Assembly (NCBI GenBank): GCA_964483315.1
Contig: CAZAAL010000001.1
Location: 274,733 to 338,732, forward strand
Source of the DNA: an uncultured Candidatus Saccharibacteria bacterium
Lineage (GTDB): Bacteria > Patescibacteriota > Saccharimonadia > Saccharimonadales > UBA10212
Reading direction: 5' to 3'
DNA length: 64,000 nucleotides
Shown: positions 1 through 64,000 of the stretch, one piece after another
Position numbering within the stretch: the stretch's first letter is position 1
Layout of the letters: every line of letters starts with the position of its first letter
Translations under genes and position numbers: made by a program
The notes under the pieces: model-generated
What the model was told of the DNA's origin: nothing
The model's database searches: none
What the model saw: the letters and a program-made list of their open reading frames with translations, nothing else

Positions 1-2
1 TA

Positions 3-1232
3 AAAGTCGAAGACGGAAACGAAAAAGCACCAATCGACCCACTTACCGAAAAAGCCGAAGAAGCTGTAATCAAACTTGACGAGTCCAAACTTAGCCCAGT
101 AGGCGAAAAAACAATTGAGCCGTCTGACGAACTTAAGGCCGAAATGAAACAATCAGCTGATGCAAAAGTGCAAGATGAATCTACAGATGAGACCCTAGAC
201 CAACAAACCAAAGATCCGTCTGAGGTTGATAACAAAGAACAAGAACCTTCAGTACTTGAACCTGATGAACCAGTTGACGAGTCAAAAACTGAGCCAGAAA
301 AGGAAGAGCCAAAGCCAGATCAAAAATCAGAACCACAAAAATCAAAATCAGAACAAGTTGGTAACGAATCGGCTGTAAATACGGTGTTAGGCGAGGCTGG
401 AACCGCTAAACAGCAAGAAGTCCAACAGCTCGAAAAAGATGAAAAAGTAAAAAAGCTAGTAGACGAAGGTAAATATGTTTTGCCGATAGGCCAACCCAGG
501 AAGCATCATGGCAAAATCGGCTTTATGAAGGGCTTAGCGATCTTTTTGGTGGCATTTATTGTTTTTAGCACAGGAATGGTTTTAGCCATCGATGCCGAAC
601 TTGTAAAAGTAAATATAAAACTGCCCTTTGACTTAATTAAAAAATCCCAGCCAGCCGATGATGCAATAGTAACTCCACCTGTTCAACAAACTCCCCCAAC
701 ACCACCAAGTCAAAAACCTGAAGATAAAAAAGTTGAAGAAATTACAGAAACCACTTGCTTAAAACCCGCAGTGGAAGGTAGCCTACTAATCTGTAATCTA
801 ACAGACTTAGGAATCAAGTTTAGCTATCCTACTGCGTGGAATGTTGAAGGAGTCGTAAAGGTAGCCGAAACAAATAAATATGAAACAAAAATTGGCTCAG
901 AAGAAGGTATTTACAAGTATGATTCAATCAAAAAACAATGGATTAATAAATCTACTAATAAAGCAGACTATATTCCGAGCGTAATCACTACTAACAAGAA
1001 CTTCACTGTTTATGATTTAGGCGGTGACGTCGATGTTGGCAGTAGCTCCGTATCAGGTTGCCATTATAGTAAGCTAGCATTCGAAGTTAAAAACAATATT
1101 GTGATTGTCGATGGGTCGACTGCTTGCGCAACTACTGCTACCAATCCGGATGGTAGTACGGACGTGAAGTATACAATCGCCCAACAAAACATAGATATTG
1201 AAAACTTTGCTAAATCGATAACTAACCTGTAG
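3..1232 (+). CDS. hypothetical membrane-anchored protein, 5'-partial at window edge
   Basis: Frame 3 has no stop from nt 3 to the first ATG at 144. The upstream translation has the same acidic/Lys/Pro-rich composition. One TM helix (LAIFLVAFIVFSTGMVLAI) is followed by a ~200-aa extracytoplasmic domain. No family recognised. Confidence 0.55.
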   Translation, partial: KVEDGNEKAPIDPLTEKAEEAVIKLDESKLSPVGEKTIEPSDELKAEMKQSADAKVQDESTDETLDQQTKDPSEVDNKEQEPSVLEPDEPVDESKTEPEKEEPKPDQKSEPQKSKSEQVGNESAVNTVLGEAGTAKQQEVQQLEKDEKVKKLVDEGKYVLPIGQPRKHHGKIGFMKGLAIFLVAFIVFSTGMVLAIDAELVKVNIKLPFDLIKKSQPADDAIVTPPVQQTPPTPPSQKPEDKKVEEITETTCLKPAVEGSLLICNLTDLGIKFSYPTAWNVEGVVKVAETNKYETKIGSEEGIYKYDSIKKQWINKSTNKADYIPSVITTNKNFTVYDLGGDVDVGSSSVSGCHYSKLAFEVKNNIVIVDGSTACATTATNPDGSTDVKYTIAQQNIDIENFAKSITNL

Positions 1233-1280
1233 CTACTAGTTATACAAAAAGCATTCATAACATTTAGCTGTTAAAATTAG

Positions 1281-3416
1281 TTGGTGCAAGATAAACTTTT
1301 TGAAGGATTAAACTCGGAACAAAAACGGGCGGTAAAAACAACTGAAGGCCCTCTTTTAATTTTGGCTGGCGCCGGTAGCGGCAAAACAAAAACACTTACC
1401 CATAGAATCGCTTATCTTATATCCGAGCATAAGGCTACCCCCTACAACATTCTTGCTGTTACTTTTACTAACAAAGCTGCCCGCGAAATGCGCGAAAGGA
1501 TTGCCGCACTAATTGGTGGCAGCCCAGATGATAGAGCATTTTTGCCATATATGGGCACGTTTCATGGCATATGCGTAAGACTGCTCAGGCAAGATGGCGA
1601 ACATATCGGTGTACCAAAAAATTTTGTAATCTGGGATGAATCAGATAGATTGGCAGCTGTAAAACAAGTTTGCAAGCAACTCTATATTGACGAAAAGGCA
1701 TATCCTCCTAGGGTGCTAACAAGCTTAATCAGCTCAGCTAAAAATGAACTTATTGAACCAAATGAGTATGCCAGTATGGCATCTAGTCCGACTCAAAATA
1801 ATGCCAGTAAAGTTTATCCGTTATATGAGCAGTTATTAAAAGAGGGTGGAGCGCTAGATTTTGACGATTTAATCGCCAAAACTGTTGAGATGCTTGAGAA
1901 ATCCCCCGATTCAAGGTTTAAATGGCAAAATCAATTTAAGTACATAATGATTGACGAATACCAGGACACTAACTCAGCTCAGTATAAACTAGTAAAACTT
2001 TTAGTTGGCGAGCAAAAAAACATTGCTGTTGTAGGCGACGACTGGCAAAGTATTTATTCCTGGCGAGGAGCTGATTTTAAAAATATACTTAACTTTGAAC
2101 GAGATTACCCAGACGCTGTAATTATTAAGCTCGAACAAAACTATCGAAGCACCAAGCATATACTGGATGCTGCCCATGCCGTGATAGCCAAAAACGCTCA
2201 CCGTAGCGATAAAAAGTTGTGGACAAACGATAACAGCGGTTCGCCGGTTCAGGTTCTGGCGGTAAATAACGAACGCGCCGAAGGCGAAGCAATTGTAAGA
2301 CGCGTAAAAACATCAGTTGATATTAGCGCCAGAAAATACAAGGATTTTGCAGTACTTTACCGAACCAACGCACAAAGCCGAGCAGTTGAAGAAGTTTTTG
2401 TGCACTATAACATCCCATACAGAATAGTTGGTGGGGTCAGGTTTTATGATCGAAAAGAAGTCAAAGACATAATGGCCTATCTAAGATTAATCTATCAACC
2501 TGAAGATATTGTCAGCTTTGAAAGAATTGCCAATGTGCCAACCAGAGGGCTTGGTGCCGTATCTTTGCAAAAATTTATGCAGTGGCGAGCTAAGAAGGGC
2601 CTTAGTCAATTAACGGCTCTTGAGTTTGTAAAAGAGTGCGAGGATATTACACCAAAGGCTCGCCATGCTCTATCAGTGTTGGCGGATATTGTGCTAAGTT
2701 ATCGGGCAATGCTCGACGAGCTGACTGTTCAGGCTTTAATCGATTCGCTAATTAGGCGCCTGGACTACCTCAATTATTTAGATGATGGTACGGTGCAAGG
2801 TACAGCACGTCAAGAAAACGTAAAAGAACTCTTGAGCGTGGCTCACGAATATCAAGATTTGGGCCTAGCCGGATTTTTGGAAGAGGTAAGTTTAGTAAGT
2901 GATGTTGATTCGGCCAATTTTAGTGACGATGTGGTAACTTTGATGACTCTTCATTCAGCTAAAGGATTGGAATTCCCGGTGGTATTTATGACTGGGATGG
3001 AAGAGTCAATCATGCCCCACAGTCGTGCGCTTTATGATCAGCACGAAATGGAAGAAGAAAGGCGACTTTGTTATGTCGGAATGACCAGGGCAAAACAGGA
3101 GCTTTATTTAATTCATGCCAACATGCGATCACTATATGGGGGCATGCAACATAATCCTCCAAGTAGATTTATCGCTGATATAGGGGGCGAATCAGTAACA
3201 GAGGGTGTGTCGGCAGATATCTATAACAACCTACAAACACCGATTAGTGACGAACCAAGATATGTGCCAGAACTTTATGAGGGCGACAACATTAACCACC
3301 AGATTTTTGGCACTGGGACAATCCTAGAACTAGACGGTGAAAACGCTGTGATTTATTTTAAAGGCCGGGGCACCAAAAAGATAAACATCGCATTCGCACC
3401 AATCAAAAAAGCCTAA
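1281..3416 (+). CDS. pcrA: ATP-dependent DNA helicase PcrA/UvrD (SF1)
   Basis: TTG start. Walker A is AGAGSGKTKT. Motifs DEYQDTN, VGDDWQSIYSWRGA and QNYRST are present, with a C-terminal Tudor-like tail (IFGTGTILELDGENAVIYF). Confidence 0.93.
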   Translation: MVQDKLFEGLNSEQKRAVKTTEGPLLILAGAGSGKTKTLTHRIAYLISEHKATPYNILAVTFTNKAAREMRERIAALIGGSPDDRAFLPYMGTFHGICVRLLRQDGEHIGVPKNFVIWDESDRLAAVKQVCKQLYIDEKAYPPRVLTSLISSAKNELIEPNEYASMASSPTQNNASKVYPLYEQLLKEGGALDFDDLIAKTVEMLEKSPDSRFKWQNQFKYIMIDEYQDTNSAQYKLVKLLVGEQKNIAVVGDDWQSIYSWRGADFKNILNFERDYPDAVIIKLEQNYRSTKHILDAAHAVIAKNAHRSDKKLWTNDNSGSPVQVLAVNNERAEGEAIVRRVKTSVDISARKYKDFAVLYRTNAQSRAVEEVFVHYNIPYRIVGGVRFYDRKEVKDIMAYLRLIYQPEDIVSFERIANVPTRGLGAVSLQKFMQWRAKKGLSQLTALEFVKECEDITPKARHALSVLADIVLSYRAMLDELTVQALIDSLIRRLDYLNYLDDGTVQGTARQENVKELLSVAHEYQDLGLAGFLEEVSLVSDVDSANFSDDVVTLMTLHSAKGLEFPVVFMTGMEESIMPHSRALYDQHEMEEERRLCYVGMTRAKQELYLIHANMRSLYGGMQHNPPSRFIADIGGESVTEGVSADIYNNLQTPISDEPRYVPELYEGDNINHQIFGTGTILELDGENAVIYFKGRGTKKINIAFAPIKKA

Positions 3417-3445
3417 TAAAAGTTTAAAGCTGACCCCGTTAACTA

Positions 3446-3481
3446 ACTACATAATTGGTACATATGTACCAATTATGTAGT
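3446..3481. repeat. palindrome A (perfect; CTACATAATTGGTACATATGTACCAATTATGTAG core)
   Basis: Read directly. The 34-bp core 3447-3480 is its own reverse complement, and one further A:T pair extends it. It lies 30 nt after the pcrA stop. Confidence 0.95.
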
Positions 3482-3510
3482 ACAGCAACAACTTTTTGCC
3501 CAAAAAACAT

Positions 3511-3544
3511 CTACATAAAAATAACATATGTACCAATTATGTAG
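3511..3544. repeat. palindrome B (chimeric arms: left CTACATAAAAATAACAT, right ATGTACCAATTATGTAG)
   Basis: The outer 8 bp and inner ACATATGT are palindromic and the central N5 differs between arms. The left arm equals the copy F arm and the right arm equals the copy A arm. Its centre is 64 bp from the centre of A. Confidence 0.9.
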
Positions 3545-3631
3545 TACGACAGGATCTGGCAAAGTGTACAGTAGCTTTTATTGGTTATGAGTTGATTGTA
3601 AAAAAACAAATAAAAATGTATTTTTAATTGG

Positions 3632-4099
3632 ATGATTAAGCAGGCTAGGGCGATAATTTCAAAATCAATTTACTATATTGGACTGCCAGTTGTTTATCTA
3701 GAATTTAAAGACTCAACTAGGGCATATCTGCTGTTAGAGGCATCTGGGCAGGTACTATTTGTTAAAAGTTGGTTTGGCAATCAAAAGTACAAATTGCCGG
3801 GCGGTGGCCTAAAAAAGGGTGAAGACCCAAAAAATGGCGTAGTCCGCGAAGTAAATGAAGAAACAGGCCTTTCAATTGACCCTAGCCAACTAAATTTAAT
3901 ACTAGATTTACAACAAAGTCATGCAGGGGCAAATTATCGTCACTTGGTTTATAAACTAAAACTTGAAGAGCAAAAATGGCCCAAACCAGCAAAGTTCGAA
4001 ATAATGGAGGCAGTTTGGTTGAGTCCAAGCATTATAAATCTGTCCAATTCAAATCAAGCGACAATTAAAGCACTCAAGACCGCCGGACTTGTTAGCTAA
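3632..4099 (+). CDS. NUDIX hydrolase
   Basis: Complete Nudix box GGLKKGEDPKNGVVREVNEETGL (GX5EX7REUXEEXGU). Confidence 0.85.
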   Translation: MIKQARAIISKSIYYIGLPVVYLEFKDSTRAYLLLEASGQVLFVKSWFGNQKYKLPGGGLKKGEDPKNGVVREVNEETGLSIDPSQLNLILDLQQSHAGANYRHLVYKLKLEEQKWPKPAKFEIMEAVWLSPSIINLSNSNQATIKALKTAGLVS

Positions 4100-4186
4100 G
4101 GTAGCATTTTGCTATAATGAGTTAGCCTAAGGAGCGTGTATTGATGTTGCCAATTTTCGGTTGTATCCAGCTCTTTATTAGCACCT

Positions 4187-5419
4187 ATGAAGTTATTTAA
4201 TAATAGAAAATCCACAAAACAATATTCTTTGCGCACAAGGGGTAAAGAGGGACTAAAAAAACATCCGTATGTCATACCGACACTTGGAATAATTTTTGGG
4301 TTTATTTTTCTATTGGGCGCGTTTGTGAGTATGGGCGGTGAAACCGTGGGGCCAAGCGACTCTAGGGTAGTCAGTGTTTTTGTAGACGGCCAAGAGCGGA
4401 CAGTAGCCACTAGGGCTCAAACAGTTGGCGAGCTTACTCAAAAGCTAAATCTGGATATAATAGATGAAGATATAGTTGAACCCGCGCTCGAAACACCTTT
4501 GACATCGGACGACATGCATGTAAACATTTACCGCGCAAAGGCTGTAACGGTAATCGATGGAGCCAACAAAACTGCTGTGCTAAGTGCCCATAAAAGTCCA
4601 AGGCTAATTGCTTCAAACGCTGGTGTTGAAGTTTTTCCTGAGGATAACGCTAATTTTGAGCAAGGCGATATAAGACAAGGCATTGTTGGTCAAAAAGTTG
4701 TAATAGATAGAGCGGTTCCGTTAAATGTGGTCTTATACGGAAGCGTTTTGCCAGCTCGTACACAAGCTCAAACAGTTGGTGAATTGTTATCCGAAAAGTC
4801 AATTAAAATCAACGAAGGTGATACGCTCAGCCCTGCTCCAGAAACGCCGATTACTGAAGGTATGCAAGTTGTTTTATCTAGATTTGGCCAACAAGTGGTT
4901 GTGCAAGAAGAGCAGATTCCAGCACCGGTTGAATATGTGCCAGACTCAAACTTGCCTGCAGGTACCCGTAAAGTTTTAGAACCTGGAACCCCAGGTAAAA
5001 AAGTTGTGACTTATCAAATTCAGTTAGAAAACGGTGTCGAGATTGGTCGAACAATTATCCAGGAAGCCGTACTGACTCAGCCAGTAAAAGAAAGAGTCGC
5101 CAAAGGAACAAAGGTAGCCTTTAGTGATGTTTCGGGTAGCAAAGCCCAAATTATGGCCGCTGCTGGCATCAGCCCATCTGATTACGGTTATGTTGATTAT
5201 ATAATCTCCAGAGAATCGCGTTGGAACGCTGGCGCAATGAACTCTAGTGGGTGTTGGGGTCTTGGACAAGCCTGCCCGGGTAGCAAACTAGCGATTGCCT
5301 GCCCAAATTGGCAAAATGATCCAGTTTGTCAAATTAGCTGGTTTTCTGGCTACGCAAATGGCCGGTATGGCAGTTGGGGCGGGGCATATCAAGCATGGAT
5401 TAGCAAGGGTTGGTGGTGA
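4187..5419 (+). CDS. RpfB-like cell-wall protein (DUF348-type repeats, G5 domain, C-terminal transglycosylase-like domain)
   Basis: N-terminal TM helix. Repeated VxVxVDGxxxxVxTxAxTVGELL modules. G5-like PAGTRKVLEPGTPGKKVVTYQ. Cys-rich C-terminus IISRESRWNAGAMNSSGCWGLGQ. Confidence 0.72.
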   Translation: MKLFNNRKSTKQYSLRTRGKEGLKKHPYVIPTLGIIFGFIFLLGAFVSMGGETVGPSDSRVVSVFVDGQERTVATRAQTVGELTQKLNLDIIDEDIVEPALETPLTSDDMHVNIYRAKAVTVIDGANKTAVLSAHKSPRLIASNAGVEVFPEDNANFEQGDIRQGIVGQKVVIDRAVPLNVVLYGSVLPARTQAQTVGELLSEKSIKINEGDTLSPAPETPITEGMQVVLSRFGQQVVVQEEQIPAPVEYVPDSNLPAGTRKVLEPGTPGKKVVTYQIQLENGVEIGRTIIQEAVLTQPVKERVAKGTKVAFSDVSGSKAQIMAAAGISPSDYGYVDYIISRESRWNAGAMNSSGCWGLGQACPGSKLAIACPNWQNDPVCQISWFSGYANGRYGSWGGAYQAWISKGWW

Positions 5420-5431
5420 TAATATAATCCT

Positions 5432-6007
5432 ATGAATCTTCAGTGCGTCAGATGCAGTAAATCATTCGAAAGACCGCTAAAAGACGTCAACAGAGGAAGA
5501 GTTAAGTATTGTAGTAGAGTTTGCTCGGATGAGCATAAAAAAGAAAAAGCGCTAATATATGCCAAAAAAGTTATACAAAACGACAAAAAACAATGTAAAG
5601 CTTGTGATGCAACAAAACCATTATCAAGTTTCCCTAAATCAAAAGATAGCTACACGGGTTATTTTTCTTATTGCATTGAATGCAGAAGAGACTTAAATCG
5701 AGCACAAGACAAAAAGAGATGGTCAGAAAAAAAAGAGAAACTGATTGCTCAAAGAAGAAATGCACATTTACGTCGGGAGTTTGGAATCACAACTGAACAC
5801 TATGAGCAACTACTAAACACGCAAAAAGGTGTTTGCGCAATTTGCAAAGAAAGCAAACAGTATAAACTTTTAGCTGTTGATCATGACCATACAACTGGGA
5901 TAATAAGAGGCATTCTTTGCGAAAACTGTAATCGAGCTTTAGGAATGTTTAAGGACGATGAAAACAGATTGCAAAACGCGATAGAGTACCTAAAAGCAAA
6001 TGGATAA
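5432..6007 (+). CDS. recombination endonuclease VII-family (HNH-type) nuclease with N-terminal CxxC zinc-ribbon motifs
   Basis: CAICKESK...LAVDHDHTTGIIRGILCENCNRALGMF is the Endonuclease_7 signature. Upstream CxxC pairs are present. It overlaps the rsmA start by 8 nt. Confidence 0.8.
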   Translation: MNLQCVRCSKSFERPLKDVNRGRVKYCSRVCSDEHKKEKALIYAKKVIQNDKKQCKACDATKPLSSFPKSKDSYTGYFSYCIECRRDLNRAQDKKRWSEKKEKLIAQRRNAHLRREFGITTEHYEQLLNTQKGVCAICKESKQYKLLAVDHDHTTGIIRGILCENCNRALGMFKDDENRLQNAIEYLKANG

Positions 6008-6788
6008 CTTACCCAAAAAATCTTTAGGTCAGCATTGGCTAGTTGACGAACATGCCTTAAAGGAGATTTGCGACAGTGCTAATCTAAGCCAAACTGATAC
6101 TGTACTTGAAATTGGTCCAGGGCAAGGCGCACTTACAAAGTATCTAGTTAAAGAAGTCAAACAAGTTATTGCAGTTGAGTTTGATCTTGAATTGGCTAAA
6201 AACTTAAAATCCAGAATTAATTCTAACAACCTTACTATTATCAATATGGATATTCTTAAATTTGATTTTTCAAGCCTGCCAACAGGCTATAAATTAGTTG
6301 CCAATATACCTTACTATCTGACTAGCCATTTGTTCAGAGGTATAAGTGAATCAACTAATCCGCCATCCAGTGCAGTAATTTTGGTCCAAAAAGAGGTAGC
6401 CGAACGTATATGCGCCGGTCCTGGCCAAATGAGCATACTAAGCGTGAGTGTTCAGATGTATTTTGAAGCTAGTTTGGGACTAACTGTTCCTGCCAGTTCT
6501 TTTGAGCCTAAACCAAAAGTAGATTCACAAGTAGTTAAGCTTCACAGACTTAAAAAACCGCTATTTGAAAGTATCAACCAAAAACAATTTTTTAGAATTG
6601 TTAAAGCCGGTTTTTCAGCAAAACGTAAAAAATTACGATCAAGTTTAAGCGGTGGGCTTGGCATCGAAAAAACTCAAACCGAACAGTTACTATCTACTGC
6701 AAAAATTGATCCTAACTTGCGTGCACAAAATCTTAGTTTGCAAGATTGGCATAAGATATATGTCGCTTATGCTAAAATCTGGAATTAG
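6000..6788 (+). CDS. rsmA: 16S rRNA (adenine1518/1519-N6)-dimethyltransferase
   Basis: LGQHWL, SAM motif EIGPGQGALT and ANIPYYLTS. Confidence 0.92.
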   Translation: MDNLPKKSLGQHWLVDEHALKEICDSANLSQTDTVLEIGPGQGALTKYLVKEVKQVIAVEFDLELAKNLKSRINSNNLTIINMDILKFDFSSLPTGYKLVANIPYYLTSHLFRGISESTNPPSSAVILVQKEVAERICAGPGQMSILSVSVQMYFEASLGLTVPASSFEPKPKVDSQVVKLHRLKKPLFESINQKQFFRIVKAGFSAKRKKLRSSLSGGLGIEKTQTEQLLSTAKIDPNLRAQNLSLQDWHKIYVAYAKIWN

Positions 6789-7514
6789 ATGGAACAAAAG
6801 CGTTTGCTAAAAAACCGAATCGTATTGGCAATAATCCTAATCTTGTTTTTGAGTGCCTCAGTTAATTTAATTCGAAACATTAATTCTACCTCCAATACCG
6901 ATGATCAAGGTAAACCCTACGACATATCAGATCAAATAAAAACGCCACAAGTTCCAAATAAAACTTTTAAAAGCCAAAATCTTGGGCTAGAGTTTGTTTA
7001 TCCTAACGAATGGAATGTGAGTCAAGGCTTTAGTGAACAGTACGGGCTCGGTCAGACTCCAAGCCTATCAGTAAAATCGCCTAGCGGAGTGGCAATAAGC
7101 ATCGAACCCTCATACACAAGCGTTCAGGCTGGATGCCAACACAATATCTTTGATAAACCACACAATACCTTAGATTGCACAACTATCGAGGTCTTGTCGC
7201 GCCAAAAAATTAATTTAAAATCACCAGAGGGTGACGTGTATATTATTAGGGCTCTTTATACACCTGCTAGAGCAAAAGGATCTTCGGCTCCAACACCATC
7301 AAAATATGTAGTGATGATTAGCTCTGATCAAAAACTGGTAAACAGTCAAACTGCTTTAGCTGGCAATTGGCTGGATAAGGGGATTGTTATGCTAGACGAT
7401 AAGTATTTAACCGTTAGTATTGATGGTGTAAGTGGTTATGATAAGAATTTTTATCAAAACCCAGATATAAAACAAGCCGAACAAATTCTATCAACACTTG
7501 CAAACTACAACTAG
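6789..7514 (+). CDS. hypothetical N-terminally anchored secreted protein
   Basis: N-terminal TM/signal anchor (IVLAIILILFLSASVNLI). No recognisable domain. Confidence 0.55.
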   Translation: MEQKRLLKNRIVLAIILILFLSASVNLIRNINSTSNTDDQGKPYDISDQIKTPQVPNKTFKSQNLGLEFVYPNEWNVSQGFSEQYGLGQTPSLSVKSPSGVAISIEPSYTSVQAGCQHNIFDKPHNTLDCTTIEVLSRQKINLKSPEGDVYIIRALYTPARAKGSSAPTPSKYVVMISSDQKLVNSQTALAGNWLDKGIVMLDDKYLTVSIDGVSGYDKNFYQNPDIKQAEQILSTLANYN

Positions 7515-7819
7515 TCGGTTTTAACCTTTTCATTGTAATAAATAAATAGCAGGCAGAGAGTTAAAAAAACATATACGTTTAAAAGTATTGTTTCAACCTG
7601 AACTCCATAGATACTAAACAGAGATTTATTTTCAAAATAAGTCCAAATGTTCCACTTGACTGCAAAATATTCTGAAAAAGCGTAGATTACGCCCAGGGCT
7701 ACTGAACATAAAATTAGTTTTGAATATTTTCTAATCGTACCTCTACACAAAATTAATAAAGCTAAAATAATCGGTACGATAACTATGTGAAAGCTTATTA
7801 GGTATGTTAAATCACCCAT
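7511..7819 (-). CDS. small polytopic membrane protein, lycopene-cyclase-domain-like (second half of a pair)
   Basis: About 100 aa with 3 predicted TM helices. It overlaps its upstream partner by 8 nt. The assignment rests mainly on pairing with 7812-8105. Confidence 0.45.
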   Translation of the reverse strand: MGDLTYLISFHIVIVPIILALLILCRGTIRKYSKLILCSVALGVIYAFSEYFAVKWNIWTYFENKSLFSIYGVQVETILLNVYVFLTLCLLFIYYNEKVKTD

Positions 7820-8105
7820 AAATTTTTTTATTTAACACAATAAAAATACTAGTCACTAAAGCAGGGAATAGTAAAAAAGACATATATTCCTCAATTGGTA
7901 GATTGGCAAAATAGTAACCGAAATTATTATTCCCAAATGCCCAAATATTTATGCTTACTCCCCAAATGTCCCATATAATACCTACGCTAACAAGCAGAGT
8001 GCTAATCAATATCAAGTTTATGTATGATTTTAAGATTTTACCGTAAAGTAACCACAGAGTAATTAGTGGAACAATCTGAAAAATAATGACCCATATAAAA
8101 TGCAT
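7812..8105 (-). CDS. small polytopic membrane protein, lycopene-cyclase-domain-like
   Basis: Start moved to the ATG at 8105, which is preceded by AAGGAAG. The 8180 start would overlap the divergent marR. Three TM helices and a PxEE-type motif (LPIEEY), as in CrtYc/CrtYd-type half cyclases. Confidence 0.5.
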   Translation of the reverse strand: MHFIWVIIFQIVPLITLWLLYGKILKSYINLILISTLLVSVGIIWDIWGVSINIWAFGNNNFGYYFANLPIEEYMSFLLFPALVTSIFIVLNKKIYG

Positions 8106-8164
8106 CGTCACTTCCTTATTATAAATACTTGACGTGTTAAGTAAATATGATAATCTAGAAACAG

Positions 8165-8620
8165 ATGAACAAAAAAGCACCCCGGGACCAGTTAGCGTAT
8201 TCCCTGCACCGATTGACGTTTATTTTACAACATATAAGCGAAGATTTATTGCAGGAAAAATTAGGGATTGGTTTTTCACAGTTCAAATTGATGATTGGCA
8301 TGGCTAAGCACCCCGGTGACGATCAGCAGCATTTAGCTAAATATCTTGGTCAGACAGAGGCAAGCATTAGTAGGCAAATTAAGCTTATGAAAGATATGGG
8401 GTTGGTTAAAATCGAAAAAGATAAAAAAGATTCACGCCGACGTCATCTTTATTTAACCACCAAAGGCTATAACCATTTTGAAAAAGCTCAAAAATTGCTT
8501 GAGCAAAAACATCGCGAAGTTTTGCACGGTTTGTCGGACTCGGATATAAAAAAATTTAACAAATACTTGGACAGCATGCTAAGTGCCGTCGGGTGCGATT
8601 TAGATTTTATTAGGCACTAA
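8165..8620 (+). CDS. MarR-family transcriptional regulator
   Basis: Winged-HTH region LGQTEASISRQIKLMKDMGLVKIEKDKKDSRRRHLYLTTKG. It heads an operon with an ABC transporter. Confidence 0.8.
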   Translation: MNKKAPRDQLAYSLHRLTFILQHISEDLLQEKLGIGFSQFKLMIGMAKHPGDDQQHLAKYLGQTEASISRQIKLMKDMGLVKIEKDKKDSRRRHLYLTTKGYNHFEKAQKLLEQKHREVLHGLSDSDIKKFNKYLDSMLSAVGCDLDFIRH

Positions 8621-8622
8621 TT

Positions 8623-9582
8623 ATGGACTCCAAATATATTATTCAGGTTAAAAATTTAGATAAATCCTACAAAGACTTAAAAGTTTTACAGGGTGTTGAT
8701 TTTAACGTTGAGCGCGGTTCTATTACAGCACTGCTGGGTCCTAATGGTGCTGGCAAAACTACTATTGTAAAAATTTTGAGCACACTTTTAAAGGCCGATA
8801 ATGGTACGGTTATGATTAATGGTTTTGATATTGTCGAACAAGCTGAAGAAGTTCGTGGCAGTATTGGCTTAACCAGCCAGGCCTCAGCGGTAGATGAATA
8901 CTTAACAGGTAAAGATAATCTGGTTATGATGGGTCGACTGCTTAGGTTGCCAAAAAAAGAGGCAACAAAAAGAGCTGATGAGCTTTTAAAAGAATTCGAT
9001 TTAGTTAAGGCCGGTGGCCGACAAGTTAAAACGTATTCTGGCGGAATGAAGCGCCGATTAGATATTGCTCTAAGCCTAGTTGTTTATCCACCAATTTTAT
9101 TTTTAGATGAGCCAACTACTGGGCTTGATCCGCGGAGCCGATTACGGCTTTGGGGGGTGATTCAAAAACTATCTGAAAGTGGTACGACTGTACTTTTAAC
9201 AACTCAATACCTAGAAGAGGCCGATCAGTTGGCCGATAAAATTATGGTAATTGATGGCGGTAAAGTTATTGCCGAAGGCACGTCTGATCAGCTTAAAAAC
9301 AAAGTTGGCGGCGAACGTTTAGTACTTAATTTTGCCAGTGACGAAGAACTTCAAAAAGCCAAGTTATTACTCAAAAAACACAGGCTAGAAGTTGACGAAC
9401 AGCAAAAAACAATTAGTTTTGCTTCAACCAAAGGGGTGGCTCAACTAAAAGAGACACTTGAGCTTCTTGATGGGGTAAAAATTCAAGAGGCAGCTATTCG
9501 AAAACCAACGCTCGATGACGTGTTCTTAAAACTCACTGGTCATGGTGCCGAAGTTAAAGAGTCTAGCGAGGATGACCAATGA
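8623..9582 (+). CDS. ABC transporter ATP-binding protein (DrrA/ABC-2 type)
   Basis: Walker A GPNGAGKTT, signature YSGGMKRRL and Walker B ILFLDEPT. Confidence 0.9.
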   Translation: MDSKYIIQVKNLDKSYKDLKVLQGVDFNVERGSITALLGPNGAGKTTIVKILSTLLKADNGTVMINGFDIVEQAEEVRGSIGLTSQASAVDEYLTGKDNLVMMGRLLRLPKKEATKRADELLKEFDLVKAGGRQVKTYSGGMKRRLDIALSLVVYPPILFLDEPTTGLDPRSRLRLWGVIQKLSESGTTVLLTTQYLEEADQLADKIMVIDGGKVIAEGTSDQLKNKVGGERLVLNFASDEELQKAKLLLKKHRLEVDEQQKTISFASTKGVAQLKETLELLDGVKIQEAAIRKPTLDDVFLKLTGHGAEVKESSEDDQ

Positions 9583-10352
9583 AAAATAGCCCATATTGGT
9601 CAATAAATAACACGCTGATTTTAATTCAGCGCAGTATCAAACACATAATCAAAAACCCCGATCAGCTTTTGGGTGCGTTTTTACAGCCAATTATGTTTAC
9701 CATTTTATTCCGTTATGTTTTTGGTGGAGCAATTGAGGCTGAAGGCACAACCTATGTCAACTTTTTAATGGCTGGAATATTAATCCAAACCATAGCATTC
9801 GGGGCAACGATTACCGCAATAAACCTGGCAGCTGATTTACAACGTGGTTTTGTTGATAGGCTAAGGTCACTACCAATTTTTGCGCCAGGTTTAATTGTTG
9901 GTCATATCGTTGCCGATACCGTCCGTAACCTGATATCCGCGCTCATAATGGTGGCTATCGGATATTTGGTTGGCTTTAGGCCAACAGCTGATTTATCAGA
10001 CTGGATAATGGTTACACTACTAATTATTGTCTTTTCGATGGCAATATCTTCAATGTCGTCAATCTTAGGATTACTAGCAAAAAGTGTCGAGGCCGTTCAG
10101 TGGATGACATTTTTAATTATCTTTCCGCTAACCTTTGTATCAAGCGCTTTTGTTCCAACTAGTACTATGCCATCAGCTCTAAGGGTTTTTGCCGATAACC
10201 AACCCATAACCCAGGTTATTGGTGCAACTAGGTCATGGCTAGTCGGTACACCAATGGGCGATTACGCCTGGAAGTCGTTTTTATGGTGCTTTATTATCAT
10301 GGCCGTAACCTTGCCAATTACCGCCTGGCTATATAAACGCCGTTCAGTTTAG
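9579..10352 (+). CDS. ABC-2 type transporter permease
   Basis: Six predicted TM helices. Translationally coupled (4-nt overlap) to the ATPase gene. Confidence 0.85.
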   Translation: MKNSPYWSINNTLILIQRSIKHIIKNPDQLLGAFLQPIMFTILFRYVFGGAIEAEGTTYVNFLMAGILIQTIAFGATITAINLAADLQRGFVDRLRSLPIFAPGLIVGHIVADTVRNLISALIMVAIGYLVGFRPTADLSDWIMVTLLIIVFSMAISSMSSILGLLAKSVEAVQWMTFLIIFPLTFVSSAFVPTSTMPSALRVFADNQPITQVIGATRSWLVGTPMGDYAWKSFLWCFIIMAVTLPITAWLYKRRSV

Positions 10353-11557
10353 TTTACAAAAGTTAGGGCGTGACCAATTCGACCAGCACGGCCGGTACGG
10401 CCAATTCGGTGAATGTAATCGTCATAGGTTTGGGGTGTCGAATAATTGATTACGTGTGTGATATCAATTACATCGATTCCACGTGCAGCCACATCGGTAG
10501 CCACTAAAATTTTTATATCACTATCTTTAAATCGTTTTAGTGCGCGTTGGCGTTGGCCTTGGCTTTTTCCGCCATGAATAGCATCTGCCGGGAAGCCTCG
10601 GGCAATGAGTTCTTTACTTAAGCGTTCGACGCTACGTTGGGTTTCGTCAAAAACAATTACCTTAGATACGTGTGGTTCATTTAATATGTTGTGTAGCTTA
10701 TCCATCTTTTCGTTTGATGTGGCGTACTTAACAATATCTTGGTTAACGTTTTCGCTGGTTGGTGTTGTACTAACCGTAATTGTGACTGGGTTGTTCGAAA
10801 AAGTGTGGATTAGCTCATTAACCTTGTAGTCAAGCGTTGCCGAAAAAAAGTATGACTGTCTTTGGCTGGCAAGTTGGCCTAAAATGCTTCGGACATCATT
10901 TATAAAGCCCATATCAAGCATTCGATCTACCTCATCGAGCACCACATTATCAAAACCGTTTAGCTTTAAGCTTCCGCGCTCGATATGGTCCTTAATACGG
11001 CCAGGCGTGCCAATTACAATTGATGGATTGGCTCGTAAATCTCTAAGTTGCGGGGAGATGTTTGAGCCACCAATTAAAATTGCGCCAGTTAGGCCACTGC
11101 CTTTGGCGATTGATTTACATTCTTGTTCGATTTGTTGAGCCAGCTCGCGTGTTGGAGCAATAATTAGCGCCCTTGAAGACCTAGAATTAATTAACTTGTT
11201 AAGTATCGGTACGGCAAAGGCGGCGGTTTTACCGGTGCCGGTGTTGGCAACACCAATAACATCTTTGCCCTCGAGCCCTACTACAATCGTTTTATCCTGA
11301 ATTGGCGAAGGCGTTATGTAGCCTTTGGCCGATAGGTTAGATTTTATAAGCGGGTTAACATTAAAATCTTCAAAAGTATGTACGGGGATATAATCCTCGC
11401 TAGCTGTGGGGTTAGCTTTTTTGATAAATTTTGCAGGGTCAATATACTGGCCTCGCCCTTTTTTAACAGTTAGCTGATTGTTGCGTCTGCCATTAAATGA
11501 TCGGCTACTATATACACTGCGTGATGAACTCGAACTTCGATTTTGTCGATATGACAT
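10349..11557 (-). CDS. DEAD-box ATP-dependent RNA helicase (DEVD variant) with Ser/Arg-rich N-terminus
   Basis: Motifs NTGTGKTAAF, PTRELA, VLDEVD, SAT, ARGIDV and HRIGRTGRAG. Confidence 0.92.
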   Translation of the reverse strand: MSYRQNRSSSSSRSVYSSRSFNGRRNNQLTVKKGRGQYIDPAKFIKKANPTASEDYIPVHTFEDFNVNPLIKSNLSAKGYITPSPIQDKTIVVGLEGKDVIGVANTGTGKTAAFAVPILNKLINSRSSRALIIAPTRELAQQIEQECKSIAKGSGLTGAILIGGSNISPQLRDLRANPSIVIGTPGRIKDHIERGSLKLNGFDNVVLDEVDRMLDMGFINDVRSILGQLASQRQSYFFSATLDYKVNELIHTFSNNPVTITVSTTPTSENVNQDIVKYATSNEKMDKLHNILNEPHVSKVIVFDETQRSVERLSKELIARGFPADAIHGGKSQGQRQRALKRFKDSDIKILVATDVAARGIDVIDITHVINYSTPQTYDDYIHRIGRTGRAGRIGHALTFVN

Positions 11558-11657
11558 AAAAAAAGAATCCTTTGATTATTTAATTTGTAATTTGATTGTC
11601 GCTAATGAAATCAAGTACAAACCAAACATCCCGGATTCATCAATAACAATTAAAATA

Positions 11658-11686
11658 ATTTTAGCACGATATATTTTACTTGTCAA
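11658..11686 (-). promoter_or_regulatory. sigma70-type promoter of the DEAD-box helicase gene
   Basis: The minus strand reads TTGACA-17 nt-TAAAAT. This implies a ~90-100 nt 5' UTR. Confidence 0.5.
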
Positions 11687-11730
11687 ATTACCATAAGTGC
11701 AATTATCCTTTAATCAATTTTTTCGATATA

Positions 11731-12357
11731 TCAGTAGAGCTGAGATATTGAACCGTTAGGGTTTTTTATCCATGGTTGATCTCCTGAATCTGTTGCACAC
11801 TGACTTACAAATTCTTCATAGATTAAGCCACCGTTCTTACTTTTGCAAACAGGGCCATTCAGAGTCTCCTCATCCCAACTACCCTTAGGATTTAAAACCC
11901 AAATTGCCGGGGCACCACCGATATAACTGCTAGTCTTATCCACGGAAGTGTTACCTCCACGTATATTAACATCACTAATTAAGGATATCTTATATATATT
12001 TATGTAATCTTTGTTTGTAGTAAATACGTTATTTTTTAGTACATCAGTCATGTATGATTTAAAACTTGCCGGAGTGAATTCTGGTAATTTGCTTACATCA
12101 TCCGGTGTTTGGAGTGTAATATCAACTTCTTTTATATATGGACTTTTCGTAACATTTTCATCAACCGCCTTGGGTTGATTTCCGGTAGCATTTATATATT
12201 TTTCGGTGGTCACGCTATTACTTTTATCTGCATTGTTTAAAGTCTCGGTTGTTTGCTTATTGGAAGTGTATACATAAAATCCAACTCCGGATACTATCCC
12301 TACAACTACTACAAGAAGTATGATCTGCAAGACTCCAAAACCTTTAGTCGATTTCAT
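11731..12357 (-). CDS. hypothetical secreted/anchored protein
   Basis: N-terminal TM anchor (VLQIILLVVVVGIVSGVGFYVY). No recognisable domain. Confidence 0.55.
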   Translation of the reverse strand: MKSTKGFGVLQIILLVVVVGIVSGVGFYVYTSNKQTTETLNNADKSNSVTTEKYINATGNQPKAVDENVTKSPYIKEVDITLQTPDDVSKLPEFTPASFKSYMTDVLKNNVFTTNKDYINIYKISLISDVNIRGGNTSVDKTSSYIGGAPAIWVLNPKGSWDEETLNGPVCKSKNGGLIYEEFVSQCATDSGDQPWIKNPNGSISQLY

Positions 12358-12480
12358 AATGCTAATTATGCACCTTCAACGAAAAAATGCCATATTAACT
12401 TAAGCTTTAAATCTCATAAGTAGAGGCTAGACTAAACTAGTTAGCATAATTATTATGTTTATGTTATAATAATTATACGA

Positions 12481-12874
12481 GGGGCTGAATTTAAGCTCGA
12501 CGAATGGACTTTAACAATCTTGATGGCAGGTCGGGTCGCACTGAACGTTATCCGGTGCACAGGCTATAAATGCCAAAAATAGTTTAAGCGACATGGTTGA
12601 TCGAGTTTTCGCTCAACGTGGCGCTCTAGCTGTAGCCTAATTATTTAAGCTACCATCGACTGGCTGACGTCAGATAGGACTCAGTCGGTGTTATATTTAT
12701 CTGACTGCTCTAAGCTGTGGTAGACCGCCGTAGCATAGTTAAGATTATTGGACTGCACCCTATCCTGTTTTGATCGTTTATAGGGGCAGGGCTAAGCAAT
12801 TTAAACGATACAAACCTGTAGTCATCAAGCGTGTTACCAATCGGACGTGGGGGCAGTACCCACCAGCTCCACCA
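12481..12874 (+). ncRNA. ssrA: tmRNA (SsrA)
   Basis: 5' GGGGCTGA. The 3' tRNA-like end is GGACGTGGGGGCAGTACCCACCAGCTCCACCA. An internal tag ORF at 12572-12640 encodes AKNSLSDMVDRVFAQRGALAVA* (typical ...ALAVA end). A TATAAT box lies at 12465-12470. Confidence 0.87.
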
Positions 12875-12879
12875 AAAAT

Positions 12880-12905
12880 GCATCAGTTTATACTGGTGCT
12901 TTTTT
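12880..12905 (+). terminator. intrinsic terminator after tmRNA
   Basis: 7-bp stem GCATCAG/CTGGTGC (one G:U pair), 6-nt loop, then TTTTTT. Confidence 0.7.
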
Positions 12906-12924
12906 GATTGGTATAATTTAGCTA

Positions 12925-13995
12925 GTGTTAAAAAAATATTTTGAGGTTTATTGGTGGGTTTTGCCAGTGGTATTTATAACCGGTAGTATTTTAGCTTCTG
13001 CCACAATAATCAAACAAAGCCAAGACACCAAGACTACATACGAATTTGTTGAGTGCACTGGTCAGCAGTCCGCTGACTTTAAATGCTGGAAGAGCCGTTA
13101 TGAAGCTTTGGTTATGAATAAATCACCCGAAGAAGCTCTAGCAAGCGCCGAGCAAGAAAGTAATAAGGGCGGATATGTTCGAACAAATTGCCACCAAATA
13201 GCCCATGTTATAGGCAGACAATCTGCTAAAAAATACAGCCTGAACCTAACAACAACGTTTGAGCATGGTAACAAATTTTGCGCATCTGGCTACTATCACG
13301 GAGCAATGGAGTCAATCACAGCAAACGTTGGACCAGACAAAATTAGGGCTGAAATTTCAGACATTTGTAAACCGTTAAGGGATAAAAACCCCTATAACCT
13401 TGTCCATTACGATTGTGCGCATGGCCTTGGACACGGTGTAATGTCGATGGAAAATTATGATCTATTTAAAGCACTTGAAGATTGCGAAAAAATGGCAGAT
13501 ATGTGGGAAAGCGAATCGTGTAGCACCGGGGTGTTTATGGAAAACATTATGAGTATCGTAAATAACCCTGATTATAAAACAAAATATTTAAGATCAGACG
13601 AGCCTATGTATCCATGTACGGCTGTTAATGACAGACAAAAAAGCCCATGCTATATAAATCAAACTTCGTACGCTTTAACAGCAGTTGGCGGAAGCTATGA
13701 AAAGGTTTTTGAGCTATGTAGCCAAGCTGGCAATTTTGAATCGACATGTTATCAAAGTTTGGGGCGGGACGCATCGGGCAACACTATTCAAAACCCTGAT
13801 CAGGCGAACCAGATTTGCCAAAAAGGCGTCAATAACGAACAGGTCGTAAATTGTGTGATTGGTGCTGTTAAAGATATTGTGTGGATTGGCAACAGTAAGC
13901 CAAATGGCTTAGTATTTTGTGCTTTACAAAACGAAGTTAGCATCGAACAAACTTGCAACGAAACGGTAGAGGCTTATTATGCGAGCTTTAACTAA
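12925..13995 (+). CDS. hypothetical Cys/His-rich membrane-anchored protein
   Basis: GTG start 7 nt after a TGgTATAAT box. N-terminal TM helix. Recurrent C-x2-3-G-x2-HG-like motifs (CHQIAHVIG, CASGYYHGAM, CAHGLGHGVM, CSTGVFM). Confidence 0.6.
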   Translation: MLKKYFEVYWWVLPVVFITGSILASATIIKQSQDTKTTYEFVECTGQQSADFKCWKSRYEALVMNKSPEEALASAEQESNKGGYVRTNCHQIAHVIGRQSAKKYSLNLTTTFEHGNKFCASGYYHGAMESITANVGPDKIRAEISDICKPLRDKNPYNLVHYDCAHGLGHGVMSMENYDLFKALEDCEKMADMWESESCSTGVFMENIMSIVNNPDYKTKYLRSDEPMYPCTAVNDRQKSPCYINQTSYALTAVGGSYEKVFELCSQAGNFESTCYQSLGRDASGNTIQNPDQANQICQKGVNNEQVVNCVIGAVKDIVWIGNSKPNGLVFCALQNEVSIEQTCNETVEAYYASFN

Positions 13996-14362
13996 ACTAA
14001 GTTTTAACACTAAACTTGCAATAAACATTTTGTGTTTGGCATTTGGGCTTTTGCTAATTGCTGGCAGTTTGTATATCGCTCAAAACAAAGACGATACAGA
14101 AACCCCTGCCGTAGATAGCTCACAAATTATATCTAAAGAATCGCTAGAAAAAGCAAATGGCCAAAATGGCAACGAGTGTTTGGTCGCAATTGACAGAACA
14201 GTTTACAAAATCGAGGGATCAGACTTATGGAAAAACGGCGAACACACCACCTCGAATGGGTTAGCATACTGCGGAAAAGATTTAACAGAAGTTTTAAAAC
14301 AATCGCCGCACGGTCGTACTAAGTTAGAACAACTTGAAAAAATCGGCCAACTAGATCAGTAG
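13979..14362 (+). CDS. cytochrome b5-like heme/steroid-binding domain protein, TM-anchored
   Basis: LEKANGQNGNECLVAIDRTVYKIEGSDLWKNGEH...GKDLTEVLKQSPHG resembles the small bacterial cyt-b5-like domain family. It overlaps the previous gene by 17 nt. Confidence 0.55.
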   Translation: MRALTKLSFNTKLAINILCLAFGLLLIAGSLYIAQNKDDTETPAVDSSQIISKESLEKANGQNGNECLVAIDRTVYKIEGSDLWKNGEHTTSNGLAYCGKDLTEVLKQSPHGRTKLEQLEKIGQLDQ

Positions 14363-14365
14363 AAT

Positions 14366-14394
14366 TTGCTAAAATACTCATTATTTGGTATAAT
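14366..14394 (+). promoter_or_regulatory. sigma70-type promoter giving a leaderless transcript
   Basis: TTGCTA-17 nt-TATAAT (extended TGg). The -10 box ends 8 nt before the ATG at 14403, and there is no Shine-Dalgarno sequence. Confidence 0.55.
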
Positions 14395-14402
14395 ATAGTT
14401 AT

Positions 14403-15326
14403 ATGACAGAGCATTTATTCCCCGACGAGGGAGGCCAATTTGATATTGACGCGCTAGCTGACAGATCATTAGAAGATATTAGGCCACTACTTTCAGATAT
14501 AGAGGAAGAACTAAGGCGGGCTGGACATGATTCCGAAGAATCTAAATCTGAACTACCGCCCGAGATCGATATTTCGGAGTGGTTAGCTGAATTACAAAAA
14601 AGAGAAACAGAATCGCATATAAAACCGATTAGGGAAAGACTTCGCCAAATCGGCTTACATGACCCTGACAGTTTAACTTCTCATGAGGTGTCTAGACTTG
14701 ATTCCGATAGCATTCTTCAAATAGACCAACGAAATATAGAAAGCTTATTTTATTTTAGCTCCATAAAATCAGGTAAAATGCTCGGTAGAAATTACCCGGT
14801 CACTTGGAGTACTCTTAGGCAACAGATTTATAGTTTGGGAGATGAAAATAGCTACCGTAAAAGTGTAGATCTGGACATGTTCCAACTTCAGGAATGGGTA
14901 AACGCCCAAAACTACTTGATTGGCATAGGTGTTGACCCACAAGATTTAGCCAAACTGACCGGTTCGGGAGAAAACTGTGAAAAACGCCCCGAGGCTAAGC
15001 AAAACGCCAACCGACTGTCGTATTTGTTGCAATCTGAACCGATACTCAAAGACTTTGTTGTCGCTCTACCAGGCTGGACTGAAAAAAGAGGTAAACCTAC
15101 TGTTCACAAAGCCAGTAAAATGGCGCTGGTAGTGCTGAGACTTAAAACTGAAAGAATACAAAAGCAAAAAAAATATTCAATCTACAAAAATGAATTTGAT
15201 GCAGTTGATGAAGAGGTGTACAAAATAACCCTCAAAAGACTCCAGGCAAAAACTAACATTGCAAAATTAATAATTGATAGTACTTCTTACAAAAGCGCGG
15301 ATGCTTTTCTTAAAGAATTTTCATAA
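14403..15326 (+). CDS. hypothetical protein (acidic N-terminus)
   Basis: Long ORF with local codon usage. No recognisable domain. Confidence 0.6.
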   Translation: MTEHLFPDEGGQFDIDALADRSLEDIRPLLSDIEEELRRAGHDSEESKSELPPEIDISEWLAELQKRETESHIKPIRERLRQIGLHDPDSLTSHEVSRLDSDSILQIDQRNIESLFYFSSIKSGKMLGRNYPVTWSTLRQQIYSLGDENSYRKSVDLDMFQLQEWVNAQNYLIGIGVDPQDLAKLTGSGENCEKRPEAKQNANRLSYLLQSEPILKDFVVALPGWTEKRGKPTVHKASKMALVVLRLKTERIQKQKKYSIYKNEFDAVDEEVYKITLKRLQAKTNIAKLIIDSTSYKSADAFLKEFS

Positions 15327-15469
15327 ACTTTAGTGTTGTGCATTTTTTGCTCCTGATGTATAAAAGTAGTATGGTTTCGAAGATGATTATCAGCATTCTC
15401 ATTGTCGCGCGAGCGGCCTAACTGCTGATGTCCTAGAATTTTAACCAACCAGTTTAATCAAAAACAAAT

Positions 15470-15494
15470 CCGGACACAGCAGTCCGGTTTTTTT
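15470..15494 (+). terminator. intrinsic terminator
   Basis: CCGGAC-acagca-GTCCGG followed by TTTTTTT. It lies ~145 nt downstream of the stop at 15326. Confidence 0.75.
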
Positions 15495-15653
15495 GTTGCT
15501 CCCGCATAAGTCTTAAAAATTTAAGGTTTTAGCGGGGGTCAGCTTGGGCCAACGGACGTGACAGCGATCCTGCACGGTCGCCAAGCGGCCCCACCAATTG
15601 CCTGATTGCCTAGACGTGATCGGGTTGTACAACACAACTAGGGAGGAGGCGGT

Positions 15654-15836
15654 ATGCACGGTGAGTGCGATATGGTCGAAGCAGCCTTTGAGTGCTGGCT
15701 CGAAGGGGATCATGCTGGCTACCTTCGCTGGCAGAAGGAATACCTCGATTGCGGGCTTTCGATAGTGGACTTCAACAGGGAGTTCAAGAAGCTTCAAGAC
15801 GAAGCTCGTGTGACGATTATCTCTCAAGTTCACTGA
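15654..15836 (+). CDS. small hypothetical protein (60 aa) inside a GC-rich islet
   Basis: ATG preceded by GGGAGGAGG. G/C-biased third codon positions, unlike the neighbouring genes. Followed by a 12-bp GC hairpin (GGTGGTGGCGGG...CCCGCCACCACC). Confidence 0.4.
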   Translation: MHGECDMVEAAFECWLEGDHAGYLRWQKEYLDCGLSIVDFNREFKKLQDEARVTIISQVH

Positions 15837-15917
15837 GGAGCCGTACCTCTTCTTGGTGGTGGCGGGCAATACAAACCCGCCACCACCTCCCCTTAAAACC
15901 AGCTATAATAAGTATTA

Positions 15918-16090
15918 TGAAAACAGCAGTATATGTTGGGGCGGGGATTGGCGGATTTATAGGTGGTTTAATACCTGTTTTATTTGGTGATACAAGCTTT
16001 ATGTCAAGCTGGAGTATATTAACCAGTTTGATTGGAGGGTTAGTTGGGATTTATCTAGGATATAAGGTTGCAAAATATGCAGAAGGATAG
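15918..16090 (+). CDS. small glycine-zipper membrane protein (57 aa)
   Basis: Internal ATG of track ORF 15692-16090. The upstream part of that ORF runs through the GC islet and looks non-coding. Sequence MKTAVYVGAGIGGFIGGLIPVLFG...LIGGLVGIYLGY. Confidence 0.5.
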
Positions 16091-16250
16091 CGAAAAAGAT
16101 TTAAAATGCCAAGAAAAACTAGTCTTTGATAGTCAAAAACAGGCAAACGCCACAGCCACTACTCTAAATTATCTCAAAAGCGCAAAACTTAGGCCATATA
16201 AATGCAAAAACTGCGGGCTTTGGCACTTAACAAGTAGTTTTGACACCTAA
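16068..16250 (+). CDS. small hypothetical protein with C-terminal CxxC motif
   Basis: YKCKNCGLWHLTS at the C-terminus. Overlaps both neighbours. No family assigned. Confidence 0.4.
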   Translation: MQNMQKDSEKDLKCQEKLVFDSQKQANATATTLNYLKSAKLRPYKCKNCGLWHLTSSFDT

Positions 16251-16272
16251 AAACCATTACAATAGAAGCAAT

Positions 16273-17730
16273 ATGAGCAAATATTATTTAACAACCTCAA
16301 TCCCATACATCAATGGCGACCCGCACCTTGGGCATGGCATGGAGTTTGTTATGGGCGATGTTTTAGCTAGATACGCCAGACAGCAAGGTAGCGAGGTTAT
16401 ATTTAGCATTGGGACAGACGAGCATGGCGGTAAAATTGCCGAAAAAGCCAAAGAGTTGGGTAAAACCCCGCAGTCTTTTGCTGATGAAATGAGTCAAAAA
16501 TTTGTTGAGCTAGCCAAAAGACTCGATGTTACTAACGATCGATTTATTAGAACGACTTCAAAAGAGCATTCGGCAAGGGCTCAGATTGTCTGGAAGAACT
16601 TGTCAAAAGACATATACAAAGGTAAATATATTGGTCTTTATTGTACGGGGTGCGAGGAATATGTAACCGAAGAAACAGCCAAAGCCAACAAGGGTATATG
16701 CCCGCATCACAATAAACCATACGAAAAACTTGAAGAAGAAAATTACTTCTTTGCCTTAAGCCGGTATAACGAACAAATCAAAAAAGCAATTACCGAGTCA
16801 ACCTTTTTAGTTTTACCATCAACAAAACGTAACGAAATACTATCGGTAATCAATCAAGGCCTAGAGGATATCAGTATAAGCCGTCCAAAAAGCAAACTTT
16901 CGTGGGGTATTCCGGTACCAAACGATGCTGATCAGGTTATGTACGTTTGGTTTGAAGCAGTTTTAAACTACATTACTGTTTTGGGGTACCCAGAAGCTGA
17001 GGACTTTAAAAGCTATTGGCCAGCCAATGTGCAGATTATTGGTAAGGATATAGTTAGGTTTCATGCGGCTATTTTGCCAGGCATTTTATTGGCGCTAGGG
17101 TTACCTTTGGCTAAAGCGTTGTATGTGCACGGATTTATTAATATCGACGGCAAAAAAATGAGCAAATCGCTTGGCAACTATGTATCTCCTGACGATGTGA
17201 TTGAAAAATATTCATCAGATGTGTTTAGGTACTTTTTCTTAAGGCATATACCAAGTTACGAAGACGGTGACTTTACTTGGGAAAGGTTGGATTCGGCCTA
17301 CAACAATGAACTTGCTGATCAACTTGGTAATGCGGTCAGCCGAACTGCGGTCATGGTGCAGAAATATCAAACTGGCTTAGTCGGCGATATTCCGGATGTT
17401 GGACATGATCTTGGGCCATACCAACAAGCTTTAGCTGAATGTCGCTTTGATCGAGCACTCGATGAAGTTTTTGAACGAGTTAAAGGTGTTAACCAATATA
17501 TAGACGAAGAAAAGCCTTGGGTAATCGCCAAAGAAAAGGACCTTGACCACCTAAGGGAGGTGTTAGCATTTACTACGGCAAGCTTACTTGAGATTGCCGT
17601 GATGCTTGAGCCGTTTATGCCAGAAACCGCTGACAAAATTAAAAAAATTTTTGGCGATGGTTTTGTAAGACCAATGGAAGGCACGTTGTTCCCAAAAGCG
17701 GACAAAAATCTACCAAAGACAGGTGAATAA
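16273..17730 (+). CDS. metG: methionine--tRNA ligase (short form, no C-terminal tRNA-binding domain)
   Basis: Start placed at the ATG 16273 (MSKYYLTTSIPYINGDPHLGH carries the HIGH motif). KMSKS motif present, with a CxxC...CPHH zinc knuckle. Confidence 0.93.
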   Translation: MSKYYLTTSIPYINGDPHLGHGMEFVMGDVLARYARQQGSEVIFSIGTDEHGGKIAEKAKELGKTPQSFADEMSQKFVELAKRLDVTNDRFIRTTSKEHSARAQIVWKNLSKDIYKGKYIGLYCTGCEEYVTEETAKANKGICPHHNKPYEKLEEENYFFALSRYNEQIKKAITESTFLVLPSTKRNEILSVINQGLEDISISRPKSKLSWGIPVPNDADQVMYVWFEAVLNYITVLGYPEAEDFKSYWPANVQIIGKDIVRFHAAILPGILLALGLPLAKALYVHGFINIDGKKMSKSLGNYVSPDDVIEKYSSDVFRYFFLRHIPSYEDGDFTWERLDSAYNNELADQLGNAVSRTAVMVQKYQTGLVGDIPDVGHDLGPYQQALAECRFDRALDEVFERVKGVNQYIDEEKPWVIAKEKDLDHLREVLAFTTASLLEIAVMLEPFMPETADKIKKIFGDGFVRPMEGTLFPKADKNLPKTGE

Positions 17731-17731
17731 T

Positions 17732-18505
17732 ATGGAATTTGTTGATACGCATGCTCATGCTCATTTTGATAATTATGGCGATGATGCTTTGGCAATGCTT
17801 TTACGTGCCCAAAAGGTGGGTGTTAAAAAAATCATAACTGTTGGTGTTAGTGTTGAAGACAGCAAAAGAGCAGTTAATTTTGCTCAAAAATATGATGGTG
17901 TGTGGGCAAGTGTTGGGGCGCATCCGCACGACGGAGCAGATTTTATGGATGACGCACTAAAATCGATTGAGCAGTTGAAGCAACTTGTTGACGAACCAAA
18001 AGTAGTAGCAATTGGCGAAATTGGGCTAGATTACTACCATGATCATGCTGACAGGCAATTGCAAAAACAGGCACTAAAAGCTCAATTACAGTTTGCAAAA
18101 AGTACTCAAAAACCTGTAATTTTTCATGTTCGCGATGCTTGGGATGATTTTTGGCAAGTTTATGATGAGTTTGCTCCACTAAAAGGGGTAGTCCATAGTT
18201 TTAGTGCTGGCAAAAAACAATTAAATGCTTGTATAGAACGCGGATTATATGTTGCCCTGAACGGCATTATGACTTTTACACGTGATCAAGCACAGCTAGA
18301 ATCAGCCAAAGCAGTTCCAAACGATAAACTTTTACTTGAAACAGATGCACCATTCTTGACACCAGCACCGTTTCGTGGTAAAATGTGTGAGGTTAAGCAT
18401 GTAGTGGATACAGCGGAATTTTTATCAACTCTTCGCCGTCAATCTCTTGAAGAGTTGGCCGCAACCACTACGTCAAATGCCCAAAATCTATTTGGGCTAG
18501 AATAA
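17732..18505 (+). CDS. tatD: TatD-family metal-dependent DNase/hydrolase
   Basis: FVDTHAHAHFD, IGEIGLDYYH, IFHVRDA and LLLETDAPFL. The alternative GTG at 17723 would overlap metG. Confidence 0.9.
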   Translation: MEFVDTHAHAHFDNYGDDALAMLLRAQKVGVKKIITVGVSVEDSKRAVNFAQKYDGVWASVGAHPHDGADFMDDALKSIEQLKQLVDEPKVVAIGEIGLDYYHDHADRQLQKQALKAQLQFAKSTQKPVIFHVRDAWDDFWQVYDEFAPLKGVVHSFSAGKKQLNACIERGLYVALNGIMTFTRDQAQLESAKAVPNDKLLLETDAPFLTPAPFRGKMCEVKHVVDTAEFLSTLRRQSLEELAATTTSNAQNLFGLE

Positions 18506-18530
18506 TTGCCCCAAGAAGGAGTATATAAAG

Positions 18531-18848
18531 TTGTCAAACAGAAGCAATTTTAACCTGCCAAGAACTTTTGGCCCGCGAACAGAAGTGGGTGAAGTTGTTA
18601 GACTGATCTCTAGCGAAAGAGCGGAGGTTATTACTGATGCAGTTAACAACTTTTTTCGGTCGGTTGAGGGCAATTTATCAAAACCCAATACAACCCCAAC
18701 TACTCGAGTAGATAATTTGTTTATAAAATCACCGCAACCTGATGATCAGCCAATAGTTGGATCGGATCATGTATCTTCGGCAAGGCAGTCAGTTGAGCAA
18801 GCTTTTATGATTCCAGATGACACAGTTGAGGAGGATAAAAATGCTTAA
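18531..18848 (+). CDS. hypothetical protein
   Basis: TTG start preceded by AAGGAG. No domain recognised. Confidence 0.4.
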   Translation: MSNRSNFNLPRTFGPRTEVGEVVRLISSERAEVITDAVNNFFRSVEGNLSKPNTTPTTRVDNLFIKSPQPDDQPIVGSDHVSSARQSVEQAFMIPDDTVEEDKNA

Positions 18849-19230
18849 AAATCCAATCAGTTATATTATGAATTCGGCAAAAAGCGAGGTAAAACTACGA
18901 ACCGATTTACATCGGGCTATGCTAAGACGTGAGGCTGATTTGGGCGGTAGACTTTTTGGCGAAATCGAAGACGGCAGGCGACGTGAATTCTTTTGCCTTG
19001 ATGCCTACACTTGGGTATGGCATGAAGAGTGGAAGGACGAAAATGGGCATCAGCATATTCAAACTACTCGCTATGATGTTAGATTAGACGGTATTTACAA
19101 ATCGCAAGAGGGAATCGGTTATAAAAAAATATCGGCTGTCGAAGCAAAAAACATGAAACGAGCTGTTGAGTTATATTTGAGCCATGTGGCCGGTCCATTA
19201 TACGGCCAAAATGGTCAGTTAGCCGTATAA
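18841..19230 (+). CDS. hypothetical protein
   Basis: ATG at 18841 preceded by GAGGAGGATAAAA. No domain recognised. Confidence 0.5.
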   Translation: MLKNPISYIMNSAKSEVKLRTDLHRAMLRREADLGGRLFGEIEDGRRREFFCLDAYTWVWHEEWKDENGHQHIQTTRYDVRLDGIYKSQEGIGYKKISAVEAKNMKRAVELYLSHVAGPLYGQNGQLAV

Positions 19231-19242
19231 TTTAGTTAGTAA

Positions 19243-20409
19243 ATGGTCAAACAAGTGAATAGTAAGCGTATTTATTTAGATTATGCTTCGGCTACACCAT
19301 TGGATAGTCGGGTTCTTAAGGAAATGTCGCCATTTTGGAGCGATATTTTTTATAATGCCTCGGCAACTTATTCTGATGGTAGGCTGGCAAAATCAGAATT
19401 AGATACGGCTAGGCAAAAAGTAGCAAAAATTTTAGGTGCTAGGCCCCCTGAGATAATTTTTACAAGCGGCGGTAGTGAGTCAAACAATCTAGCCATTAAT
19501 GGGATAATGAGCCTGCATCCTGGTTGTAATTGCTTAGTATTGGCAGTTGAGCATGATTCGGTAATTAAGCCAGCTAACAATTATCAACACAAGCTTATTG
19601 CCGTTGATGAAGTTGGCCGAATAAACCTAACGAATCTACAAAAATCAATAGATGATAAAACGGTTTTAGTTAGTGTGCAGTTTGCTAATAATGAAATTGG
19701 TACAATCCAACCTCTAAAAGATATTTCAGAAATAATTAAAACAGTTAATCACCAGCGCCAAAAGGCTGGTTTAGATTTACCTTTGTATTTTCACAGTGAT
19801 GCTTGCCAGGCAGTAAATTACCTAGATACCAATGTTAATCGCCTGGGTGTTGACTTAATGAGTTTAAATGGCGGTAAAATGTACGGGCCTAAGGGCAGTG
19901 GGATGTTGTTTATCAAAACAGGAACAAAGCTTAAATCGCTAATAGAGGGCGGTGGTCAAGAATTTAATCTACGAAGTGGCACTGAAAATTTAGCCATGGC
20001 CATAGGATTTGCCAGCGCACTCGAAATTACGACCGCTAAACGCCAAAGTGAATCAAAAAGGATGCTTGAGCTTACTAAATTGTTTACAGAATTATTGCAG
20101 GAGCATAAAATCAAATACACTCTTAACGGCCCTAAAAACAATCGTTTGCCGAATAATTTGCATCTAGCTTTTGATGGCGTAGATAACGAGCGTTTGTTAA
20201 TAAGGCTTGATCTAGCCGGCGTATCAGCAAGTGCTGGTAGTGCCTGTAGCGCGTCTAGTTCAGAACCATCGCATGTACTTAGTGCAATCGGCCAAACTGA
20301 GGCACAAGCCAAGAGCAGTATAAGATTTAGTTTTGGCAGACAAACTACTCCCGCAGAACTTAAAATTGCCGTTAAAAAACTAGCTTTAGCACTAGATAAA
20401 GAACATTAG
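19243..20409 (+). CDS. cysteine desulfurase (class V aminotransferase, NifS/IscS-like)
   Basis: IYLDYASATP, TSGGSESNN, HSDACQA, PLP-lysine region NGGKMYGPKGSG, RSGTENL and active-site SAGSACSA. Confidence 0.85.
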   Translation: MVKQVNSKRIYLDYASATPLDSRVLKEMSPFWSDIFYNASATYSDGRLAKSELDTARQKVAKILGARPPEIIFTSGGSESNNLAINGIMSLHPGCNCLVLAVEHDSVIKPANNYQHKLIAVDEVGRINLTNLQKSIDDKTVLVSVQFANNEIGTIQPLKDISEIIKTVNHQRQKAGLDLPLYFHSDACQAVNYLDTNVNRLGVDLMSLNGGKMYGPKGSGMLFIKTGTKLKSLIEGGGQEFNLRSGTENLAMAIGFASALEITTAKRQSESKRMLELTKLFTELLQEHKIKYTLNGPKNNRLPNNLHLAFDGVDNERLLIRLDLAGVSASAGSACSASSSEPSHVLSAIGQTEAQAKSSIRFSFGRQTTPAELKIAVKKLALALDKEH

Positions 20410-20445
20410 TTTTTTATAAACATTAGCGGTATAATTTTACCTAGT

Positions 20446-21285
20446 ATGCATCGGTTGACGATTCATCCGAGATTTTTTTCTGTTAAGAGACTGCTCTTAG
20501 TATTTTTAGCTATTGGCTTATTTGTATTCAGTCTGTTGCCAAGTTTAGCTTTTAGCCAAGTTGATACATCGTTTGTGGTTGGCTATTCATCTGACAAACC
20601 GCTCGAAAAGGGTCGGATTGTAAAACTAGATGAAAAAGATTCAAAAAAAGTTGAGCCAGTTCCCTATAATCAACCAGATAAAATCTATGGTGTTGTTGTT
20701 GACCCAAATGATGCACCCGTGACACTAACTCGTGAAGGAGAGCAGGTTTTTGTAGCAACAGGCGGGAAACACGAGGTTTTAGTTAGTGTAGAAAACGGTG
20801 TTATAAATGTCGGCGACTACTTATCGCTATCGCGCTCCGATGGGATTGCCGCTAAAGCCACTGATAGACAGGACTATATTCTAGGCAAAGCGCTTACTGG
20901 CTTTGATGGCCGAACCGGGGTTATCTTAACTTCTGACAATGGATCCGGGATTGCAAGAATTGTGGCAGACATTTCAGTGAGTCGAAACCCAATAAGAAGA
21001 ATTGACGTTAACTTTTTACCACAGTTTTTACAAAAAACAGCCGAAGGCATTGCCGGAAAACCAGTAAATATGACTCGGGTTTATGTATCTCTGGGCATCT
21101 TAGTTGTTACAGGTTTAATAGCTGGTAGTTTGTTATATGGAGGTGTTAAATCGGCAATTATATCGATCGGCCGTAACCCACTTAGTAAAAAAAGTATCAT
21201 TCGTGGGTTGTTCCAGGTGGTGATTGTCAGTTTAATCATTTTCCTTACAGGCATTTTTGCGGTATATTTACTACTAAGGTTATAA
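20446..21285 (+). CDS. secreted beta-rich domain fused to an ATP synthase c-subunit-like helical hairpin (no membrane carboxylate)
   Basis: Signal peptide, then a ~170-aa domain, then two TM helices joined by the loop GRNPLSKK. An internal Met at 21070 would give a 71-aa c-sized product. First gene of the atp operon, and leaderless (TATAAT 20430-20435). Confidence 0.55.
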   Translation: MHRLTIHPRFFSVKRLLLVFLAIGLFVFSLLPSLAFSQVDTSFVVGYSSDKPLEKGRIVKLDEKDSKKVEPVPYNQPDKIYGVVVDPNDAPVTLTREGEQVFVATGGKHEVLVSVENGVINVGDYLSLSRSDGIAAKATDRQDYILGKALTGFDGRTGVILTSDNGSGIARIVADISVSRNPIRRIDVNFLPQFLQKTAEGIAGKPVNMTRVYVSLGILVVTGLIAGSLLYGGVKSAIISIGRNPLSKKSIIRGLFQVVIVSLIIFLTGIFAVYLLLRL

Positions 21286-21295
21286 GAGAAAAAAT

Positions 21296-21922
21296 ATGAA
21301 CACGGGTGGGCTAATTTTAGTAATCGGATCACTACTAGCAGCGACTGGTTCGTTTATATATCTAGCATTTAAGATAAGTGATACCAAAGCACCCCAAAAA
21401 GAAGAAGAGGGTCAAGAAGCTTATGAAGAAGGCGCCAAAAAAGATGTTGAGCATATTTTTGACGATGAATTCCGTGAAGAGTTGCGCAACCGGGGTAGGT
21501 TACACTTTGAAAAAATCATTGGTGAAAACGCTATGTTTTTACAACAGGATTTGCGTCAAACGACCTCACAGCTTAATGATTACATGCGCTCCGAGATAAC
21601 AAAGACTCTGCAAGATGAATTTAAAAAATACGAACAATCTATAACCGATGCCAAGCAGATGGCTTTGGATAGTATTGAAAAGACTCGCTCCACAATTGAA
21701 CAACAACGTGAAGTGCTAGAACAACAAATGCAAACCGAGATTGATACTGAAAAAGCACGAATTGTCGGTAGATTCGAAGAAGAGATGGCCAGTATCGTTA
21801 ATCACTATGTTTTAAGAGCAATCGGTAGCCAAATCGATTTAACAGATCAACTTGACTATATACTTTCTGAGCTAGAGACAAATAAGGAAGCGATACTAGA
21901 GGACGTTAAGCGTGGAACTTAA
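21296..21922 (+). CDS. atpF: F-type ATPase subunit b-like (one TM helix plus long coiled coil)
   Basis: N-terminal TM helix (LILVIGSLLAATGSFIYLAF), charged helical remainder, and position upstream of delta/alpha. Confidence 0.6.
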   Translation: MNTGGLILVIGSLLAATGSFIYLAFKISDTKAPQKEEEGQEAYEEGAKKDVEHIFDDEFREELRNRGRLHFEKIIGENAMFLQQDLRQTTSQLNDYMRSEITKTLQDEFKKYEQSITDAKQMALDSIEKTRSTIEQQREVLEQQMQTEIDTEKARIVGRFEEEMASIVNHYVLRAIGSQIDLTDQLDYILSELETNKEAILEDVKRGT

Positions 21923-22397
21923 ATTGCCACTGACTGTTGTTAGCAAGGTTGATGTTGCGAAATTGATGCGCGAAATTATCGCACTAAATGATTTTTTGGT
22001 AGGTGCTTCAAATCGTACACCCGGCGAACCGGTGCAACTTCCAAAAGTTAGCCGGTCACTAGAACAGACTGCTTCTGAAAATCAACTAAACCTAATTGAT
22101 GAAAACCAACGCAAAGAACTTTACTCAAAATTAAGTTCCGTAATGAATAAAAGCCCACAAATTCATATGAGTTTTGCATCAGAACCTTCAGCTAAGGCGG
22201 TATCACGACTTCTTGAATGGCTTAGGAACAACATCGATACCCATACACTGCTTCAGATTGGGCTTCAACCAAATATAGCTGCCGGTGCCGTAGTTAGAAC
22301 ACCCAATTTATTTTTTGATTTAAGCCTTAGGCATTATTTAAAACAACAAGAGCCTTATCTTGCTCAGCTGTTGCGAGGGGAGAACCCAAGTGAATAA
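21912..22397 (+). CDS. atpH: F-type ATPase subunit delta (OSCP)-like
   Basis: GTG start. The C-terminal [30 protein letters not shown] matches the delta C-terminal pattern (..liGG.vv..g....D.S....L). Position supports the call. Confidence 0.55.
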
Positions 22398-23816
22398 TGA
22401 TAATGCTCATTTTCAAAAATTTGTCGAAAATGGTAATCCTGTTGGCGAAGTAATTGCCGTAAATACATTTTTGGTTAGAATCAAAGGTCTACAGCCGGTT
22501 ACCGTTCATGCCTTGGTAATGTTTGAAGATGGGTCAAAAGGCTTTGTGCGCGATGTACTTGAAGACAGCGTGCTAGTCCTGCATCTTGGAGCACAAACTC
22601 TAAGAGTTGGCATGACTGCGGTGCTGCAACACGACAAACTGGTCGCCAAAGTTGGTAAAGATTTTATTGGCAGGGTTGTTTCAGTTACTGGCGAACCGCT
22701 TGATGGTCGTGGACCTATCGCTGCCGACAGCATTTGGCCAGTATTTAACACTGCACCACCAATCTATGAACGCGAGATGCTAAGTGATCAGTTAGAGTCA
22801 GGTGTTTTGGTAATCGATTCGCTTCTGCCAATTGTGCGTGGGCAGCGTATGGCACTTTTGGGTGATAACAAAAGTGGTAAAAGTACCCTAGCAACTCAGC
22901 TAGCTTTAAATCAGCGGAATACCGATCAGGTTGTTGTGTATGTTTTGATCGCCAAACGTCGTAGCGATGTTGATATGCTTTTGACAAGACTTGGCGAAAG
23001 TGATGCTTTAAAAAAAGCAATAGTTGTTGTATCTACCATGTTTGAATCTTTAGTAATGAGCTACATTGCTCCGTACGTTGGCTGTGCAATGGCTGAATAC
23101 TTATGGCAAGAATGTGATCAAGACAGCATTATTGTTTATGATGATTTGACTTCACACGCACACGCTACACGCGAAATCGCCCTACTTTCCGGCACCAGCC
23201 CGGGTCGTGATAGCTATCCTGGTGATATGTTTTATGCTCACTCGAGCCTTTTAGAGCGTGCTGGGCGCTTACACCGCAACAAAAAACATCTAACATCAAT
23301 TCCGTTAGTTAATGCGTCTGGTGGTGATATCACAGCTTATTTGCCAACCAATATAATGTCGATTACAGACGGGCAATGGATTTTAGATATGGATGTGTTT
23401 AGAACCGGTTTAAGACCAGCCGTAAATATTGGTTTAAGTGTGACTCGTGTTGGTGGAACTGGCCATAACGATCGGCAAAAAAAACTGGCATCTACAACCT
23501 TAAAAACGATGGCTGCTTATCGCCAAGCTCAGGAATTTAGCCACTTTGGTTCTGAGCTTGCTCTGCAGGCTCAAAAAGATATGAGAACCGGTGAGCTAAT
23601 TAACGAAATTTTGAGCCAACAACCGCACGAAACCTATACGCTTATGGCTCAACAATTGATGTTTGATATCGTTTTGAATCTTGGCGATAACGAAACTCTT
23701 GATGTCAAAAAACTAAAATCCCATGTTACGGAGTTTGCTAGTAAAATTACAAAAGAAGAGGAGTACGAGCATATTCGCAATGATCTTAAGGCTAACAGTT
23801 TGGTGGAGCTCAAAAA

Positions 23817-23820
<4 letters not shown>
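22390..23820 (+). CDS. atpA: F-type ATPase subunit alpha (divergent)
   Basis: GTG at 22390 after GAGGGGAG, overlapping the delta stop. [17 protein letters not shown], Walker [20 protein letters not shown] and [22 protein letters not shown]. Confidence 0.85.
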
Positions 23821-25980
<2,160 letters not shown>

Positions 25981-25981
<1 letters not shown>

Positions 25982-26292
25982 TGGCAGAACAAGATTCCAA
26001 ACAGGCTCAAAAATTAGCTGACGATAAAAAGCTCGATAACTCCGATGTGACAATGAGGGTCAGGGTCTATTCGCCATTCAAAGTTTATTTTGACAATGAC
26101 GCTAACAGTATTACAGCTGAAAATGATACCGGTCCTTTTGATATATTGCCACATCACAAAAACTTTATGACGCTAGTTCACCCCTGCGAGCTTGTAATTC
26201 GCACAAAAGGGCAGGAAGATTTTAAGATTCGGATTACCAGGGCGATTATGCACATAAAATCCGACCAAGTCACAGTCTTCCTCGATGTCTAG
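25981..26292 (+). CDS. atpC: F-type ATPase subunit epsilon (beta-sandwich only, no C-terminal helical domain)
   Basis: GPFDILPHHKNFMTLV matches the G.iLp.H.p motif. The protein is 103 aa with a 24-aa N-terminal extension and ends right after the beta-sandwich. Confidence 0.7.
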
Positions 26293-26656
26293 CCTATGAG
26301 AAACCCCTTCGGGAGGTTTCTCATCGGAGCTTCCGAAATAAATTCGGATTCGCCAGCTGGCGAACCGCTCCTGCTCTTCCCGATGCAAAAAGCATCTTTC
26401 TTGAATTATTCAGCACTCTCAAAAACAGATTAATTTATAAGTGAGCAATAAGCAGAATCGAGGACTTGCTTGAACGATAGTGAGCTCCGCAGATTCACTT
26501 AATTGTGAACGAGATAAATTAAGTATAGTTTTTGAGCCGTGCTGGGAGTTTTGTTGAACTTTTGCGACCAAAAGTTCACCCCGTTCGGGAAGAACATTGA
26601 TTGGTGCAACCTATGCCGTCAAAGGTTGCAAAAAAGTTTGGTACTTTTAAAACTAC

Positions 26657-27625
26657 TTAATTAAAAACTATGTAATCGAATGAGAACGAAGTTTGAGCTG
26701 GGGGTGCATTAGTAGTACAGACTGAAAAACTTGAAGCGCTACGGTTTACGTAATAATTTAATCCAGCTGCTCCGGAACCAACCGGTGATATAACAACACT
26801 TGGGTTACCGTTGTAAGCCTGTACAAACGTTACTGTAACAAAACAACCAGCCGGCGGGCCTGAACCAGTGTTGATTGTAATTGTACCGGCGGCGTCTGAT
26901 CCGCTTACAGATACAGTTCCACCACCACCAAGTGCTGTACCATTCGACTTACCAGGCACCGGTCCATTGGCATCAATATGTTTGCTAATAATTAGGTTAT
27001 TGCCAATCTGAAGATTTTGAATATTTAATGCAGATGCGGATATTGTGCCACCGAAGGTAGCATTACCACTAACTGTTAAATCTTGCTGAACAGTAAGTGT
27101 TCCTTGAATAGCGGTGTTGCCACTAATAGCAAGATTATTAATCTTAACTTCATCAAAACTACTCGAACCACTGACTGTAATACCTGGCAATGCCAAAGCG
27201 CCACCCACTCTAATTGTGCCTGCTACATCTAAGCTATCCCTAACCAGCACTTTACCTGCGAATATTGCATTGCTTTCAACGTTTAAAACTTGTTTAGGGT
27301 CACCAACAGTTGTCGAACTATTTTTTAAAGCATCAAGTTGCTCGTTGGTTAGGGTAGTTGGTGAGTTATCTTGAGCATTTTCCTTTTGGCTGCCTCGGTA
27401 CCCAATAAATGCAATAAACCCAGCGATTAAAAGTATTAAAATAAAAAACAAAAAGTAAATATTTAACTTGCCATAGATACGCTTAAAAATGTTACCTTTT
27501 TTGGCTTTTTTTGCTTCATCTTCTGCAACTTTAGCGGTTGCTTGTTGGTTTGAAGCATCAGTTCCGTCAAGGCTCTCGGTAGTAGAGCTTGTAGGTTCAG
27601 CAGATTTCTTATCTTTGTCTTCCAT
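26657..27625 (-). CDS. TM-anchored surface protein with beta-helix-like repeats
   Basis: Acidic N-terminus, TM helix (IYFLFFILILLIAGFIAFIGY), then repetitive G/T/S/N-rich strands (AGTIRVGGALALPGITVSGSS...ISGNTAIQGTLTVQQDLTVSGNATFGGTISA). Confidence 0.6.
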   Translation of the reverse strand: MEDKDKKSAEPTSSTTESLDGTDASNQQATAKVAEDEAKKAKKGNIFKRIYGKLNIYFLFFILILLIAGFIAFIGYRGSQKENAQDNSPTTLTNEQLDALKNSSTTVGDPKQVLNVESNAIFAGKVLVRDSLDVAGTIRVGGALALPGITVSGSSSFDEVKINNLAISGNTAIQGTLTVQQDLTVSGNATFGGTISASALNIQNLQIGNNLIISKHIDANGPVPGKSNGTALGGGGTVSVSGSDAAGTITINTGSGPPAGCFVTVTFVQAYNGNPSVVISPVGSGAAGLNYYVNRSASSFSVCTTNAPPAQTSFSFDYIVFN

Positions 27626-27861
27626 TTTCCACCAAAATATTTAGTCGCACTTAAGAGATATCATACTAAAAAAACCAAAAAACATAAACACTTTCTTGAC
27701 ATTTTGATTTTTTTGCCCACAATATGGATTGTGTAGTGCTGTAACTCGCAGGAGGCACACAGTTGGCCACACAAAAAAATATTCAAAAAAACAGATTAGA
27801 ACGTTATTCCTCAGGATCCCTGGGTGTTGTTCTATGGCTTAATCGCGCAGAGCCAGATTAA

Positions 27862-28539
27862 ATGTCTAAGTATTATTACAAGTGGAGATTACAAAAAAGA
27901 GTCCATAAGTGGGAAAGGGCTCATAAAAGCCTGCTTATAACAGGTGGTTTTTTGCTATTGATTGGCAGCATGGCCGGAGTTTATTTATGGCAACAGACTA
28001 ACATTAAACAGGCTCCCGCGGTGATAACACCTGTAAAGCTTGGTACATATGCAGGGACACCGGTTAAAGAGTATATGAATGAGACTTTTAGTTTTAAAAC
28101 TACAACCGAATGGCAATTTATAAGAGAAAATTCAACTCCCCCACAAAAGTATGTCTATTACAATCACATTGATAATATTACTCAGTATGAAATTGTAGTG
28201 TATATTGACGCCATACCAGCCAAACCAGTTGGATTTATTACACCAGTAACCGTTCAGGGCAGTAAAATTATACCAGGCACAACCTCGCCTAGATGTGGCC
28301 AGGACATAAAGATTAGAAACGGCTCAGTGCCAATGATCTATGAAGAGGTAAAGTTTGAATGCGATTTAGTCAATAGTCAAGAAAGATTTGCCGCCGGCGT
28401 ACAAAGGGGTAGTTATTCTATCCCACTTTATGACTCACAAGGTAAGCTCAGGAATATCGGGGTCTATTTTACAGACCACAGTCCAAATTATCGCCCTGAA
28501 ATATTTAATGAATTTTTGGCCAGCTTTAAGCTTCGTTAA
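27862..28539 (+). CDS. hypothetical N-terminally anchored protein
   Basis: Basic N-terminus plus TM helix (LLITGGFLLLIGSMAGVYLW). No domain recognised. Confidence 0.5.
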   Translation: MSKYYYKWRLQKRVHKWERAHKSLLITGGFLLLIGSMAGVYLWQQTNIKQAPAVITPVKLGTYAGTPVKEYMNETFSFKTTTEWQFIRENSTPPQKYVYYNHIDNITQYEIVVYIDAIPAKPVGFITPVTVQGSKIIPGTTSPRCGQDIKIRNGSVPMIYEEVKFECDLVNSQERFAAGVQRGSYSIPLYDSQGKLRNIGVYFTDHSPNYRPEIFNEFLASFKLR

Positions 28540-28568
28540 CAAGTTACTTATGCTATAATTTGTGCCTA

Positions 28569-29339
28569 ATGGGATATCTAAAAATACTGGCCTGCACGCT
28601 GTTTGTATTAACATTGTCTAGTTTGCCAATTGCAGTTTTTGCCCAAAGCACTTCACCAAGCTATAAAGTAGAAGAAAGTTTTTTTGGAACCGGAGGCGAA
28701 CTGGACGCTAGCTCGACTAACTACATTGCCCAACAAAGCGCAGGGGCAAATGCTGCAGGGTTCACATCCAGTGCGAGCTATGATGCAACGGGTGGCTTTT
28801 TAACACAAAATCAGATTTTTTTAGAGATGTTAGTTACGGGTGCAACGGTTAGCTTAGGCACACTTGACCCTAGTGCCTATTCATCCGGCTCAGCTCAGGC
28901 TGGTGGGTGTAACTGCTCATTTTACATTCGATCTTATTTATCATCTGCGTATAGTGTCTTAACGATCAGTAACCCACCTACTAGTGAGGGTGGTGCCATA
29001 CTTGATGCTAAATCTGTAGCAGGCGCACCTTCATCGGACCCTAATGTTGAAGAGTTCGGGATGAATTTGGTTGACAATGCTTCGCCAAATATTGGCGCTA
29101 ATCCAACTAACCAACCAGACAATACCTTTGCTGATGGAAGAGCATCAGCTGGCTACAATACTGCTGATCAATTTAAGTATGTGGTTGGTGATACTATTGC
29201 CCAATCGTCCGCCACAGCCACTAACCCGGCTATTGGTCAAACTAACTATACAATTAGCTATATTGCTAAGCCTTCAAACAATACCGAGGCAGGGTTTTAT
29301 CAGATGGACCAAGTATTGGTAGTAGTGGCCACCTACTAA
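28569..29339 (+). CDS. secreted fibre-subunit-like protein P1 (paralog family with 29458, 31058, 32422)
   Basis: ATG 9 nt after TGcTATAAT (28554-28559). Signal peptide ends ..IAVFA|QS. Shares VSLGTLDPS, EEFGMNLVDNASPNIGA and the C-terminal strand ..GFYQMDQVLVVVATY* with P4. Confidence 0.62.
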   Translation: MGYLKILACTLFVLTLSSLPIAVFAQSTSPSYKVEESFFGTGGELDASSTNYIAQQSAGANAAGFTSSASYDATGGFLTQNQIFLEMLVTGATVSLGTLDPSAYSSGSAQAGGCNCSFYIRSYLSSAYSVLTISNPPTSEGGAILDAKSVAGAPSSDPNVEEFGMNLVDNASPNIGANPTNQPDNTFADGRASAGYNTADQFKYVVGDTIAQSSATATNPAIGQTNYTISYIAKPSNNTEAGFYQMDQVLVVVATY

Positions 29340-29365
29340 CTATCTAAAACCCAGCAAGCCTAATT

Positions 29366-29378
29366 GGCCTGTGGATAA
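29366..29378 (+). promoter_or_regulatory. GGCCTGTGGATAA upstream motif (contains a perfect DnaA-box 9-mer complement TGTGGATAA)
   Basis: Read directly. Located 80 nt upstream of the ATG at 29458 and 5 nt upstream of a TTGCAA-17-TAGTAT promoter (29384-29412). Confidence 0.5.
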
Positions 29379-29457
29379 TTATATTGCAAACCTAAAATGA
29401 TTATGTTAGTATTCGGCTAGGTCAACAAAAACAAAAACAACAATCAGGAGAAAATTA

Positions 29458-30810
29458 ATGAATCCACTTAATATCAATTTTAAGTCTGCGCACCGACTGA
29501 AAACGGTACCGATAGCTTTTGCGGCTCTGACGCTTTCGCTATCAACTGTATTGCCGTTGCTAGCCCCCGGCTCTGCTGATGCAGCTACTATGACGAATCG
29601 TAATGTCGTCATATCGTCATCAGAAGCTAGCCAAACCGGTACTGACTATCAATTCAACTTTACCTTCCCGTCTACTACTGCGGCTCAGAGCATTCGCTTT
29701 GAATTTTGTACAAACCCACTTGGTTCTTGTACTAAGCCAACTGGTATGGACATTAACTACACACTTACAACATTAAGTGCTACCCAAACATTTTCTGAAG
29801 CCACACTGTTCACAGAATATACTGGTGCGGACGCTGGTGCTTGTGACGATCACAATAACGGTACTCCAGCTAACTCTACTGAATACTGTGTTACTCGTAC
29901 CGATACCGATTCTGAAACAGCTGCTGCCAAGCAAATTACTATTCAGAACGTTACTAATCCATCTACTGAAGCTTCATTCTATGTACGTATCTCAGTATAT
30001 AGTGATACCGCTTTTGCCACTGAAGTTCACAGTGGTACCGTAGCTGGTGCAGTTGTTAGCCAACTAACCGTAACTGGTCGTGTCCAAGAGCGCCTACAGT
30101 TCTGTGTAGCAGCTATTGGTGACGGCGGTGCTACCGACACAACTCTACCTTCAGACGTCCCGACTTGTATCGCCCTATCCGAAACAACTGTTGACATCGG
30201 TGTAATCGATAGCTCATCTACCCCGAGCATGGCTCCAGTTGACAACACCACATCACTACTAGGTGACGACGAGTACGGTATAGCTATGATTAACACCAAC
30301 GCTGGTACCAGCACAACTCTAACCTTCTTTGCTGAAGATCCAACCGCCGTATCTGGTGGTGATACTCACCAACTTAAGTCCTTCCGTGTAGTACCAACCG
30401 ACTGTGACGCAGTATCTTCAACCGCTACTGACCAATGTTTCCAATCAGCCGCTAACGGTGGTGCAGGTACCACAATTACATCTGGCACAGAATGGTTTGG
30501 AATGTACGTACCATGTGTTGACACTACTCAAGGTGCAGTCTCAACACCAATGACCGTTGACGCCGATTTTAACGGCTTTGACAACGACACTGCTGATGAC
30601 GCTGACTGTGAAAACGACGACAAATCTGACAACGGTGGCTTACCAAACATTGGTTGGAACACAAGTACAACCGCTACAGACATAGCCTCACGCTCAGGAG
30701 TTATTGACGACGCTATAGTCAAACTATCCTTTGTAGGTCAAGCTGCTGCTACTACACCAACCGGTACATATACAGTTGTTACTACCTACATTGCTACTCC
30801 ATCGTTCTAA
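29458..30810 (+). CDS. secreted fibre-subunit-like protein P2 (tandem duplicate 1)
   Basis: AGGAGA RBS. Signal peptide ..PGSADA|ATMTNR. Motifs SIRFEFCTNPLGSC and LQFCV...VDIGVIDSSST. C-terminal strand TGTYTVVTTYIATPSF*. Confidence 0.72.
   Translation: MNPLNINFKSAHRLKTVPIAFAALTLSLSTVLPLLAPGSADAATMTNRNVVISSSEASQTGTDYQFNFTFPSTTAAQSIRFEFCTNPLGSCTKPTGMDINYTLTTLSATQTFSEATLFTEYTGADAGACDDHNNGTPANSTEYCVTRTDTDSETAAAKQITIQNVTNPSTEASFYVRISVYSDTAFATEVHSGTVAGAVVSQLTVTGRVQERLQFCVAAIGDGGATDTTLPSDVPTCIALSETTVDIGVIDSSSTPSMAPVDNTTSLLGDDEYGIAMINTNAGTSTTLTFFAEDPTAVSGGDTHQLKSFRVVPTDCDAVSSTATDQCFQSAANGGAGTTITSGTEWFGMYVPCVDTTQGAVSTPMTVDADFNGFDNDTADDADCENDDKSDNGGLPNIGWNTSTTATDIASRSGVIDDAIVKLSFVGQAAATTPTGTYTVVTTYIATPSF
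29644..30810 (+). repeat. 1167-bp direct repeat, copy 1 (identical to 31226-32392)
   Basis: Offset of 1582 bp. Several lines were spot-checked base by base. The translated ORFs and all shadow ORFs in the track are identical. Identity starts abruptly at 29644 and ends at the stop codon. Confidence 0.9.
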
Positions 30811-30880
30811 ATGACAGGGAAGAGCCCTACACATCACAAAACAAAAAAGCACAGACTTTTTAAATAAAGATTAAGCTATC

Positions 30881-30919
30881 AATCCCACCCAAATTTTATG
30901 GGTGGGATTTTGAGTTTTG
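30881..30919 (+). terminator. intrinsic terminator after P2
   Basis: 11-bp stem AATCCCACCCA/TGGGTGGGATT, 7-nt loop, T-rich tail (TTTGAGTTTT). Confidence 0.75.
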
Positions 30920-30931
30920 TAGATCTAATAT

Positions 30932-30947
30932 GGCCTGTGGATAAGTT
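30932..30947 (+). promoter_or_regulatory. GGCCTGTGGATAAGTT upstream motif (DnaA-box-like)
   Basis: Read directly. Located 114 nt upstream of the ATG at 31058 and 16 nt upstream of the -35 box. Confidence 0.5.
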
Positions 30948-30960
30948 ATTAAAAAAGTTG

Positions 30961-30989
30961 TTGCAATCAAAACACAAGCGTTGTATGAT
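30961..30989 (+). promoter_or_regulatory. sigma70-type promoter of P3
   Basis: TTGCAA-17 nt-TATGAT. Confidence 0.5.
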
Positions 30990-31057
30990 AGCGCTTAGTT
31001 GGTAAAAAATAAACACCACTATATAAAGGTTTAAAATAAAAAAAGGAACTCGCAATC

Positions 31058-32392
31058 ATGCAATATTTTAAATATCAACTTAAATACGCTAGGGTATTAG
31101 CATTATCTTTAGTCCTTGGCTTAGCAACCGTTTTGCCGATATTGGTCCCCGGCTCTGCTAGTGCAGAGACTATGACGAATAGAAGCGTACTTATCTCAAC
31201 CTCCAGGGCTTCCGCCACGGCAGTAGACTATCAATTCAACTTTACCTTCCCGTCTACTACTGCGGCTCAGAGCATTCGCTTTGAATTTTGTACAAACCCA
31301 CTTGGTTCTTGTACTAAGCCAACTGGTATGGACATTAACTACACACTTACAACATTAAGTGCTACCCAAACATTTTCTGAAGCCACACTGTTCACAGAAT
31401 ATACTGGTGCGGACGCTGGTGCTTGTGACGATCACAATAACGGTACTCCAGCTAACTCTACTGAATACTGTGTTACTCGTACCGATACCGATTCTGAAAC
31501 AGCTGCTGCCAAGCAAATTACTATTCAGAACGTTACTAATCCATCTACTGAAGCTTCATTCTATGTACGTATCTCAGTATATAGTGATACCGCTTTTGCC
31601 ACTGAAGTTCACAGTGGTACCGTAGCTGGTGCAGTTGTTAGCCAACTAACCGTAACTGGTCGTGTCCAAGAGCGCCTACAGTTCTGTGTAGCAGCTATTG
31701 GTGACGGCGGTGCTACCGACACAACTCTACCTTCAGACGTCCCGACTTGTATCGCCCTATCCGAAACAACTGTTGACATCGGTGTAATCGATAGCTCATC
31801 TACCCCGAGCATGGCTCCAGTTGACAACACCACATCACTACTAGGTGACGACGAGTACGGTATAGCTATGATTAACACCAACGCTGGTACCAGCACAACT
31901 CTAACCTTCTTTGCTGAAGATCCAACCGCCGTATCTGGTGGTGATACTCACCAACTTAAGTCCTTCCGTGTAGTACCAACCGACTGTGACGCAGTATCTT
32001 CAACCGCTACTGACCAATGTTTCCAATCAGCCGCTAACGGTGGTGCAGGTACCACAATTACATCTGGCACAGAATGGTTTGGAATGTACGTACCATGTGT
32101 TGACACTACTCAAGGTGCAGTCTCAACACCAATGACCGTTGACGCCGATTTTAACGGCTTTGACAACGACACTGCTGATGACGCTGACTGTGAAAACGAC
32201 GACAAATCTGACAACGGTGGCTTACCAAACATTGGTTGGAACACAAGTACAACCGCTACAGACATAGCCTCACGCTCAGGAGTTATTGACGACGCTATAG
32301 TCAAACTATCCTTTGTAGGTCAAGCTGCTGCTACTACACCAACCGGTACATATACAGTTGTTACTACCTACATTGCTACTCCATCGTTCTAA
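31058..32392 (+). CDS. secreted fibre-subunit-like protein P3 (tandem duplicate 2)
   Basis: AAGGAA RBS. Signal peptide ..PGSASA|ETMTNR. From residue DYQFNF to the stop it is identical to P2. Confidence 0.72.
   Translation: MQYFKYQLKYARVLALSLVLGLATVLPILVPGSASAETMTNRSVLISTSRASATAVDYQFNFTFPSTTAAQSIRFEFCTNPLGSCTKPTGMDINYTLTTLSATQTFSEATLFTEYTGADAGACDDHNNGTPANSTEYCVTRTDTDSETAAAKQITIQNVTNPSTEASFYVRISVYSDTAFATEVHSGTVAGAVVSQLTVTGRVQERLQFCVAAIGDGGATDTTLPSDVPTCIALSETTVDIGVIDSSSTPSMAPVDNTTSLLGDDEYGIAMINTNAGTSTTLTFFAEDPTAVSGGDTHQLKSFRVVPTDCDAVSSTATDQCFQSAANGGAGTTITSGTEWFGMYVPCVDTTQGAVSTPMTVDADFNGFDNDTADDADCENDDKSDNGGLPNIGWNTSTTATDIASRSGVIDDAIVKLSFVGQAAATTPTGTYTVVTTYIATPSF
31226..32392 (+). repeat. 1167-bp direct repeat, copy 2
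   Basis: See copy 1. Confidence 0.9.
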
Positions 32393-32421
32393 ACTAAAAC
32401 AAAAATAACAATTAAGGGGAC

Positions 32422-33468
32422 ATGAAAAGGGTATTTAAATCAGCCCAAATACTACTAACGGCACTGCTAATCTTAGCAGTGCCTGTAGTTTTTAGTTTTA
32501 ATAATGTTAACTCTTTAAGTATGTTCCAAAAATCAATAACCGTGGCTAACCCATTACCCTCGGTGACTACATCGCATTCATTTAGCTTTAACGTACCGAG
32601 TAATGCATCGGTTGGCTCAATCGAATTCGAGTATTGTCTTAATAATGCCTTTGCAGGCACTCCGTGTACTGTACCTACCGCAATTAATGTTTCTGGGGCA
32701 GTAATTGCTTCACAAGTAGGGATTACTGGTTTTAGCGTACATGGTAGTACATCAGCAAATAGGTTGGTTTTAACTAAAGCACCCTCGGTTGTTGGCCCAG
32801 CCTTAGCTCAGTATCAATTTAACAATATGATAAATCCATCTGACGCTGAAACTAGTATTTACGTTAGGATCGCGACTTTTAGTAGTATTGATGGTACTGG
32901 AGCACGAGTAGACGAGGGTGGGGTAGTTTGGAGTACAAGTGGCGGAATTGGAGCTGTTGGGTTTGTGCCCCCGTATATGACATTTTGTGTCGGTATAACG
33001 GTTTCCTTAAACTGTTCTAGCACTAGTGGCTCATTTATCGATATTGGTCAGCTTAACTCGAGTAGTACAAAATCCACTACTACCCAATTTGCCGTAGCTA
33101 CTAATGATCCGGATGGATACAATATTTTTACTTTGGGTACAACAATGACATCGGGAACAAATATTATTAACTCTTCTTCATCCTCACAGCCCAGTATAAC
33201 TGGGTCTAGTCAATTTGGCATAAACCTAAAGGATAATTCTTCGCCAGATATAGGCGCTGAAAAAGCTGGTGTAGGCTCTGGCAACCCATCTGCCAACTAT
33301 GCGATTCCAAATCAATACGCATATAGTAACGGCGCAAATATTGCAAGCTCGTCTTTAAGCACTGAATTTAATTTGTTTACAGTCAGCTACATTGTTAATG
33401 TGAATGACACTCAACCAGCGGGAAGATACAATACAACAATTACGTATCTAGCAGTCGCTTCTTTTTAA
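32422..33468 (+). CDS. secreted fibre-subunit-like protein P4
   Basis: AAGGGGA RBS 29 nt after the P3 stop. Signal peptide present. Motifs SIEFEYCLNNAFAGTPC, MTFCV...IDIGQLNSSST and SQFGINLKDNSSPDIGA. C-terminal strand AGRYNTTITYLAVASF*. Confidence 0.68.
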   Translation: MKRVFKSAQILLTALLILAVPVVFSFNNVNSLSMFQKSITVANPLPSVTTSHSFSFNVPSNASVGSIEFEYCLNNAFAGTPCTVPTAINVSGAVIASQVGITGFSVHGSTSANRLVLTKAPSVVGPALAQYQFNNMINPSDAETSIYVRIATFSSIDGTGARVDEGGVVWSTSGGIGAVGFVPPYMTFCVGITVSLNCSSTSGSFIDIGQLNSSSTKSTTTQFAVATNDPDGYNIFTLGTTMTSGTNIINSSSSSQPSITGSSQFGINLKDNSSPDIGAEKAGVGSGNPSANYAIPNQYAYSNGANIASSSLSTEFNLFTVSYIVNVNDTQPAGRYNTTITYLAVASF

Positions 33469-33470
33469 GC

Positions 33471-34445
33471 TTATTTTTTATTTTTGCTGAATAGGGACTT
33501 ACCAGATCGTCGTCTTGAGTAAAAAATTCCAAATACAATCAGTACAACTACTACTAAAATGGCGATTATCATCCAAAGTGGAACAACATAGAATGTTTTC
33601 TTTTGGGTTATAACTTCACCACCCTGTTTAAAGGACAAACTCGAAACAATCTCATATTTACCTAGTCCATTGATGTTTTTTAAATCATCCGTAAAGTTAC
33701 GGCTAGATTCAGGTAGCACGGTCGCCCGGTTGGGGTTAGGCTTATTAAATTCGAATGAATAGATTTCCTTGCCGTTTTTATTGACAGTCACCTTACCAAA
33801 TGGCTGCACAAAAGTGTTCCCTGTATTTGTAAGTCGCGACGTGGTTTTATTAGGGTTATTAAAGAAAAATGTACCGGCCTTGTCATCAATCAAGACTTCT
33901 AATTTGTCGTAAGTCATGCCTTCAGTTGTTTCGCCGGAGACTTGAAGAAGCACCAATGACGCAACACTTGCGGTTAGAGCAACTTGTCGCTCTTGTTCTG
34001 TTAAATCACGGCCCTTTGGTATTGCAGCGTAACGTACAACCCCATAATATGCTCCAGGTGAGGCATTAGATGGTACACTGGCTGTGATTTCTACTTCTTT
34101 AGATTCATTTGGCCCTAGTTCATAATCCGAAAGGTTTTGCAAAAAAGGCTTTATACTGCGTGGGCTTTGCTTTTTGGGGTCAGTTTCGATTTGAGGAGAC
34201 CCCGACTCATCGTCTGAAGAAAAATCATTAACGTAGACGTTCGCAAGCATCGGAATTGGCGATATATTTTTTATTGTTATTTTAAAAGACTTCTTTTCAC
34301 CAGGGAGAATTGAAAGTTCCGTTCTAGTTGGGGAAACTTGCAGACCACTTCCGCCTGTTTTGTTCTGTGCATTAGTTGTTGCGCTAGACAACACAACTGT
34401 AATTAGTAATACTGCAAAAACTGCTATACGCATTAGCGATTTCAT
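33471..34445 (-). CDS. DUF916/DUF3324-like cell-surface protein (two Ig-like halves, C-terminal TM anchor); candidate chaperone or anchor of the locus
   Basis: AAGGAGAGGG RBS and a signal peptide. LQVSPTRTELSILPGEKKSFKITIKNISPIPMLANVYVNDF, then ..PGAYYGVVRYAAIP, then a second beta domain. C-terminal PLWMIIAILVVVVLIVFGIFYSRRR. Confidence 0.6.
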   Translation of the reverse strand: MKSLMRIAVFAVLLITVVLSSATTNAQNKTGGSGLQVSPTRTELSILPGEKKSFKITIKNISPIPMLANVYVNDFSSDDESGSPQIETDPKKQSPRSIKPFLQNLSDYELGPNESKEVEITASVPSNASPGAYYGVVRYAAIPKGRDLTEQERQVALTASVASLVLLQVSGETTEGMTYDKLEVLIDDKAGTFFFNNPNKTTSRLTNTGNTFVQPFGKVTVNKNGKEIYSFEFNKPNPNRATVLPESSRNFTDDLKNINGLGKYEIVSSLSFKQGGEVITQKKTFYVVPLWMIIAILVVVVLIVFGIFYSRRRSGKSLFSKNKK

Positions 34446-34550
34446 TAAATCTGACCCTCTCCTTTTATGGTAATGATTATCTGCTAGTTTATCAGAAATT
34501 TTTTATGTTATGCAAACACAAGCCTCTAAATAGTTGAGTTTTAATCTGTT

Positions 34551-35465
34551 ATGTATTATGGTTATGTTATGCAAATAAAAATCATAAAAACCACAACAGT
34601 TGTGGCTTTTGCGGTTATGCTAGTTCTTTTAGGATTGTTTTTTGTTAACAAAAATTTTGTAAATGCTCAAAGTACACAAAGCGGCTCGCTGGGTCTTGAA
34701 GGAGTTGTGCCTGGAAAAGCACCGACACAGCCGGCTCAGATATCATTTCCAACTAATGGCCAAACTTTTAGCGCTCTTCCTATAACTGTAACTGGAATCT
34801 GCCCAGATAACACACTCGTAAGGCTGTACAAGAATAATGTATTTAGTGGTTCGGCTCAGTGTACAAATGGTAATTTTTCGATACTTACCGATTTATTTAC
34901 TGGCAGAAACGATTTAGTTGCTAAAGTGTTTGATGAACTAGAACAACAAGGGCCAGACTCGGCTGTTGTATCGGTAACATTTACAGACCCAACAAACGCC
35001 GCTGGTATCAGGGTAAGTGTGACTAGTATTTATGCTAAAAGAGGGGCAAACCCCGGATCAGTACTAACTTGGCCGTTAACAATTAGTGGTGGAACTGCGC
35101 CATTTGCAGTTAGTGTAGACTGGGGTGATAAAACACCTCCAGATTTAATCAGTAGGCAATTTGCAGGTGATTTTACTGTTCAGCATACATACAACTCAGC
35201 TGGTGTATATAACATTGTTGTCAAAGTAACTGACTACAAGGGAGTCACATCATTTTTACAAATAGTTGGCATAGGTAACGGTAAGGTTCAAGGGCTAGAA
35301 AAAACTAACCAGAGCGCCGAAGGGACTACTGGAACCGTAAGGGTTATTGTGTGGTGGCCGTTAGCGCTTTTAATACCGTTTATAATCATTACATTCTGGC
35401 TAGGTAAACGTCATCAGGTTTCGGTTATACGCCGAAAAATTAACGAAGGCAAACGACCTTTTTAG
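34551..35465 (+). CDS. PKD-domain surface protein with N-terminal signal/anchor and C-terminal TM helix
   Basis: PKD signature VDWGDKTPPD...HTYNSAGVYNIVVKVTDYKG. C-terminal VIVWWPLALLIPFIIITFWLGKRH. An alternative ATG lies at 34569. Confidence 0.65.
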   Translation: MYYGYVMQIKIIKTTTVVAFAVMLVLLGLFFVNKNFVNAQSTQSGSLGLEGVVPGKAPTQPAQISFPTNGQTFSALPITVTGICPDNTLVRLYKNNVFSGSAQCTNGNFSILTDLFTGRNDLVAKVFDELEQQGPDSAVVSVTFTDPTNAAGIRVSVTSIYAKRGANPGSVLTWPLTISGGTAPFAVSVDWGDKTPPDLISRQFAGDFTVQHTYNSAGVYNIVVKVTDYKGVTSFLQIVGIGNGKVQGLEKTNQSAEGTTGTVRVIVWWPLALLIPFIIITFWLGKRHQVSVIRRKINEGKRPF

Positions 35466-35514
35466 ACGTAATAACTAGAAAATTACGCAATAATTTGATA
35501 AAATTACAAATCAA

Positions 35515-36570
35515 ATGAAAACCGTTTATGTTGGAATGAGTGGTGGAGTCGATAGCTCAGTTACAGCTTTGCTTTTAAAAGAACAAGGCTACAACGTGGT
35601 TGGTGTATATATGAAAAACTGGAGCAAGGATATACCCGGGTTTCCTTGTCCATGGAAAGAGGATTATCAAGATGCTAAAAGGGTCGCAGTACAGCTAGAT
35701 ATACCTTTAAAGCTTTTTGATTTTGAAAAGCAATATAAGCAAAAAGTAGTTGATTACATGCTTGAAGAATATCAAACGGGCCATACTCCCAACCCCGATA
35801 TAATGTGCAACCAAGAGGTGAAGTTTAAACTTTTTTTAAAGACCGCATTAGATGAAGGTGCAGATTTTATAGCAACTGGTCACTATGCAAAAACTAAAAA
35901 CGGTATGCTTTTTATGGCAAAGGATTTAAATAAAGATCAAACTTACTTTTTATACAGGGTTAGTAAAAATGCGCTAAAAAAGACACTGTTCCCTTTGGGT
36001 GATTTAACAAAACCACAGGTCAGAAAAATTGCTCAGCAAAATCATTTAACAACGGCCACAAAATCCGAAAGTATGGGAATTTGTTTTGTGGGTAAAGTCG
36101 GTGTTAAAGATTTCTTAAAACAGTATATAAAAGCAACTCCTGGCGATATTTTAGATCAAAATGGCGTTAAGGTAGGTGAACATGATGGCGCTATTTATTA
36201 CACAATAGGGCAACGACATGGGCTTCAGGTTGGTGGTGGTACACCTTATTATGTAACTTCAAAGGATATGCAAAAAAACGTGGTATATGTATCAACTGAC
36301 CTTAACGATAAAAACCTTTGGTCAAATCAAATTTACTTGACCAACATTCATTGGATAAATGATGCACCAAAAAAGAACGACTTATTAAAAGTTCGTACAC
36401 GGCACAGAGCCAAGTTAATGGACGTAAAACAAATTAAAAGCTCAACAAAGTATTACAACCTAGTGCTTAAAGATGAAGTTAGAGCTTTAACGCCAGGTCA
36501 ATCTGCCGTGGTCTACAAGGGTAAACAATGCCTAGGTGGTGGCGTTATAAGTCTGGGATTTGTAGTTTAA
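35515..36570 (+). CDS. mnmA: tRNA 2-thiouridine(34) synthase
   Basis: PP-loop VGMSGGVDSSV, NPDIMCN and the GHYA motif. Confidence 0.92.
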   Translation: MKTVYVGMSGGVDSSVTALLLKEQGYNVVGVYMKNWSKDIPGFPCPWKEDYQDAKRVAVQLDIPLKLFDFEKQYKQKVVDYMLEEYQTGHTPNPDIMCNQEVKFKLFLKTALDEGADFIATGHYAKTKNGMLFMAKDLNKDQTYFLYRVSKNALKKTLFPLGDLTKPQVRKIAQQNHLTTATKSESMGICFVGKVGVKDFLKQYIKATPGDILDQNGVKVGEHDGAIYYTIGQRHGLQVGGGTPYYVTSKDMQKNVVYVSTDLNDKNLWSNQIYLTNIHWINDAPKKNDLLKVRTRHRAKLMDVKQIKSSTKYYNLVLKDEVRALTPGQSAVVYKGKQCLGGGVISLGFVV

Positions 36571-36632
36571 AAGCTAAAGCGCTATTATAGCTTTAGCGCA
36601 ACATTAATAAATTAATATAAGGAAAACCTAAA

Positions 36633-36977
36633 ATGGGATTATTTGATTTTTTAAAAAAGAAAAAAACTGACGTAGCTGATCACCCTGTAGTTAACTCGGC
36701 TCAAGACACAATGAGTGGCGTTGTTGATAGCGCTCAAAATACTGCAAGCTCTGTGGCTGACAGTGCCCAAAGTACTGTTTCAGGTGTAGCCGACAGCGTA
36801 GGCTCAGCCGTAGATAGCGGTGTTAACGCTACAGCTGAAGCTGTAAAAAGCGTAACTCCAGATTCTGTTGATCAACATGTTGATAATGTAGCTGATGCAG
36901 TTACTGGTGGTGATAGCTCTTCAAGTACACCAAGTGAAGGTTCGTCAGACCAACAACCTCCTGCAAACCCAGCTTAA
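36633..36977 (+). CDS. hypothetical low-complexity protein with [VA]DSAQxTxSxV repeats
   Basis: AAGGAAAA RBS. About five degenerate 11-aa repeats, with a Ser-rich tail. Confidence 0.5.
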   Translation: MGLFDFLKKKKTDVADHPVVNSAQDTMSGVVDSAQNTASSVADSAQSTVSGVADSVGSAVDSGVNATAEAVKSVTPDSVDQHVDNVADAVTGGDSSSSTPSEGSSDQQPPANPA

Positions 36978-36984
36978 TTAGAAT

Positions 36985-37308
36985 CTAGTTTTCTTGATCT
37001 GTTGGGGTAGATCTTGCGATCGATTCTTCACCAGCCCTAGCGACTCCATGGGCAAAATCTGCAGAATCACTTACAGCTTCAATAATTTTGTGTAATTTTT
37101 CAGGCATTTCAGCAACCGGTACATCAATTAAATCATTTAATATAACGCGTCCAAAGACGCCATGTTCATCCGGTTGCTCAGTTAGAACAAAGAGAATATG
37201 TTCTAATATACACACCGCTTGATCTAGGTGGACTGCTTTGTCATATTGTTCTGCAACTCTAAGCCGATCCCTTTCGGTTGGGAACCTTGAGATTTCATAC
37301 TCACTCAT
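36985..37308 (-). CDS. hypothetical acidic protein
   Basis: ORF only. No domain recognised. Confidence 0.45.
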   Translation of the reverse strand: MSEYEISRFPTERDRLRVAEQYDKAVHLDQAVCILEHILFVLTEQPDEHGVFGRVILNDLIDVPVAEMPEKLHKIIEAVSDSADFAHGVARAGEESIARSTPTDQEN

Positions 37309-37393
37309 AATAATATTATAACAATAAACTTTGTATAAGTCAATTATTTAATATGCTATTTAAATAACTTTACCTCTGTTATAATCATTTATA

Positions 37394-39334
37394 ATGACGG
37401 CACAGGAAATCCGTAAAAAGTATTTTGATTTTATGGTCAAAAATGGCCATGTGCTTATTCCGCGCGCCCAGTTGATCCCTCAAAATGACTCAACGACTCT
37501 TTTTACTGGTAGCGGGATGCAACCACTAATCCCCTATCTTTTAGGCGAAGAACACCCAGAGGGCAAAAGACTGGTAGATAGCCAAACCTGTTTTAGGGCT
37601 GAGGATATGGACGAGGTTGGCGACAACCGCCACACGACTTTTTTTGAGATGCTTGGCAACTGGAGCCTTGGCGATTATTACAAATCAGAGCAGTTAACTT
37701 GGTTTTATAAGTTTTTAACTGAAGAGGTTGGCATAGATCCAACTAAATTATATGTAACCTGTTTTATTGGCGATGAAAAAACCAAGATAGAAAAAGATAC
37801 CGATAGTGCTGAAATCTGGAAAAAGCTTTTTGGCCAAAACGGTGTGCCGGCTGATGATGTTGAGGTTGGGAGCGAGGCAGATGGCTATGCGAATAACCAC
37901 CTAGTTGGCGCAAACAGAATCTTTTATTATGATGCATCGAAAAACTGGTGGAGCCGTAATGGCGTGCCAGCAAATATGCCCGAGGGCGAGCCCGGCGGGC
38001 CAGACAGCGAGGTGTTTTATGATTTTGGAACACCACACGATAAAACTTTTGGCGAATATTGTCACCCAAATTGTGATTGTGGGCGTTTTTTAGAAATTGG
38101 TAACTCGGTCTTTATGGCCTACAAAAAAACCAAAGATGGCTTTGAGCCTTTACCAGCTCCAAATGTTGACTTTGGCGGTGGGCTAGAAAGAATATCAGCT
38201 GCTAAAAATGGTGACCCGGATGTCTTTAAGATTAGTTTACTGCGGCCGATAATCGAGGGCCTAGAACAGCTAAGTGGTAAAAAATATCAAGATCACAAAG
38301 AAAGTATGCGAGTAATTGCCGATCATTTAAGGGCAAGTATGTTTTTGATTGTTGATGGTGCCGAGCCAAGTAACAAAGAGCAGGGTTATGTGGTACGTCG
38401 ATTAATGCGCCGAGCCATAAGGTTCGCATTTGATTTAGGTATCGAAAATGATTTATGTGAGCAAATCGCTCCAACAATTGCTGAGCTTTATAAAAGCGAT
38501 TTTCCTGAACTGCTACAAAACGAGCGAAAAGTAATAGATACCATGGTAAAAGAAGAAAAACTTTTCCACCAAACACTTAGGAATGGTCTAAGGCATTTTG
38601 ATAAAGCCTTTGATTTATCGAACGCCTCATCAACGTCCTCGCCTGCTAGTGAGCAGTCTGCGGATGTTTCTTCGCATTCGATAAATCACGGCAAAATTTT
38701 ATTTGATCTTTATGATACTTATGGTTTCCCTCCTGAGTTATCTTTAGAAGAAGCAAAGAGGCGAAAAATCAAACTGGATGAAAAATGGGAAAAAGATTAT
38801 CAAAATTTACTTGAGGAGCAAAGGGAACGTAGCCGTACGGCTAGCCAGGGTATGTTTAAAGGCGGTTTAGCTGATCACTCCGAGCAAGTCGTTAAGTATC
38901 ACACAGCTACGCATCTTATGTATCAAGCTCTAAAGAACGTACTTGGTGATCATGTTGTACAACGTGGCAGTAATATTACAGCCGAACGTATTAGGTTTGA
39001 CTTTTCAAATCCTGAAAAAGTATCACGTGAACAGCTCGACGAGGTAGAGTCAATAGTAAACCAAAAAATTGCTGAAGATTTGCCGGTGTCGTGGGAAGAG
39101 CAAGATACCGAGACGGCGTTAAAGACAGCTAGTGGTGCATTTGGTGATAAATATCCAGATAGAGTAAAAGTTTATACGATTGGCGACAAATCAGCGCCAT
39201 TTAGCAGAGAGATTTGTGGTGGTCCGCACGTAGAACATACCGGAAAAATTGGCGAAGGTGGCAAATTCTTTAAAATCACTAAAGAAGAAGCTTCATCAGC
39301 TGGCGTTAGGCGCATAAAAGCCGTTTTACAGTAG
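37394..39334 (+). CDS. alaS: alanine--tRNA ligase (646 aa; catalytic and editing domains, no C-Ala domain)
   Basis: RHTTFFEMLGNWSLGDYYK, GGGLERI, editing HTATHLMYQAL and CGGPHV. Ends at ..SSAGVRRIKAVLQ. Leaderless (TGtTATAAT ends 8 nt before the ATG). Confidence 0.92.
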   Translation: MTAQEIRKKYFDFMVKNGHVLIPRAQLIPQNDSTTLFTGSGMQPLIPYLLGEEHPEGKRLVDSQTCFRAEDMDEVGDNRHTTFFEMLGNWSLGDYYKSEQLTWFYKFLTEEVGIDPTKLYVTCFIGDEKTKIEKDTDSAEIWKKLFGQNGVPADDVEVGSEADGYANNHLVGANRIFYYDASKNWWSRNGVPANMPEGEPGGPDSEVFYDFGTPHDKTFGEYCHPNCDCGRFLEIGNSVFMAYKKTKDGFEPLPAPNVDFGGGLERISAAKNGDPDVFKISLLRPIIEGLEQLSGKKYQDHKESMRVIADHLRASMFLIVDGAEPSNKEQGYVVRRLMRRAIRFAFDLGIENDLCEQIAPTIAELYKSDFPELLQNERKVIDTMVKEEKLFHQTLRNGLRHFDKAFDLSNASSTSSPASEQSADVSSHSINHGKILFDLYDTYGFPPELSLEEAKRRKIKLDEKWEKDYQNLLEEQRERSRTASQGMFKGGLADHSEQVVKYHTATHLMYQALKNVLGDHVVQRGSNITAERIRFDFSNPEKVSREQLDEVESIVNQKIAEDLPVSWEEQDTETALKTASGAFGDKYPDRVKVYTIGDKSAPFSREICGGPHVEHTGKIGEGGKFFKITKEEASSAGVRRIKAVLQ

Positions 39335-39371
39335 TGAAACCCTTATGTTTGTGGTATAATCTAACGCGACT

Positions 39372-40673
39372 ATGCTTTCAAAAATAAGCGAAAAGGCAAA
39401 GCAATTGCCGAGCCTAATCAGTAGTGAAAAAACAGAGGGCGCCGAACAATATTTGGTTGGCCTTGATATTGGAACAGAATATGTAAAAGCCTTAGTTGCC
39501 AGAGTAGTTGGCGACAGTGCTGAAATAATAGGGGTTGGTAGAGCGCATCAAGAGCTAAGCGATATGCAAGCTGGCGCAATTGCCGACATTGCTGGAGTTG
39601 TTCAAAATTGCGATAGAGCTTTAAGCGAGGCAGAACAGCAGGCTGGTGTTAGTGTAAGAACTGCAATTATTGGAATTGCTGGTGAGCTAGTAAAGGGCAC
39701 AACAACTACAACTAAAGTCACCCGAAAAGATGCATCTAAGGAATTAGACATTGATGAGATGCAAAGAATAATCACTTTGGTTCAACAAAGAGCAGAAGAA
39801 AAAGCACGAACAAGCTTAGCATGGGAGCTGGGTGGTAAAGAGGTAGATGTACGATTAGTTAACAGCGCGTTGGTTAGGATTGACATTGATGGATATAAAG
39901 TTAATAACCCAGTTGGGTTTCAAGGTAAGGAGTTGCTAGTAGAGCTCTATACTGCCTTTGCACCCATGATACATATCGGTGCTCTTGAGCGCACAGCGAA
40001 CGAACTTGACCTAGAGCTGTTGGCAGTTGCAGCTGAACCATTTGCCGTGGCAAGGTCAGTAGTTGGTAATGATCAAAATTCTACGATGAGCGCAATTTTA
40101 ATGGATGTAGGCGGTGGTACAACCGATATCGCTGTTTTAAACGAAGGTGGTGTTGAAGGCACAAAAATGTTTGGTATCGGTGGTAGAGCTTTTACAAAAA
40201 GCATCGAACGCGAACTTGATATTGAGTTTGATCAAGCTGAGGCTTTAAAGCTTAACCTTAAAACTGATAAAGTGCCAAAAACCCAAGTTCCAAAGATTGA
40301 AGGAGCACTAGCTAAAACCCTAAAGGTTTGGACGCATGGTGTGGAGTTAGCACTTAGTGAATTTGAAAAACTTGACCATTTGCCAAACAGAATTTTACTT
40401 TGTGGCGGTGGCTCGAGCCTCGATTTATTGCTAAAAAACCTTGAAGAATCCGATTGGCATCGACAACTAGCCTTTACTCGGAAACCGGTTATCCAGCACA
40501 TTCAGCCAGATGAGATTGTTGGAATAACAGATACAACAGGCACGATATCAGATCATACATATACAACTGCTATGGGTCTAATACGGGTTGGGATTGATAC
40601 GATTGACCAACCAACTGAATCAGGCGAAAAGTCTAAAGTTAAAGAAAAGTTTAATAAGATATTAAGAACATGA
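39372..40673 (+). CDS. ftsA: cell division protein FtsA (actin-like ATPase)
   Basis: LVGLDIGTEYVKALV, GAIADIAG..., IGIAGELVKG and DVGGGTTDIAVL. Confidence 0.8.
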   Translation: MLSKISEKAKQLPSLISSEKTEGAEQYLVGLDIGTEYVKALVARVVGDSAEIIGVGRAHQELSDMQAGAIADIAGVVQNCDRALSEAEQQAGVSVRTAIIGIAGELVKGTTTTTKVTRKDASKELDIDEMQRIITLVQQRAEEKARTSLAWELGGKEVDVRLVNSALVRIDIDGYKVNNPVGFQGKELLVELYTAFAPMIHIGALERTANELDLELLAVAAEPFAVARSVVGNDQNSTMSAILMDVGGGTTDIAVLNEGGVEGTKMFGIGGRAFTKSIERELDIEFDQAEALKLNLKTDKVPKTQVPKIEGALAKTLKVWTHGVELALSEFEKLDHLPNRILLCGGGSSLDLLLKNLEESDWHRQLAFTRKPVIQHIQPDEIVGITDTTGTISDHTYTTAMGLIRVGIDTIDQPTESGEKSKVKEKFNKILRT

Positions 40674-42352
40674 GCCAACTAGCTAAAGATAAATCCCAAA
40701 AAGATACCATTTACATCGATGCCGAAGACGAGATAACTTCGATAATTGATAAGGTTGAAGCCTCACCAAAGCAAATCGTCGCATTAGTTTTGCCAAAGCG
40801 CACTACTGCCCTACAAAGCACAGTCAATATGCGTCTTTTAAAGCGTAGTGCAGATTCAGCCAAGAAAAAACTGGTTTTAATAACATCTGAACCTGGTCTA
40901 TTACCTTTGGCGGGCGCGGTCGGGCTTTACACAGCCAAGACTCTTCAGAGTAAGCCATCTATACCACCAGCTCCGGTAAGCAAAGAGTCTATTTCTGTAG
41001 TTAGCTCTGACGATGTTCCAACGGTCAACGAGCCGACTGAAGTTAATCCAACTAAAAGTGTTGGTGAGCTTAATGGAGAGGACCCCGATTCCATTGAAAT
41101 CGATAACAGTGACGGCAAGCCAGATAAAAAAACCAAAAAAACTACTGGAAAAAAGGATAAAAAGTTAAAAATTCCAGACTTTGACAGGTTCAGAGTATTA
41201 ATTTTGGCTGGTGTATTTGGCGCAATTGCTTTGGTCGTTTTACTGATGTATATGTTTATTTTTGCCCCAAAAGCAAAAGTTGTTATCAAAGCCGATAGCA
41301 CCCCTGTATCAGCAACCGTAACGGCTACTACATCAGACAAAGTTACTACCGTAGATGTTGAAAATTCGGTAGTACCTGCTGAGCTAAAAGAGCTCAAACA
41401 AAGTGCATCCGAAACCGTTCCTGCAACTGGGCAAAAAGATTTAGGTACCAAAGCCAGTGGAACAATGACTATATCAAACTGTACCGATGATCCAGTAACC
41501 ATTAGTGCTGGCACAGGGGTTAGTAAAAATGGCCTAACTTACATCACGCAAAAGGCAATTAGTCTTGATTCGGGTGACTTTACTAGCGGTGGAGTGTGTA
41601 AATCGAGTGGTGGTCATGTTGATGGTGTTAGCGTTGTGGCGCAATCCCCAGGAGAGCAATATAACGTATCCGCATCATCAGGATACGCCGTTGCCGGATT
41701 CGGTTCAAAGGTTACTGGTTCAGGCTCAGCAATGACAGGCGGTACAACTAAAATTGCTAAAGTAGTATCACAGCAAGATGTAGATAACGCTAAACAAAAA
41801 ATTGGCCCCAAACTAAGTGCCGAGTCTGAAAAGTTTCAAAAAGATCTTGAAGAGCAGGGCTATCTAATCTTAGACGAAACTGCTGTAACTAGTGAGCCAA
41901 AAGTTACGGCTAATCCGGCGGTCGATCAAGAGGCAAGCCAGACAACAGTTACACAAGAACAAACCTTTTCGGTCTTGGTAGTTAAAGAGGATGACATGGA
42001 AAAACTATTAGCAAAAGAGCTGGATAAGCAAATTGATACCAAAACCCAAAAAGTTGAAGGCGAAAATCTAGTTGATGGTGCAGTAATTAGAGTTACAAAT
42101 AAAAAATCACCTACAGAGGTCACCTTAACGGTTCAAAAAACTGGCAATGCTATTCCTATATTTGATGAAACAGCTCTTAAAGAAGAGTTTAAAGGTAAAA
42201 AACGAGGCGATATACAAAATAGTCTAAAAAATCGTCCGGGGGTAAAGGATGTCACAGTAACTTATAGTCCATTTTGGGTATCTACAACTCCTAAGGCTAC
42301 CAAAAAAATAACAATAGTAATTGAGCCAGTATCGAACGATGGCACAAATTAA
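40670..42352 (+). CDS. hypothetical bitopic membrane protein translationally coupled to ftsA
   Basis: ATGA overlap with the ftsA stop. ~190-aa cytoplasmic region, one TM helix (VLILAGVFGAIALVVLLMYMFIF), and a ~350-aa Thr/Ser/Val-rich external region (GTMTISNCTDDPVTISAGTGVSKNGLTYIT). Confidence 0.6.
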   Translation: MSQLAKDKSQKDTIYIDAEDEITSIIDKVEASPKQIVALVLPKRTTALQSTVNMRLLKRSADSAKKKLVLITSEPGLLPLAGAVGLYTAKTLQSKPSIPPAPVSKESISVVSSDDVPTVNEPTEVNPTKSVGELNGEDPDSIEIDNSDGKPDKKTKKTTGKKDKKLKIPDFDRFRVLILAGVFGAIALVVLLMYMFIFAPKAKVVIKADSTPVSATVTATTSDKVTTVDVENSVVPAELKELKQSASETVPATGQKDLGTKASGTMTISNCTDDPVTISAGTGVSKNGLTYITQKAISLDSGDFTSGGVCKSSGGHVDGVSVVAQSPGEQYNVSASSGYAVAGFGSKVTGSGSAMTGGTTKIAKVVSQQDVDNAKQKIGPKLSAESEKFQKDLEEQGYLILDETAVTSEPKVTANPAVDQEASQTTVTQEQTFSVLVVKEDDMEKLLAKELDKQIDTKTQKVEGENLVDGAVIRVTNKKSPTEVTLTVQKTGNAIPIFDETALKEEFKGKKRGDIQNSLKNRPGVKDVTVTYSPFWVSTTPKATKKITIVIEPVSNDGTN

Positions 42353-42758
42353 TCATGTATTAGGTATAGACGTCGGAACAAAAAAAATCGGCGTTGCGAG
42401 GGTAAACATGCTAGCAAGACTGCCTGAGCCGATTGATATCATTGAGGCAGATGGCGCCGAGGCGCTGATAAAGCAACTAGTTGCCGGGCATGACATTGAT
42501 GCTGTAGTCATTGGTCTGCCAAGGGGGCTTGATGGGCAAGAAACCGAACAAACATTAGCAGTTAGAGCATGGGCAAAATCACTCAGAAAGTCACTTGCGT
42601 TGCCGATGTTTTGGCAAGATGAAGCCTTAACAAGCGAACTAGCTAAGGAGTATATTCAAAAGCACAACATCACACCCCACCTAATTGATGCGGTGTCAGC
42701 CTGTATAATTCTTGAGGATTTTATGTACACACCAGAAGCGAGTCGAGTCACAGTATGA
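42339..42758 (+). CDS. ruvX: Holliday junction resolvase-like nuclease RuvX/YqgF
   Basis: VLGIDVGTKKIGVA at the N-terminus. The ATG at 42339 is preferred over the TTG at 42321. Confidence 0.85.
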   Translation: MAQINHVLGIDVGTKKIGVARVNMLARLPEPIDIIEADGAEALIKQLVAGHDIDAVVIGLPRGLDGQETEQTLAVRAWAKSLRKSLALPMFWQDEALTSELAKEYIQKHNITPHLIDAVSACIILEDFMYTPEASRVTV

Positions 42759-43804
42759 AATATCAAGTAAAAAGACCAAACCGAAAAAATTTTGTCAGAG
42801 GCCTTAGTATATTCTTGGTAGTAGCATTGTTAATTTTTGCTGGTAGTGCTATTTATCTACGCAATCAATATCAAAACAATCTAAAACCTGTATCAACTAG
42901 CCTAAAGACACAGTACTTTACGGTTGAGCAAGGTGAATCAGCGCAACAAATCGCGCAAAATCTAAAAGCCGAGGGTCTAATTAAAAATACAGGCGCCTTC
43001 GAATGGTATTTAAGAAGCAGTGATCTCCGCGATAAACTGCAAGCCGGAACATATGTACTCAGCCCTTCAATGTCTTCACAGCAGATAGTTGAAAAAATGG
43101 TTAAAGGCGATGTTGCAAAAAATCTTCTTACGATACTACCCGGTAAGCGTCTTGATGAAATCAAACAAGCATTTAAAAAATCCGGATACCAAGACCAAGA
43201 AATAGAACAAGCATTTGACCCCAAGCAATATAGTGGTCATCCGGCTCTGGTAAGCCTACCGGTCGGTGCGAGCCTCGAAGGCTATCTATACCCAGATTCT
43301 TTTGAAAAAACTGCCACTACACCGGCAAGCGTAATAGTAAAAGCCTCACTAGACGAAATGGCCGAAAAACTTACCCCTGATTTGCAGGCTGGTTTTGCTA
43401 GGCAAGGATTATCAGTTAGGCAGGCGTTGATACTGGCATCAATAACCCTACAAGAAAGCGGGAATGTTAACGATCAACCTGGGATTGCCCAAGTTTTTCT
43501 TAAAAGATTAAAGCTGGATATGATGCTTGGTTCGGATGTCACGGCCTTTTATGCATCAGCACTTGCTGGACAGGAACCAACTGTATTTATCGATTCACCT
43601 TATAACACCCGAATCTACAAAGGCTTACCGCCTGGTCCGATTGGCAATGTTACTCAATCAGCTTTGGAAGCCGTTGCCAGTCCGTCCAGCGGTGATTATC
43701 TATATTTTGTTGCTGGTGATGATGGTACGACACACTATGCTAAAACTTTTGAAGAACATGAACAAAATATCGAAAAATATTGTACAACTCTCTGCGGTAG
43801 GTAA
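42755..43804 (+). CDS. mltG: endolytic murein transglycosylase MltG (YceG-like)
   Basis: N-terminal TM helix. ..LILASITLQESG.. and SPYNTRIYKGLPPGPIGN. Confidence 0.88.
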   Translation: MKYQVKRPNRKNFVRGLSIFLVVALLIFAGSAIYLRNQYQNNLKPVSTSLKTQYFTVEQGESAQQIAQNLKAEGLIKNTGAFEWYLRSSDLRDKLQAGTYVLSPSMSSQQIVEKMVKGDVAKNLLTILPGKRLDEIKQAFKKSGYQDQEIEQAFDPKQYSGHPALVSLPVGASLEGYLYPDSFEKTATTPASVIVKASLDEMAEKLTPDLQAGFARQGLSVRQALILASITLQESGNVNDQPGIAQVFLKRLKLDMMLGSDVTAFYASALAGQEPTVFIDSPYNTRIYKGLPPGPIGNVTQSALEAVASPSSGDYLYFVAGDDGTTHYAKTFEEHEQNIEKYCTTLCGR

Positions 43805-43862
43805 CACCTTAAAAATAACTCCCTGGGGTTGTTTTTAGTACTGTTTTTTGCTACAATTTATC

Positions 43863-44030
43863 GGTAAAACAGTATCGACAATCTATTATCTGATGCGTAT
43901 CTGTTTTACCCGTTTATGGGGGATGTTAAAACAGAGGTAGGTCGAATCACCTCTATTTGTTAAATAAAACCATACAAACGGCTTAGCGCCGCAGTTTAAT
44001 CTGTTAGCGCGGGAGTAAATCATTAGTATC
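43863..44030 (+). promoter_or_regulatory. structured 5' leader with mutually exclusive helices (candidate riboswitch or attenuator) upstream of a LysM/CHAP hydrolase gene
   Basis: GGTAAAACAG (43863-72) pairs perfectly with CTGTTTTACC (43901-10). The latter can alternatively pair 9/10 with GTTAAAACAG (43925-34). Further helices are AGAGGT/ACCTCT (43933-54) and CCGTTTATG/CATACAAACGG (43910-18/43971-81). Confidence 0.4.
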
Positions 44031-44042
44031 AAACGGTACAAA

Positions 44043-45149
44043 TTGACTAAAAATCCCTTTACAGGAGTGACTTCTCGCACACCCAGTATAAAACTGAAGA
44101 AACGCTCAAAGCGACGCTTAGTGCGCACTGGGCTAATCTTCGGCAACATTGTGCTACTAATTTTAGTAGCTACTTTTATTTTGACCAATAAATCAGCCAG
44201 CCAAACAGTAAGACGTAACTCAGTTAGTACTGCTATCCAAACCGTGTCCCAAGCAACAGATAACCCTCTTGATCAGTTGAGTTCAGCCGAAATAGCTGCC
44301 CAAGTTGCAGTTATGGCTGCATTACCCGAGGGGACAGCCGTAAAAAACCAAGCCGACTCTGAAAATGCACAACTTAGCATTGTGCCAAGTGATAGCTCGA
44401 TTATTGCCAAACCGCAAATTGTATCGACGGCACAAAAAACTAAGAAGAGCATTGTTAGGTATACATCGGTCCAAGGCGATACGGTAACGGCTCTAGCTGC
44501 AAAATACGGAGTTAACGCCAACAGTATAAAGTGGTCAAATGGACTTACTGGCGATGGAATCCCTGCTGGCAAGCAGTTAGTTATTCCGCCTGCAAATGGT
44601 ATCGTTTATCAGGTTAAAACTGGCGATACGATTGATTCGGTAGTTGGACGTTATCAAGCCGATAAAACAACATTTATTGCGGTAAATGACGCCGAAAGTG
44701 GACGACTAGCAGTTGGGGATTATGTATTTATGCCAAATGTGCAGCAGCCAGCTCCAGTAACAAGGTATTCGGTAAGTCGTTATAGTGGTTTTGCATGGGG
44801 GGGTTCTGCCCCTGTTTACAGTGCCAATGGCTATGATTATGGCTATTGTACCTGGTATGCTGCAAACAAACGTGCAGCTATTGGCCGCCCAATCCCAAGT
44901 AACTTAGGTAACGCTAGTACTTGGAAGGTTCTTGCTCAACGAGCAGGCTTAGCTACTGGGCCGACCCCGAAGGTGGGAGCGGTTGCTTGGAAGGTTCCAA
45001 ATGATTATTACGGTCACGTTGCTTTTGTCGAATCCGTAAACGCCGATGGTAGTTTTGTAATATCAGAAATGAATGTTGCCGGATGGGCTAGGGTAAGCAG
45101 TCAAACAGTTTCGGCTGGTGCGGTAGGCAGTTACTATTTTATTTACTAG
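44043..45149 (+). CDS. peptidoglycan hydrolase with two LysM domains and a C-terminal CHAP domain
   Basis: LysM: YTSVQGDTVTALAAKYGVN..., YQVKTGDTIDSVVGRY... CHAP: GYCTWYAANK (Cys) and GHVAFVES (His). The TTG start is uncertain. Confidence 0.85.
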   Translation: MTKNPFTGVTSRTPSIKLKKRSKRRLVRTGLIFGNIVLLILVATFILTNKSASQTVRRNSVSTAIQTVSQATDNPLDQLSSAEIAAQVAVMAALPEGTAVKNQADSENAQLSIVPSDSSIIAKPQIVSTAQKTKKSIVRYTSVQGDTVTALAAKYGVNANSIKWSNGLTGDGIPAGKQLVIPPANGIVYQVKTGDTIDSVVGRYQADKTTFIAVNDAESGRLAVGDYVFMPNVQQPAPVTRYSVSRYSGFAWGGSAPVYSANGYDYGYCTWYAANKRAAIGRPIPSNLGNASTWKVLAQRAGLATGPTPKVGAVAWKVPNDYYGHVAFVESVNADGSFVISEMNVAGWARVSSQTVSAGAVGSYYFIY

Positions 45150-45197
45150 TTGCATAACTCTTTAGAAAATCGAACATCTAACCTATACTACTAACGT

Positions 45198-46475
45198 ATG
45201 TTTGTAGATAAAGTTGCAATAAGTGCAAAAGCTGGCAAAGGTGGCGACGGTATCGTCAGTTTTAGGCATGAAAAATTTGTTGATAAAGGTGGCCCTGATG
45301 GTGGTGATGGCGGTAAAGGCGGCGATGTAATCTTTTTAGCTACAAATGATCAAAACACACTAGCTCAATTTAGATTTAACAAGCTAGTGCAAGCTGAGCC
45401 CGGAACTAACGGCTCCAAACGCAATAAAAGGGGTAAATCGGGCAAAGATTTGATTGTAAAAGTACCCGTTGGCACCGTAGTTTTTAATGAACAAGGCGTT
45501 CAGGTGGCCGATCTTAACACCAACAACCAAGAGCAAGTAATTGCCAAAGGTGGTAAGGGCGGGTTTGGAAACGCGCATTTTGTGAGTTCTAGACGACAAG
45601 CCCCAAAAATTGCTGAACTGGGCGAAATTGGCGAGGAGTTTGATTTAACGCTTGAGCTAAAAATGATCGCAGATGTCGGAATAGTTGGACTGCCCAATGC
45701 TGGCAAGTCAACTCTTTTAAGCGTTGTATCGTCTGCCAAACCAGAGATTGCAAACTACCCATTTACAACACTAAAGCCTAACCTTGGTGTTGTTGATATT
45801 GATAAATCAACCAGTTTAGTTTTTGCCGATATACCTGGTTTAATCGAAGGAGCCAGTCAGGGCAAGGGCTTGGGCGATGATTTTTTGCGACACATCGAGC
45901 GCACAAATATTATTCTGCATCTGATCGATGCTTATAGCAACGATGTTGCAAAAGATTTTAAAACAATCAATTCTGAGCTAAAAGCCTACAAGGCAGATCT
46001 AAGCAAAAAACCACAAATAATTGCTCTAACAAAAATCGAAGGGCTTGACGAAGAAATCGTGAACTATCAAATTGATTTGCTAAAAAAATCAGTAAACAAA
46101 AATTCAAAAATAATAGCAATATCGGCGCAGGCTGGGATAGGTGTAAAAGAACTACTTTATTTAGTTAAATCAGAAGCAGACAAAGCGAATAAACAGCTCG
46201 CTAAAAAACATAAGGCCACCTCCAGACCGGTGATAACACATATATCGACCGAAGATGAATGGTATGTTCAAAAGCTGGATAAAGGATATCTTGTTACTGG
46301 CAACAAAATTGAACGATTCGCACAACGGGTTGACGCCAATTCAGACGAAGGTGCAAAGCGATTAAAGGATATAATGCGGAAAATGGGTATCGAAAAACAA
46401 CTTCGGTCTATGGGCGCCAATCCGGGCGACCATATAACAATTGGCCAACCACAAAAAGCTAAACTAAAAATATAA
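45198..46475 (+). CDS. obgE: GTPase ObgE/CgtA
   Basis: Gly-rich Obg fold (GKGGDGIVSFRHEKF..GGPDGGDGGKGGDV), G1 GLPNAGKST and a C-terminal OCT-like domain. Confidence 0.93.
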   Translation: MFVDKVAISAKAGKGGDGIVSFRHEKFVDKGGPDGGDGGKGGDVIFLATNDQNTLAQFRFNKLVQAEPGTNGSKRNKRGKSGKDLIVKVPVGTVVFNEQGVQVADLNTNNQEQVIAKGGKGGFGNAHFVSSRRQAPKIAELGEIGEEFDLTLELKMIADVGIVGLPNAGKSTLLSVVSSAKPEIANYPFTTLKPNLGVVDIDKSTSLVFADIPGLIEGASQGKGLGDDFLRHIERTNIILHLIDAYSNDVAKDFKTINSELKAYKADLSKKPQIIALTKIEGLDEEIVNYQIDLLKKSVNKNSKIIAISAQAGIGVKELLYLVKSEADKANKQLAKKHKATSRPVITHISTEDEWYVQKLDKGYLVTGNKIERFAQRVDANSDEGAKRLKDIMRKMGIEKQLRSMGANPGDHITIGQPQKAKLKI

Positions 46476-46477
46476 TA

Positions 46478-46509
46478 TACATAATTACTACATATGTTAT
46501 TTTTATGTA
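46478..46509. repeat. palindrome C (chimeric; inverted near-copy of B, 31/34 identical)
   Basis: TACATAATTACTACATATGTTATTTTTATGTA. It starts 3 nt after the obg stop. Its centre is 65 bp from the centre of D. Confidence 0.9.
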
Positions 46510-46541
46510 GATCAAAACAGAATCAATTAGCGTCTTTTAAT

Positions 46542-46575
46542 CTACATAATTTTAACATATGTTAAAATTATGTAG
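46542..46575. repeat. palindrome D (perfect; CTACATAATTTTAACATATGTTAAAATTATGTAG)
   Basis: It is its own reverse complement. It ends on the base before the ATG at 46576. Confidence 0.95.
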
Positions 46576-47121
46576 ATGAGCACCAAGGATGGAATTAATA
46601 CAAGTCTTAAAATTATAGGAGCATTTGGGTTTGCGGGCATTGTGGTTGTTGCGCCAAATGCCGTACAAGCCTTGAATTTAATTACCAAAAAAAATAAAAA
46701 GAGTTTTGATAAAAGCCGAGTAATGACCGAGTTAAAACGACAAGGCTTGGTAATGGTAACTAGCGATGGTAAAAAAACTAAGCTTACTCTAACTCCAGCT
46801 GGAGCACATCGTTTACAAAAGTTATCAATCGATGAATTAAAAATACCAAAACCCAAAAAATGGGATAACAAATGGCGAATGGTGTCGTTTGACATTCCAG
46901 TTAGCGAAAGTAAAACAAGATCGTACTTTACTGCTCAGTTAAGAACCCTTGGGCTCGTTATGTTGCAAAAAAGCATGTGGGTGCACCCTTATGAATGCTT
47001 TAGACAAGTTTCTAAAACAGCAGATTATTATAATGTAAGACGTTATTGTAGTTTTTTTGAACTATCTAGTATTGATGAAAAAAATCTGTCAAAGCTCAAA
47101 AAGCATTTTAACTTAAAGTAA
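46576..47121 (+). CDS. PaaX-like / Cas2-fold-like putative DNA-binding regulator
   Basis: KKWDNKWRMVSFDIPVSESKTRSYFTAQLRTLGLVMLQKSMWVHP matches the W.g.W..v.fdiPe..r..R......L...Gf..lq.svwv.P pattern of PaaX-type proteins. The preceding wHTH-like region is VMTELKRQGLV. Bracketed by palindromes C, D and E. Confidence 0.58.
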   Translation: MSTKDGINTSLKIIGAFGFAGIVVVAPNAVQALNLITKKNKKSFDKSRVMTELKRQGLVMVTSDGKKTKLTLTPAGAHRLQKLSIDELKIPKPKKWDNKWRMVSFDIPVSESKTRSYFTAQLRTLGLVMLQKSMWVHPYECFRQVSKTADYYNVRRYCSFFELSSIDEKNLSKLKKHFNLK

Positions 47122-47162
47122 CTTATACATAATTGGTACATATGTACCAATTATGTATAAGT
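47121..47162. repeat. palindrome E (perfect 42 bp; A-type core with extended arms)
   Basis: ACTTATACATAATTGGTACATATGTACCAATTATGTATAAGT is its own reverse complement. It overlaps the last base of the stop codon. Confidence 0.95.
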
Positions 47163-47194
47163 TACGATGGTGGGTGGCTTAAGAATAAAATAAA

Positions 47195-47208
47195 GCTGTG
47201 GATAAGTT
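47195..47208 (+). promoter_or_regulatory. GCTGTGGATAAGTT upstream motif (DnaA-box-like)
   Basis: Read directly. Located 90 nt upstream of the ATG at 47295, with a TATAAT box at 47243-47248. Confidence 0.5.
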
Positions 47209-47294
47209 TAAAATAATAGATGTTATTTTTTTAACATAAGCGTATAATTTAGACCATGTATTATATAAAAATAAAATAGTAAAGGCTCGCAAAA

Positions 47295-48824
47295 ATGGCA
47301 AATGTAAGGATATTAAAAAACAATGGTCTAGTGCCTGGCTCAAAGACTGAGTACTATGTTGATGTTGCACTAGAAAATGGTGAAGTCAGAACAGGCTGGC
47401 GTTGGGACACTCAGAGGGATACGGTTATTAGCTCTGGTGGCGTGGAGTATGGTACTGTTACAAATTTCACAACACCTCACACCGATAGTGCTGATTCTGG
47501 CCAGAGACCAATAGAAGATACTGATAAAGACGGCAGGCCAAACAGAACTGACGCAGATGATGATGGCGATGGAGTCCCAGATGTCAGGGATGCTTTTCCT
47601 TTGGATAAGACTAAACAATATGCTGGGCCGGGTGAAGGTGCAAATATTACTTCGTCATCTCCTGAAGATAAAATAAATGCCCCAGCAGAAGGTAGGCCTA
47701 ACCCAACACCAAAGGGGGAAGTTATTGATGGTGGATCGCCCATACCTAAAAATCAAGCGGATCAAACTAATTCCAACTCAAACACAAGCAATACTGGCAA
47801 TAGTAATAATGGTGGCGGTGGTTCATTGAGCGGCCCATCTGGCCCGCCAACAGTTAATAGAGACACCGAACCAGATTCTGTGCCGGACGCAAGTTTAAAG
47901 GGCGCTACCGTACTTGGTCAAACAAATCAGGGCTGGGGAGCTGCTTCTGATTTTGCAAAATATGGTGAGCCAGGTCAGGGCAGTGACGTACAACGACCTG
48001 CAGGTACTGGTGATGATGCCACCCCCGAAATTTACACCGGTGGCGCCAAACCAACCGATAAATCATACAGCTTTACAGATAAACTTGGGCGTGAAAACAC
48101 AATTACAATTACTGAGTCAGGCGCCGTAATCCAGCAGGTAGAAGGTGGTAATCCATATCGAATTAACAGAGAAGACGCCGAAAAAGTTCTAGAAAGCAAG
48201 GGAATTGATATAAATGATAGCGTTTATACTGAACAAAATATTGGGACTCCAGTTACAGATCCAGAAGTAACCGCACAATATGGCTGGGGTGCTTCGAACG
48301 TAACCAATGAATTAATTTCACCAAATCCAAGGAAAGAGCTAACAGACAATGACACTAGATCTGCACCTACTGCTCAATCTCAGGAAACTTATGAACCTAC
48401 AAATCCTGGTTGGGGAAACGCTGGGTCATCTACAAGCTCAGATCCTCAAACCTCAGATGTATACCAACCAACAAATCCTGGTTGGGGTAATTCTGTACCT
48501 GAAGCAAAAGAGCACAATGATGCCAGAACACTGACAGGTAATCCTGGTGTGTGGGGCACAGCTGGCGGTAATCCGGATACAATTGTAGTATCTGGCACAG
48601 GCCCGACTCCCCCGGATGTTTTAAATCCTGCTCCTCAATCTCAGCCTGCACCAACTACTAAATGGGGGAACATGAACGCTGATCAAATTGAACAAGCTAT
48701 CAACAACTCTTCAGCAGGCCATTCGGCAACATTACCAAATAACCCAGATACAAACCAGCAGATATTGGATACAACGGACGGTGACTCAAATACTTATCGT
48801 CCTGGTGTCCAGCTAGATATTTAG
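47295..48824 (+). CDS. hypothetical low-complexity protein with thrombospondin-type-3-like Ca-binding repeats and GWG repeats
   Basis: DTDKDGRPNRTDADDDGDGVPDVRDAFPLD. At least six [NQ]xGWG[AN] repeats (NQGWGAAS, QYGWGASN, NPGWGNAG, NPGWGNSV, PGVWGTAG, TKWGNMN). No obvious signal peptide. Confidence 0.6.
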   Translation: MANVRILKNNGLVPGSKTEYYVDVALENGEVRTGWRWDTQRDTVISSGGVEYGTVTNFTTPHTDSADSGQRPIEDTDKDGRPNRTDADDDGDGVPDVRDAFPLDKTKQYAGPGEGANITSSSPEDKINAPAEGRPNPTPKGEVIDGGSPIPKNQADQTNSNSNTSNTGNSNNGGGGSLSGPSGPPTVNRDTEPDSVPDASLKGATVLGQTNQGWGAASDFAKYGEPGQGSDVQRPAGTGDDATPEIYTGGAKPTDKSYSFTDKLGRENTITITESGAVIQQVEGGNPYRINREDAEKVLESKGIDINDSVYTEQNIGTPVTDPEVTAQYGWGASNVTNELISPNPRKELTDNDTRSAPTAQSQETYEPTNPGWGNAGSSTSSDPQTSDVYQPTNPGWGNSVPEAKEHNDARTLTGNPGVWGTAGGNPDTIVVSGTGPTPPDVLNPAPQSQPAPTTKWGNMNADQIEQAINNSSAGHSATLPNNPDTNQQILDTTDGDSNTYRPGVQLDI

Positions 48825-50872
48825 TGATTTATGTAAATCGTGCCATCGTCAGGTAAAGACGATTGGCGTTCGGTAACTTCGCGAAGTTTGTTGTTTTCGG
48901 CCTCGAGTCTTTGCAGAGCTTTTTGGTCTTGTTCGAGCTTTTGTTGCTGAAGTTCTAAAATCTGGGCTTGCTTTATAACATCCTCTTCACTAATAACCTG
49001 CTTATCACCAAAATATTTGGCTATACCGCCAAGCTCTTCAATATTTACCAGAGCACCATCTTTCATTACATAAACTGTATCCATCAAGTCTAGCAACAAG
49101 CGCTTATGTGTAACCAATAACACAGTTTTATTTTGTAAAAATCTTGATATATTTTCTTTGATTATTTTTTCTGATTCATCATCTAGTGCCGAGGTAGGTT
49201 CATCCATTAAGACAATTGGAGCCGGCTTTACAAGCCCACGGGCAATTGCAATCCTTTGGCGCTGACCGCCACTTAAGCTTACTCCTCCTTCGGCTATAGG
49301 CATATTTACCCCCATTGGGTTTTTGTTCATAAACTCATCGACATTCGATGCTCTTAAAGCTTGAGCAAAAACTAGCTCATCGATGTTTTGGTTGCCCTGT
49401 GTGATGTTTTCGGCCAGTGTTCCACTAAATATTTGGGGCGTCTGACTAATCCAAACCATACTTTGCCTTAACTCGGCCAATGACACGGTTTGAATATCAA
49501 TACCATCAATTAAGATACGTCCTTCGGTAGGTTCAACAAATAATGGTAACAGTTTTAAGATAGTGCTTTTACCGCTACCACTAGGACCAATGATTGCAGT
49601 TTTTGTACCTCCTTGCAAAGATAGATTAATCCGGTTTACAACTAGATCATTACCATATGAGTAGCTTAGGTTCTGGAACTCTATTGCCCCATTTGTAACC
49701 ATAAAATGGTGGTCGGCTCTTACAGATTCGATCCCTTGATGATCTGTCAAAACTTCAAAGACTCTGCTGATATCTACAAATTTTTGGTTTTTGTTTGCAA
49801 ACTCAGCAACCAGTCCTTCCACCGGCCCAACCAAGTAACCCATGTAAATCATAAAAATTAACAGCTCACCTAACGTGATGGTGCCATTTAATGCAGATAT
49901 ACCACCAAAGTATAAGACTGCTGAGGTAGCCAGTATAACTACAATCCCATTGCTGAATTTATATGATCTACTCCAAATAAGACCAACTGTTGAAAGGTGC
50001 AGGTGCTTTTGCCATAACCTAACTGCTTTAGAAACCTGAATATCCTGCAGGCCATACGCCTGAACTGTCTCGGCGTTATCAATTGATTCGGTAATATTTG
50101 ATGCAATTTGGCTAGAATTTTTAGTTAGCGCCTGCGAAACCGAGTTTAAGCCAGGTCCAAAAATTTTAACTAATATAATCAAACCAGGCACAACAAAAAT
50201 CGTTAGCATTGCCAATTTTAGGTTAATACTCAATAAGATTATAAAAATACCTAAAATCAGAATAATCGATTGCGCTATGTTGGCCGTGCTACCCAATACT
50301 AATGAGGCAAGGCTGTCTGTTAGGTTGTTTTGCCTATAAATGTAATCGCCCTTAGCCAACCTATCCTTATGGAATAAAGGTAAATTAAGTAGATGCGAAA
50401 GCGAATCAACCTTTAAATTAATATTAATTTTATAGCTAAATCTCAGCACGAGTAGTTCTTTAAGTACTGTCAAAAGTGAACTGACAATAAATATTAAGCC
50501 CGATAAAATTGCTAAAAAGAACAAGAGCTCCTCAGTACCTGTATAGGGTTCTAAAAATGAAGGAGCCGGGACATTACCAAACACAGAGTCAACCATAATT
50601 TTAATTGGCCATGGTTTTAACAAAAATACGGCTGATGCCAGTAGACTGACAAATACAATTATCAAGACATAAGGGGTCGCCTTAACTCGGTAATGCCTGA
50701 TCCATTTTTTTATATCAGTCTTTGAATAAGCTCGACCATGGTTAACTAGCCAAGCATCTAAAGCTTCTTTGACTAACGGCGGAGGCCAACCCTGCTTTAT
50801 AAGTGTTTGTTCGATATATTCGGATTTTATTCCGCTTGATACGGCCTGCTCAATTGCATCGTAAACTGTCAC
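48821..50872 (-). CDS. ABC exporter (fused TMD-NBD, MsbA-like) with extra N-terminal helical domain and C-terminal coiled coil
   Basis: Walker A GPSGSGKST, LSGGQRQRIAIARG and VLMDEPTSALD. ~55-aa N-terminal soluble segment. C-terminal QILELQQQKLEQDQKALQRLEAENNKLRE. Confidence 0.88.
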   Translation of the reverse strand: MTVYDAIEQAVSSGIKSEYIEQTLIKQGWPPPLVKEALDAWLVNHGRAYSKTDIKKWIRHYRVKATPYVLIIVFVSLLASAVFLLKPWPIKIMVDSVFGNVPAPSFLEPYTGTEELLFFLAILSGLIFIVSSLLTVLKELLVLRFSYKININLKVDSLSHLLNLPLFHKDRLAKGDYIYRQNNLTDSLASLVLGSTANIAQSIILILGIFIILLSINLKLAMLTIFVVPGLIILVKIFGPGLNSVSQALTKNSSQIASNITESIDNAETVQAYGLQDIQVSKAVRLWQKHLHLSTVGLIWSRSYKFSNGIVVILATSAVLYFGGISALNGTITLGELLIFMIYMGYLVGPVEGLVAEFANKNQKFVDISRVFEVLTDHQGIESVRADHHFMVTNGAIEFQNLSYSYGNDLVVNRINLSLQGGTKTAIIGPSGSGKSTILKLLPLFVEPTEGRILIDGIDIQTVSLAELRQSMVWISQTPQIFSGTLAENITQGNQNIDELVFAQALRASNVDEFMNKNPMGVNMPIAEGGVSLSGGQRQRIAIARGLVKPAPIVLMDEPTSALDDESEKIIKENISRFLQNKTVLLVTHKRLLLDLMDTVYVMKDGALVNIEELGGIAKYFGDKQVISEEDVIKQAQILELQQQKLEQDQKALQRLEAENNKLREVTERQSSLPDDGTIYINH

Positions 50873-50959
50873 ACCACCCTCATTTACTGCTTATGATTAT
50901 AACTATTTTTTATCAAATACTCGATAGTGATTTAATGACTGTGATAAGATTGGCTAAGA

Positions 50960-52390
50960 ATGAGTCAAACCTTTTACTTTTATGATTTAGAAACTAGTGG
51001 TGTCAATGCACGAACTAGTCGAATAATGCAATTTGCTGGTCAGCGTACAAATATGGACTTACAGCCGATTGGTGAGCCAGATAATTATTTGATTAAACTC
51101 AGCAGTGATATTTTACCCGATCCGGAAGCAGTCTTAATAACCGGGATTACTCCGCAACAAACCCTGCAGGATGGACTTACAGAAGTAGAATTTTTGAAAA
51201 TATTCTACAAAGACATAGCCAAGCCAGACACAATTTTTACCGGTTTTAACAGCGTTAGGTTTGATGACGAATTTATACGATACTTAAACTATCGTAACTA
51301 CTATGATGCATACGAATGGCAGTGGCAGGAGGGTAAAACCAAATGGGATATGCTTGATGTAAGTCGTATGACAAGAGCTCTAAGACCAGATGGCATTAAA
51401 TGGCCGTTTGATAAAGATGGGCTCCCAACAAATCGACTGGAGCTATTAACCAAAGTCAATAAAATCGAACATTCATCGGCTCATGACGCTCTGCATGATG
51501 TATTCGCCACTATTGAACTAGCAAAACTTATAAAATCCAAACAACCAAAACTGTTTGATTATCTATTAAAAATTCGAACCAAAAACGAAGCATCAAAGTT
51601 GGTTGAATCTGGTAACCCCTTTATATATACTAGCGGGCGTTATAGCTCAGAAAATTTAAAAACTACAATTGCCGTAAAATTAACAGAAGCTGAAGGTAAA
51701 CAAGGGGTGCTAGTTTATGACTTAAGGCAAGACCCAAAACCATACCTTAAATTAAATATTAATGACTTAGCGGAGCGTTTTTATGTGCCAAGGGATTCCG
51801 ACTTAGGCCAACTGCCAGTAAAAGTTTTGCAGTACAACCGTTGTCCAGCAATTGCGCCAATATCGACGCTTGATAAAGATTCTCAAGCCAGATTAAAACT
51901 GGACATTAAGCAAGTGCAAAAAAACTTACAAACGCTCATATCTAATCCCGATTTTAGCGATAGATTACACGAGGCTTACCTAAACTTTTCTAAAAAAGAT
52001 AATTCGTCCAATGATTTGAATATGTTAAATGTTGATGAAAAGCTATATGACGGATTTTTTGATGACAGCGATAAAACAAAAATGCGTGTTGTTCGCGCGG
52101 CCGACAAAGAACAGTTGGCAGACCTAAACCTAGATTTTGCTGATGAGCGCCTAGGTTTGTTGTTGCCATTGTATAAAGCTAGGAACTTTCCAAAAAGCTT
52201 GAATCAAGACGAGCAAAATTTATGGCAACAGTTTTGCAAAAACAAGTTACTTGGCGATCGGCCAAGCCAGTTTGAAGTTTACTTTACAAAACTCGAAGAG
52301 ATAGCAAATCGAACTAACCTTACAGAGCAACAACGCTATTTGGTCCAAGAGCTTAATCTTTACGGAGAATCAATTCTACCTACCGACTAA
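50960..52390 (+). CDS. sbcB: exodeoxyribonuclease I
   Basis: FYFYDLETSGVN (DxE), ..FNSVRFDDEF.. and SAHDALHDV (DEDDh). Size matches ExoI. Confidence 0.88.
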   Translation: MSQTFYFYDLETSGVNARTSRIMQFAGQRTNMDLQPIGEPDNYLIKLSSDILPDPEAVLITGITPQQTLQDGLTEVEFLKIFYKDIAKPDTIFTGFNSVRFDDEFIRYLNYRNYYDAYEWQWQEGKTKWDMLDVSRMTRALRPDGIKWPFDKDGLPTNRLELLTKVNKIEHSSAHDALHDVFATIELAKLIKSKQPKLFDYLLKIRTKNEASKLVESGNPFIYTSGRYSSENLKTTIAVKLTEAEGKQGVLVYDLRQDPKPYLKLNINDLAERFYVPRDSDLGQLPVKVLQYNRCPAIAPISTLDKDSQARLKLDIKQVQKNLQTLISNPDFSDRLHEAYLNFSKKDNSSNDLNMLNVDEKLYDGFFDDSDKTKMRVVRAADKEQLADLNLDFADERLGLLLPLYKARNFPKSLNQDEQNLWQQFCKNKLLGDRPSQFEVYFTKLEEIANRTNLTEQQRYLVQELNLYGESILPTD

Positions 52391-52392
52391 GA

Positions 52393-52426
52393 ATACATAA
52401 AAATAACATATGTTATTTTTATGTAT
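52393..52426. repeat. palindrome F (perfect; ATACATAAAAATAACATATGTTATTTTTATGTAT)
   Basis: It is its own reverse complement. It lies exactly between the convergent stops at 52390 and 52429. Confidence 0.95.
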
Positions 52427-52428
52427 AT

Positions 52429-52671
52429 CTAGATTGTCAATAAATCAATTTCGATCTGTTTGTTGATCTTTGATCTATTTGTATGTATCAGATTTATAAG
52501 CACACGCCGGCTTTTGTATAGGACTATGGCCAGTAGCCATAACAGAATCACCGACCAAAAGTCGAGCGTTAATTCGGTGCCAGGGATTTGGCCTAATACT
52601 AAAAACTCCATCATTATCTTTTTATCCGTTGATTTAAAGCAAAATATACACCCAAGTTGCATATAAATCAA
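52429..52671 (-). CDS. small hypothetical membrane protein
   Basis: One or two TM helices (LDFWSVILLWLLAIVLY). The true start may be the internal MMEF (about 52614). Confidence 0.4.
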   Translation of the reverse strand: MIYMQLGCIFCFKSTDKKIMMEFLVLGQIPGTELTLDFWSVILLWLLAIVLYKSRRVLINLIHTNRSKINKQIEIDLLTI

Positions 52672-52691
52672 ATAGATTAATTAACTAATGC

Positions 52692-53297
52692 TTATATGAG
52701 TTTTTCAAACAGCTTGTAGGCTGTTGCACCGAGTGTAAGGATTAGGGTGATGCCGATTGCGCCAACAACTATGCCGATAATTGTTAGTAATATGTCCTCT
52801 AAAATAATCGATAAGCAAATTATCACAACCCCAAGAGCTGGCAGTGTATCCAGGCCTGAAAACGGCGGTGAAAAAAATGCAGCCAAACAAAAAAGTACTA
52901 TTACCAACCCAAGTAATCTTAAAAACTGCCGATTAACTACTGTGCTTGATAAACGTGGGCGAGAAAATTTTTCAAAAAATCTTATTAGCTTTATTAGTGG
53001 GATTAATGCCTTTTGCTGAAAGTTACCACCAATTTCAAGTGATTCCCAGCGTTTGGGTATCCATAGTTTTTTAAGCCCAATAATCATTCCGATCGCTATA
53101 CTTATGGCAATCGCTTCGAAAATATGGGATACGCCACCAGTTGGTATAGGCAAGGCCGGCAAGGCCATCAAAAGAAAAATAGCGATAGCAAAAGATTTTT
53201 CGGCAAAAACCTCTTCAAGGTCGCGTACCGTTTTTCGGCCATCAGATTTAAGCCAGTCTGTTAACTCTTGGCTAAAATCTTTCGGTTGTTTCATCAT
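52692..53297 (-). CDS. ExoD-family membrane protein
   Basis: The N-terminal region, then FAIAIFLLMALPALPIPTGGVSHIFEAIAI, and 4 TM helices resemble the exopolysaccharide synthesis ExoD family. Confidence 0.65.
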   Translation of the reverse strand: MMKQPKDFSQELTDWLKSDGRKTVRDLEEVFAEKSFAIAIFLLMALPALPIPTGGVSHIFEAIAISIAIGMIIGLKKLWIPKRWESLEIGGNFQQKALIPLIKLIRFFEKFSRPRLSSTVVNRQFLRLLGLVIVLFCLAAFFSPPFSGLDTLPALGVVIICLSIILEDILLTIIGIVVGAIGITLILTLGATAYKLFEKLI

Positions 53298-53365
53298 CTT
53301 ATTATACTAAGTTATCTATAGACTATGGAAAAAACAGATAAAAACGTGTATAATTTAGCGGCTTT

Positions 53366-56179
53366 ATGAGCGATGTTTTAAGTGTAAAAGGTGCTAGGGA
53401 GCACAATTTAAAGAATATTGACCTTGATATACCAAGGGGTAAATTAGTGGTGATTACTGGGCTTAGCGGTTCAGGCAAATCAAGCTTAGCGTTTGATACG
53501 ATTTATGCAGAAGGTCAAAGGCGATATGTTGAGAGTCTAAGTTCATACGCAAGACAGTTTTTGGGCTTAATGGAAAAACCCGATGTTGATCAGATCGACG
53601 GTTTAAGCCCAGCAATTTCTATCGATCAAAAATCAACAAGCCGAAATCCGCGTAGCACAGTCGCCACAGTTACCGAAATTTATGATTATTTAAGATTACT
53701 TTATGCACGCACTGGCATACCTCATTGTCCCGTTTGCGCTAAGCCAGTTAGTAGGCAGACGCAATCAGCCATAGTTGACCAAGTTGCCAGCCATGATAAA
53801 GGTGCTAGATTAGTAATTTTGGCGCCAGTAGTTGAAGATAAAAAAGGAGCTTTTGAGCATATCCCAGAACAATTTATGCGTGCAGGTTTTGCCAGAGCCA
53901 GGGTCGATGGGGTTATTTATGCGCTTGATGAGTTCCCGGAACTAGATAAAAAGTACAAACATAGTATTGAGATTGTAGTTGATAGATTAGTTAATGATGA
54001 ACCTAGTCTGGGTCGATTAAGCCAAAGCATCGAGCAGGCTCTTGATATTGCAGACGGCAAAATTATTATTGAAAACGCCGACAATCAAATTGATCATAGG
54101 TATAGTTTGCGTTATGCATGCATTGATCATCCTGAGCAACCAATACCGGAGCTTGAACCAAGAACATTTAGTTTTAACTCTCCGCACGGCGCTTGTCCAA
54201 CATGTACTGGACTTGGCAATCGCCTGGAGGTCGATCCAGAGCTCGTAGTACCAAATGGCCGTCTAACAATTGCCGAAGGTGCAATCAGGCCGTTTAACAG
54301 GGTGACTTCAGATGCATGGTATATGAAAAAAATGCAGGCTGTTGCCGATAGGCATAAATTTAGTCTTCATGTACCAACTGGGGATTTAACACAATCACAG
54401 CTTGATAAAATTTTATATGGTACGGGTGACGAAAAGTACACCATAAAGCTTGGTAGCGGTCGGTATTTTGATACAACTTATGAAGGTGTTATTCCCAACC
54501 TGGAGCGTCGACATAAAGAGACGGACAGCGACTTTATGCGTCGGGATATCGAAAGATTTATGCAGGAGAGGCCCTGTCATGCATGTGGTGGTAAGCGTTT
54601 GAAGCCCGAGGTTCTAGCTATTACGGTTAATAAAAAGTCCATTATAGATATCAGTGATTTATCTATCGATCATGCCATTGATTTTTTTAAAAACCTAAAG
54701 TTGGACACAAACTCAACAAAAATTGCCCATCAAATTCTTAAAGAGATTAATGCAAGGCTGCAGTTTCTGCAGGATGTTGGACTTAATTATTTAAATTTAT
54801 CCCGAAGCGCAGTTACATTAAGCGGTGGCGAAGCACAACGAATTAGACTTGCTACTCAGATAGGTTCTGGCTTGCAGGGAGTTTTATATGTTCTAGACGA
54901 ACCAAGTATTGGACTGCATCAACGCGACAACACCAGGCTGATTAACACTCTAAAAAACCTACGGGATTTAGGTAATACGGTCATTGTTGTAGAGCACGAT
55001 GAGGATACAATTAAAACCGCAGATTACTTAGTTGACATTGGCCCTGGTGCTGGCATCCATGGTGGCAAAGTTGTAGCAACTGGTACACCGGATCAAGTGG
55101 CTAAATCAAAAAATTCCATCACAGGCGCTTATTTAAGGGGTGATGAGTCTATCCCGACACCTAAAAAAAGACGCGTCGGTAATGGCTCAAAACTAACCAT
55201 AAAGGGTGCTAGGGAAAACAATTTAAAAAATATTGATGTAGATATCCCGCTTGGTAAATTAGTTGTAGTTAGTGGTGTATCTGGTTCGGGCAAATCAAGT
55301 TTAATAAATGATATTTTAGCTAAAGAGTTAAGTGCTAGATTAATGCGAGCCAACATGGTGCCTGGCAGACATGATGAAATTGAAGGTATCAAACAGCTTG
55401 ATAAAGCAATTGTGATTGATCAGTCACCTATTGGCAGAACTCCCAGATCTAACCCAGCAACTTATACAGGTCTGTTTACGCCAATTCGTGAATTATTTGC
55501 GGTTACACCAGAAGCTAAACTGCGTGGGTATAGCGCCGGCAGGTTTAGTTTTAATGTTAAAGGTGGTCGTTGTGAAAACTGCTCAGGCGATGGAGTTATT
55601 AAGATCGAAATGCATTTTTTACCAGACGTCTATGTTCCGTGCGAAGAGTGCAAGGGTAAACGATATAACAAAGAAGCTCTTGAAATTCACTATAAAGGTA
55701 AAACGATTAGCGATGTATTAGAAATGACCTGCGAAACAGCTCTAGAGTTTTTTGAAAACATCCCAAGCATATCTCGAAAACTCCAGACGCTTGTTGATGT
55801 AGGGCTGGGATATATAGCACTTGGCCAACCCGCCACAACATTAAGTGGCGGTGAAGCCCAGAGAGTTAAACTAGCTACGGAACTTTCAAGACGCGCTACA
55901 GGTAAAACACTTTATATCTTAGACGAGCCTACAACTGGCTTACATATGGCCGATACAAAAAAATTATTAGAGGTTCTTCACGCACTGGTTGATACTGGCA
56001 ACAGCATGATTGTAATTGAGCATAACTTGGATGTTATAAAATCGGCGGATTATATTATTGACATGGGGCCAGAAGGCGGAGAAGGCGGAGGTTTTGTTAT
56101 AGCCGAAGGAACTCCAGAACAGGTAGTAAATAACAATAAGAGCTACACCGCCCAATTCCTAAAAAAATTAATTAAGTAA
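53366..56179 (+). CDS. uvrA: excinuclease ABC subunit A
   Basis: Two ABC modules ([27 protein letters not shown]), LSGGEAQR twice and Zn-finger CxxC pairs. Confidence 0.95.
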
Positions 56180-56211
56180 TACAAAATCTTAACATATGTT
56201 AAGATTTTGTA
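56180..56211. repeat. palindrome G (perfect; TACAAAATCTTAACATATGTTAAGATTTTGTA)
   Basis: It is its own reverse complement. It starts 1 nt after the uvrA stop. It contains the stop codon and the last 3-4 codons of the convergent dedA gene. Confidence 0.95.
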
Positions 56212-56831
56212 GATCGTCTAAATAACTTATCTTTTAATAGCTTTCTTGATCTGGGATCTTTTAGGGCATGAATTAGTGTAAATCCAAAAGTGGCCAATAC
56301 CGCAATAACAATCGTTAACTCAATATATTTATCTAAACTGGGGATTTTTGATCCCAAGAAGTAGCCAGCCAGTGTAACACTGCCAGCCCATAAAAATGCG
56401 CCCAAAACGTTATATATAAAGTAGGCGCGTTTATCCATTTGACCCACACCAGCCATTACACTCACAAAGGTTCTTACTATGGGCACAAATCTGGCAAGCA
56501 AAATTGTTTTATTGCCATGCTTTTTAAAGAACGACTCTGTCTTATCAACGTATTCTTTTCTAAAAAATATGCCGTCGTTTTTGGTAAAAACTTTTGGGCC
56601 ACCTTTTTCGCCAATAATATACCCAATTTGGTACCCAATAATCGTCGATGCGATTATAGTGCCCAAAAGACCAAATAGTGGTAACTTGCCTTGTCCAGCA
56701 AAAAACCCTGCGGTAAATAACAAACTATCACCCGGTAGCAAAAAACCAATCAACAGTCCGCTCTCGGCAAATATAATTATTCCAACCAATAACAAACCAC
56801 CAACTTCCAGGATGTGCTCAATGTTAAACAT
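56199..56831 (-). CDS. dedA: DedA-family (VTT domain) membrane protein
   Basis: GLLIGFLLPGDSLLFTAGFFAG and ..ARFVPIVRTFVSVMAG... Confidence 0.85.
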   Translation of the reverse strand: MFNIEHILEVGGLLLVGIIIFAESGLLIGFLLPGDSLLFTAGFFAGQGKLPLFGLLGTIIASTIIGYQIGYIIGEKGGPKVFTKNDGIFFRKEYVDKTESFFKKHGNKTILLARFVPIVRTFVSVMAGVGQMDKRAYFIYNVLGAFLWAGSVTLAGYFLGSKIPSLDKYIELTIVIAVLATFGFTLIHALKDPRSRKLLKDKLFRRSTKS

Positions 56832-56920
56832 CTAGATAGTAGTGTATCACTGGGGTGGCAATTAGTTAAAACTTGTGGTAGAATTGTTACCGAATGAATT
56901 TAAGAGGTAATTAAAAGGCG

Positions 56921-57571
56921 ATGACAGTAATCGACCATCCACTAGAATTGAGCGAAAGAAAAGTTGCAGGCAAAGGCTTGCAAAGTATTCGGGCTGAGGG
57001 TATGGTGCCAGCAGTTATCCATAATCACGGGCAAGAGTCCATTTTAGTTATGGCAGACTCTACTTTACTAGGAAAGGTCTATAATGAAGCCGGTAAACAT
57101 CATCCGATTGAGCTTAAAGTTGGCAAAGACGAATACCTAGCACTAATCAAAGATGTACATTTTCATCCTGTAAAAAGGCGGATGCAACACATAGTTTTTC
57201 AGGCTATTCGTCAAGACGAAAAAGTTGATGCAGAAATACCAATCAGAATCGATGGCGATATGCCAGCTGAAAAGATTGGACTTATTGTACTTCATCAACT
57301 TGATACTGTTCAGGTTGAGGCACTGCCAAAAGACTTGCCAGACGAGTTGGTGCTAGATGGCTCAAAACTTGCAGAACTGGGCGATAAATTGACAGTTGCC
57401 GATTTGGTAACTCCTAGTGGCGTTACAATTACAACCGAGCCAGAACATGCTATTGCAACAGTTGTTGAGCCAAGAGCGATGGCTGTTGAAGAAGAGTCCG
57501 AAGCCGAAGCAGTTGAAGGTGAAGAATCAACCGCAGGCGAAGAATCTTCTGACCAACAAACCGAAGAATAA
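56921..57571 (+). CDS. rplY: 50S ribosomal protein L25/general stress protein Ctc
   Basis: ERKVAGKGLQSIRAEGMVPAVIHNHG.. with an acidic C-terminal tail. Confidence 0.85.
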   Translation: MTVIDHPLELSERKVAGKGLQSIRAEGMVPAVIHNHGQESILVMADSTLLGKVYNEAGKHHPIELKVGKDEYLALIKDVHFHPVKRRMQHIVFQAIRQDEKVDAEIPIRIDGDMPAEKIGLIVLHQLDTVQVEALPKDLPDELVLDGSKLAELGDKLTVADLVTPSGVTITTEPEHAIATVVEPRAMAVEEESEAEAVEGEESTAGEESSDQQTEE

Positions 57572-57572
57572 A

Positions 57573-59351
57573 TTAATCTTCAATAAATCCACCGCTTTGG
57601 TGGGCCCATAGTTCTGAATACACACCAGCATTATCAATCAATTGCTGGTGTGTTCCTTCTTCAATGATTTTTCCGTTATCAAGCACTATAATTCGATCCA
57701 TTTTTTGGATTGTACTTAGGCGATGAGCAATCACTAAGGCTGTTCGGTTTTCCATTAACTTCCAGAGGGCGTCTTGGATGAGCTGTTCACTTTCACTATC
57801 AAGTGCACTTGTAGCCTCATCTAAAACTAAAATCGGTGAATCCTTTAATATTGCACGAGCAATGGCGATCCTTTGGCGTTGACCACCGCTTAACTTAACT
57901 CCACGCTCGCCAACTTTTGTGTCAAAGCCAGACGGTAAAAGCTCGATGAACTCTAAGGCGTGAGCTTTTTTAGCAGATTCAACTATCTGATTTTCATCTG
58001 CTAATGGGTTTCCATAAGCTATGTTTTCTTTTAATGATCTATGGAATAGCAAAGGTTCTTGTGGAACATAAGATATAGCGTCTCTCAGGCTATTTTGAGT
58101 TACTTGGTTTATGTCTTGTCCGTCAATCTTTATATATCCGTCATTGATGTCCGAGAACCTTAGTAGCAGCTTAGTTAAAGTGGTTTTGCCCGAACCACTT
58201 CGTCCAACTAAACCAATTTTTTCACCGGGTTTAATCTTTAGGTCAAAGTTTTCAAATAAAGAGTCATCGCTATTTGCATCTTTGTGACTAAAGCTGACAC
58301 CTTTAAACTCAATCTCTCCAGAACTAACTCTTAATCTACTTGCCAAGTCAACATCAGCTACTTCTGGTTTTTCATCTAGGATTTCGGTCATTTGATATGA
58401 GTCTCCAAAGGCTCGGTTGATTCCTCTAAGGATATTGTTAAAGTTCCAAATTCTATTAGTGATTATGCCGGTGTAGCTTGTAGCTAAAATCAACGTTCCA
58501 AGCGACACGTTCAGCCAAGCCTGACCGCCTACAAGTAAGATAAACGCAAAAATTGATGCCAGGGATATGACTAAACCAAACATAATATCTCGGCTTATGA
58601 CTGCTCTTAGAACTTTAGTGCCAGCAAGTAAGGACATATTATTTAACTTATTAAAACTTTTTAGTTCGGATTTTTCGTTGCTATGACTTTTAACTGCCAA
58701 AACGTTGGTTAACATATCAGCAACTTGAGCACTAATCTTGCTTTGGGCGATTGCTTCTTTTTCATTTAAATGTCTCACCGATTTAAAACTAACTAGTGCG
58801 ATAATCATATAAGCGACACATAACAGGGCAAGGACCGCAGTAAATAGTGGTAGTTTTGGTCCTAAAATTGCGAAAGTAAAAATTAGCGACCAAAAAAGAG
58901 TTAAAACATTAAACACAAAAACATCTGCAAGCCTTACATAGGCACCAGTAAACTTTCCGGCTTGCGAGACCAATGCACCAGAAAAATGATTAGCATGAAA
59001 ACTTGCACTCATCGAAGTTAAGTGTTTAAAGCAGAGTGTATTTAAGTCATAAGTTACCTTCATCTCTAACTTCCAAATACAATACAAATTTAATCGCCAG
59101 GCTAATGATCCAATTAGCGAAGCTAGTGCAAAGGCCATTATAAGCATGCTAAACTCTGGCCAGATCTCGTTTTTTGAAAAGCTATTAGAGCTAAGTTTGT
59201 CTATTGCTTCAGCCGTAAAGTAGGGCATGGCAAATTCGCCAAGAAGAATCCCAATAGGAACCACAAATAAAATCGGTACAGCAAAAATAGGGTAAAGCTT
59301 GACGTAGTGCCAATAAATAGACAAAGTTCTTTTTACATTAGACTTTTTCAT
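57573..59351 (-). CDS. ABC exporter (fused TMD-NBD, MsbA-like)
   Basis: Walker A GRSGSGKTT, LSGGQRQRIAIARA and LVLDEATSALD. Confidence 0.9.
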   Translation of the reverse strand: MKKSNVKRTLSIYWHYVKLYPIFAVPILFVVPIGILLGEFAMPYFTAEAIDKLSSNSFSKNEIWPEFSMLIMAFALASLIGSLAWRLNLYCIWKLEMKVTYDLNTLCFKHLTSMSASFHANHFSGALVSQAGKFTGAYVRLADVFVFNVLTLFWSLIFTFAILGPKLPLFTAVLALLCVAYMIIALVSFKSVRHLNEKEAIAQSKISAQVADMLTNVLAVKSHSNEKSELKSFNKLNNMSLLAGTKVLRAVISRDIMFGLVISLASIFAFILLVGGQAWLNVSLGTLILATSYTGIITNRIWNFNNILRGINRAFGDSYQMTEILDEKPEVADVDLASRLRVSSGEIEFKGVSFSHKDANSDDSLFENFDLKIKPGEKIGLVGRSGSGKTTLTKLLLRFSDINDGYIKIDGQDINQVTQNSLRDAISYVPQEPLLFHRSLKENIAYGNPLADENQIVESAKKAHALEFIELLPSGFDTKVGERGVKLSGGQRQRIAIARAILKDSPILVLDEATSALDSESEQLIQDALWKLMENRTALVIAHRLSTIQKMDRIIVLDNGKIIEEGTHQQLIDNAGVYSELWAHQSGGFIED

Positions 59352-59486
59352 AATATATAACGCAAATAAAGTTTTTGTTTAGCCCGCCAGCGGATCGGCC
59401 CGTCCGATCGTATCACGTTTTAATAAATTATGGCATAAGCTTAAATGTTATGCAAATAGTTTGTTTATAAAGTATAATTAACAGAT

Positions 59487-60371
59487 ATGCAGAAGATTAT
59501 TCTATATTATAAGTTTGTGCCAATCGAGGACACAGAGTCGGTTATGCACTGGCAAAAACAGCTTTGCGATAAGTTGGGTCTTAAGGGCCGTATCCTAATT
59601 AGCGAACATGGGATAAACGGGACTTTAGGCGGAGATCTCGATAGCCTTAAACTTTACACGCGCGAGATGAAGTCGCACTCCAAATTCAAAGGTATTACCT
59701 GGAAGTGGAGTGAAGGCTCTAGTGATGATTTTCCAAAATTGAGCGTAAAAGTTAGAGACGAGATTGTTACCTTTGGCGTACCCGACGAGCTAAAGGTAAG
59801 TGAAAGTGGCGTTGTCGGCGGCGGCAAGCACCTAAGCCCACAAAAAGTCCACGAACTAGTCAAAGAGCGTGGCGATGAGGTTGTGTTCATGGATGGCCGG
59901 AATGCCTATGAGGCAAAAATTGGCAAGTTCAAAAACGCAGTAGTGCCAAATACTCGAACAACACGTGATTTTATCAATGAACTTGAAAGCCCGAAACTTA
60001 AAGATTTAAAAGATAAACCAATTGTTACATACTGCACCGGTGGGATTAGGTGCGAAATTCTTTCTGCACTAATGAAGAACCGTGGATTCAAAGAGGTGTA
60101 TCAAATTGATGGTGGAATTGCTAAATATGGTGAAAAATTCAAAGATGATGGCCTTTGGGAGGGCAAAATGTACGTTTTTGACAAGCGGATGAACATAGCC
60201 TTTTCTGAAAAATCTAAAGATATTGGCAAGTGTAGTTTGTGTGGTGTAAAGACTTCAAATTTTGAAAATTGTGCAGAGCTAAGTTGTAATGATCTAATTT
60301 TGGCATGCAAAAAATGCTCTAAAGGCAAAAAGACTTACTGCAAAAAACATCAGATAACTAAAGTTAAATAA
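59487..60371 (+). CDS. trhO: rhodanese-domain tRNA uridine(34) hydroxylase TrhO (UPF0176/YceA)
   Basis: [22 protein letters not shown], rhodanese active site YCTGGIRCE and a C-terminal Cys cluster. Confidence 0.85.
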
Positions 60372-60372
60372 A

Positions 60373-61857
60373 ATGGCTTCGGCTAATATATCCGAAAAAC
60401 TTAAAACACTACCAAAGTGCCCAGGGGTTTATTTTTATAAAGATGAATCGGGTGAAACAATTTACATTGGTAAGGCGGCTAATTTACGCAACCGAGTAAG
60501 ACAATACTTTCAAAAAAGTCGGGCAAGAGATCCAAAGACAACTGCTCTAGTTTCTGATATATACGATCTTGATTGGATAGAGGTTGAGACGGAGCTTGAT
60601 GCATTGCTACTTGAGGCCGAGATGGTCAGGCGATATCTACCACAATATAACATTTTGCTTCGGGACGATCGCTCCTTAGAGTACATTCGTATCGATATAA
60701 AAAGCGATCATCCAACAGTAACAACAGTTAGACGACCACTCGATGATGGCGCAGAATACCTAGGGCCTTATCTAAATGGTTTTGCCGTACGACGAGCACT
60801 TAAGTACTTAAGAAGAGCCTTCCCGTACTCTACAAAAAAAATGCCAAGCCAAAAACGGGCTACGCTTCATTATCACCTGGGGCTCGATCCTGGTCTTGAA
60901 GAAGGCAAAACGAGCCTTGAGGATTATCGAAAAAATCTTAAAAAACTTATTCGATATCTTAAGGGGCAACGCAAGTCTTTGATAAATGAAATCGAACGTG
61001 ATATGAAAAAGGCTTCCAAAGATCAAAATTTTGAAGTGGCTTTAAAGCTACGAAATCAACTTTTTAGTTTAAAAGCTCTAGATAGAAAAGTTATCTTTTC
61101 TGACAGAGAATTTATGGACATTTCCAAAGATAAAGGTCTGCTAGGGCTTGCTGAGTTGCTAGAACTTAGTGCGCCACCTAAGCGCATAGAAGCGTTTGAC
61201 ATCAGTCATATGAGTGGCGCTCACAATGTAGCCAGTATGGTGGTTTTTACAAGTGGAGTGCCTGATAAGTCAAACTACCGAAAGTTTAAGCTACGACATC
61301 CAGGCAATAATGATTTTCTGCACATGAGAGAGGCCTTGAGCCGTCGGCTTAGTCAAAAAAATCAAAAGAGTTGGGGACTACCTGATCTGTTTTTGATCGA
61401 TGGCGGTAAAGGTCAGTTAAGCTCAGCTTTAGAGGTTTTGGGTCAAAACTCGTTTAATGTAAGGGCAATTGGTTTAGCAAAACGTGATGAAGAAATCATT
61501 ATTTATAAGTCGAATGGATATAACGAACAAAATATAACCAAACATCACGGTCTTATAACGTCTAACTCGGATGATTATCTAAGTGTTTTATTACCAAAAA
61601 ATTCAGATATTGTAAAACTATTGCAACGCATTCGTGATGAAAGTCATCGTTTTGCGGTTAGTTATCATAGCAGCCTAAAAAGGAGCGCACAAACAAAAAG
61701 TTTGCTAGATAATATACCAGGTGTTGGTCCCGCAACTCGAAAAAAATTAATTAAAGCTTTTGGGTCATATAAGGGCGTAAAACAATCCAGTCTGAGTGAA
61801 ATTGCAATAATAGTTGGTGATAAAAAAGCTAAAATTATTGTAGATAACCTAAAATAA
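60373..61857 (+). CDS. uvrC: excinuclease ABC subunit C (short form)
   Basis: GIY-YIG (GVYFYKDESGETIYIGKAANLRNRV), UVR helix (MKKASKDQNFEVALKLRNQL) and C-terminal (HhH)2 IPGVGPATRKKLIKAFGS. Confidence 0.92.
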   Translation: MASANISEKLKTLPKCPGVYFYKDESGETIYIGKAANLRNRVRQYFQKSRARDPKTTALVSDIYDLDWIEVETELDALLLEAEMVRRYLPQYNILLRDDRSLEYIRIDIKSDHPTVTTVRRPLDDGAEYLGPYLNGFAVRRALKYLRRAFPYSTKKMPSQKRATLHYHLGLDPGLEEGKTSLEDYRKNLKKLIRYLKGQRKSLINEIERDMKKASKDQNFEVALKLRNQLFSLKALDRKVIFSDREFMDISKDKGLLGLAELLELSAPPKRIEAFDISHMSGAHNVASMVVFTSGVPDKSNYRKFKLRHPGNNDFLHMREALSRRLSQKNQKSWGLPDLFLIDGGKGQLSSALEVLGQNSFNVRAIGLAKRDEEIIIYKSNGYNEQNITKHHGLITSNSDDYLSVLLPKNSDIVKLLQRIRDESHRFAVSYHSSLKRSAQTKSLLDNIPGVGPATRKKLIKAFGSYKGVKQSSLSEIAIIVGDKKAKIIVDNLK

Positions 61858-61931
61858 GATTTTAGTGGTTGCTCAAACAGTCCAAAAACTGCTAAAATAT
61901 AGGTTAAATCGGGTTATTTTTAGAGGATAAA

Positions 61932-62147
61932 ATGAATATTTGGAACTACATCACATTCGTATCAGCAGCCATCATGATTATATTGATTTTGATTCAAACT
62001 CGCGGTGCTAGCCTTGGTGCTGGATTGGGCGGTGGCGGCGAAATAAATCCAGTCAGACGTGGGTCGGATAAGTCACTACACCAGCTAACAATAATCATGG
62101 CCTTTATTTTTGCTGCAAGTATATTAGTAGGAATTGTAGTCAATTAG
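61932..62147 (+). CDS. secG: preprotein translocase subunit SecG
   Basis: 71 aa, two TM helices, Gly-rich loop TRGASLGAGLGGGG. AGAGGA RBS. Confidence 0.75.
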   Translation: MNIWNYITFVSAAIMIILILIQTRGASLGAGLGGGGEINPVRRGSDKSLHQLTIIMAFIFAASILVGIVVN

Positions 62148-62172
62148 CCTATATGGAACCAATTCCTAGGGG

Positions 62173-63972
62173 GTGGCTAAATTGAACATGTCTAATAAGC
62201 CGATAAAAAAGACACACATTAAAAGGGTTTTTAGACGTCGCCGAAAAAAGGTCGAAGAATTCAGTATTCAGGCCGATAGGCATATCGAATACAATTTTCT
62301 GAGGCGTTTAAATAAATTAATTCCTGTTAGGCGGTTTGTATTAATTTGGGTATTAATGTTTGCGCTTAGCTCGGTTTTAGTAGTATTACAGGCTCGCGCG
62401 CTTAGCGATTATTACCAAGTACTAAAACCGGTCGCTGGTGGTGTGTATACCGAGGGAATGGTTGGGACATTTACTAATGGTAATCCAATTTATGCCAGTG
62501 GTTCTGCTGATACAGCAGTAAGTGAGCTTATTTTTTCTGGGTTATTTAAATATGATACAGCTAACAAATTAACTCCAGATCTTGCTAAAAGTTACGAGCT
62601 TAGCGCTAACGAGACGCGCTATGTAGTCAGGCTAAAAGACAATGTATATTGGCATAATGGACAAAAATTCACGGCTGATGATGTTGTTTACACCTTTAAC
62701 ACAATTCAAGATCCAGATGCAAAATCTCCCCTTTACAGCAGTTGGCAGGGCATAAAAGTAACTAAAAAAGACGATTCCGTTGTTGTTTTTGATTTGCCAA
62801 ATCCACTTAGCGCTTTTCCGCATGCATTAACGGTTGGCATACTACCCAAAGGCGAACTTAAAAATATCAAACCAGAACAATTGCGTAGCTCTAGTTTTAA
62901 CACCAGCCCTGTGGGCACCGGTCCGTTTAAATGGAAGTTCGTAGAGGTAAAAGGTGGTGATAACAAAACCAGGGAACAACGCATTACATTAGCCCCATAT
63001 GCCAAGTATCACGCTGGTGCACCCAAGCTAGACGGATTTACCATTAGGACTTTTACTAACGAAGAACAACTTGTTCAGGCATTTAAAGATAAGCAATTAA
63101 CAGCAGTTAGTGGGCTTGAGTCAATACCAGAACCCTTAAAGGGTGACTCATCACTTGAAACAGCCACAGTTCCACTCACTGGTGAGGTCATGGCTTTTAT
63201 GAACAACTCAAGAGGCCATCTAAAATCAGCAAAAATTAGAACGGCATTGGTTCAGGCGACTAATAAAAAAGAAATTATTCAGGCTGTTGAGTACCCAGCG
63301 TCAATAGTTGAATCGCCATTACTAAAGGGCCAACTAGGCTATAACAAAACCTTTGTTCAGGCAACATTTAATCTTGACGAGGCAAACAAAGCCCTCGATG
63401 CAAATGGATTTGTGCTTGGCCCCGATGGTGTCAGACAAAAGGATGGTAAGCCATTTGTTTTAACCCTGCGTTCACAGAACAATCTAGAATATACTTCGGT
63501 TGCGCAGTTGATTCAAAGTCAATGGGCTAAAGCCGGAGTAAAAGTTGAGGTTAGGTATTACAGTGCAGAGGATTTGCAAAGCTCGATTATCCCAACACAC
63601 GAATACGACATTTTACTGTATGGAATATCAATTGGGGTTGACCCTGATGTTTTTGCTTATTGGCACAGCTCACAGGCGGGGCTTAACTCGCAGGGTAGAA
63701 GCAACTTTAGCGAATATAAATCGGCTATTGCCGACAGTTCACTTGAAGCCGGTCGAATCCGATCCGATCCGGCGCAACGCGCTTTAAAATATCAACCTTT
63801 TTTGTCTGCTTGGCAAAGTGATAACCCAGCCGTAGCCTTGTATCAGCCCACATATTTATATATTTCGAACGGTAAAGTTTTTGGTTTCGAGCGAACAGCA
63901 ATGAACTCTGGGGTTGATCGTTTTTACAATGTTCACAATTGGATGATTAAAGAGGAAAAGCAAAATCAGTAA
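62173..63972 (+). CDS. ABC transporter substrate-binding protein (family 5, peptide/nickel type), TM-anchored
   Basis: Basic N-terminus plus TM anchor. The family-5 SBP-like core includes YVVRLKDNVYWHNGQKFTADDVVYTF. An alternative ATG lies at 62188. Confidence 0.85.
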   Translation: MAKLNMSNKPIKKTHIKRVFRRRRKKVEEFSIQADRHIEYNFLRRLNKLIPVRRFVLIWVLMFALSSVLVVLQARALSDYYQVLKPVAGGVYTEGMVGTFTNGNPIYASGSADTAVSELIFSGLFKYDTANKLTPDLAKSYELSANETRYVVRLKDNVYWHNGQKFTADDVVYTFNTIQDPDAKSPLYSSWQGIKVTKKDDSVVVFDLPNPLSAFPHALTVGILPKGELKNIKPEQLRSSSFNTSPVGTGPFKWKFVEVKGGDNKTREQRITLAPYAKYHAGAPKLDGFTIRTFTNEEQLVQAFKDKQLTAVSGLESIPEPLKGDSSLETATVPLTGEVMAFMNNSRGHLKSAKIRTALVQATNKKEIIQAVEYPASIVESPLLKGQLGYNKTFVQATFNLDEANKALDANGFVLGPDGVRQKDGKPFVLTLRSQNNLEYTSVAQLIQSQWAKAGVKVEVRYYSAEDLQSSIIPTHEYDILLYGISIGVDPDVFAYWHSSQAGLNSQGRSNFSEYKSAIADSSLEAGRIRSDPAQRALKYQPFLSAWQSDNPAVALYQPTYLYISNGKVFGFERTAMNSGVDRFYNVHNWMIKEEKQNQ

Positions 63973-64000
63973 ATGTTAGATTGGCTCTATGAAACTAACT

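Follow-up and report, generated by a model that had tools for sequence, protein, structure and literature searches.

Palindromes bracketing a small PaaX-like gene in Saccharibacteria are candidate binding sites of its product

What is the role of a family of palindromes that recurs among the genes of an uncultured Saccharibacteria bacterium? The 64,000-nucleotide stretch of DNA that we analyzed (the window) carries seven copies, named A to G, and an earlier note on this DNA had proposed three roles without choosing among them: hairpin-type terminators, operators for a dimeric DNA-binding protein, and REP/MITE-like elements. Our results partly confirm the observations made there and partly support their interpretation. 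The palindromes are probably (at a rough probability of 0.55) the cognate DNA-binding sites of a 181-aa mini-PaaX protein encoded at 46576-47121.

Seven intact copies of a tripartite palindrome

The pattern TACAWAA-N5-ACATATGT-N5-TTWTGTA matched the window exactly seven times, with zero mismatches, at starts 3448, 3512, 46478, 46543, 47126, 52394 and 56180, in line with the earlier note. No match was obtained in 100 shuffles, and the claim that the copy number is beyond chance thereby stands. Each site is built from a TACAWAA outer block, five free bases, the core ACATATGT, five more free bases and TTWTGTA, a tripartite two-fold symmetry that suits a symmetric oligomer, as for E. coli PaaX. 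When a position weight matrix trained solely on sites from other genomes was run on the window, the seven sites scored 29-45 bits, as compared to 3.7 bits for the next-highest position and a shuffle maximum of 6.9. The window therefore holds seven intact copies and no degenerate or decayed ones. Neither similarity between the flanks of the copies nor a target-site duplication was found in the window.

Copy A (3446..3481), a perfect 36-nt palindrome with the N5 pair TTGGT/ACCAA, lies 30 nt past the pcrA stop and opens the A-B doublet; its 32-nt core is the same as that of copy E. Copy B (3511..3544) combines a left N5 of the F type (AAATA) with a right N5 of the A type (ACCAA), and the NUDIX gene starts 88 nt further on. 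Copy C (46478..46509) is asymmetric (N5 TTACT/TATTT) and follows the obg stop by 2 nt. Both B and C had been described as chimeras; this holds for B, but for C an A/F chimera was ruled out since its left arm TTACT differs from the A-type TTGGT at two of five positions. The perfect palindrome F (52393..52426, N5 AAATA/TATTT) is separated by 3 nt each from the sbcB stop and from that of a conserved, minus-strand small ORF. Copy G (56180..56211, N5 TCTTA/TAAGA), also perfect, begins immediately behind the uvrA stop and, as had been read before, supplies the end of dedA, namely its last five codons and stop; the same junction has no copy in the related genomes L012, L014 and L064. The doublets A-B and C-D, which the earlier note does not mention, have near-equal pitches of 64 and 65 bp.

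With D and E, described below, five copies (A, D, E, F and G) are perfect palindromes and a T-run is absent behind all seven, both as previously noted. Two statements on position had to be corrected. Not every copy is within 0-35 nt of a stop codon, as B and D lie 95 nt and 67 nt past the nearest upstream one, and the copies are not all at gene ends, because D, the most informative of them, adjoins the ATG at 46576.

The mini-PaaX gene and its bracketing sites

Copies C, D and E together with the mini-PaaX gene (46576..47121, plus strand) form a site-site-gene-site cassette, with C as the distal upstream site, D as the promoter-proximal site and putative operator, and E as the downstream site. 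D is a perfect 38-nt palindrome (46540..46577) that touches and overlaps the mini-PaaX ATG, mirroring the G-AT of the start codon, while E is a perfect 48-nt palindrome (47118..47165) over the stop codon, the region of which it mirrors; the likely promoter of the next gene is about 90-120 nt downstream of E. Promoter-like elements are found within D (46541..46568, plus strand; TCTACA, a 16-nt spacer and TGT-TAAAAT), and the extended -10 at 46560-46568 ends 7 nt short of the ATG. Judged from the sequence, such a layout is compatible with a transcript that has no leader or a very short one. In the window, TGnTAnnnT ends 6-11 nt before the start codon at 12 of 60 genes, where 0.5 would be expected. 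Binding of mini-PaaX to D, on the extended -10 (TGTTAAAAT), would exclude RNA polymerase and lead to autorepression. C and E would round off the conserved cassette, and the sites may be joined by looping.

In the predicted protein a Cas2-like ferredoxin domain comes after a winged helix-turn-helix, and the PaaX C-terminal domain is absent from its 181 aa. It matches PF20803 (PaaX_M, E = 6e-19) in Pfam and reaches 31 bits against TIGR02277, for which the cut-off is 264. The AlphaFold model (pLDDT 93) has E. coli PaaX (8a39, E = 5e-5) as its best PDB match, Rv0674 and 3l09 are also among the top matches, and at domain level MarR-type winged helices and Cas2 match. The fold is that of a transcription factor, in which the winged helix would bind DNA and the Cas2-like domain would serve dimerisation. 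The family comprises 483 clusters at E <= 1e-30, and D106, which occupies the place of the metal-binding Asp in Cas2, is invariant. The protein contains no HUH/Tyr motif and matches no transposase or recombinase family. Its identity between genomes is 50-55%, against 55-57% for obg and sbcB, and a divergence this close to that of neighbouring core genes suggests that the gene is inherited vertically as a single copy.

In related Saccharibacteria, 13 loci cover the start of an orthologue (about 50% identity; L002, L004, L006, L011-L017 and L064/L065), and in 13 of 13 the motif abuts the start codon or sits within about 20 nt of it, with the consensus GACATATGT-TA[AG]AA-TTWTGTA(T)ATG. Downstream sites were found at L006, L011, L012, L013, L015, L017 and L064. 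Variants are shared by both sites of a locus in L012 (core ACAATTGT) and in L017 (outer blocks TCCACAA/TTATGGA), and the L011 sites have a CCATATG-type core; no visible tracking of the L012 and L017 variants was seen in the recognition-helix residues of mini-PaaX. The more distant L066 (44% identity) has ATACCAT-N6-GCAATTGY-N6-ATGGTAT on either side of its homologue, and homologues from further CPR lineages (about 30% identity) have other palindromes, specific to the lineage, both before and behind the gene (TACCATGGTA, GAGACCATGGTCTC, GCCATGGC or one of 48 nt). In 32 of 40 CPR loci the upstream and downstream flanks of the gene have in common a word of 11 nt or more, as compared to 3 of 24 controls. 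In the distant lineages just the two bracketing copies occur within 13-20 kb, and the downstream copies repeat 25-50 nt, pseudo first codons included.

As the motif brackets the small PaaX-like gene in many CPR bacteria, the palindromes are most likely the binding sites of mini-PaaX. Among the three proposed roles, that of an operator for a dimeric protein, with the PaaX-like protein as candidate, has the strongest support: in every related locus the motif is linked with the gene, its blocks are retained where the stem does not pair, and it overlaps the mini-PaaX -10 box. Copies A, B, F and G would be extra copies of the same putative site, some of them copied to the ends of other genes. Most relatives have sites solely at the mini-PaaX gene itself. 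Both the window and L064 have a site at the sbcB 3' junction (in L064 perfect, with an N5 unlike that of F), and both the window and L070 have one at pcrA|NUDIX; since these positions are occupied in another genome, some of the extra copies may be true targets or roadblocks.

E. coli PaaX binds widely spaced inverted repeats, TGATTC-N27-GAATCA, and autorepresses its own promoter by steric hindrance (PMC9493321). The likeness to PaaX/Px (PF07848/PF20803/PF08223) lies in a winged helix with a Cas2-like domain behind it, and in a long two-fold-symmetric site with spaced half-sites that overlaps the regulator's own promoter. In contrast to E. coli PaaX, mini-PaaX lacks the C-terminal (phenylacetyl-CoA-sensing) domain and has no paa genes nearby, the palindromes have an extra conserved central 8-mer, and sites bracket the gene on both sides with extra copies at gene 3' ends. 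Another protein could also recognise the sites, the mini-PaaX gene then being merely one of its targets. Counting against the operator reading are also the distance from E to the likely promoter of the next gene and the placement of F and G between convergent 3' ends, which offer no promoter to a classical operator.

Symmetry, folding and rival functions

Folded as RNA, the perfect copies reach -15 to -31 kcal/mol (z -6 to -9) on both strands, with -31.3 kcal/mol for E, and B (-5.9 kcal/mol, z -1.6) and C (-6.0 kcal/mol, z -1.2) do not fold. In an alignment of 35 sites, N5 pairs fail to match in 26-47% of sequences, and the conserved blocks are kept without N5 pairing in B and C as well as in roughly two thirds of the sites elsewhere. 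When mirrored N5 positions are counted per site, the distribution is bimodal, with 10 perfect sites and a chance-like remainder. Perfect symmetry is found at 10 of 21 sites away from the mini-PaaX promoter vs. 1 of 15 at the promoter (p = 0.011). In L063, a 97.6%-identical strain, the left arm of B is of the A type; relative to the window, all five N5 bases are swapped as one block, giving a perfect site. Compensatory N5 changes are all Watson-Crick and all-or-none, which fits a DNA copying event better than selection on RNA structure. Perfect symmetry thus looks like the outcome of DNA-level copying, not of RNA-hairpin selection, and the N5 mirroring, the spread of the palindromes into flanking coding sequence and the arms common to several copies may all have arisen in this way, for example by intrastrand template switching in quasi-palindromes. 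Such template-switch mutagenesis is established in E. coli, and its multi-base block changes turn imperfect palindromes perfect. The left arm of B in L063 vs. the window resembles this, as do D and E, which extend outward into flanks constrained on one side. Template switching is a mutational mechanism rather than a system, and it accounts for the symmetry, not for the recurrence of the same N5 arms across loci.

Could the palindromes then act on transcripts, as bidirectional hairpin terminators or 3'-end RNA-stability elements between closely packed genes? Copies A, C, E, F and G lie 0-30 nt past stop codons, F and G are between convergent genes, and the strong folding of perfect copies on both strands and the enrichment of perfect symmetry away from the mini-PaaX promoter agree with such a role, as does the sbcB 3' site, whose N5 differs between two genomes but is perfectly mirrored in both and hence compensatory. 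However, B, C and about two thirds of the homologous sites keep all conserved blocks where no stem is possible, D is upstream of a transcription start, and the all-or-none changes are better explained by DNA copying. Moreover, the stems are AT-rich and lack a T-run, whereas classical terminators with GC stem and T-run exist in the same genome (12880-12899, behind tmRNA, and 15470-15487), and seven of nine convergent junctions, several of them overlapping, have no copy. As a main role termination is unsupported and, in our view, improbable. Still more improbable are chromosome-organisation or replication-fork-arrest sites bound by a winged-helix protein after the model of B. subtilis RTP. RTP is likewise a small winged-helix dimer with two adjacent composite sites just upstream of its own autoregulated gene and further sites dispersed in the region, here at gene ends, and the asymmetry of B and C recalls polar Ter sites. 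Yet the mini-PaaX fold adds a Cas2-like domain, many of the sites are symmetric and would stop forks from both directions, and most relatives have sites at the mini-PaaX gene alone. GC skew is positive over most of the window without a switch, so the window is not a terminus.

Cassette relocation and mobility

A transcription-factor model alone leaves some features unexplained: the two-sided bracketing of the gene in most CPR lineages, the 25-50-nt downstream repeats with pseudo first codons, the identical 32-nt copies kilobases apart, and the changes of junction and orientation of the cassette in syntenic genomes. The cassette is at alaS|ftsA in L002, L006, L011, L013, L015 and L024, and at obg|sbcB in forward orientation in the window and L012 and reversed in L004, L014, L016 and the P0002 contig. 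In L064, the locus of which lacks an obg homologue, the mini-PaaX gene is likewise divergent from sbcB. L017 has the cassette at the sbcB 3' end and L066 at rplA|trx.

Such relocation could point to tyrosine-recombinase core sites of the lox/FRT/dif type (13-8-13), in which crossovers in ACATATGT would invert or move the cassette and create hybrids like B. Each site measures 13 + 8 + 13 = 34 bp if the flanking C/G is counted, B joins two arm types, and in L064 a segment with an ABC exporter and a toxin lies between repeated site modules. Xer/pdif modules and integron cassettes offer a parallel, in that related palindromic sites enclose a gene at varied junctions and in both orientations, with solo sites elsewhere. 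Nevertheless, a recombinase role is very unlikely: a scan of 21 window proteins gave no recombinase, the centre is symmetric and variation falls in the inner five bases of the arms, which such enzymes normally contact, the L064 duplication starts at the outer edge of a site instead of its core, D and E, flanking the gene in the window, are not hybrids, mini-PaaX is inherited vertically as a core gene and is not accessory cargo, and template switching explains the block change in B between strains equally well. Alternatively, the palindromes may be REPIN/RAYT- or IS-like, replicating or recombining with the aid of a bracketed gene whose protein binds and mobilises them or the whole cassette, so that solo copies and doublets would be progeny, landing pads or footprints. 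This is in line with the repeat on both sides of the gene in 32 of 40 CPR loci, with singlets and doublets (doublets also in L005, L006, L011, L013, L017 and L064), with identical or arm-sharing copies at distant loci (A and E; in L064 8178 and 10631, and nearly so 10552 and 20492, flank included) and with the varied junctions and orientations of the cassette. The sbcB|small-ORF junction is empty in L011, L012 and L014, has a solo site in the window and L064 and the full cassette in L017; G has replaced the DedA C-terminus, an L064 site-plus-flank module is duplicated 10 kb away, starting exactly at the outer edge of the palindrome, and D106 may be part of an active site. On the other hand, the protein has a transcription-factor fold without HUH/Tyr motif or transposase or recombinase match and diverges in step with obg and sbcB, the distant lineages have two bracketing copies alone in 13-20 kb, exact copies are few per GTDB species genome, viral contigs gave no match, and the window shows no target-site duplication, flank similarity or decayed copy. 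The earlier REP/MITE-like proposal is not established and we consider mobility rather unlikely, even if distant identical copies, singlets and doublets, the flanked single-copy gene and the three-state junction lend it partial support. Compared with REPtrons (REP/REPIN with RAYT), mini-PaaX is not an IS200/IS605-type HUH Y1 transposase, copies are few (7 in 64 kb, 2-6 per locus elsewhere), the repeat overlaps the promoter and start codon of the gene, and the conserved blocks are kept without stem pairing. Shared with REPtrons are short intergenic palindromes that come singly or as doublets, frequently between convergent genes, a gene in single copy that is inherited vertically and flanked by repeats, co-diversification of repeat sequence and gene across lineages, and GTAG/CTAC at the foot of several palindrome copies.

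Seven palindromes in the window

A search of the window (GC ~40%) with the pattern TACAWAA-N5-ACATATGT-N5-TTWTGTA, where N5 stands for five variable bases between the conserved outer block and the central core, gave exactly seven matches when up to three mismatches were allowed, each of them with zero mismatches (match starts 3448, 3512, 46478, 46543, 47126, 52394 and 56180). These are the copies A (3446-3481), B (3511-3544), C (46478-46509), D, E, F (52393-52426) and G (56180-56211). The pattern was not found in any of 100 shuffles, in agreement with the earlier note's view that seven copies are beyond chance, and in an inverted-repeat scan the seven outranked all other short palindromes, with D as a perfect 38-mer (46540-46577) and E as a perfect 48-mer (47118-47165). 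A position weight matrix built from the sites of other genomes scored the seven sites and nothing weaker, showing that the window holds neither degenerate copies nor decayed relics. The flanks of the seven copies had no similarity past the palindrome, except between neighbouring members of a doublet (A-B and C-D, with a pitch of 64 and 65 bp, respectively).

The palindromes reported in the earlier note are thus real, while its description of them was partly wrong. A, D, E, F and G are perfect palindromes, as claimed. Of the two copies described as chimeras, B has a left arm of F type and a right arm of A type (AAATA|ACCAA), whereas in C (TTACT|TATTT) only the right arm fits, being of F type, and the left arm differs from the A type at 2 of 5 bases. 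The placement of every copy near a stop codon does not hold for the second doublet members B and D, which lie away from stops; D adjoins the start codon of the PaaX-like gene. The stop and last five codons of dedA do come from G, and the DedA protein in the window is a few residues shorter than in two relatives. In Logan contigs from this strain or ones closely related to it (L001, L062, L063, L068, L069 and L072) the short-read unitigs end inside A, B, F and G: where a perfect palindrome exceeds the assembly k-mer in length, short-read assemblies of this organism break up.

DNA-repair genes are concentrated in the window: pcrA (1281-3416), an endonuclease VII-like gene (5432-6007), sbcB (50960-52390), uvrA (53366-56179) and uvrC (60373-61857). 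Three of the four copies outside the mini-PaaX cassette (two of three loci) follow pcrA, sbcB or uvrA, a proximity that was noticed post hoc and is suggestive.

The mini-PaaX gene and the sites that flank it

Copies C and D upstream and E downstream enclose a gene for a 181-aa protein (46576-47121, + strand), and together they form a site-site-gene-site cassette. The protein matched the Pfam domain PaaX_M (Cas2-like; PF20803, E = 6e-19). Its AlphaFold model had a pLDDT of 93, and the best PDB match by Foldseek was E. coli PaaX (8a39, E = 5e-5), followed by Rv0674 and 3l09. In profile searches against the PDB, residues 10-89 matched MarR/ArsR proteins and residues 105-138 matched Cas2. The protein thus consists of a DNA-binding domain and a dimerisation domain. 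Since it ends at residue 181 without the C-terminal PaaX domain, and scores 31 bits with TIGR02277 against an equivalog cut-off of 264, we call it mini-PaaX. Unlike PaaX it is not linked to paa catabolic genes, and its neighbours are obg, sbcB, an ABC exporter, alaS and an ftsA-like gene. At E <= 1e-30 the family comprises 483 clusters (50% identity), whose members are nearly all 180-235 aa long, and with the threshold relaxed to E <= 1e-10 the number rises to about 3,000. No prior description of the motif or the protein was found in the searchable literature.

With one genome per GTDB species, the exact pattern was found at nine loci only, by title in five Candidatus Saccharibacteria MAGs, one unclassified "uncultured bacterium", two contigs of one "Binatia" MAG and one Defluviitaleaceae MAG (L010, which also carries a perfect site). 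These genomes have 1-2 exact copies each, compared with seven in the 64 kb of the window. Together with these records, PcrA homologues named Candidatus Saccharimonadales place the window in a Saccharibacterium. One of the "Candidatus Binatia" contigs (L007, DATKKU01) has Saccharibacteria gene order and 27-73% protein identity to genes of the window; it and its sister contig L003 are probably mis-binned Saccharibacteria contigs. Viral contigs searched with the exact pattern gave no match, which leaves a phage origin unsupported.

In orthologues of ~50% identity (loci L002, L004 and L006) a palindrome lies directly at the start codon. A metagenome scan with an alignment of mini-PaaX proteins gave 49 loci, and in every Saccharibacteria-type locus (L011-L017), and likewise in L064 and L065, the upstream sequence reads ...GACATATGT-TA[AG]AA-TTWTGTA(T)ATG. 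The palindrome-at-start arrangement is kept in 13 of 13 related loci. The usual layout is a distal site 65-93 bp upstream, a start-codon site, the gene, and then one or two sites at or just past the stop. C, D and E have this order in the window, and the corresponding sites start at 7135, 7055 and 6431 in L006, at 9887, 9968 and 10582 in L011, at 2384, 2464 and 3088 in L013, at 9850, 9939, 10552 and 10631 in L064, and at about 300, 393 and 997 in L017.

Variants of the conserved blocks are common to the sites of one locus. Both sites of L012 have the core ACAATTGT, both sites of L017 have TCCACAA/TTATGGA outer blocks, and the core in L011 is of the CCATATG type; recognition-helix residues showed no visible correspondence to the variants in L012 and L017. 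Further away, at 44% identity, the gene in L066 is flanked on both sides by ATACCAT-N6-GCAATTGY-N6-ATGGTAT with an unmirrored N6, and homologues of ~30% identity in other lineages of the candidate phyla radiation (CPR) have TACCATGGTA, GAGACCATGGTCTC, TTTTGCCATGGCAAAA or a 48-nt palindrome both upstream and downstream. Distant homologues thus keep the architecture and not the sequence. A word of at least 11 nt was common to the two flanks of the gene in 32 of 40 loci, as compared to 3 of 24 controls. At 19744-19779, the locus L029 contains a perfect 36-nt palindrome, GTTACACTAATTGTACATATGTACAATTAGTGTAAC, whose core is the Saccharibacteria-type ACATATGT; the mini-PaaX homologue ~9.7 kb away is a distant one, with flanking sites of the TACCATGGTA type.

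Promoter overlap, predicted binding and the origin of the symmetry

Copy D contains TCTACA-16-TGTTAAAAT: a -10 box TAAAAT, preceded by TG, stands 16 nt after TCTACA and ends 7 nt upstream of the ATG. All 13 related loci keep this arrangement. Boxes of the form TGnTAnnnT ending 6-11 nt before the start codon were found at 12 of 60 genes in the window (e.g. those starting at 12925, 14403, 37394, 39372, 46576 and 50960), where about 0.5 were expected. Leaderless or near-leaderless promoters are thus the local norm, which suggests that this organism commonly makes mRNAs with no or a very short leader. The N5 nearest the gene reads TA[AG][AG]A in all the relatives and is the -10 box itself. As far as sequence geometry goes, D therefore has symmetric, spaced half-sites that overlap the regulator's own promoter. 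E. coli PaaX binds TGATTC-N27-GAATCA and represses its own promoter by steric hindrance (PMC9493321).

The reading that best accounts for these observations, to which we assign a probability of roughly 55%, is that the seven palindromes are binding sites of the adjacent mini-PaaX. A protein bound to the palindrome would occlude the -10 box, and autorepression would act at D. The earlier note's proposal of operators for a dimeric protein, with the PaaX-like protein as a candidate, gains the most support of its three roles, in that the motif stands at the gene start throughout the related loci and overlaps the promoter. Bidirectional promoter function alone, in which two overlapping promoters would account for the blocks by their -35, TGn and -10 elements, was rejected as insufficient. 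TGT-TAnnn-T does occur in 29 of 70 arms (hand count on the site alignment), but all blocks are also kept where the arm bears no likeness to a -10 box, as in the A/E type (ACCAAT) and many others. Candidate targets are mini-PaaX's own gene, the NUDIX gene and the sbcB region, and the predicted promoter architecture of the regulator is an extended -10 box with a leaderless start. Regulation in Saccharibacteria and the wider CPR is almost undescribed, and binding by mini-PaaX would pair a very widespread small regulator with a DNA motif. As Saccharibacteria are transformable (PMC10633639), the prediction is directly testable.

Another role put forward in the earlier note, that of hairpin terminators, rests on the stems, and the perfect copies do fold as RNA with -15 to -31 kcal/mol. 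B and C fold with only ~-6 kcal/mol, a value on a par with shuffled sequence, although all 22 conserved positions are intact in them. An alignment of 35 sites has broken N5 pairs in 26-47% of its sequences, so the stem is not maintained by compensatory change across homologues, and those compensatory changes that occur are all Watson-Crick and all-or-none. The stems are AT-rich and no copy has the GC-rich stem-loop with a T-run; the absence of a T-tract after any copy, which the earlier note had pointed out, was borne out on both strands. A terminator scan reported only E, via its long stem, and 7 of 9 convergent gene junctions in the window carry no palindrome. The classical terminators of this genome, a GC stem with a T-run at 12880-12899 and at 15470-15487, look different. 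Termination as the primary role is accordingly unlikely. The first of these terminators lies directly 3' of a tmRNA gene (12481-12874, + strand; Rfam RF00023, 78 bits), which was the only Rfam match over the whole window, so that no known RNA family covers the sites; ARAGORN missed this gene and found no tRNA in the window.

The pattern of symmetry points instead to events at the level of DNA. In the 35 aligned sites the mirrored N5 positions are bimodal, ten sites being perfect and the remainder chance-like, and perfect sites are rarer at the gene's promoter (1/15) than elsewhere (10/21, p = 0.011). The palindromes also reach into flanks that are constrained on one side: in E the mirrored flank is the stop-codon region, in D the G-AT of the start codon. 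In L063 (97.6% identical over 1.56 kb) the N5 in the left arm of B is replaced as one block, giving a perfect A-type site. Quasi-palindrome template switching is an established mutational mechanism, and we infer that such templated DNA copying fits the mirrored and extended symmetry better than selection for an RNA stem. If the sites are bound by mini-PaaX, the symmetry of the copies other than D would likewise arise at the DNA level.

Several other candidates were tried and set aside. A CRISPR mini-array (32-34 bp repeats, 30-32 bp spacers and a Cas2-like gene) was rejected because the repeats of a doublet differ in N5 (A vs B, C vs D), some copies are singlets, one site acts as a promoter by its sequence, and neither cas1 nor an effector gene turned up in the neighbourhood or in the scanned proteins; all that is present is a weak Cas2-like domain fused to a winged helix. 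Saccharibacteria are naturally competent, and this, with the copies near repair genes, had raised the idea of DNA-uptake sequences, which was rejected because the copies are too sparse and because, from species to species, the motif stays with a single gene. Replication-terminus sites were rejected as the window has no GC-skew switch.

Relocation of the cassette and possible copying of the sites

Genomes that are otherwise syntenic differ in the junction that houses the cassette. It is found at alaS|ftsA in L002, L006, L011, L013, L015 and L024, at obg|sbcB in forward orientation in the window and L012 and reversed in L004, L014, L016 and the P0002 contig, at the sbcB 3' end in L017 and at rplA|trx in L066; in L064 the mini-PaaX gene is divergent from sbcB, as in the reversed loci, and the locus has no obg homologue. 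The divergence of mini-PaaX tracks that of the neighbour genes, which argues for vertical descent. The junction between sbcB and a small convergent ORF is empty, or holds a solo site or the whole cassette, depending on the genome. This ORF (52429-52671, - strand; core MMEFLVLGQIPGTELTLDFWSVILLWLLA) probably encodes a membrane protein, is easily missed in annotation, and has homologues at the same place in L011, L012, L014, L017 and L064.

Orthologous regions were compared for presence or absence of copies, as the earlier note had proposed. G is missing from the matching junction in L012, L014 and L064, and F in L011, L012 and L014. Two junctions are shared: a perfect site with a different N5 is also present at the sbcB 3' junction of L064, and the pcrA|NUDIX junction of L070 (PcrA 80% identical) has one site only, which has diverged and lies 21 nt upstream of the NUDIX start. 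Some 32-mers recur unchanged at distances of kilobases (A and E; 8178 and 10631 in L064). One site of L064 has a duplicate 10 kb away that takes in 35 nt or more of its flank, and the duplicated stretch starts precisely at the palindrome's outer edge. Downstream copies in distant lineages are repeats of 25-50 nt that comprise a promoter-like flank and pseudo first codons.

Binding by mini-PaaX leaves the relocated cassette, the three-state junction, the identical distant copies and the long downstream repeats of distant lineages unexplained. These would fit mobile repeats of the REPIN kind, as would dispersed intergenic palindromes that occur as singlets and doublets and flank a single-copy gene; the REPIN-RAYT system likewise has a flanked, single-copy, vertically inherited RAYT gene. 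However, RAYT is an IS200/IS605-like HUH Y1 transposase and the gene flanked here is not: neither a His-x-His nor a Tyr is invariant in an alignment of 27 mini-PaaX sequences, the protein matched no transposase or recombinase (family matches were PaaX_M and weak Cas2), and libraries of defence-system and phage proteins gave weak Cas2 matches or nothing. REPINs number tens to hundreds per genome, with decaying members; the 64 kb of the window have seven copies, none of them degenerate. We regard this reading, which would be the more novel one, as rather unlikely. Of the REP/MITE-like role named in the earlier note, the bracketing, the singlets and doublets and the identical copies stand; an HUH transposase and, in the window, decayed copies are lacking, and MITEs were rejected as the copies share only a 32-34 bp palindrome, with no target-site duplication and no flank similarity. 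The likeness to cassettes bracketed by recombination sites lies in the bracketed, relocating gene. The sites even have the 13-8-13 geometry (34 bp) of lox/FRT/dif, but their variable positions are the inner arm; the L064 duplication boundary is not within the central region, as a tyrosine-recombinase crossover would have it, and none of 21 window proteins scanned was a recombinase.

Doubtful, too, is a previously undescribed, self-contained, CPR-wide module in which a winged-helix and Cas2-like gene with its own bracketing palindromes relocates and inverts, while perfect-palindrome copies of its 34-bp site arise at new intergenic positions. Such a module would be REPIN/RAYT-like and non-HUH, and might employ the invariant Asp of Cas2 type to cleave DNA or to handle hairpins. 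If bracketing, relocation and palindrome copying are an active process, they would make a new kind of repeat-protein partnership and bear on operators that behave like selfish repeats in tiny genomes.

Further observations concern the surrounding genes. Directly downstream of the mini-PaaX cassette in L064 (GCA_040961535.1, JBFONH010000001.1) lie, within 10751-20319, an ABC exporter, 50% identical to that of the window (48821-50872), and a 2482-aa Hint-domain polymorphic toxin; the two copies of the duplicated module of site and flank, at 10552 and 20492, bracket this segment. In the window, the 509-aa gene directly downstream of E (47295-48824, + strand) has no Pfam match at E <= 1e-5, and the same applies to the mid-sized ORFs at 144-1232, 12925-13995, 14403-15326, 26657-27625, 32422-33468, 33471-34445 and 34551-35465. 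The adjacent paralogous genes at 29458-30810 and 31058-32392 (450 and 444 aa) both match the same region of L006 and L024, look like a tandem duplication and could be assigned to no family.

Follow-up and report, generated by a model that had tools for sequence, protein, structure and literature searches.

Mini-PaaX, an effector-less PaaX-type protein of CPR bacteria, as a candidate autorepressor acting on lineage-specific palindromes that flank its gene

CPR bacteria (Patescibacteria) have tiny genomes with few recognisable regulators, and we know of no experimentally defined operator in any of them. In a 64,000-nucleotide stretch of DNA from an uncultured Candidatus Saccharibacteria bacterium, analysed here as a whole and called the window, a gene encoding a 181-aa protein (46576-47121, plus strand) is bracketed by three long palindromes, one of which abuts its start codon. 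The locus raises two questions: what kind of protein is this, and are the palindromes its cognate DNA elements?

The initial annotation had assigned the protein to the PaaX type from a tryptophan-rich signature, and a profile check upheld the family: the Pfam model PaaX_M (PF20803) matched residues 94-169 of the window protein at 68.3 bits (cut-off 24; E 6.1e-19) and was present in all 27 homologues but one fragment; the Pfam model PaaX_N did not match the window protein. The signature had been approximately right, its exact form being W96-x3-W100-R-M-V-S-F-D-I-P ... Q-K-S-M-W-V-H-P, and the residues invariant in the family are W96, D97, W100, R101, D106, R115, S133, W135, P138 and C141. An AF2 model (pLDDT 93) showed helices and strands in winged-helix topology at residues 3-86, a region whose sequence weakly resembles MarR and ArsR chains, followed by a Cas2-like ferredoxin domain (residues 100-177), while the C-terminal effector domain of PaaX is absent. 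A Foldseek search with this model returned E. coli PaaX (8A39) at the top (E 5e-5, 178 columns), in an alignment covering both domains, and then Cas2 chains. On the basis of the PaaX_M match, the model and the Foldseek result, we call the protein mini-PaaX. Its N-terminus, MSTKDGIN, is kept across the 27 homologues, and thus the ATG at 46576 is the true start. A hydrophobic N-terminal stretch was considered as a membrane anchor and rejected, since it corresponds to helix 1 and strand 1 of the winged helix in the AF2 model and in the MarR and ArsR alignments.

The palindromes share the pattern TACAnAA-N5-ACATATGT-N5-TTnTGTA, which occurs seven times in the window versus 0.00 times in shuffles; seven of the eight ACATATGT octamers of the window fall inside the seven copies, and a 4.3-kb extension of the window held no further one. 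Three copies surround the mini-PaaX gene, C and D before it and E after it, as originally noted. Palindrome C (46478-46509), the distal upstream copy, starts 3 nt past the obg stop and is imperfect (12/16 pairs). Palindrome D (46543-46574), the candidate proximal operator, is perfect. Its 32-bp core stops 1 nt before the ATG, in agreement with the earlier remark that it abuts the start codon, and when extended it forms a perfect 38-bp palindrome (46540-46577) whose arms reach into the start codon, over its A and T. Palindrome E (47118-47165; core 47126-47157) had been described as the longest copy, of 42 bp, immediately after the gene: it does lie directly 3' of the gene, but is a 48-bp perfect palindrome, with 24-nt arms that are 100% complementary and an overlap with the mini-PaaX TAA stop.

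The remaining four copies lie at a distance. Palindromes A (3448-3479), with the same core as E, and B (3512-3543), 64 nt after A, are located between pcrA/uvrD (1281-3416) and a NUDIX hydrolase gene (3632-4099, plus strand; Pfam NUDIX E 4e-14). Palindrome F (52394-52425) starts 4 nt past the exoI stop, between convergent genes, and palindrome G (56180-56211) starts 1 nt past the uvrA stop and overlaps the 3' end of a convergent VTT/DedA-family gene (56199-56831, minus strand). Half-sites are combined in mosaic fashion in B and C: the left half of B is of F type and its right half of A type, and the right half of C is the same as the F half-site.

Is this arrangement peculiar to one genome? 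About 75 non-redundant members of the family, from Saccharibacteria to Parcubacteria (29-58% identity), were compared, drawn from 80 metagenome loci. A 32-bp palindrome was found just upstream of the gene in 59/72 loci and a post-stop palindrome in 54/73, most of the latter starting -9 to +30 nt from the stop; the detector behind these counts scored 16 of 198 random windows, and a separate, stricter detector (at least 9/10 outer plus central pairs) found 0.07 palindromes per kb outside the gene flanks. The same two-palindrome architecture was present, for example, in L001, L003, L006, L008, L016, L017, L018 and L019. The palindrome centre, CATATG, is nearly invariant across lineages, and the arms are wholly different between them: palindromes of the same length and layout read TACA..ACATATGT..TGTA, TACCAT..GCAATTGC..ATGGTA (the clade-2 palindrome) or TCACAT..GCACGTGC..ATGTGA, depending on the clade, and proteins that are about 50% identical already have completely different arms. 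A scan of contigs with the exact clade-1 pattern matched 13 stretches. Within a locus, on the other hand, the two flanks agree: the best 32-mer common to the upstream and downstream flanks had a median of 26/32 matches at its own locus versus 19/32 in shuffled locus pairs, and identity at arm positions was 0.81-0.94 within a locus versus 0.26-0.51 between loci. The cognate DNA element proposed by the initial annotation is thus supported by comparison of sequences, in which orthologues carry the same arrangement and the palindrome follows the protein lineage.

Discrimination between the arms would not lie in the recognition helix: the putative helix, WRKFYxSLxYLNRRGY, is almost constant among members with entirely different arms, and its residues were therefore rejected as the specificity determinant. 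Tandem paralogues, considered as drivers of the divergence in specificity, were found in none of 90 loci. Synteny is conserved (obg, exoI and uvrA in Saccharibacteria; rplA and thioredoxin in clade 2), and no paa-type gene recurred as a neighbour in about 70 loci. The post-stop copy lies between convergent genes in 22/37 loci and is thus not an operator for a neighbouring promoter. Two observations reach beyond the initial annotation: the post-stop copy is a family-wide trait, and the 32-bp CATATG-centred layout is common to CPR.

Relatives of mini-PaaX are named "CRISPR-associated endonuclease Cas2" at NCBI, which bears on the reading of the locus as a degenerate or minimal CRISPR-Cas remnant, that is, a Cas2 gene beside the palindromic repeat pairs A-B and C-D. 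The fold resembles Cas2, and both pairs consist of 32-bp repeats with 32-33-bp spacers, much like CRISPR units. However, the score of the cas2 model TIGR01573 (20.6 bits) is below its cut-off of 24.5 and covers residues 101-137 only, the protein has an N-terminal winged helix, and its best full-length match is PaaX. Moreover, repeat arrays are absent from the window, which also disposes of a CRISPR mini-array; the "repeats" within a pair differ; the palindromes are single or paired, with tandem copies in other genomes spaced by 32-57 nt; and the gene usually has a single copy on either side. We therefore regard a CRISPR remnant as extremely improbable, and the "Cas2" label on mini-PaaX relatives is an annotation artefact. 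Two further identities of the palindromes were rejected. The centre AACATATGTT resembles a Gram-positive SOS box, but the window contains no GAAC-N4-GTTC and the motif tracks the mini-PaaX protein, so a LexA box was dismissed; Peptidase_S24 did not match the window protein. A replication terminus, by analogy with RTP/Ter, was dismissed since cumulative GC skew rises across the whole window.

If the palindromes belong to mini-PaaX, what might they do? The right half of D contains TAAAAT at 46563-46568, spaced 7 nt from the ATG just as the initial annotation had placed it, and preceded by TG and, at 16-nt spacing, by TCTACA. D thus spans a predicted core promoter with an extended -10, TGtTAAAAT (46560-46568, plus strand), and an ATG 7 nt past the -10 implies a leaderless mRNA. 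The accompanying claim that no room is left for a Shine-Dalgarno sequence is true, but this is not special, as an SD-like motif precedes just 14/50 window genes, many of which have TATAAT 7-11 nt before the start. At the metagenome loci, TGnTANNNT was found in the same register in 31/59 upstream sites versus 13/54 downstream sites, and TANNNT at the -10 register in 34/59 gene-proximal halves versus 18/59 on the opposite strand and 13/54 downstream sites. The gap between upstream palindrome and start codon was 0-4 nt in 24/59 lineages. This asymmetry across lineages backs, as far as aligned sequences can, the promoter embedded in the palindrome and its leaderless geometry that the initial annotation had put forward.

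Weighing fold, position and promoter together, we consider it probable that mini-PaaX is an autorepressed, effector-less dimer and that its putative operator and the leaderless promoter of its gene overlap. The 32-38-bp palindrome, made up of the CATATG centre, A/T tracts and outer octamers that vary with the lineage, would be bound by one dimer or perhaps by two. The TG of CATATG and the next TAnnnT would together form the extended -10, and the ATG 6-7 nt further on would start a leaderless mRNA. Because D spans the gene's own promoter, protein bound there would exclude RNA polymerase, and the gene would thereby repress itself. The model for this is E. coli PaaX at Px, which acts on a similarly wide inverted repeat. 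Copy E might cooperate with the promoter copy by looping about 600 bp, or might act at the gene's 3' end as a barrier formed by a hairpin or by bound protein.

Several observations weigh against this scheme, namely the near-constant recognition helix, the convergent setting of many post-stop copies, the lack of an obvious output in most lineages (see below) and the symmetry of the sites. Perfect 16/16 palindromes account for about 40% of the sites (22/59 upstream, 23/54 downstream), and 52 of the 176 pairs that differ between the two copies of a locus are compensatory. Such compensatory changes and so many perfect palindromes are not expected if a dimer simply reads bases; they point to selection on, or mutational drive towards, self-complementarity. 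Predicted hairpin energies were -11 to -19 kcal/mol for perfect copies, -3.6 kcal/mol for B and -3.4 kcal/mol for C. Palindromes B and C keep every consensus base yet cannot form the hairpin, and the mismatches show no excess of G:T over A:C; thus the sequence, and not the hairpin, is the common denominator. An RNA hairpin or terminator was rejected on these two grounds and for want of a T-run.

The same data weigh on the view that the palindromes are independent of the protein, serving as bidirectional hairpin terminators, generic symmetric promoters or sites of another factor, with incidental adjacency to the gene. Five of the seven window copies begin 1-32 nt past a stop codon, perfect copies could fold stably with the energies given above, and canonical terminators are not enriched in the window (14 found versus 12.7 expected), so that another terminator type could be in use. 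Against this, neither a T-run after the hairpins nor a G:U wobble signature was seen, the clade-2 and clade-3 motifs occur nowhere else within 11-20 kb of their loci, and the palindrome sequence tracks the protein lineage over about 75 loci and on both gene flanks, which disfavours an unrelated factor or a generic terminator. Independence from the protein is thus, in our estimate, quite improbable.

The initial annotation had further supposed that the other copies form a regulon of mini-PaaX, and this stands in part. At the pcrA|NUDIX border, a relative with 95% identity (L102) still has B, and L101 has a single equivalent site directly upstream of the NUDIX orthologue; the NUDIX gene would be the best candidate target besides the regulator's own gene. 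On the other hand, F and G lie between convergent ends. Of the other loci with exoI, only L001 (8178-8209) has a copy of F type after that gene; L001 lacks an equivalent of G, and most lineages show no non-flanking copies in the 5-20 kb covered. Seven copies lie in the 64 kb of the window and six in 20 kb of L001. The palindrome has thus spread to a few other intergenic sites in the window lineage, of which at least pcrA|NUDIX is conserved and may be a genuine target. Dispersed copies in L010 and L013 are likewise found after stops or between convergent genes. Six of about eight Saccharibacterial non-self sites adjoin repair genes, the repair and nucleotide-sanitising borders with sites being pcrA|NUDIX, exoI, uvrA, ruvC|ruvA, recX and glycosylase|MazG. 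For a regulator, it is a peculiar situation that in most lineages the detectable sites flank only its own gene, with no obvious output.

Such dispersal invites a different reading, in which the palindromes are selfish or REP-like elements and the Cas2-fold protein is their cognate partner. Here the palindromes would be chiefly structure-forming, as cruciform or hairpin, the protein would recognise the structure plus the CATATG loop, and the gene with its flanking palindromes, as an autonomous unit, would maintain, homogenise, invert or spread its palindromes, akin to the "REPtron" of REP/RAYT minus the HUH transposase. Several lines of evidence are consistent with it: i) the upstream and downstream copies are identical (32/32) in 6/48 two-copy loci (e.g., L059, L061, L070, L082 and L096); ii) perfect palindromes are frequent on both flanks, and compensatory differences preserve the self-complementarity of each copy; iii) copies have spread to post-stop and convergent positions (F and G in the window; L010 and L013), and dispersed copies are mostly not conserved between genomes; iv) the half-site mosaics B and C look as if recombined at the centre; v) in the same obg...exoI slot, the cassette has opposite orientations in the window and in the P0002 contig. 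However, the protein has no HUH/Tyr motif (Y1_Tnp did not match, and the invariant residues include neither an HxH motif nor a catalytic Tyr), and no recombinase domain or gene is nearby. Each locus has a single copy of the gene, in synteny conserved within clades, and most lineages have just the two gene-flanking palindromes in 5-20 kb. B and C hold the consensus without a hairpin, and the -10 asymmetry marks the upstream copy as a promoter. We therefore judge a REP-like element unlikely. The suggestion in the initial annotation that the ~690-bp unit is a small mobile cassette fared worse: no abutting direct repeats beyond chance, and hence no target-site duplication, were found around the unit, and together with the lack of a recombinase, one copy per locus, housekeeping neighbours and conserved synteny, this led us to reject a transposon.

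Compensatory symmetry, identical pairs, mosaic half-sites and repair-gene adjacency (six of about eight sites) also suggest a more far-reaching idea, to which we attach a similarly low likelihood, namely that mini-PaaX and the two palindromes around its gene go beyond an autoregulatory loop and make up an autonomous DNA element found throughout CPR. The Cas2-fold dimer would recognise a palindrome of CRISPR-repeat size, perhaps in cruciform shape, and measure across it; the copies would be kept symmetric and identical, and flipped or seeded locally; and in Saccharibacteria they would have been recruited to the 3' and 5' borders of DNA-repair and nucleotide-sanitising genes. Were this true, mini-PaaX would be a non-HUH analogue of REP/RAYT and a free-living relative of the Cas2 module that binds palindromic repeats.

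The family is widespread in CPR and its members carry inconsistent labels (hypothetical, PaaX or Cas2). Under the favoured reading of mini-PaaX as an autorepressor, each lineage examined now has a predicted promoter and start site together with a predicted cognate element, and bacteria with essentially unknown gene regulation gain a concrete, predicted regulator-operator pair. As the operator arms differ between lineages, dozens of protein/operator pairs are on offer, which could be used to decode how PaaX-type proteins read long palindromes and could supply orthogonal repressor/operator parts. The post-stop copy and the maintained self-symmetry go beyond textbook autoregulation, and the link to DNA repair in Saccharibacteria could indicate an unrecognised stress regulon. 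Furthermore, the assignment puts right a "Cas2" misannotation that recurs in CPR genomes and inflates their CRISPR counts; in the library of papers searched, PaaX was never mentioned together with Cas2, and the top-ranked CPR papers contained no mention of PaaX.

Among known systems, PaaX of E. coli W (8A39; Pfam PaaX_N/PaaX_M/PaaX_C), which represses the paa catabolon and responds to phenylacetyl-CoA, shares with mini-PaaX a winged helix followed by a Cas2-like dimerisation domain. The site of E. coli PaaX is TGATTC-N27-GAATCA, and at its own promoter, Px, the protein represses by sterically hindering RNA polymerase (PMC9493321). At the mini-PaaX gene, a long inverted repeat overlaps the predicted promoter, as seen from position, symmetry, -10 overlap and co-variation. 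However, mini-PaaX has 181 aa and no PaaX_C effector domain, and thus no evident ligand site; the PaaX equivalog model TIGR02277 gave 31.3 bits against a cut-off of 264.55, with positions 41-160 of its 279 matched. The window gene has no paa neighbours, the genes nearby being obg, one for a 509-aa protein (no Pfam match), an ABC transporter, exoI and uvrA. Its candidate operator spans 32-38 bp and is invariant, or nearly so, at the CATATG centre and lineage-specific in the arms; past the stop lies another candidate operator. The family is restricted to CPR bacteria.

Regulators of the MarR, PadR and ArsR types likewise combine a winged helix with a palindromic operator over their own -10 and transcription start, but their operators are 16-20 bp long with motifs usually stable among orthologues, and they dimerise via helices and have no Cas2-like ferredoxin domain. 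RTP of B. subtilis with its Ter sites, and the C proteins of restriction-modification systems with their C-boxes, are small dimeric helix-turn-helix proteins that act in an autoregulatory manner on symmetric sites of about 30-35 bp directly upstream of their own genes; C-protein transcripts are leaderless, and RTP has additional sites dispersed nearby. Mini-PaaX differs from RTP in fold and partners, in a window without the GC-skew turn that marks a terminus, and from C proteins in fold and partners and in having no restriction-modification genes adjacent. With Cas2 (TIGR01573 / PF09827) it shares the ferredoxin-like fold and the strand-helix pattern hhhhFDI...R...L...G...Q.S.W, but it is fused to a winged helix, and adjoins obg and the gene of the 509-aa protein in a window without an array. 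Finally, REP/RAYT (TnpA-REP) genes are, like that of mini-PaaX, flanked by cognate extragenic palindromes that co-vary with the protein lineage and, in some genomes, are dispersed after stops and between convergent genes; mini-PaaX, in contrast, is without the HUH/Tyr fold or motifs and has usually two copies of its palindrome, in conserved synteny, of which the upstream one is the predicted promoter.

The 181-aa protein encoded at 46576-47121 (+), called mini-PaaX here together with its CPR relatives, matched PaaX_M, the Cas2-like central domain of PaaX, in a Pfam search (E 6e-19), and scored below threshold against the NCBIfam models of both PaaX (31 vs 265 bits needed) and Cas2 (20.6 vs 24.5 bits needed). 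An AlphaFold2 model (pLDDT 93; input of 27 homologues) placed a winged helix at residues 3-86 and then a ferredoxin-like domain at 100-177; its top Foldseek match was E. coli PaaX (8A39; E 5e-5, 178 columns), followed by Rv0674 and 3L09 and then by Cas2 chains and various winged-helix proteins. In the model the hydrophobic N-terminus belongs to the winged helix, in agreement with weak alignments to MarR/ArsR chains. Together these results point to a truncated PaaX architecture with the DNA-binding and dimerisation domains and without the C-terminal effector domain, and the PaaX-family assignment of the initial annotation was borne out. The N-terminus (MSTKDGIN or MTTRDGIN) is conserved in the homologues, which fixes the ATG as start codon. 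The homologues are Saccharibacterial, and the family extends to Parcubacteria, where members (P0051, P0083 and P0122; e.g. Candidatus Yanofskybacteria) bear the NCBI name “CRISPR-associated endonuclease Cas2”. The members so labelled carry a winged helix plus PaaX_M, and the label is probably a systematic misannotation. The idea that the locus is a CRISPR remnant is likewise argued against by the sub-threshold Cas2 score, by the lack of an array in the window and by the varying spacing of the tandem palindrome copies.

Seven palindromes in the window (A-G) matched the pattern TACAnAA-N5-ACATATGT-N5-TTnTGTA with 0 mismatches (shuffles, 0.00), a family far from chance; seven of the eight ACATATGT octamers of the window fall inside them. 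A (3448) and B (3512-3543) lie between pcrA/uvrD and a NUDIX gene, C (46478-46509) and D upstream of the mini-PaaX gene, and E behind its stop codon, while F (52394) lies 4 nt past the stop codon of exoI, with the 3' end of a small ORF on the minus strand facing it, and G (56180) lies 1 nt past that of uvrA, where it overlaps a convergent gene's 3' end. In a repeat search D (46540-46577; pattern match from 46543) was a perfect palindrome with 19-nt arms, E (47118-47165; pattern match from 47126) a perfect palindrome with 24-nt arms, and C an imperfect relative. D had been described as ending on the nucleotide before the ATG: its 32-bp core does finish one base ahead of the ATG, at 46574, but the extended arms take in the A and T of the start codon. 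E, previously put at 42 bp, measured 48 bp and starts within the last sense codon plus stop codon. The inner arms of A/E, D, F and G differ, yet each of these copies is a perfect palindrome. B and C are mosaics (an F-type left half with an A/E-type right half, and a unique left half with an F-type right half, respectively), a composition suggestive of recombination between copies at the CATATG centre. Between F and an ExoD-family gene (52692-53297) there is an 80-aa ORF (52429-52671, -) that appears unannotated and has a hydrophobic core; its position puts F between convergent 3' ends. Elsewhere in the window, the only Rfam family to reach the gathering threshold was a tmRNA gene (12481-12874, +; RF00023, 78 bits), and a search for tRNA genes gave none. 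Two neighbouring paralogues, each encoding about 450 aa (29458-30810 and 31058-32392, +), share a 21-nt tandem unit (TTGTACAAACCCAACTGGTTC) and an antisense 95-aa ORF.

The same arrangement recurred in relatives. The locus L001 (54% identity) has two palindromes upstream of the gene and two downstream; at L008, L003, L006 and L018 the proximal palindrome ends 0-1 nt ahead of the ATG, and L008 has a post-stop copy too. In more distant members the gene has, on its upstream and downstream sides alike, a palindrome of another sequence whose 32-bp length and layout are unchanged: TACCAT-N6-GCAATTGC-N6-ATGGTA at L016 and L019 (44% identity to the window protein) and TCACAT-N6-GCACGTGC-N6-ATGTGA at L017 (39%). 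At L017 the gene is inserted within an hrcA-grpE-dnaK cluster, with CIRCE-like elements (TTAGCACTC...) at 6590-6620 and 6760-6770, between it and dnaK. Metagenome contigs scanned with the family alignment yielded 80 further loci (29-55% identity), and removal of near-duplicates left 75 mini-PaaX genes. The initial annotation had raised the question of whether PaaX-like genes and palindromes co-occur: with a palindrome called at 11 or more of 16 pairs, 59 of the 72 assessable loci had one upstream and 54 of 73 had one after the stop, versus 16 of 198 random windows, and the loci missed mostly have slightly imperfect palindromes at the same place. A stricter detector gave 0.07 palindromes per kb across 405 kb of other DNA.

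Palindromy need not be assumed: the best 32-mer common to the two flanks of one and the same locus, upstream and downstream, had a median of 26/32 identities, versus 19/32 for mismatched locus pairs. C14 and G19 were invariant in all lineages and the centre was CATATG in 93 of 113 sites (the remainder CAATTG, CCATGG or CACGTG), while positions 1-8, 13, 20 and 25-32 showed an identity of 0.81-0.94 within a locus versus 0.26-0.51 between loci. We predict the palindrome to be the cognate element of mini-PaaX chiefly on the strength of this co-variation with lineage, seen at both flanks of the gene; the co-variation contradicts the reading of the palindromes as independent terminators or sites of another factor. 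Among Parcubacteria-type members whose palindrome arms are unrelated, the helix presumed to be the recognition helix hardly varies, which sits poorly with a plain autoregulatory loop. The other proposal of the initial annotation, that gene and palindromes form a small mobile cassette, was not supported: there is no target duplication and no recombinase, each locus has one gene copy, and the neighbours are housekeeping genes in conserved synteny.

The TAAAAT noticed in the right arm of D was found at 46563-46568, with 7 nt to the ATG, and a consensus promoter scan placed TG ahead of it and TCTACA further up at a spacing of 16 nt; the symmetry of the site puts these elements on both strands. Across the loci, TANNNT at the -10 register was present in the gene-proximal half of 34 of 59 upstream sites (31 in the exact TGnTANNNT register), versus 18 of 59 in the opposite half and 13 of 54 in downstream sites. 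Moreover, positions 21-23 held 0.6-0.9 bit in upstream sites versus 0.2-0.4 bit in downstream sites, and the gap from palindrome to start codon was 0-4 nt in 24 of 59 loci. The -10 asymmetry and the short gaps suggest that the upstream copy is both a symmetric site and a promoter, from which the transcript would start at or adjoining the ATG, consistent with the leaderless, palindrome-embedded promoter proposed earlier. That D leaves no room for a Shine-Dalgarno sequence is in line with this, but is not peculiar to the mini-PaaX gene: an SD-like motif precedes only 14 of 50 window genes, and in many (uvrA among them; e.g. at 12925, 14403, 19243, 20446, 37394, 39372, 53366 and 59487) TATAAT, often after TG, stands 7-11 nt ahead of the start codon. 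Leaderless or near-leaderless mRNAs seem, judging from these motifs, to be the norm in this Saccharibacterium.

Some features do not fit a plain autoregulatory loop: i) Most lineages have no copy within 5-20 kb apart from the two flanking the mini-PaaX gene, a pattern with no obvious regulatory output; the post-stop copy, which starts -9 to +30 nt from the stop in most loci and is followed by a convergent gene in 22 of 37, is not an operator of the neighbouring gene; ii) The symmetry itself appears to be maintained, with perfect 16/16 palindromes at 22 of 59 upstream and 23 of 54 downstream sites, and with 52 of the 176 differing pairs between the two copies of a locus being compensatory. An RNA hairpin signature was ruled out as the source, since G:T mismatches were no commoner than A:C. 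The symmetry could stem from a DNA cruciform or hairpin function, or from quasipalindrome correction by template switching. On the other hand, B and C keep all consensus bases despite being unable to fold into the hairpin (-3.6 and -3.4 kcal/mol, versus -11 to -19 for perfect copies), which, together with the promoter function indicated by the upstream -10 asymmetry, points against a purely structural element. A REP/RAYT-like element made of mini-PaaX and palindromes would suit the maintained symmetry, the identical paired copies, the mosaic B and C, the spread of copies to 3' ends and the orientation flip inside the obg...exoI slot between the window and the P0002 contig; however, mini-PaaX is without HUH motifs and the palindrome copy number is tiny, and we consider such an element improbable.

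For mini-PaaX as a regulator, the suggestion that the other copies form its regulon is only partly supported. B is retained in L102, a 95%-identical relative. In L101, where the NUDIX protein is 63% identical and the pcrA-NUDIX order syntenic, a single TACA..GCATATGC..TGTA site (5962-5991) ends 10 nt ahead of the NUDIX ATG and holds the only CATATG within 7.8 kb; it is 30 bp rather than 32 bp long, its TACA arms lying 12 rather than 13 nt from CATATG. From these comparisons pcrA|NUDIX appears to be the only site away from the mini-PaaX gene for which conservation is indicated. L001 has a copy after exoI (8178-8209) but no counterpart of G. The exact window-type (clade-1) pattern is rare, with 13 stretches in 185,579 species genomes; seven are labelled Saccharibacteria, three of these by a mini-PaaX gene and the rest at ruvC|ruvA, past recX and at a HhH-GPD glycosylase|MazG junction. 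The dispersed clade-1 palindromes of four Saccharibacterial genomes (outside the window, L010 414-445, L013 6106-6137, L014 2162-2193 and the L001 copy) adjoin recX, HhH-GPD glycosylase|MazG, ruvC|ruvA, pcrA|NUDIX, exoI and uvrA. Such recurrence of repair, recombination and nucleotide-sanitising neighbours is striking, but the sites are few and about half lie between convergent 3' ends, making it a lead and not a finding. The exonuclease I gene exoI (sbcB-type; 50960-52390 in the window) also neighbours the mini-PaaX gene in 17 Saccharibacterial loci (L001, L006, L022, L024, L029, L030, L032, L034-L039, L042-L044 and L058), in convergent, divergent or co-directional orientation. LexA-based SOS work on Patescibacteria is cited in the literature.

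We propose a mechanism of known kind, that of an autorepressed PaaX-type winged-helix dimer. A mini-PaaX dimer bound across the palindrome would shut off its own leaderless promoter; plausibly, the arms would be read by the winged helices or their wings, with the Cas2-like dimer placed along the middle of the site, and the invariant CATATG may act at once as a protein contact, as a flexible CA/TA/TG centre and as a portion of the extended -10. New here would be the effector-less, CPR-wide form of such an autorepressor, unusual in that its operators bracket its own gene, turn over fast around a fixed CATATG centre and keep perfect symmetry; in the literature searched, PaaX was not mentioned together with Cas2, and the 15 top-ranked CPR papers did not mention PaaX. 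According to a review (PMC9493321), E. coli PaaX recognises TGATTC-N27-GAATCA and, by sterically excluding RNA polymerase, represses Px, the promoter of its own gene. These two N-terminal domains of PaaX, winged helix and Cas2-like, are both present in mini-PaaX, whose site is a similarly wide inverted repeat (two blocks of 6-8 specific bp separated by about 16-20 bp) and covers the -10 and start of the mini-PaaX gene itself.
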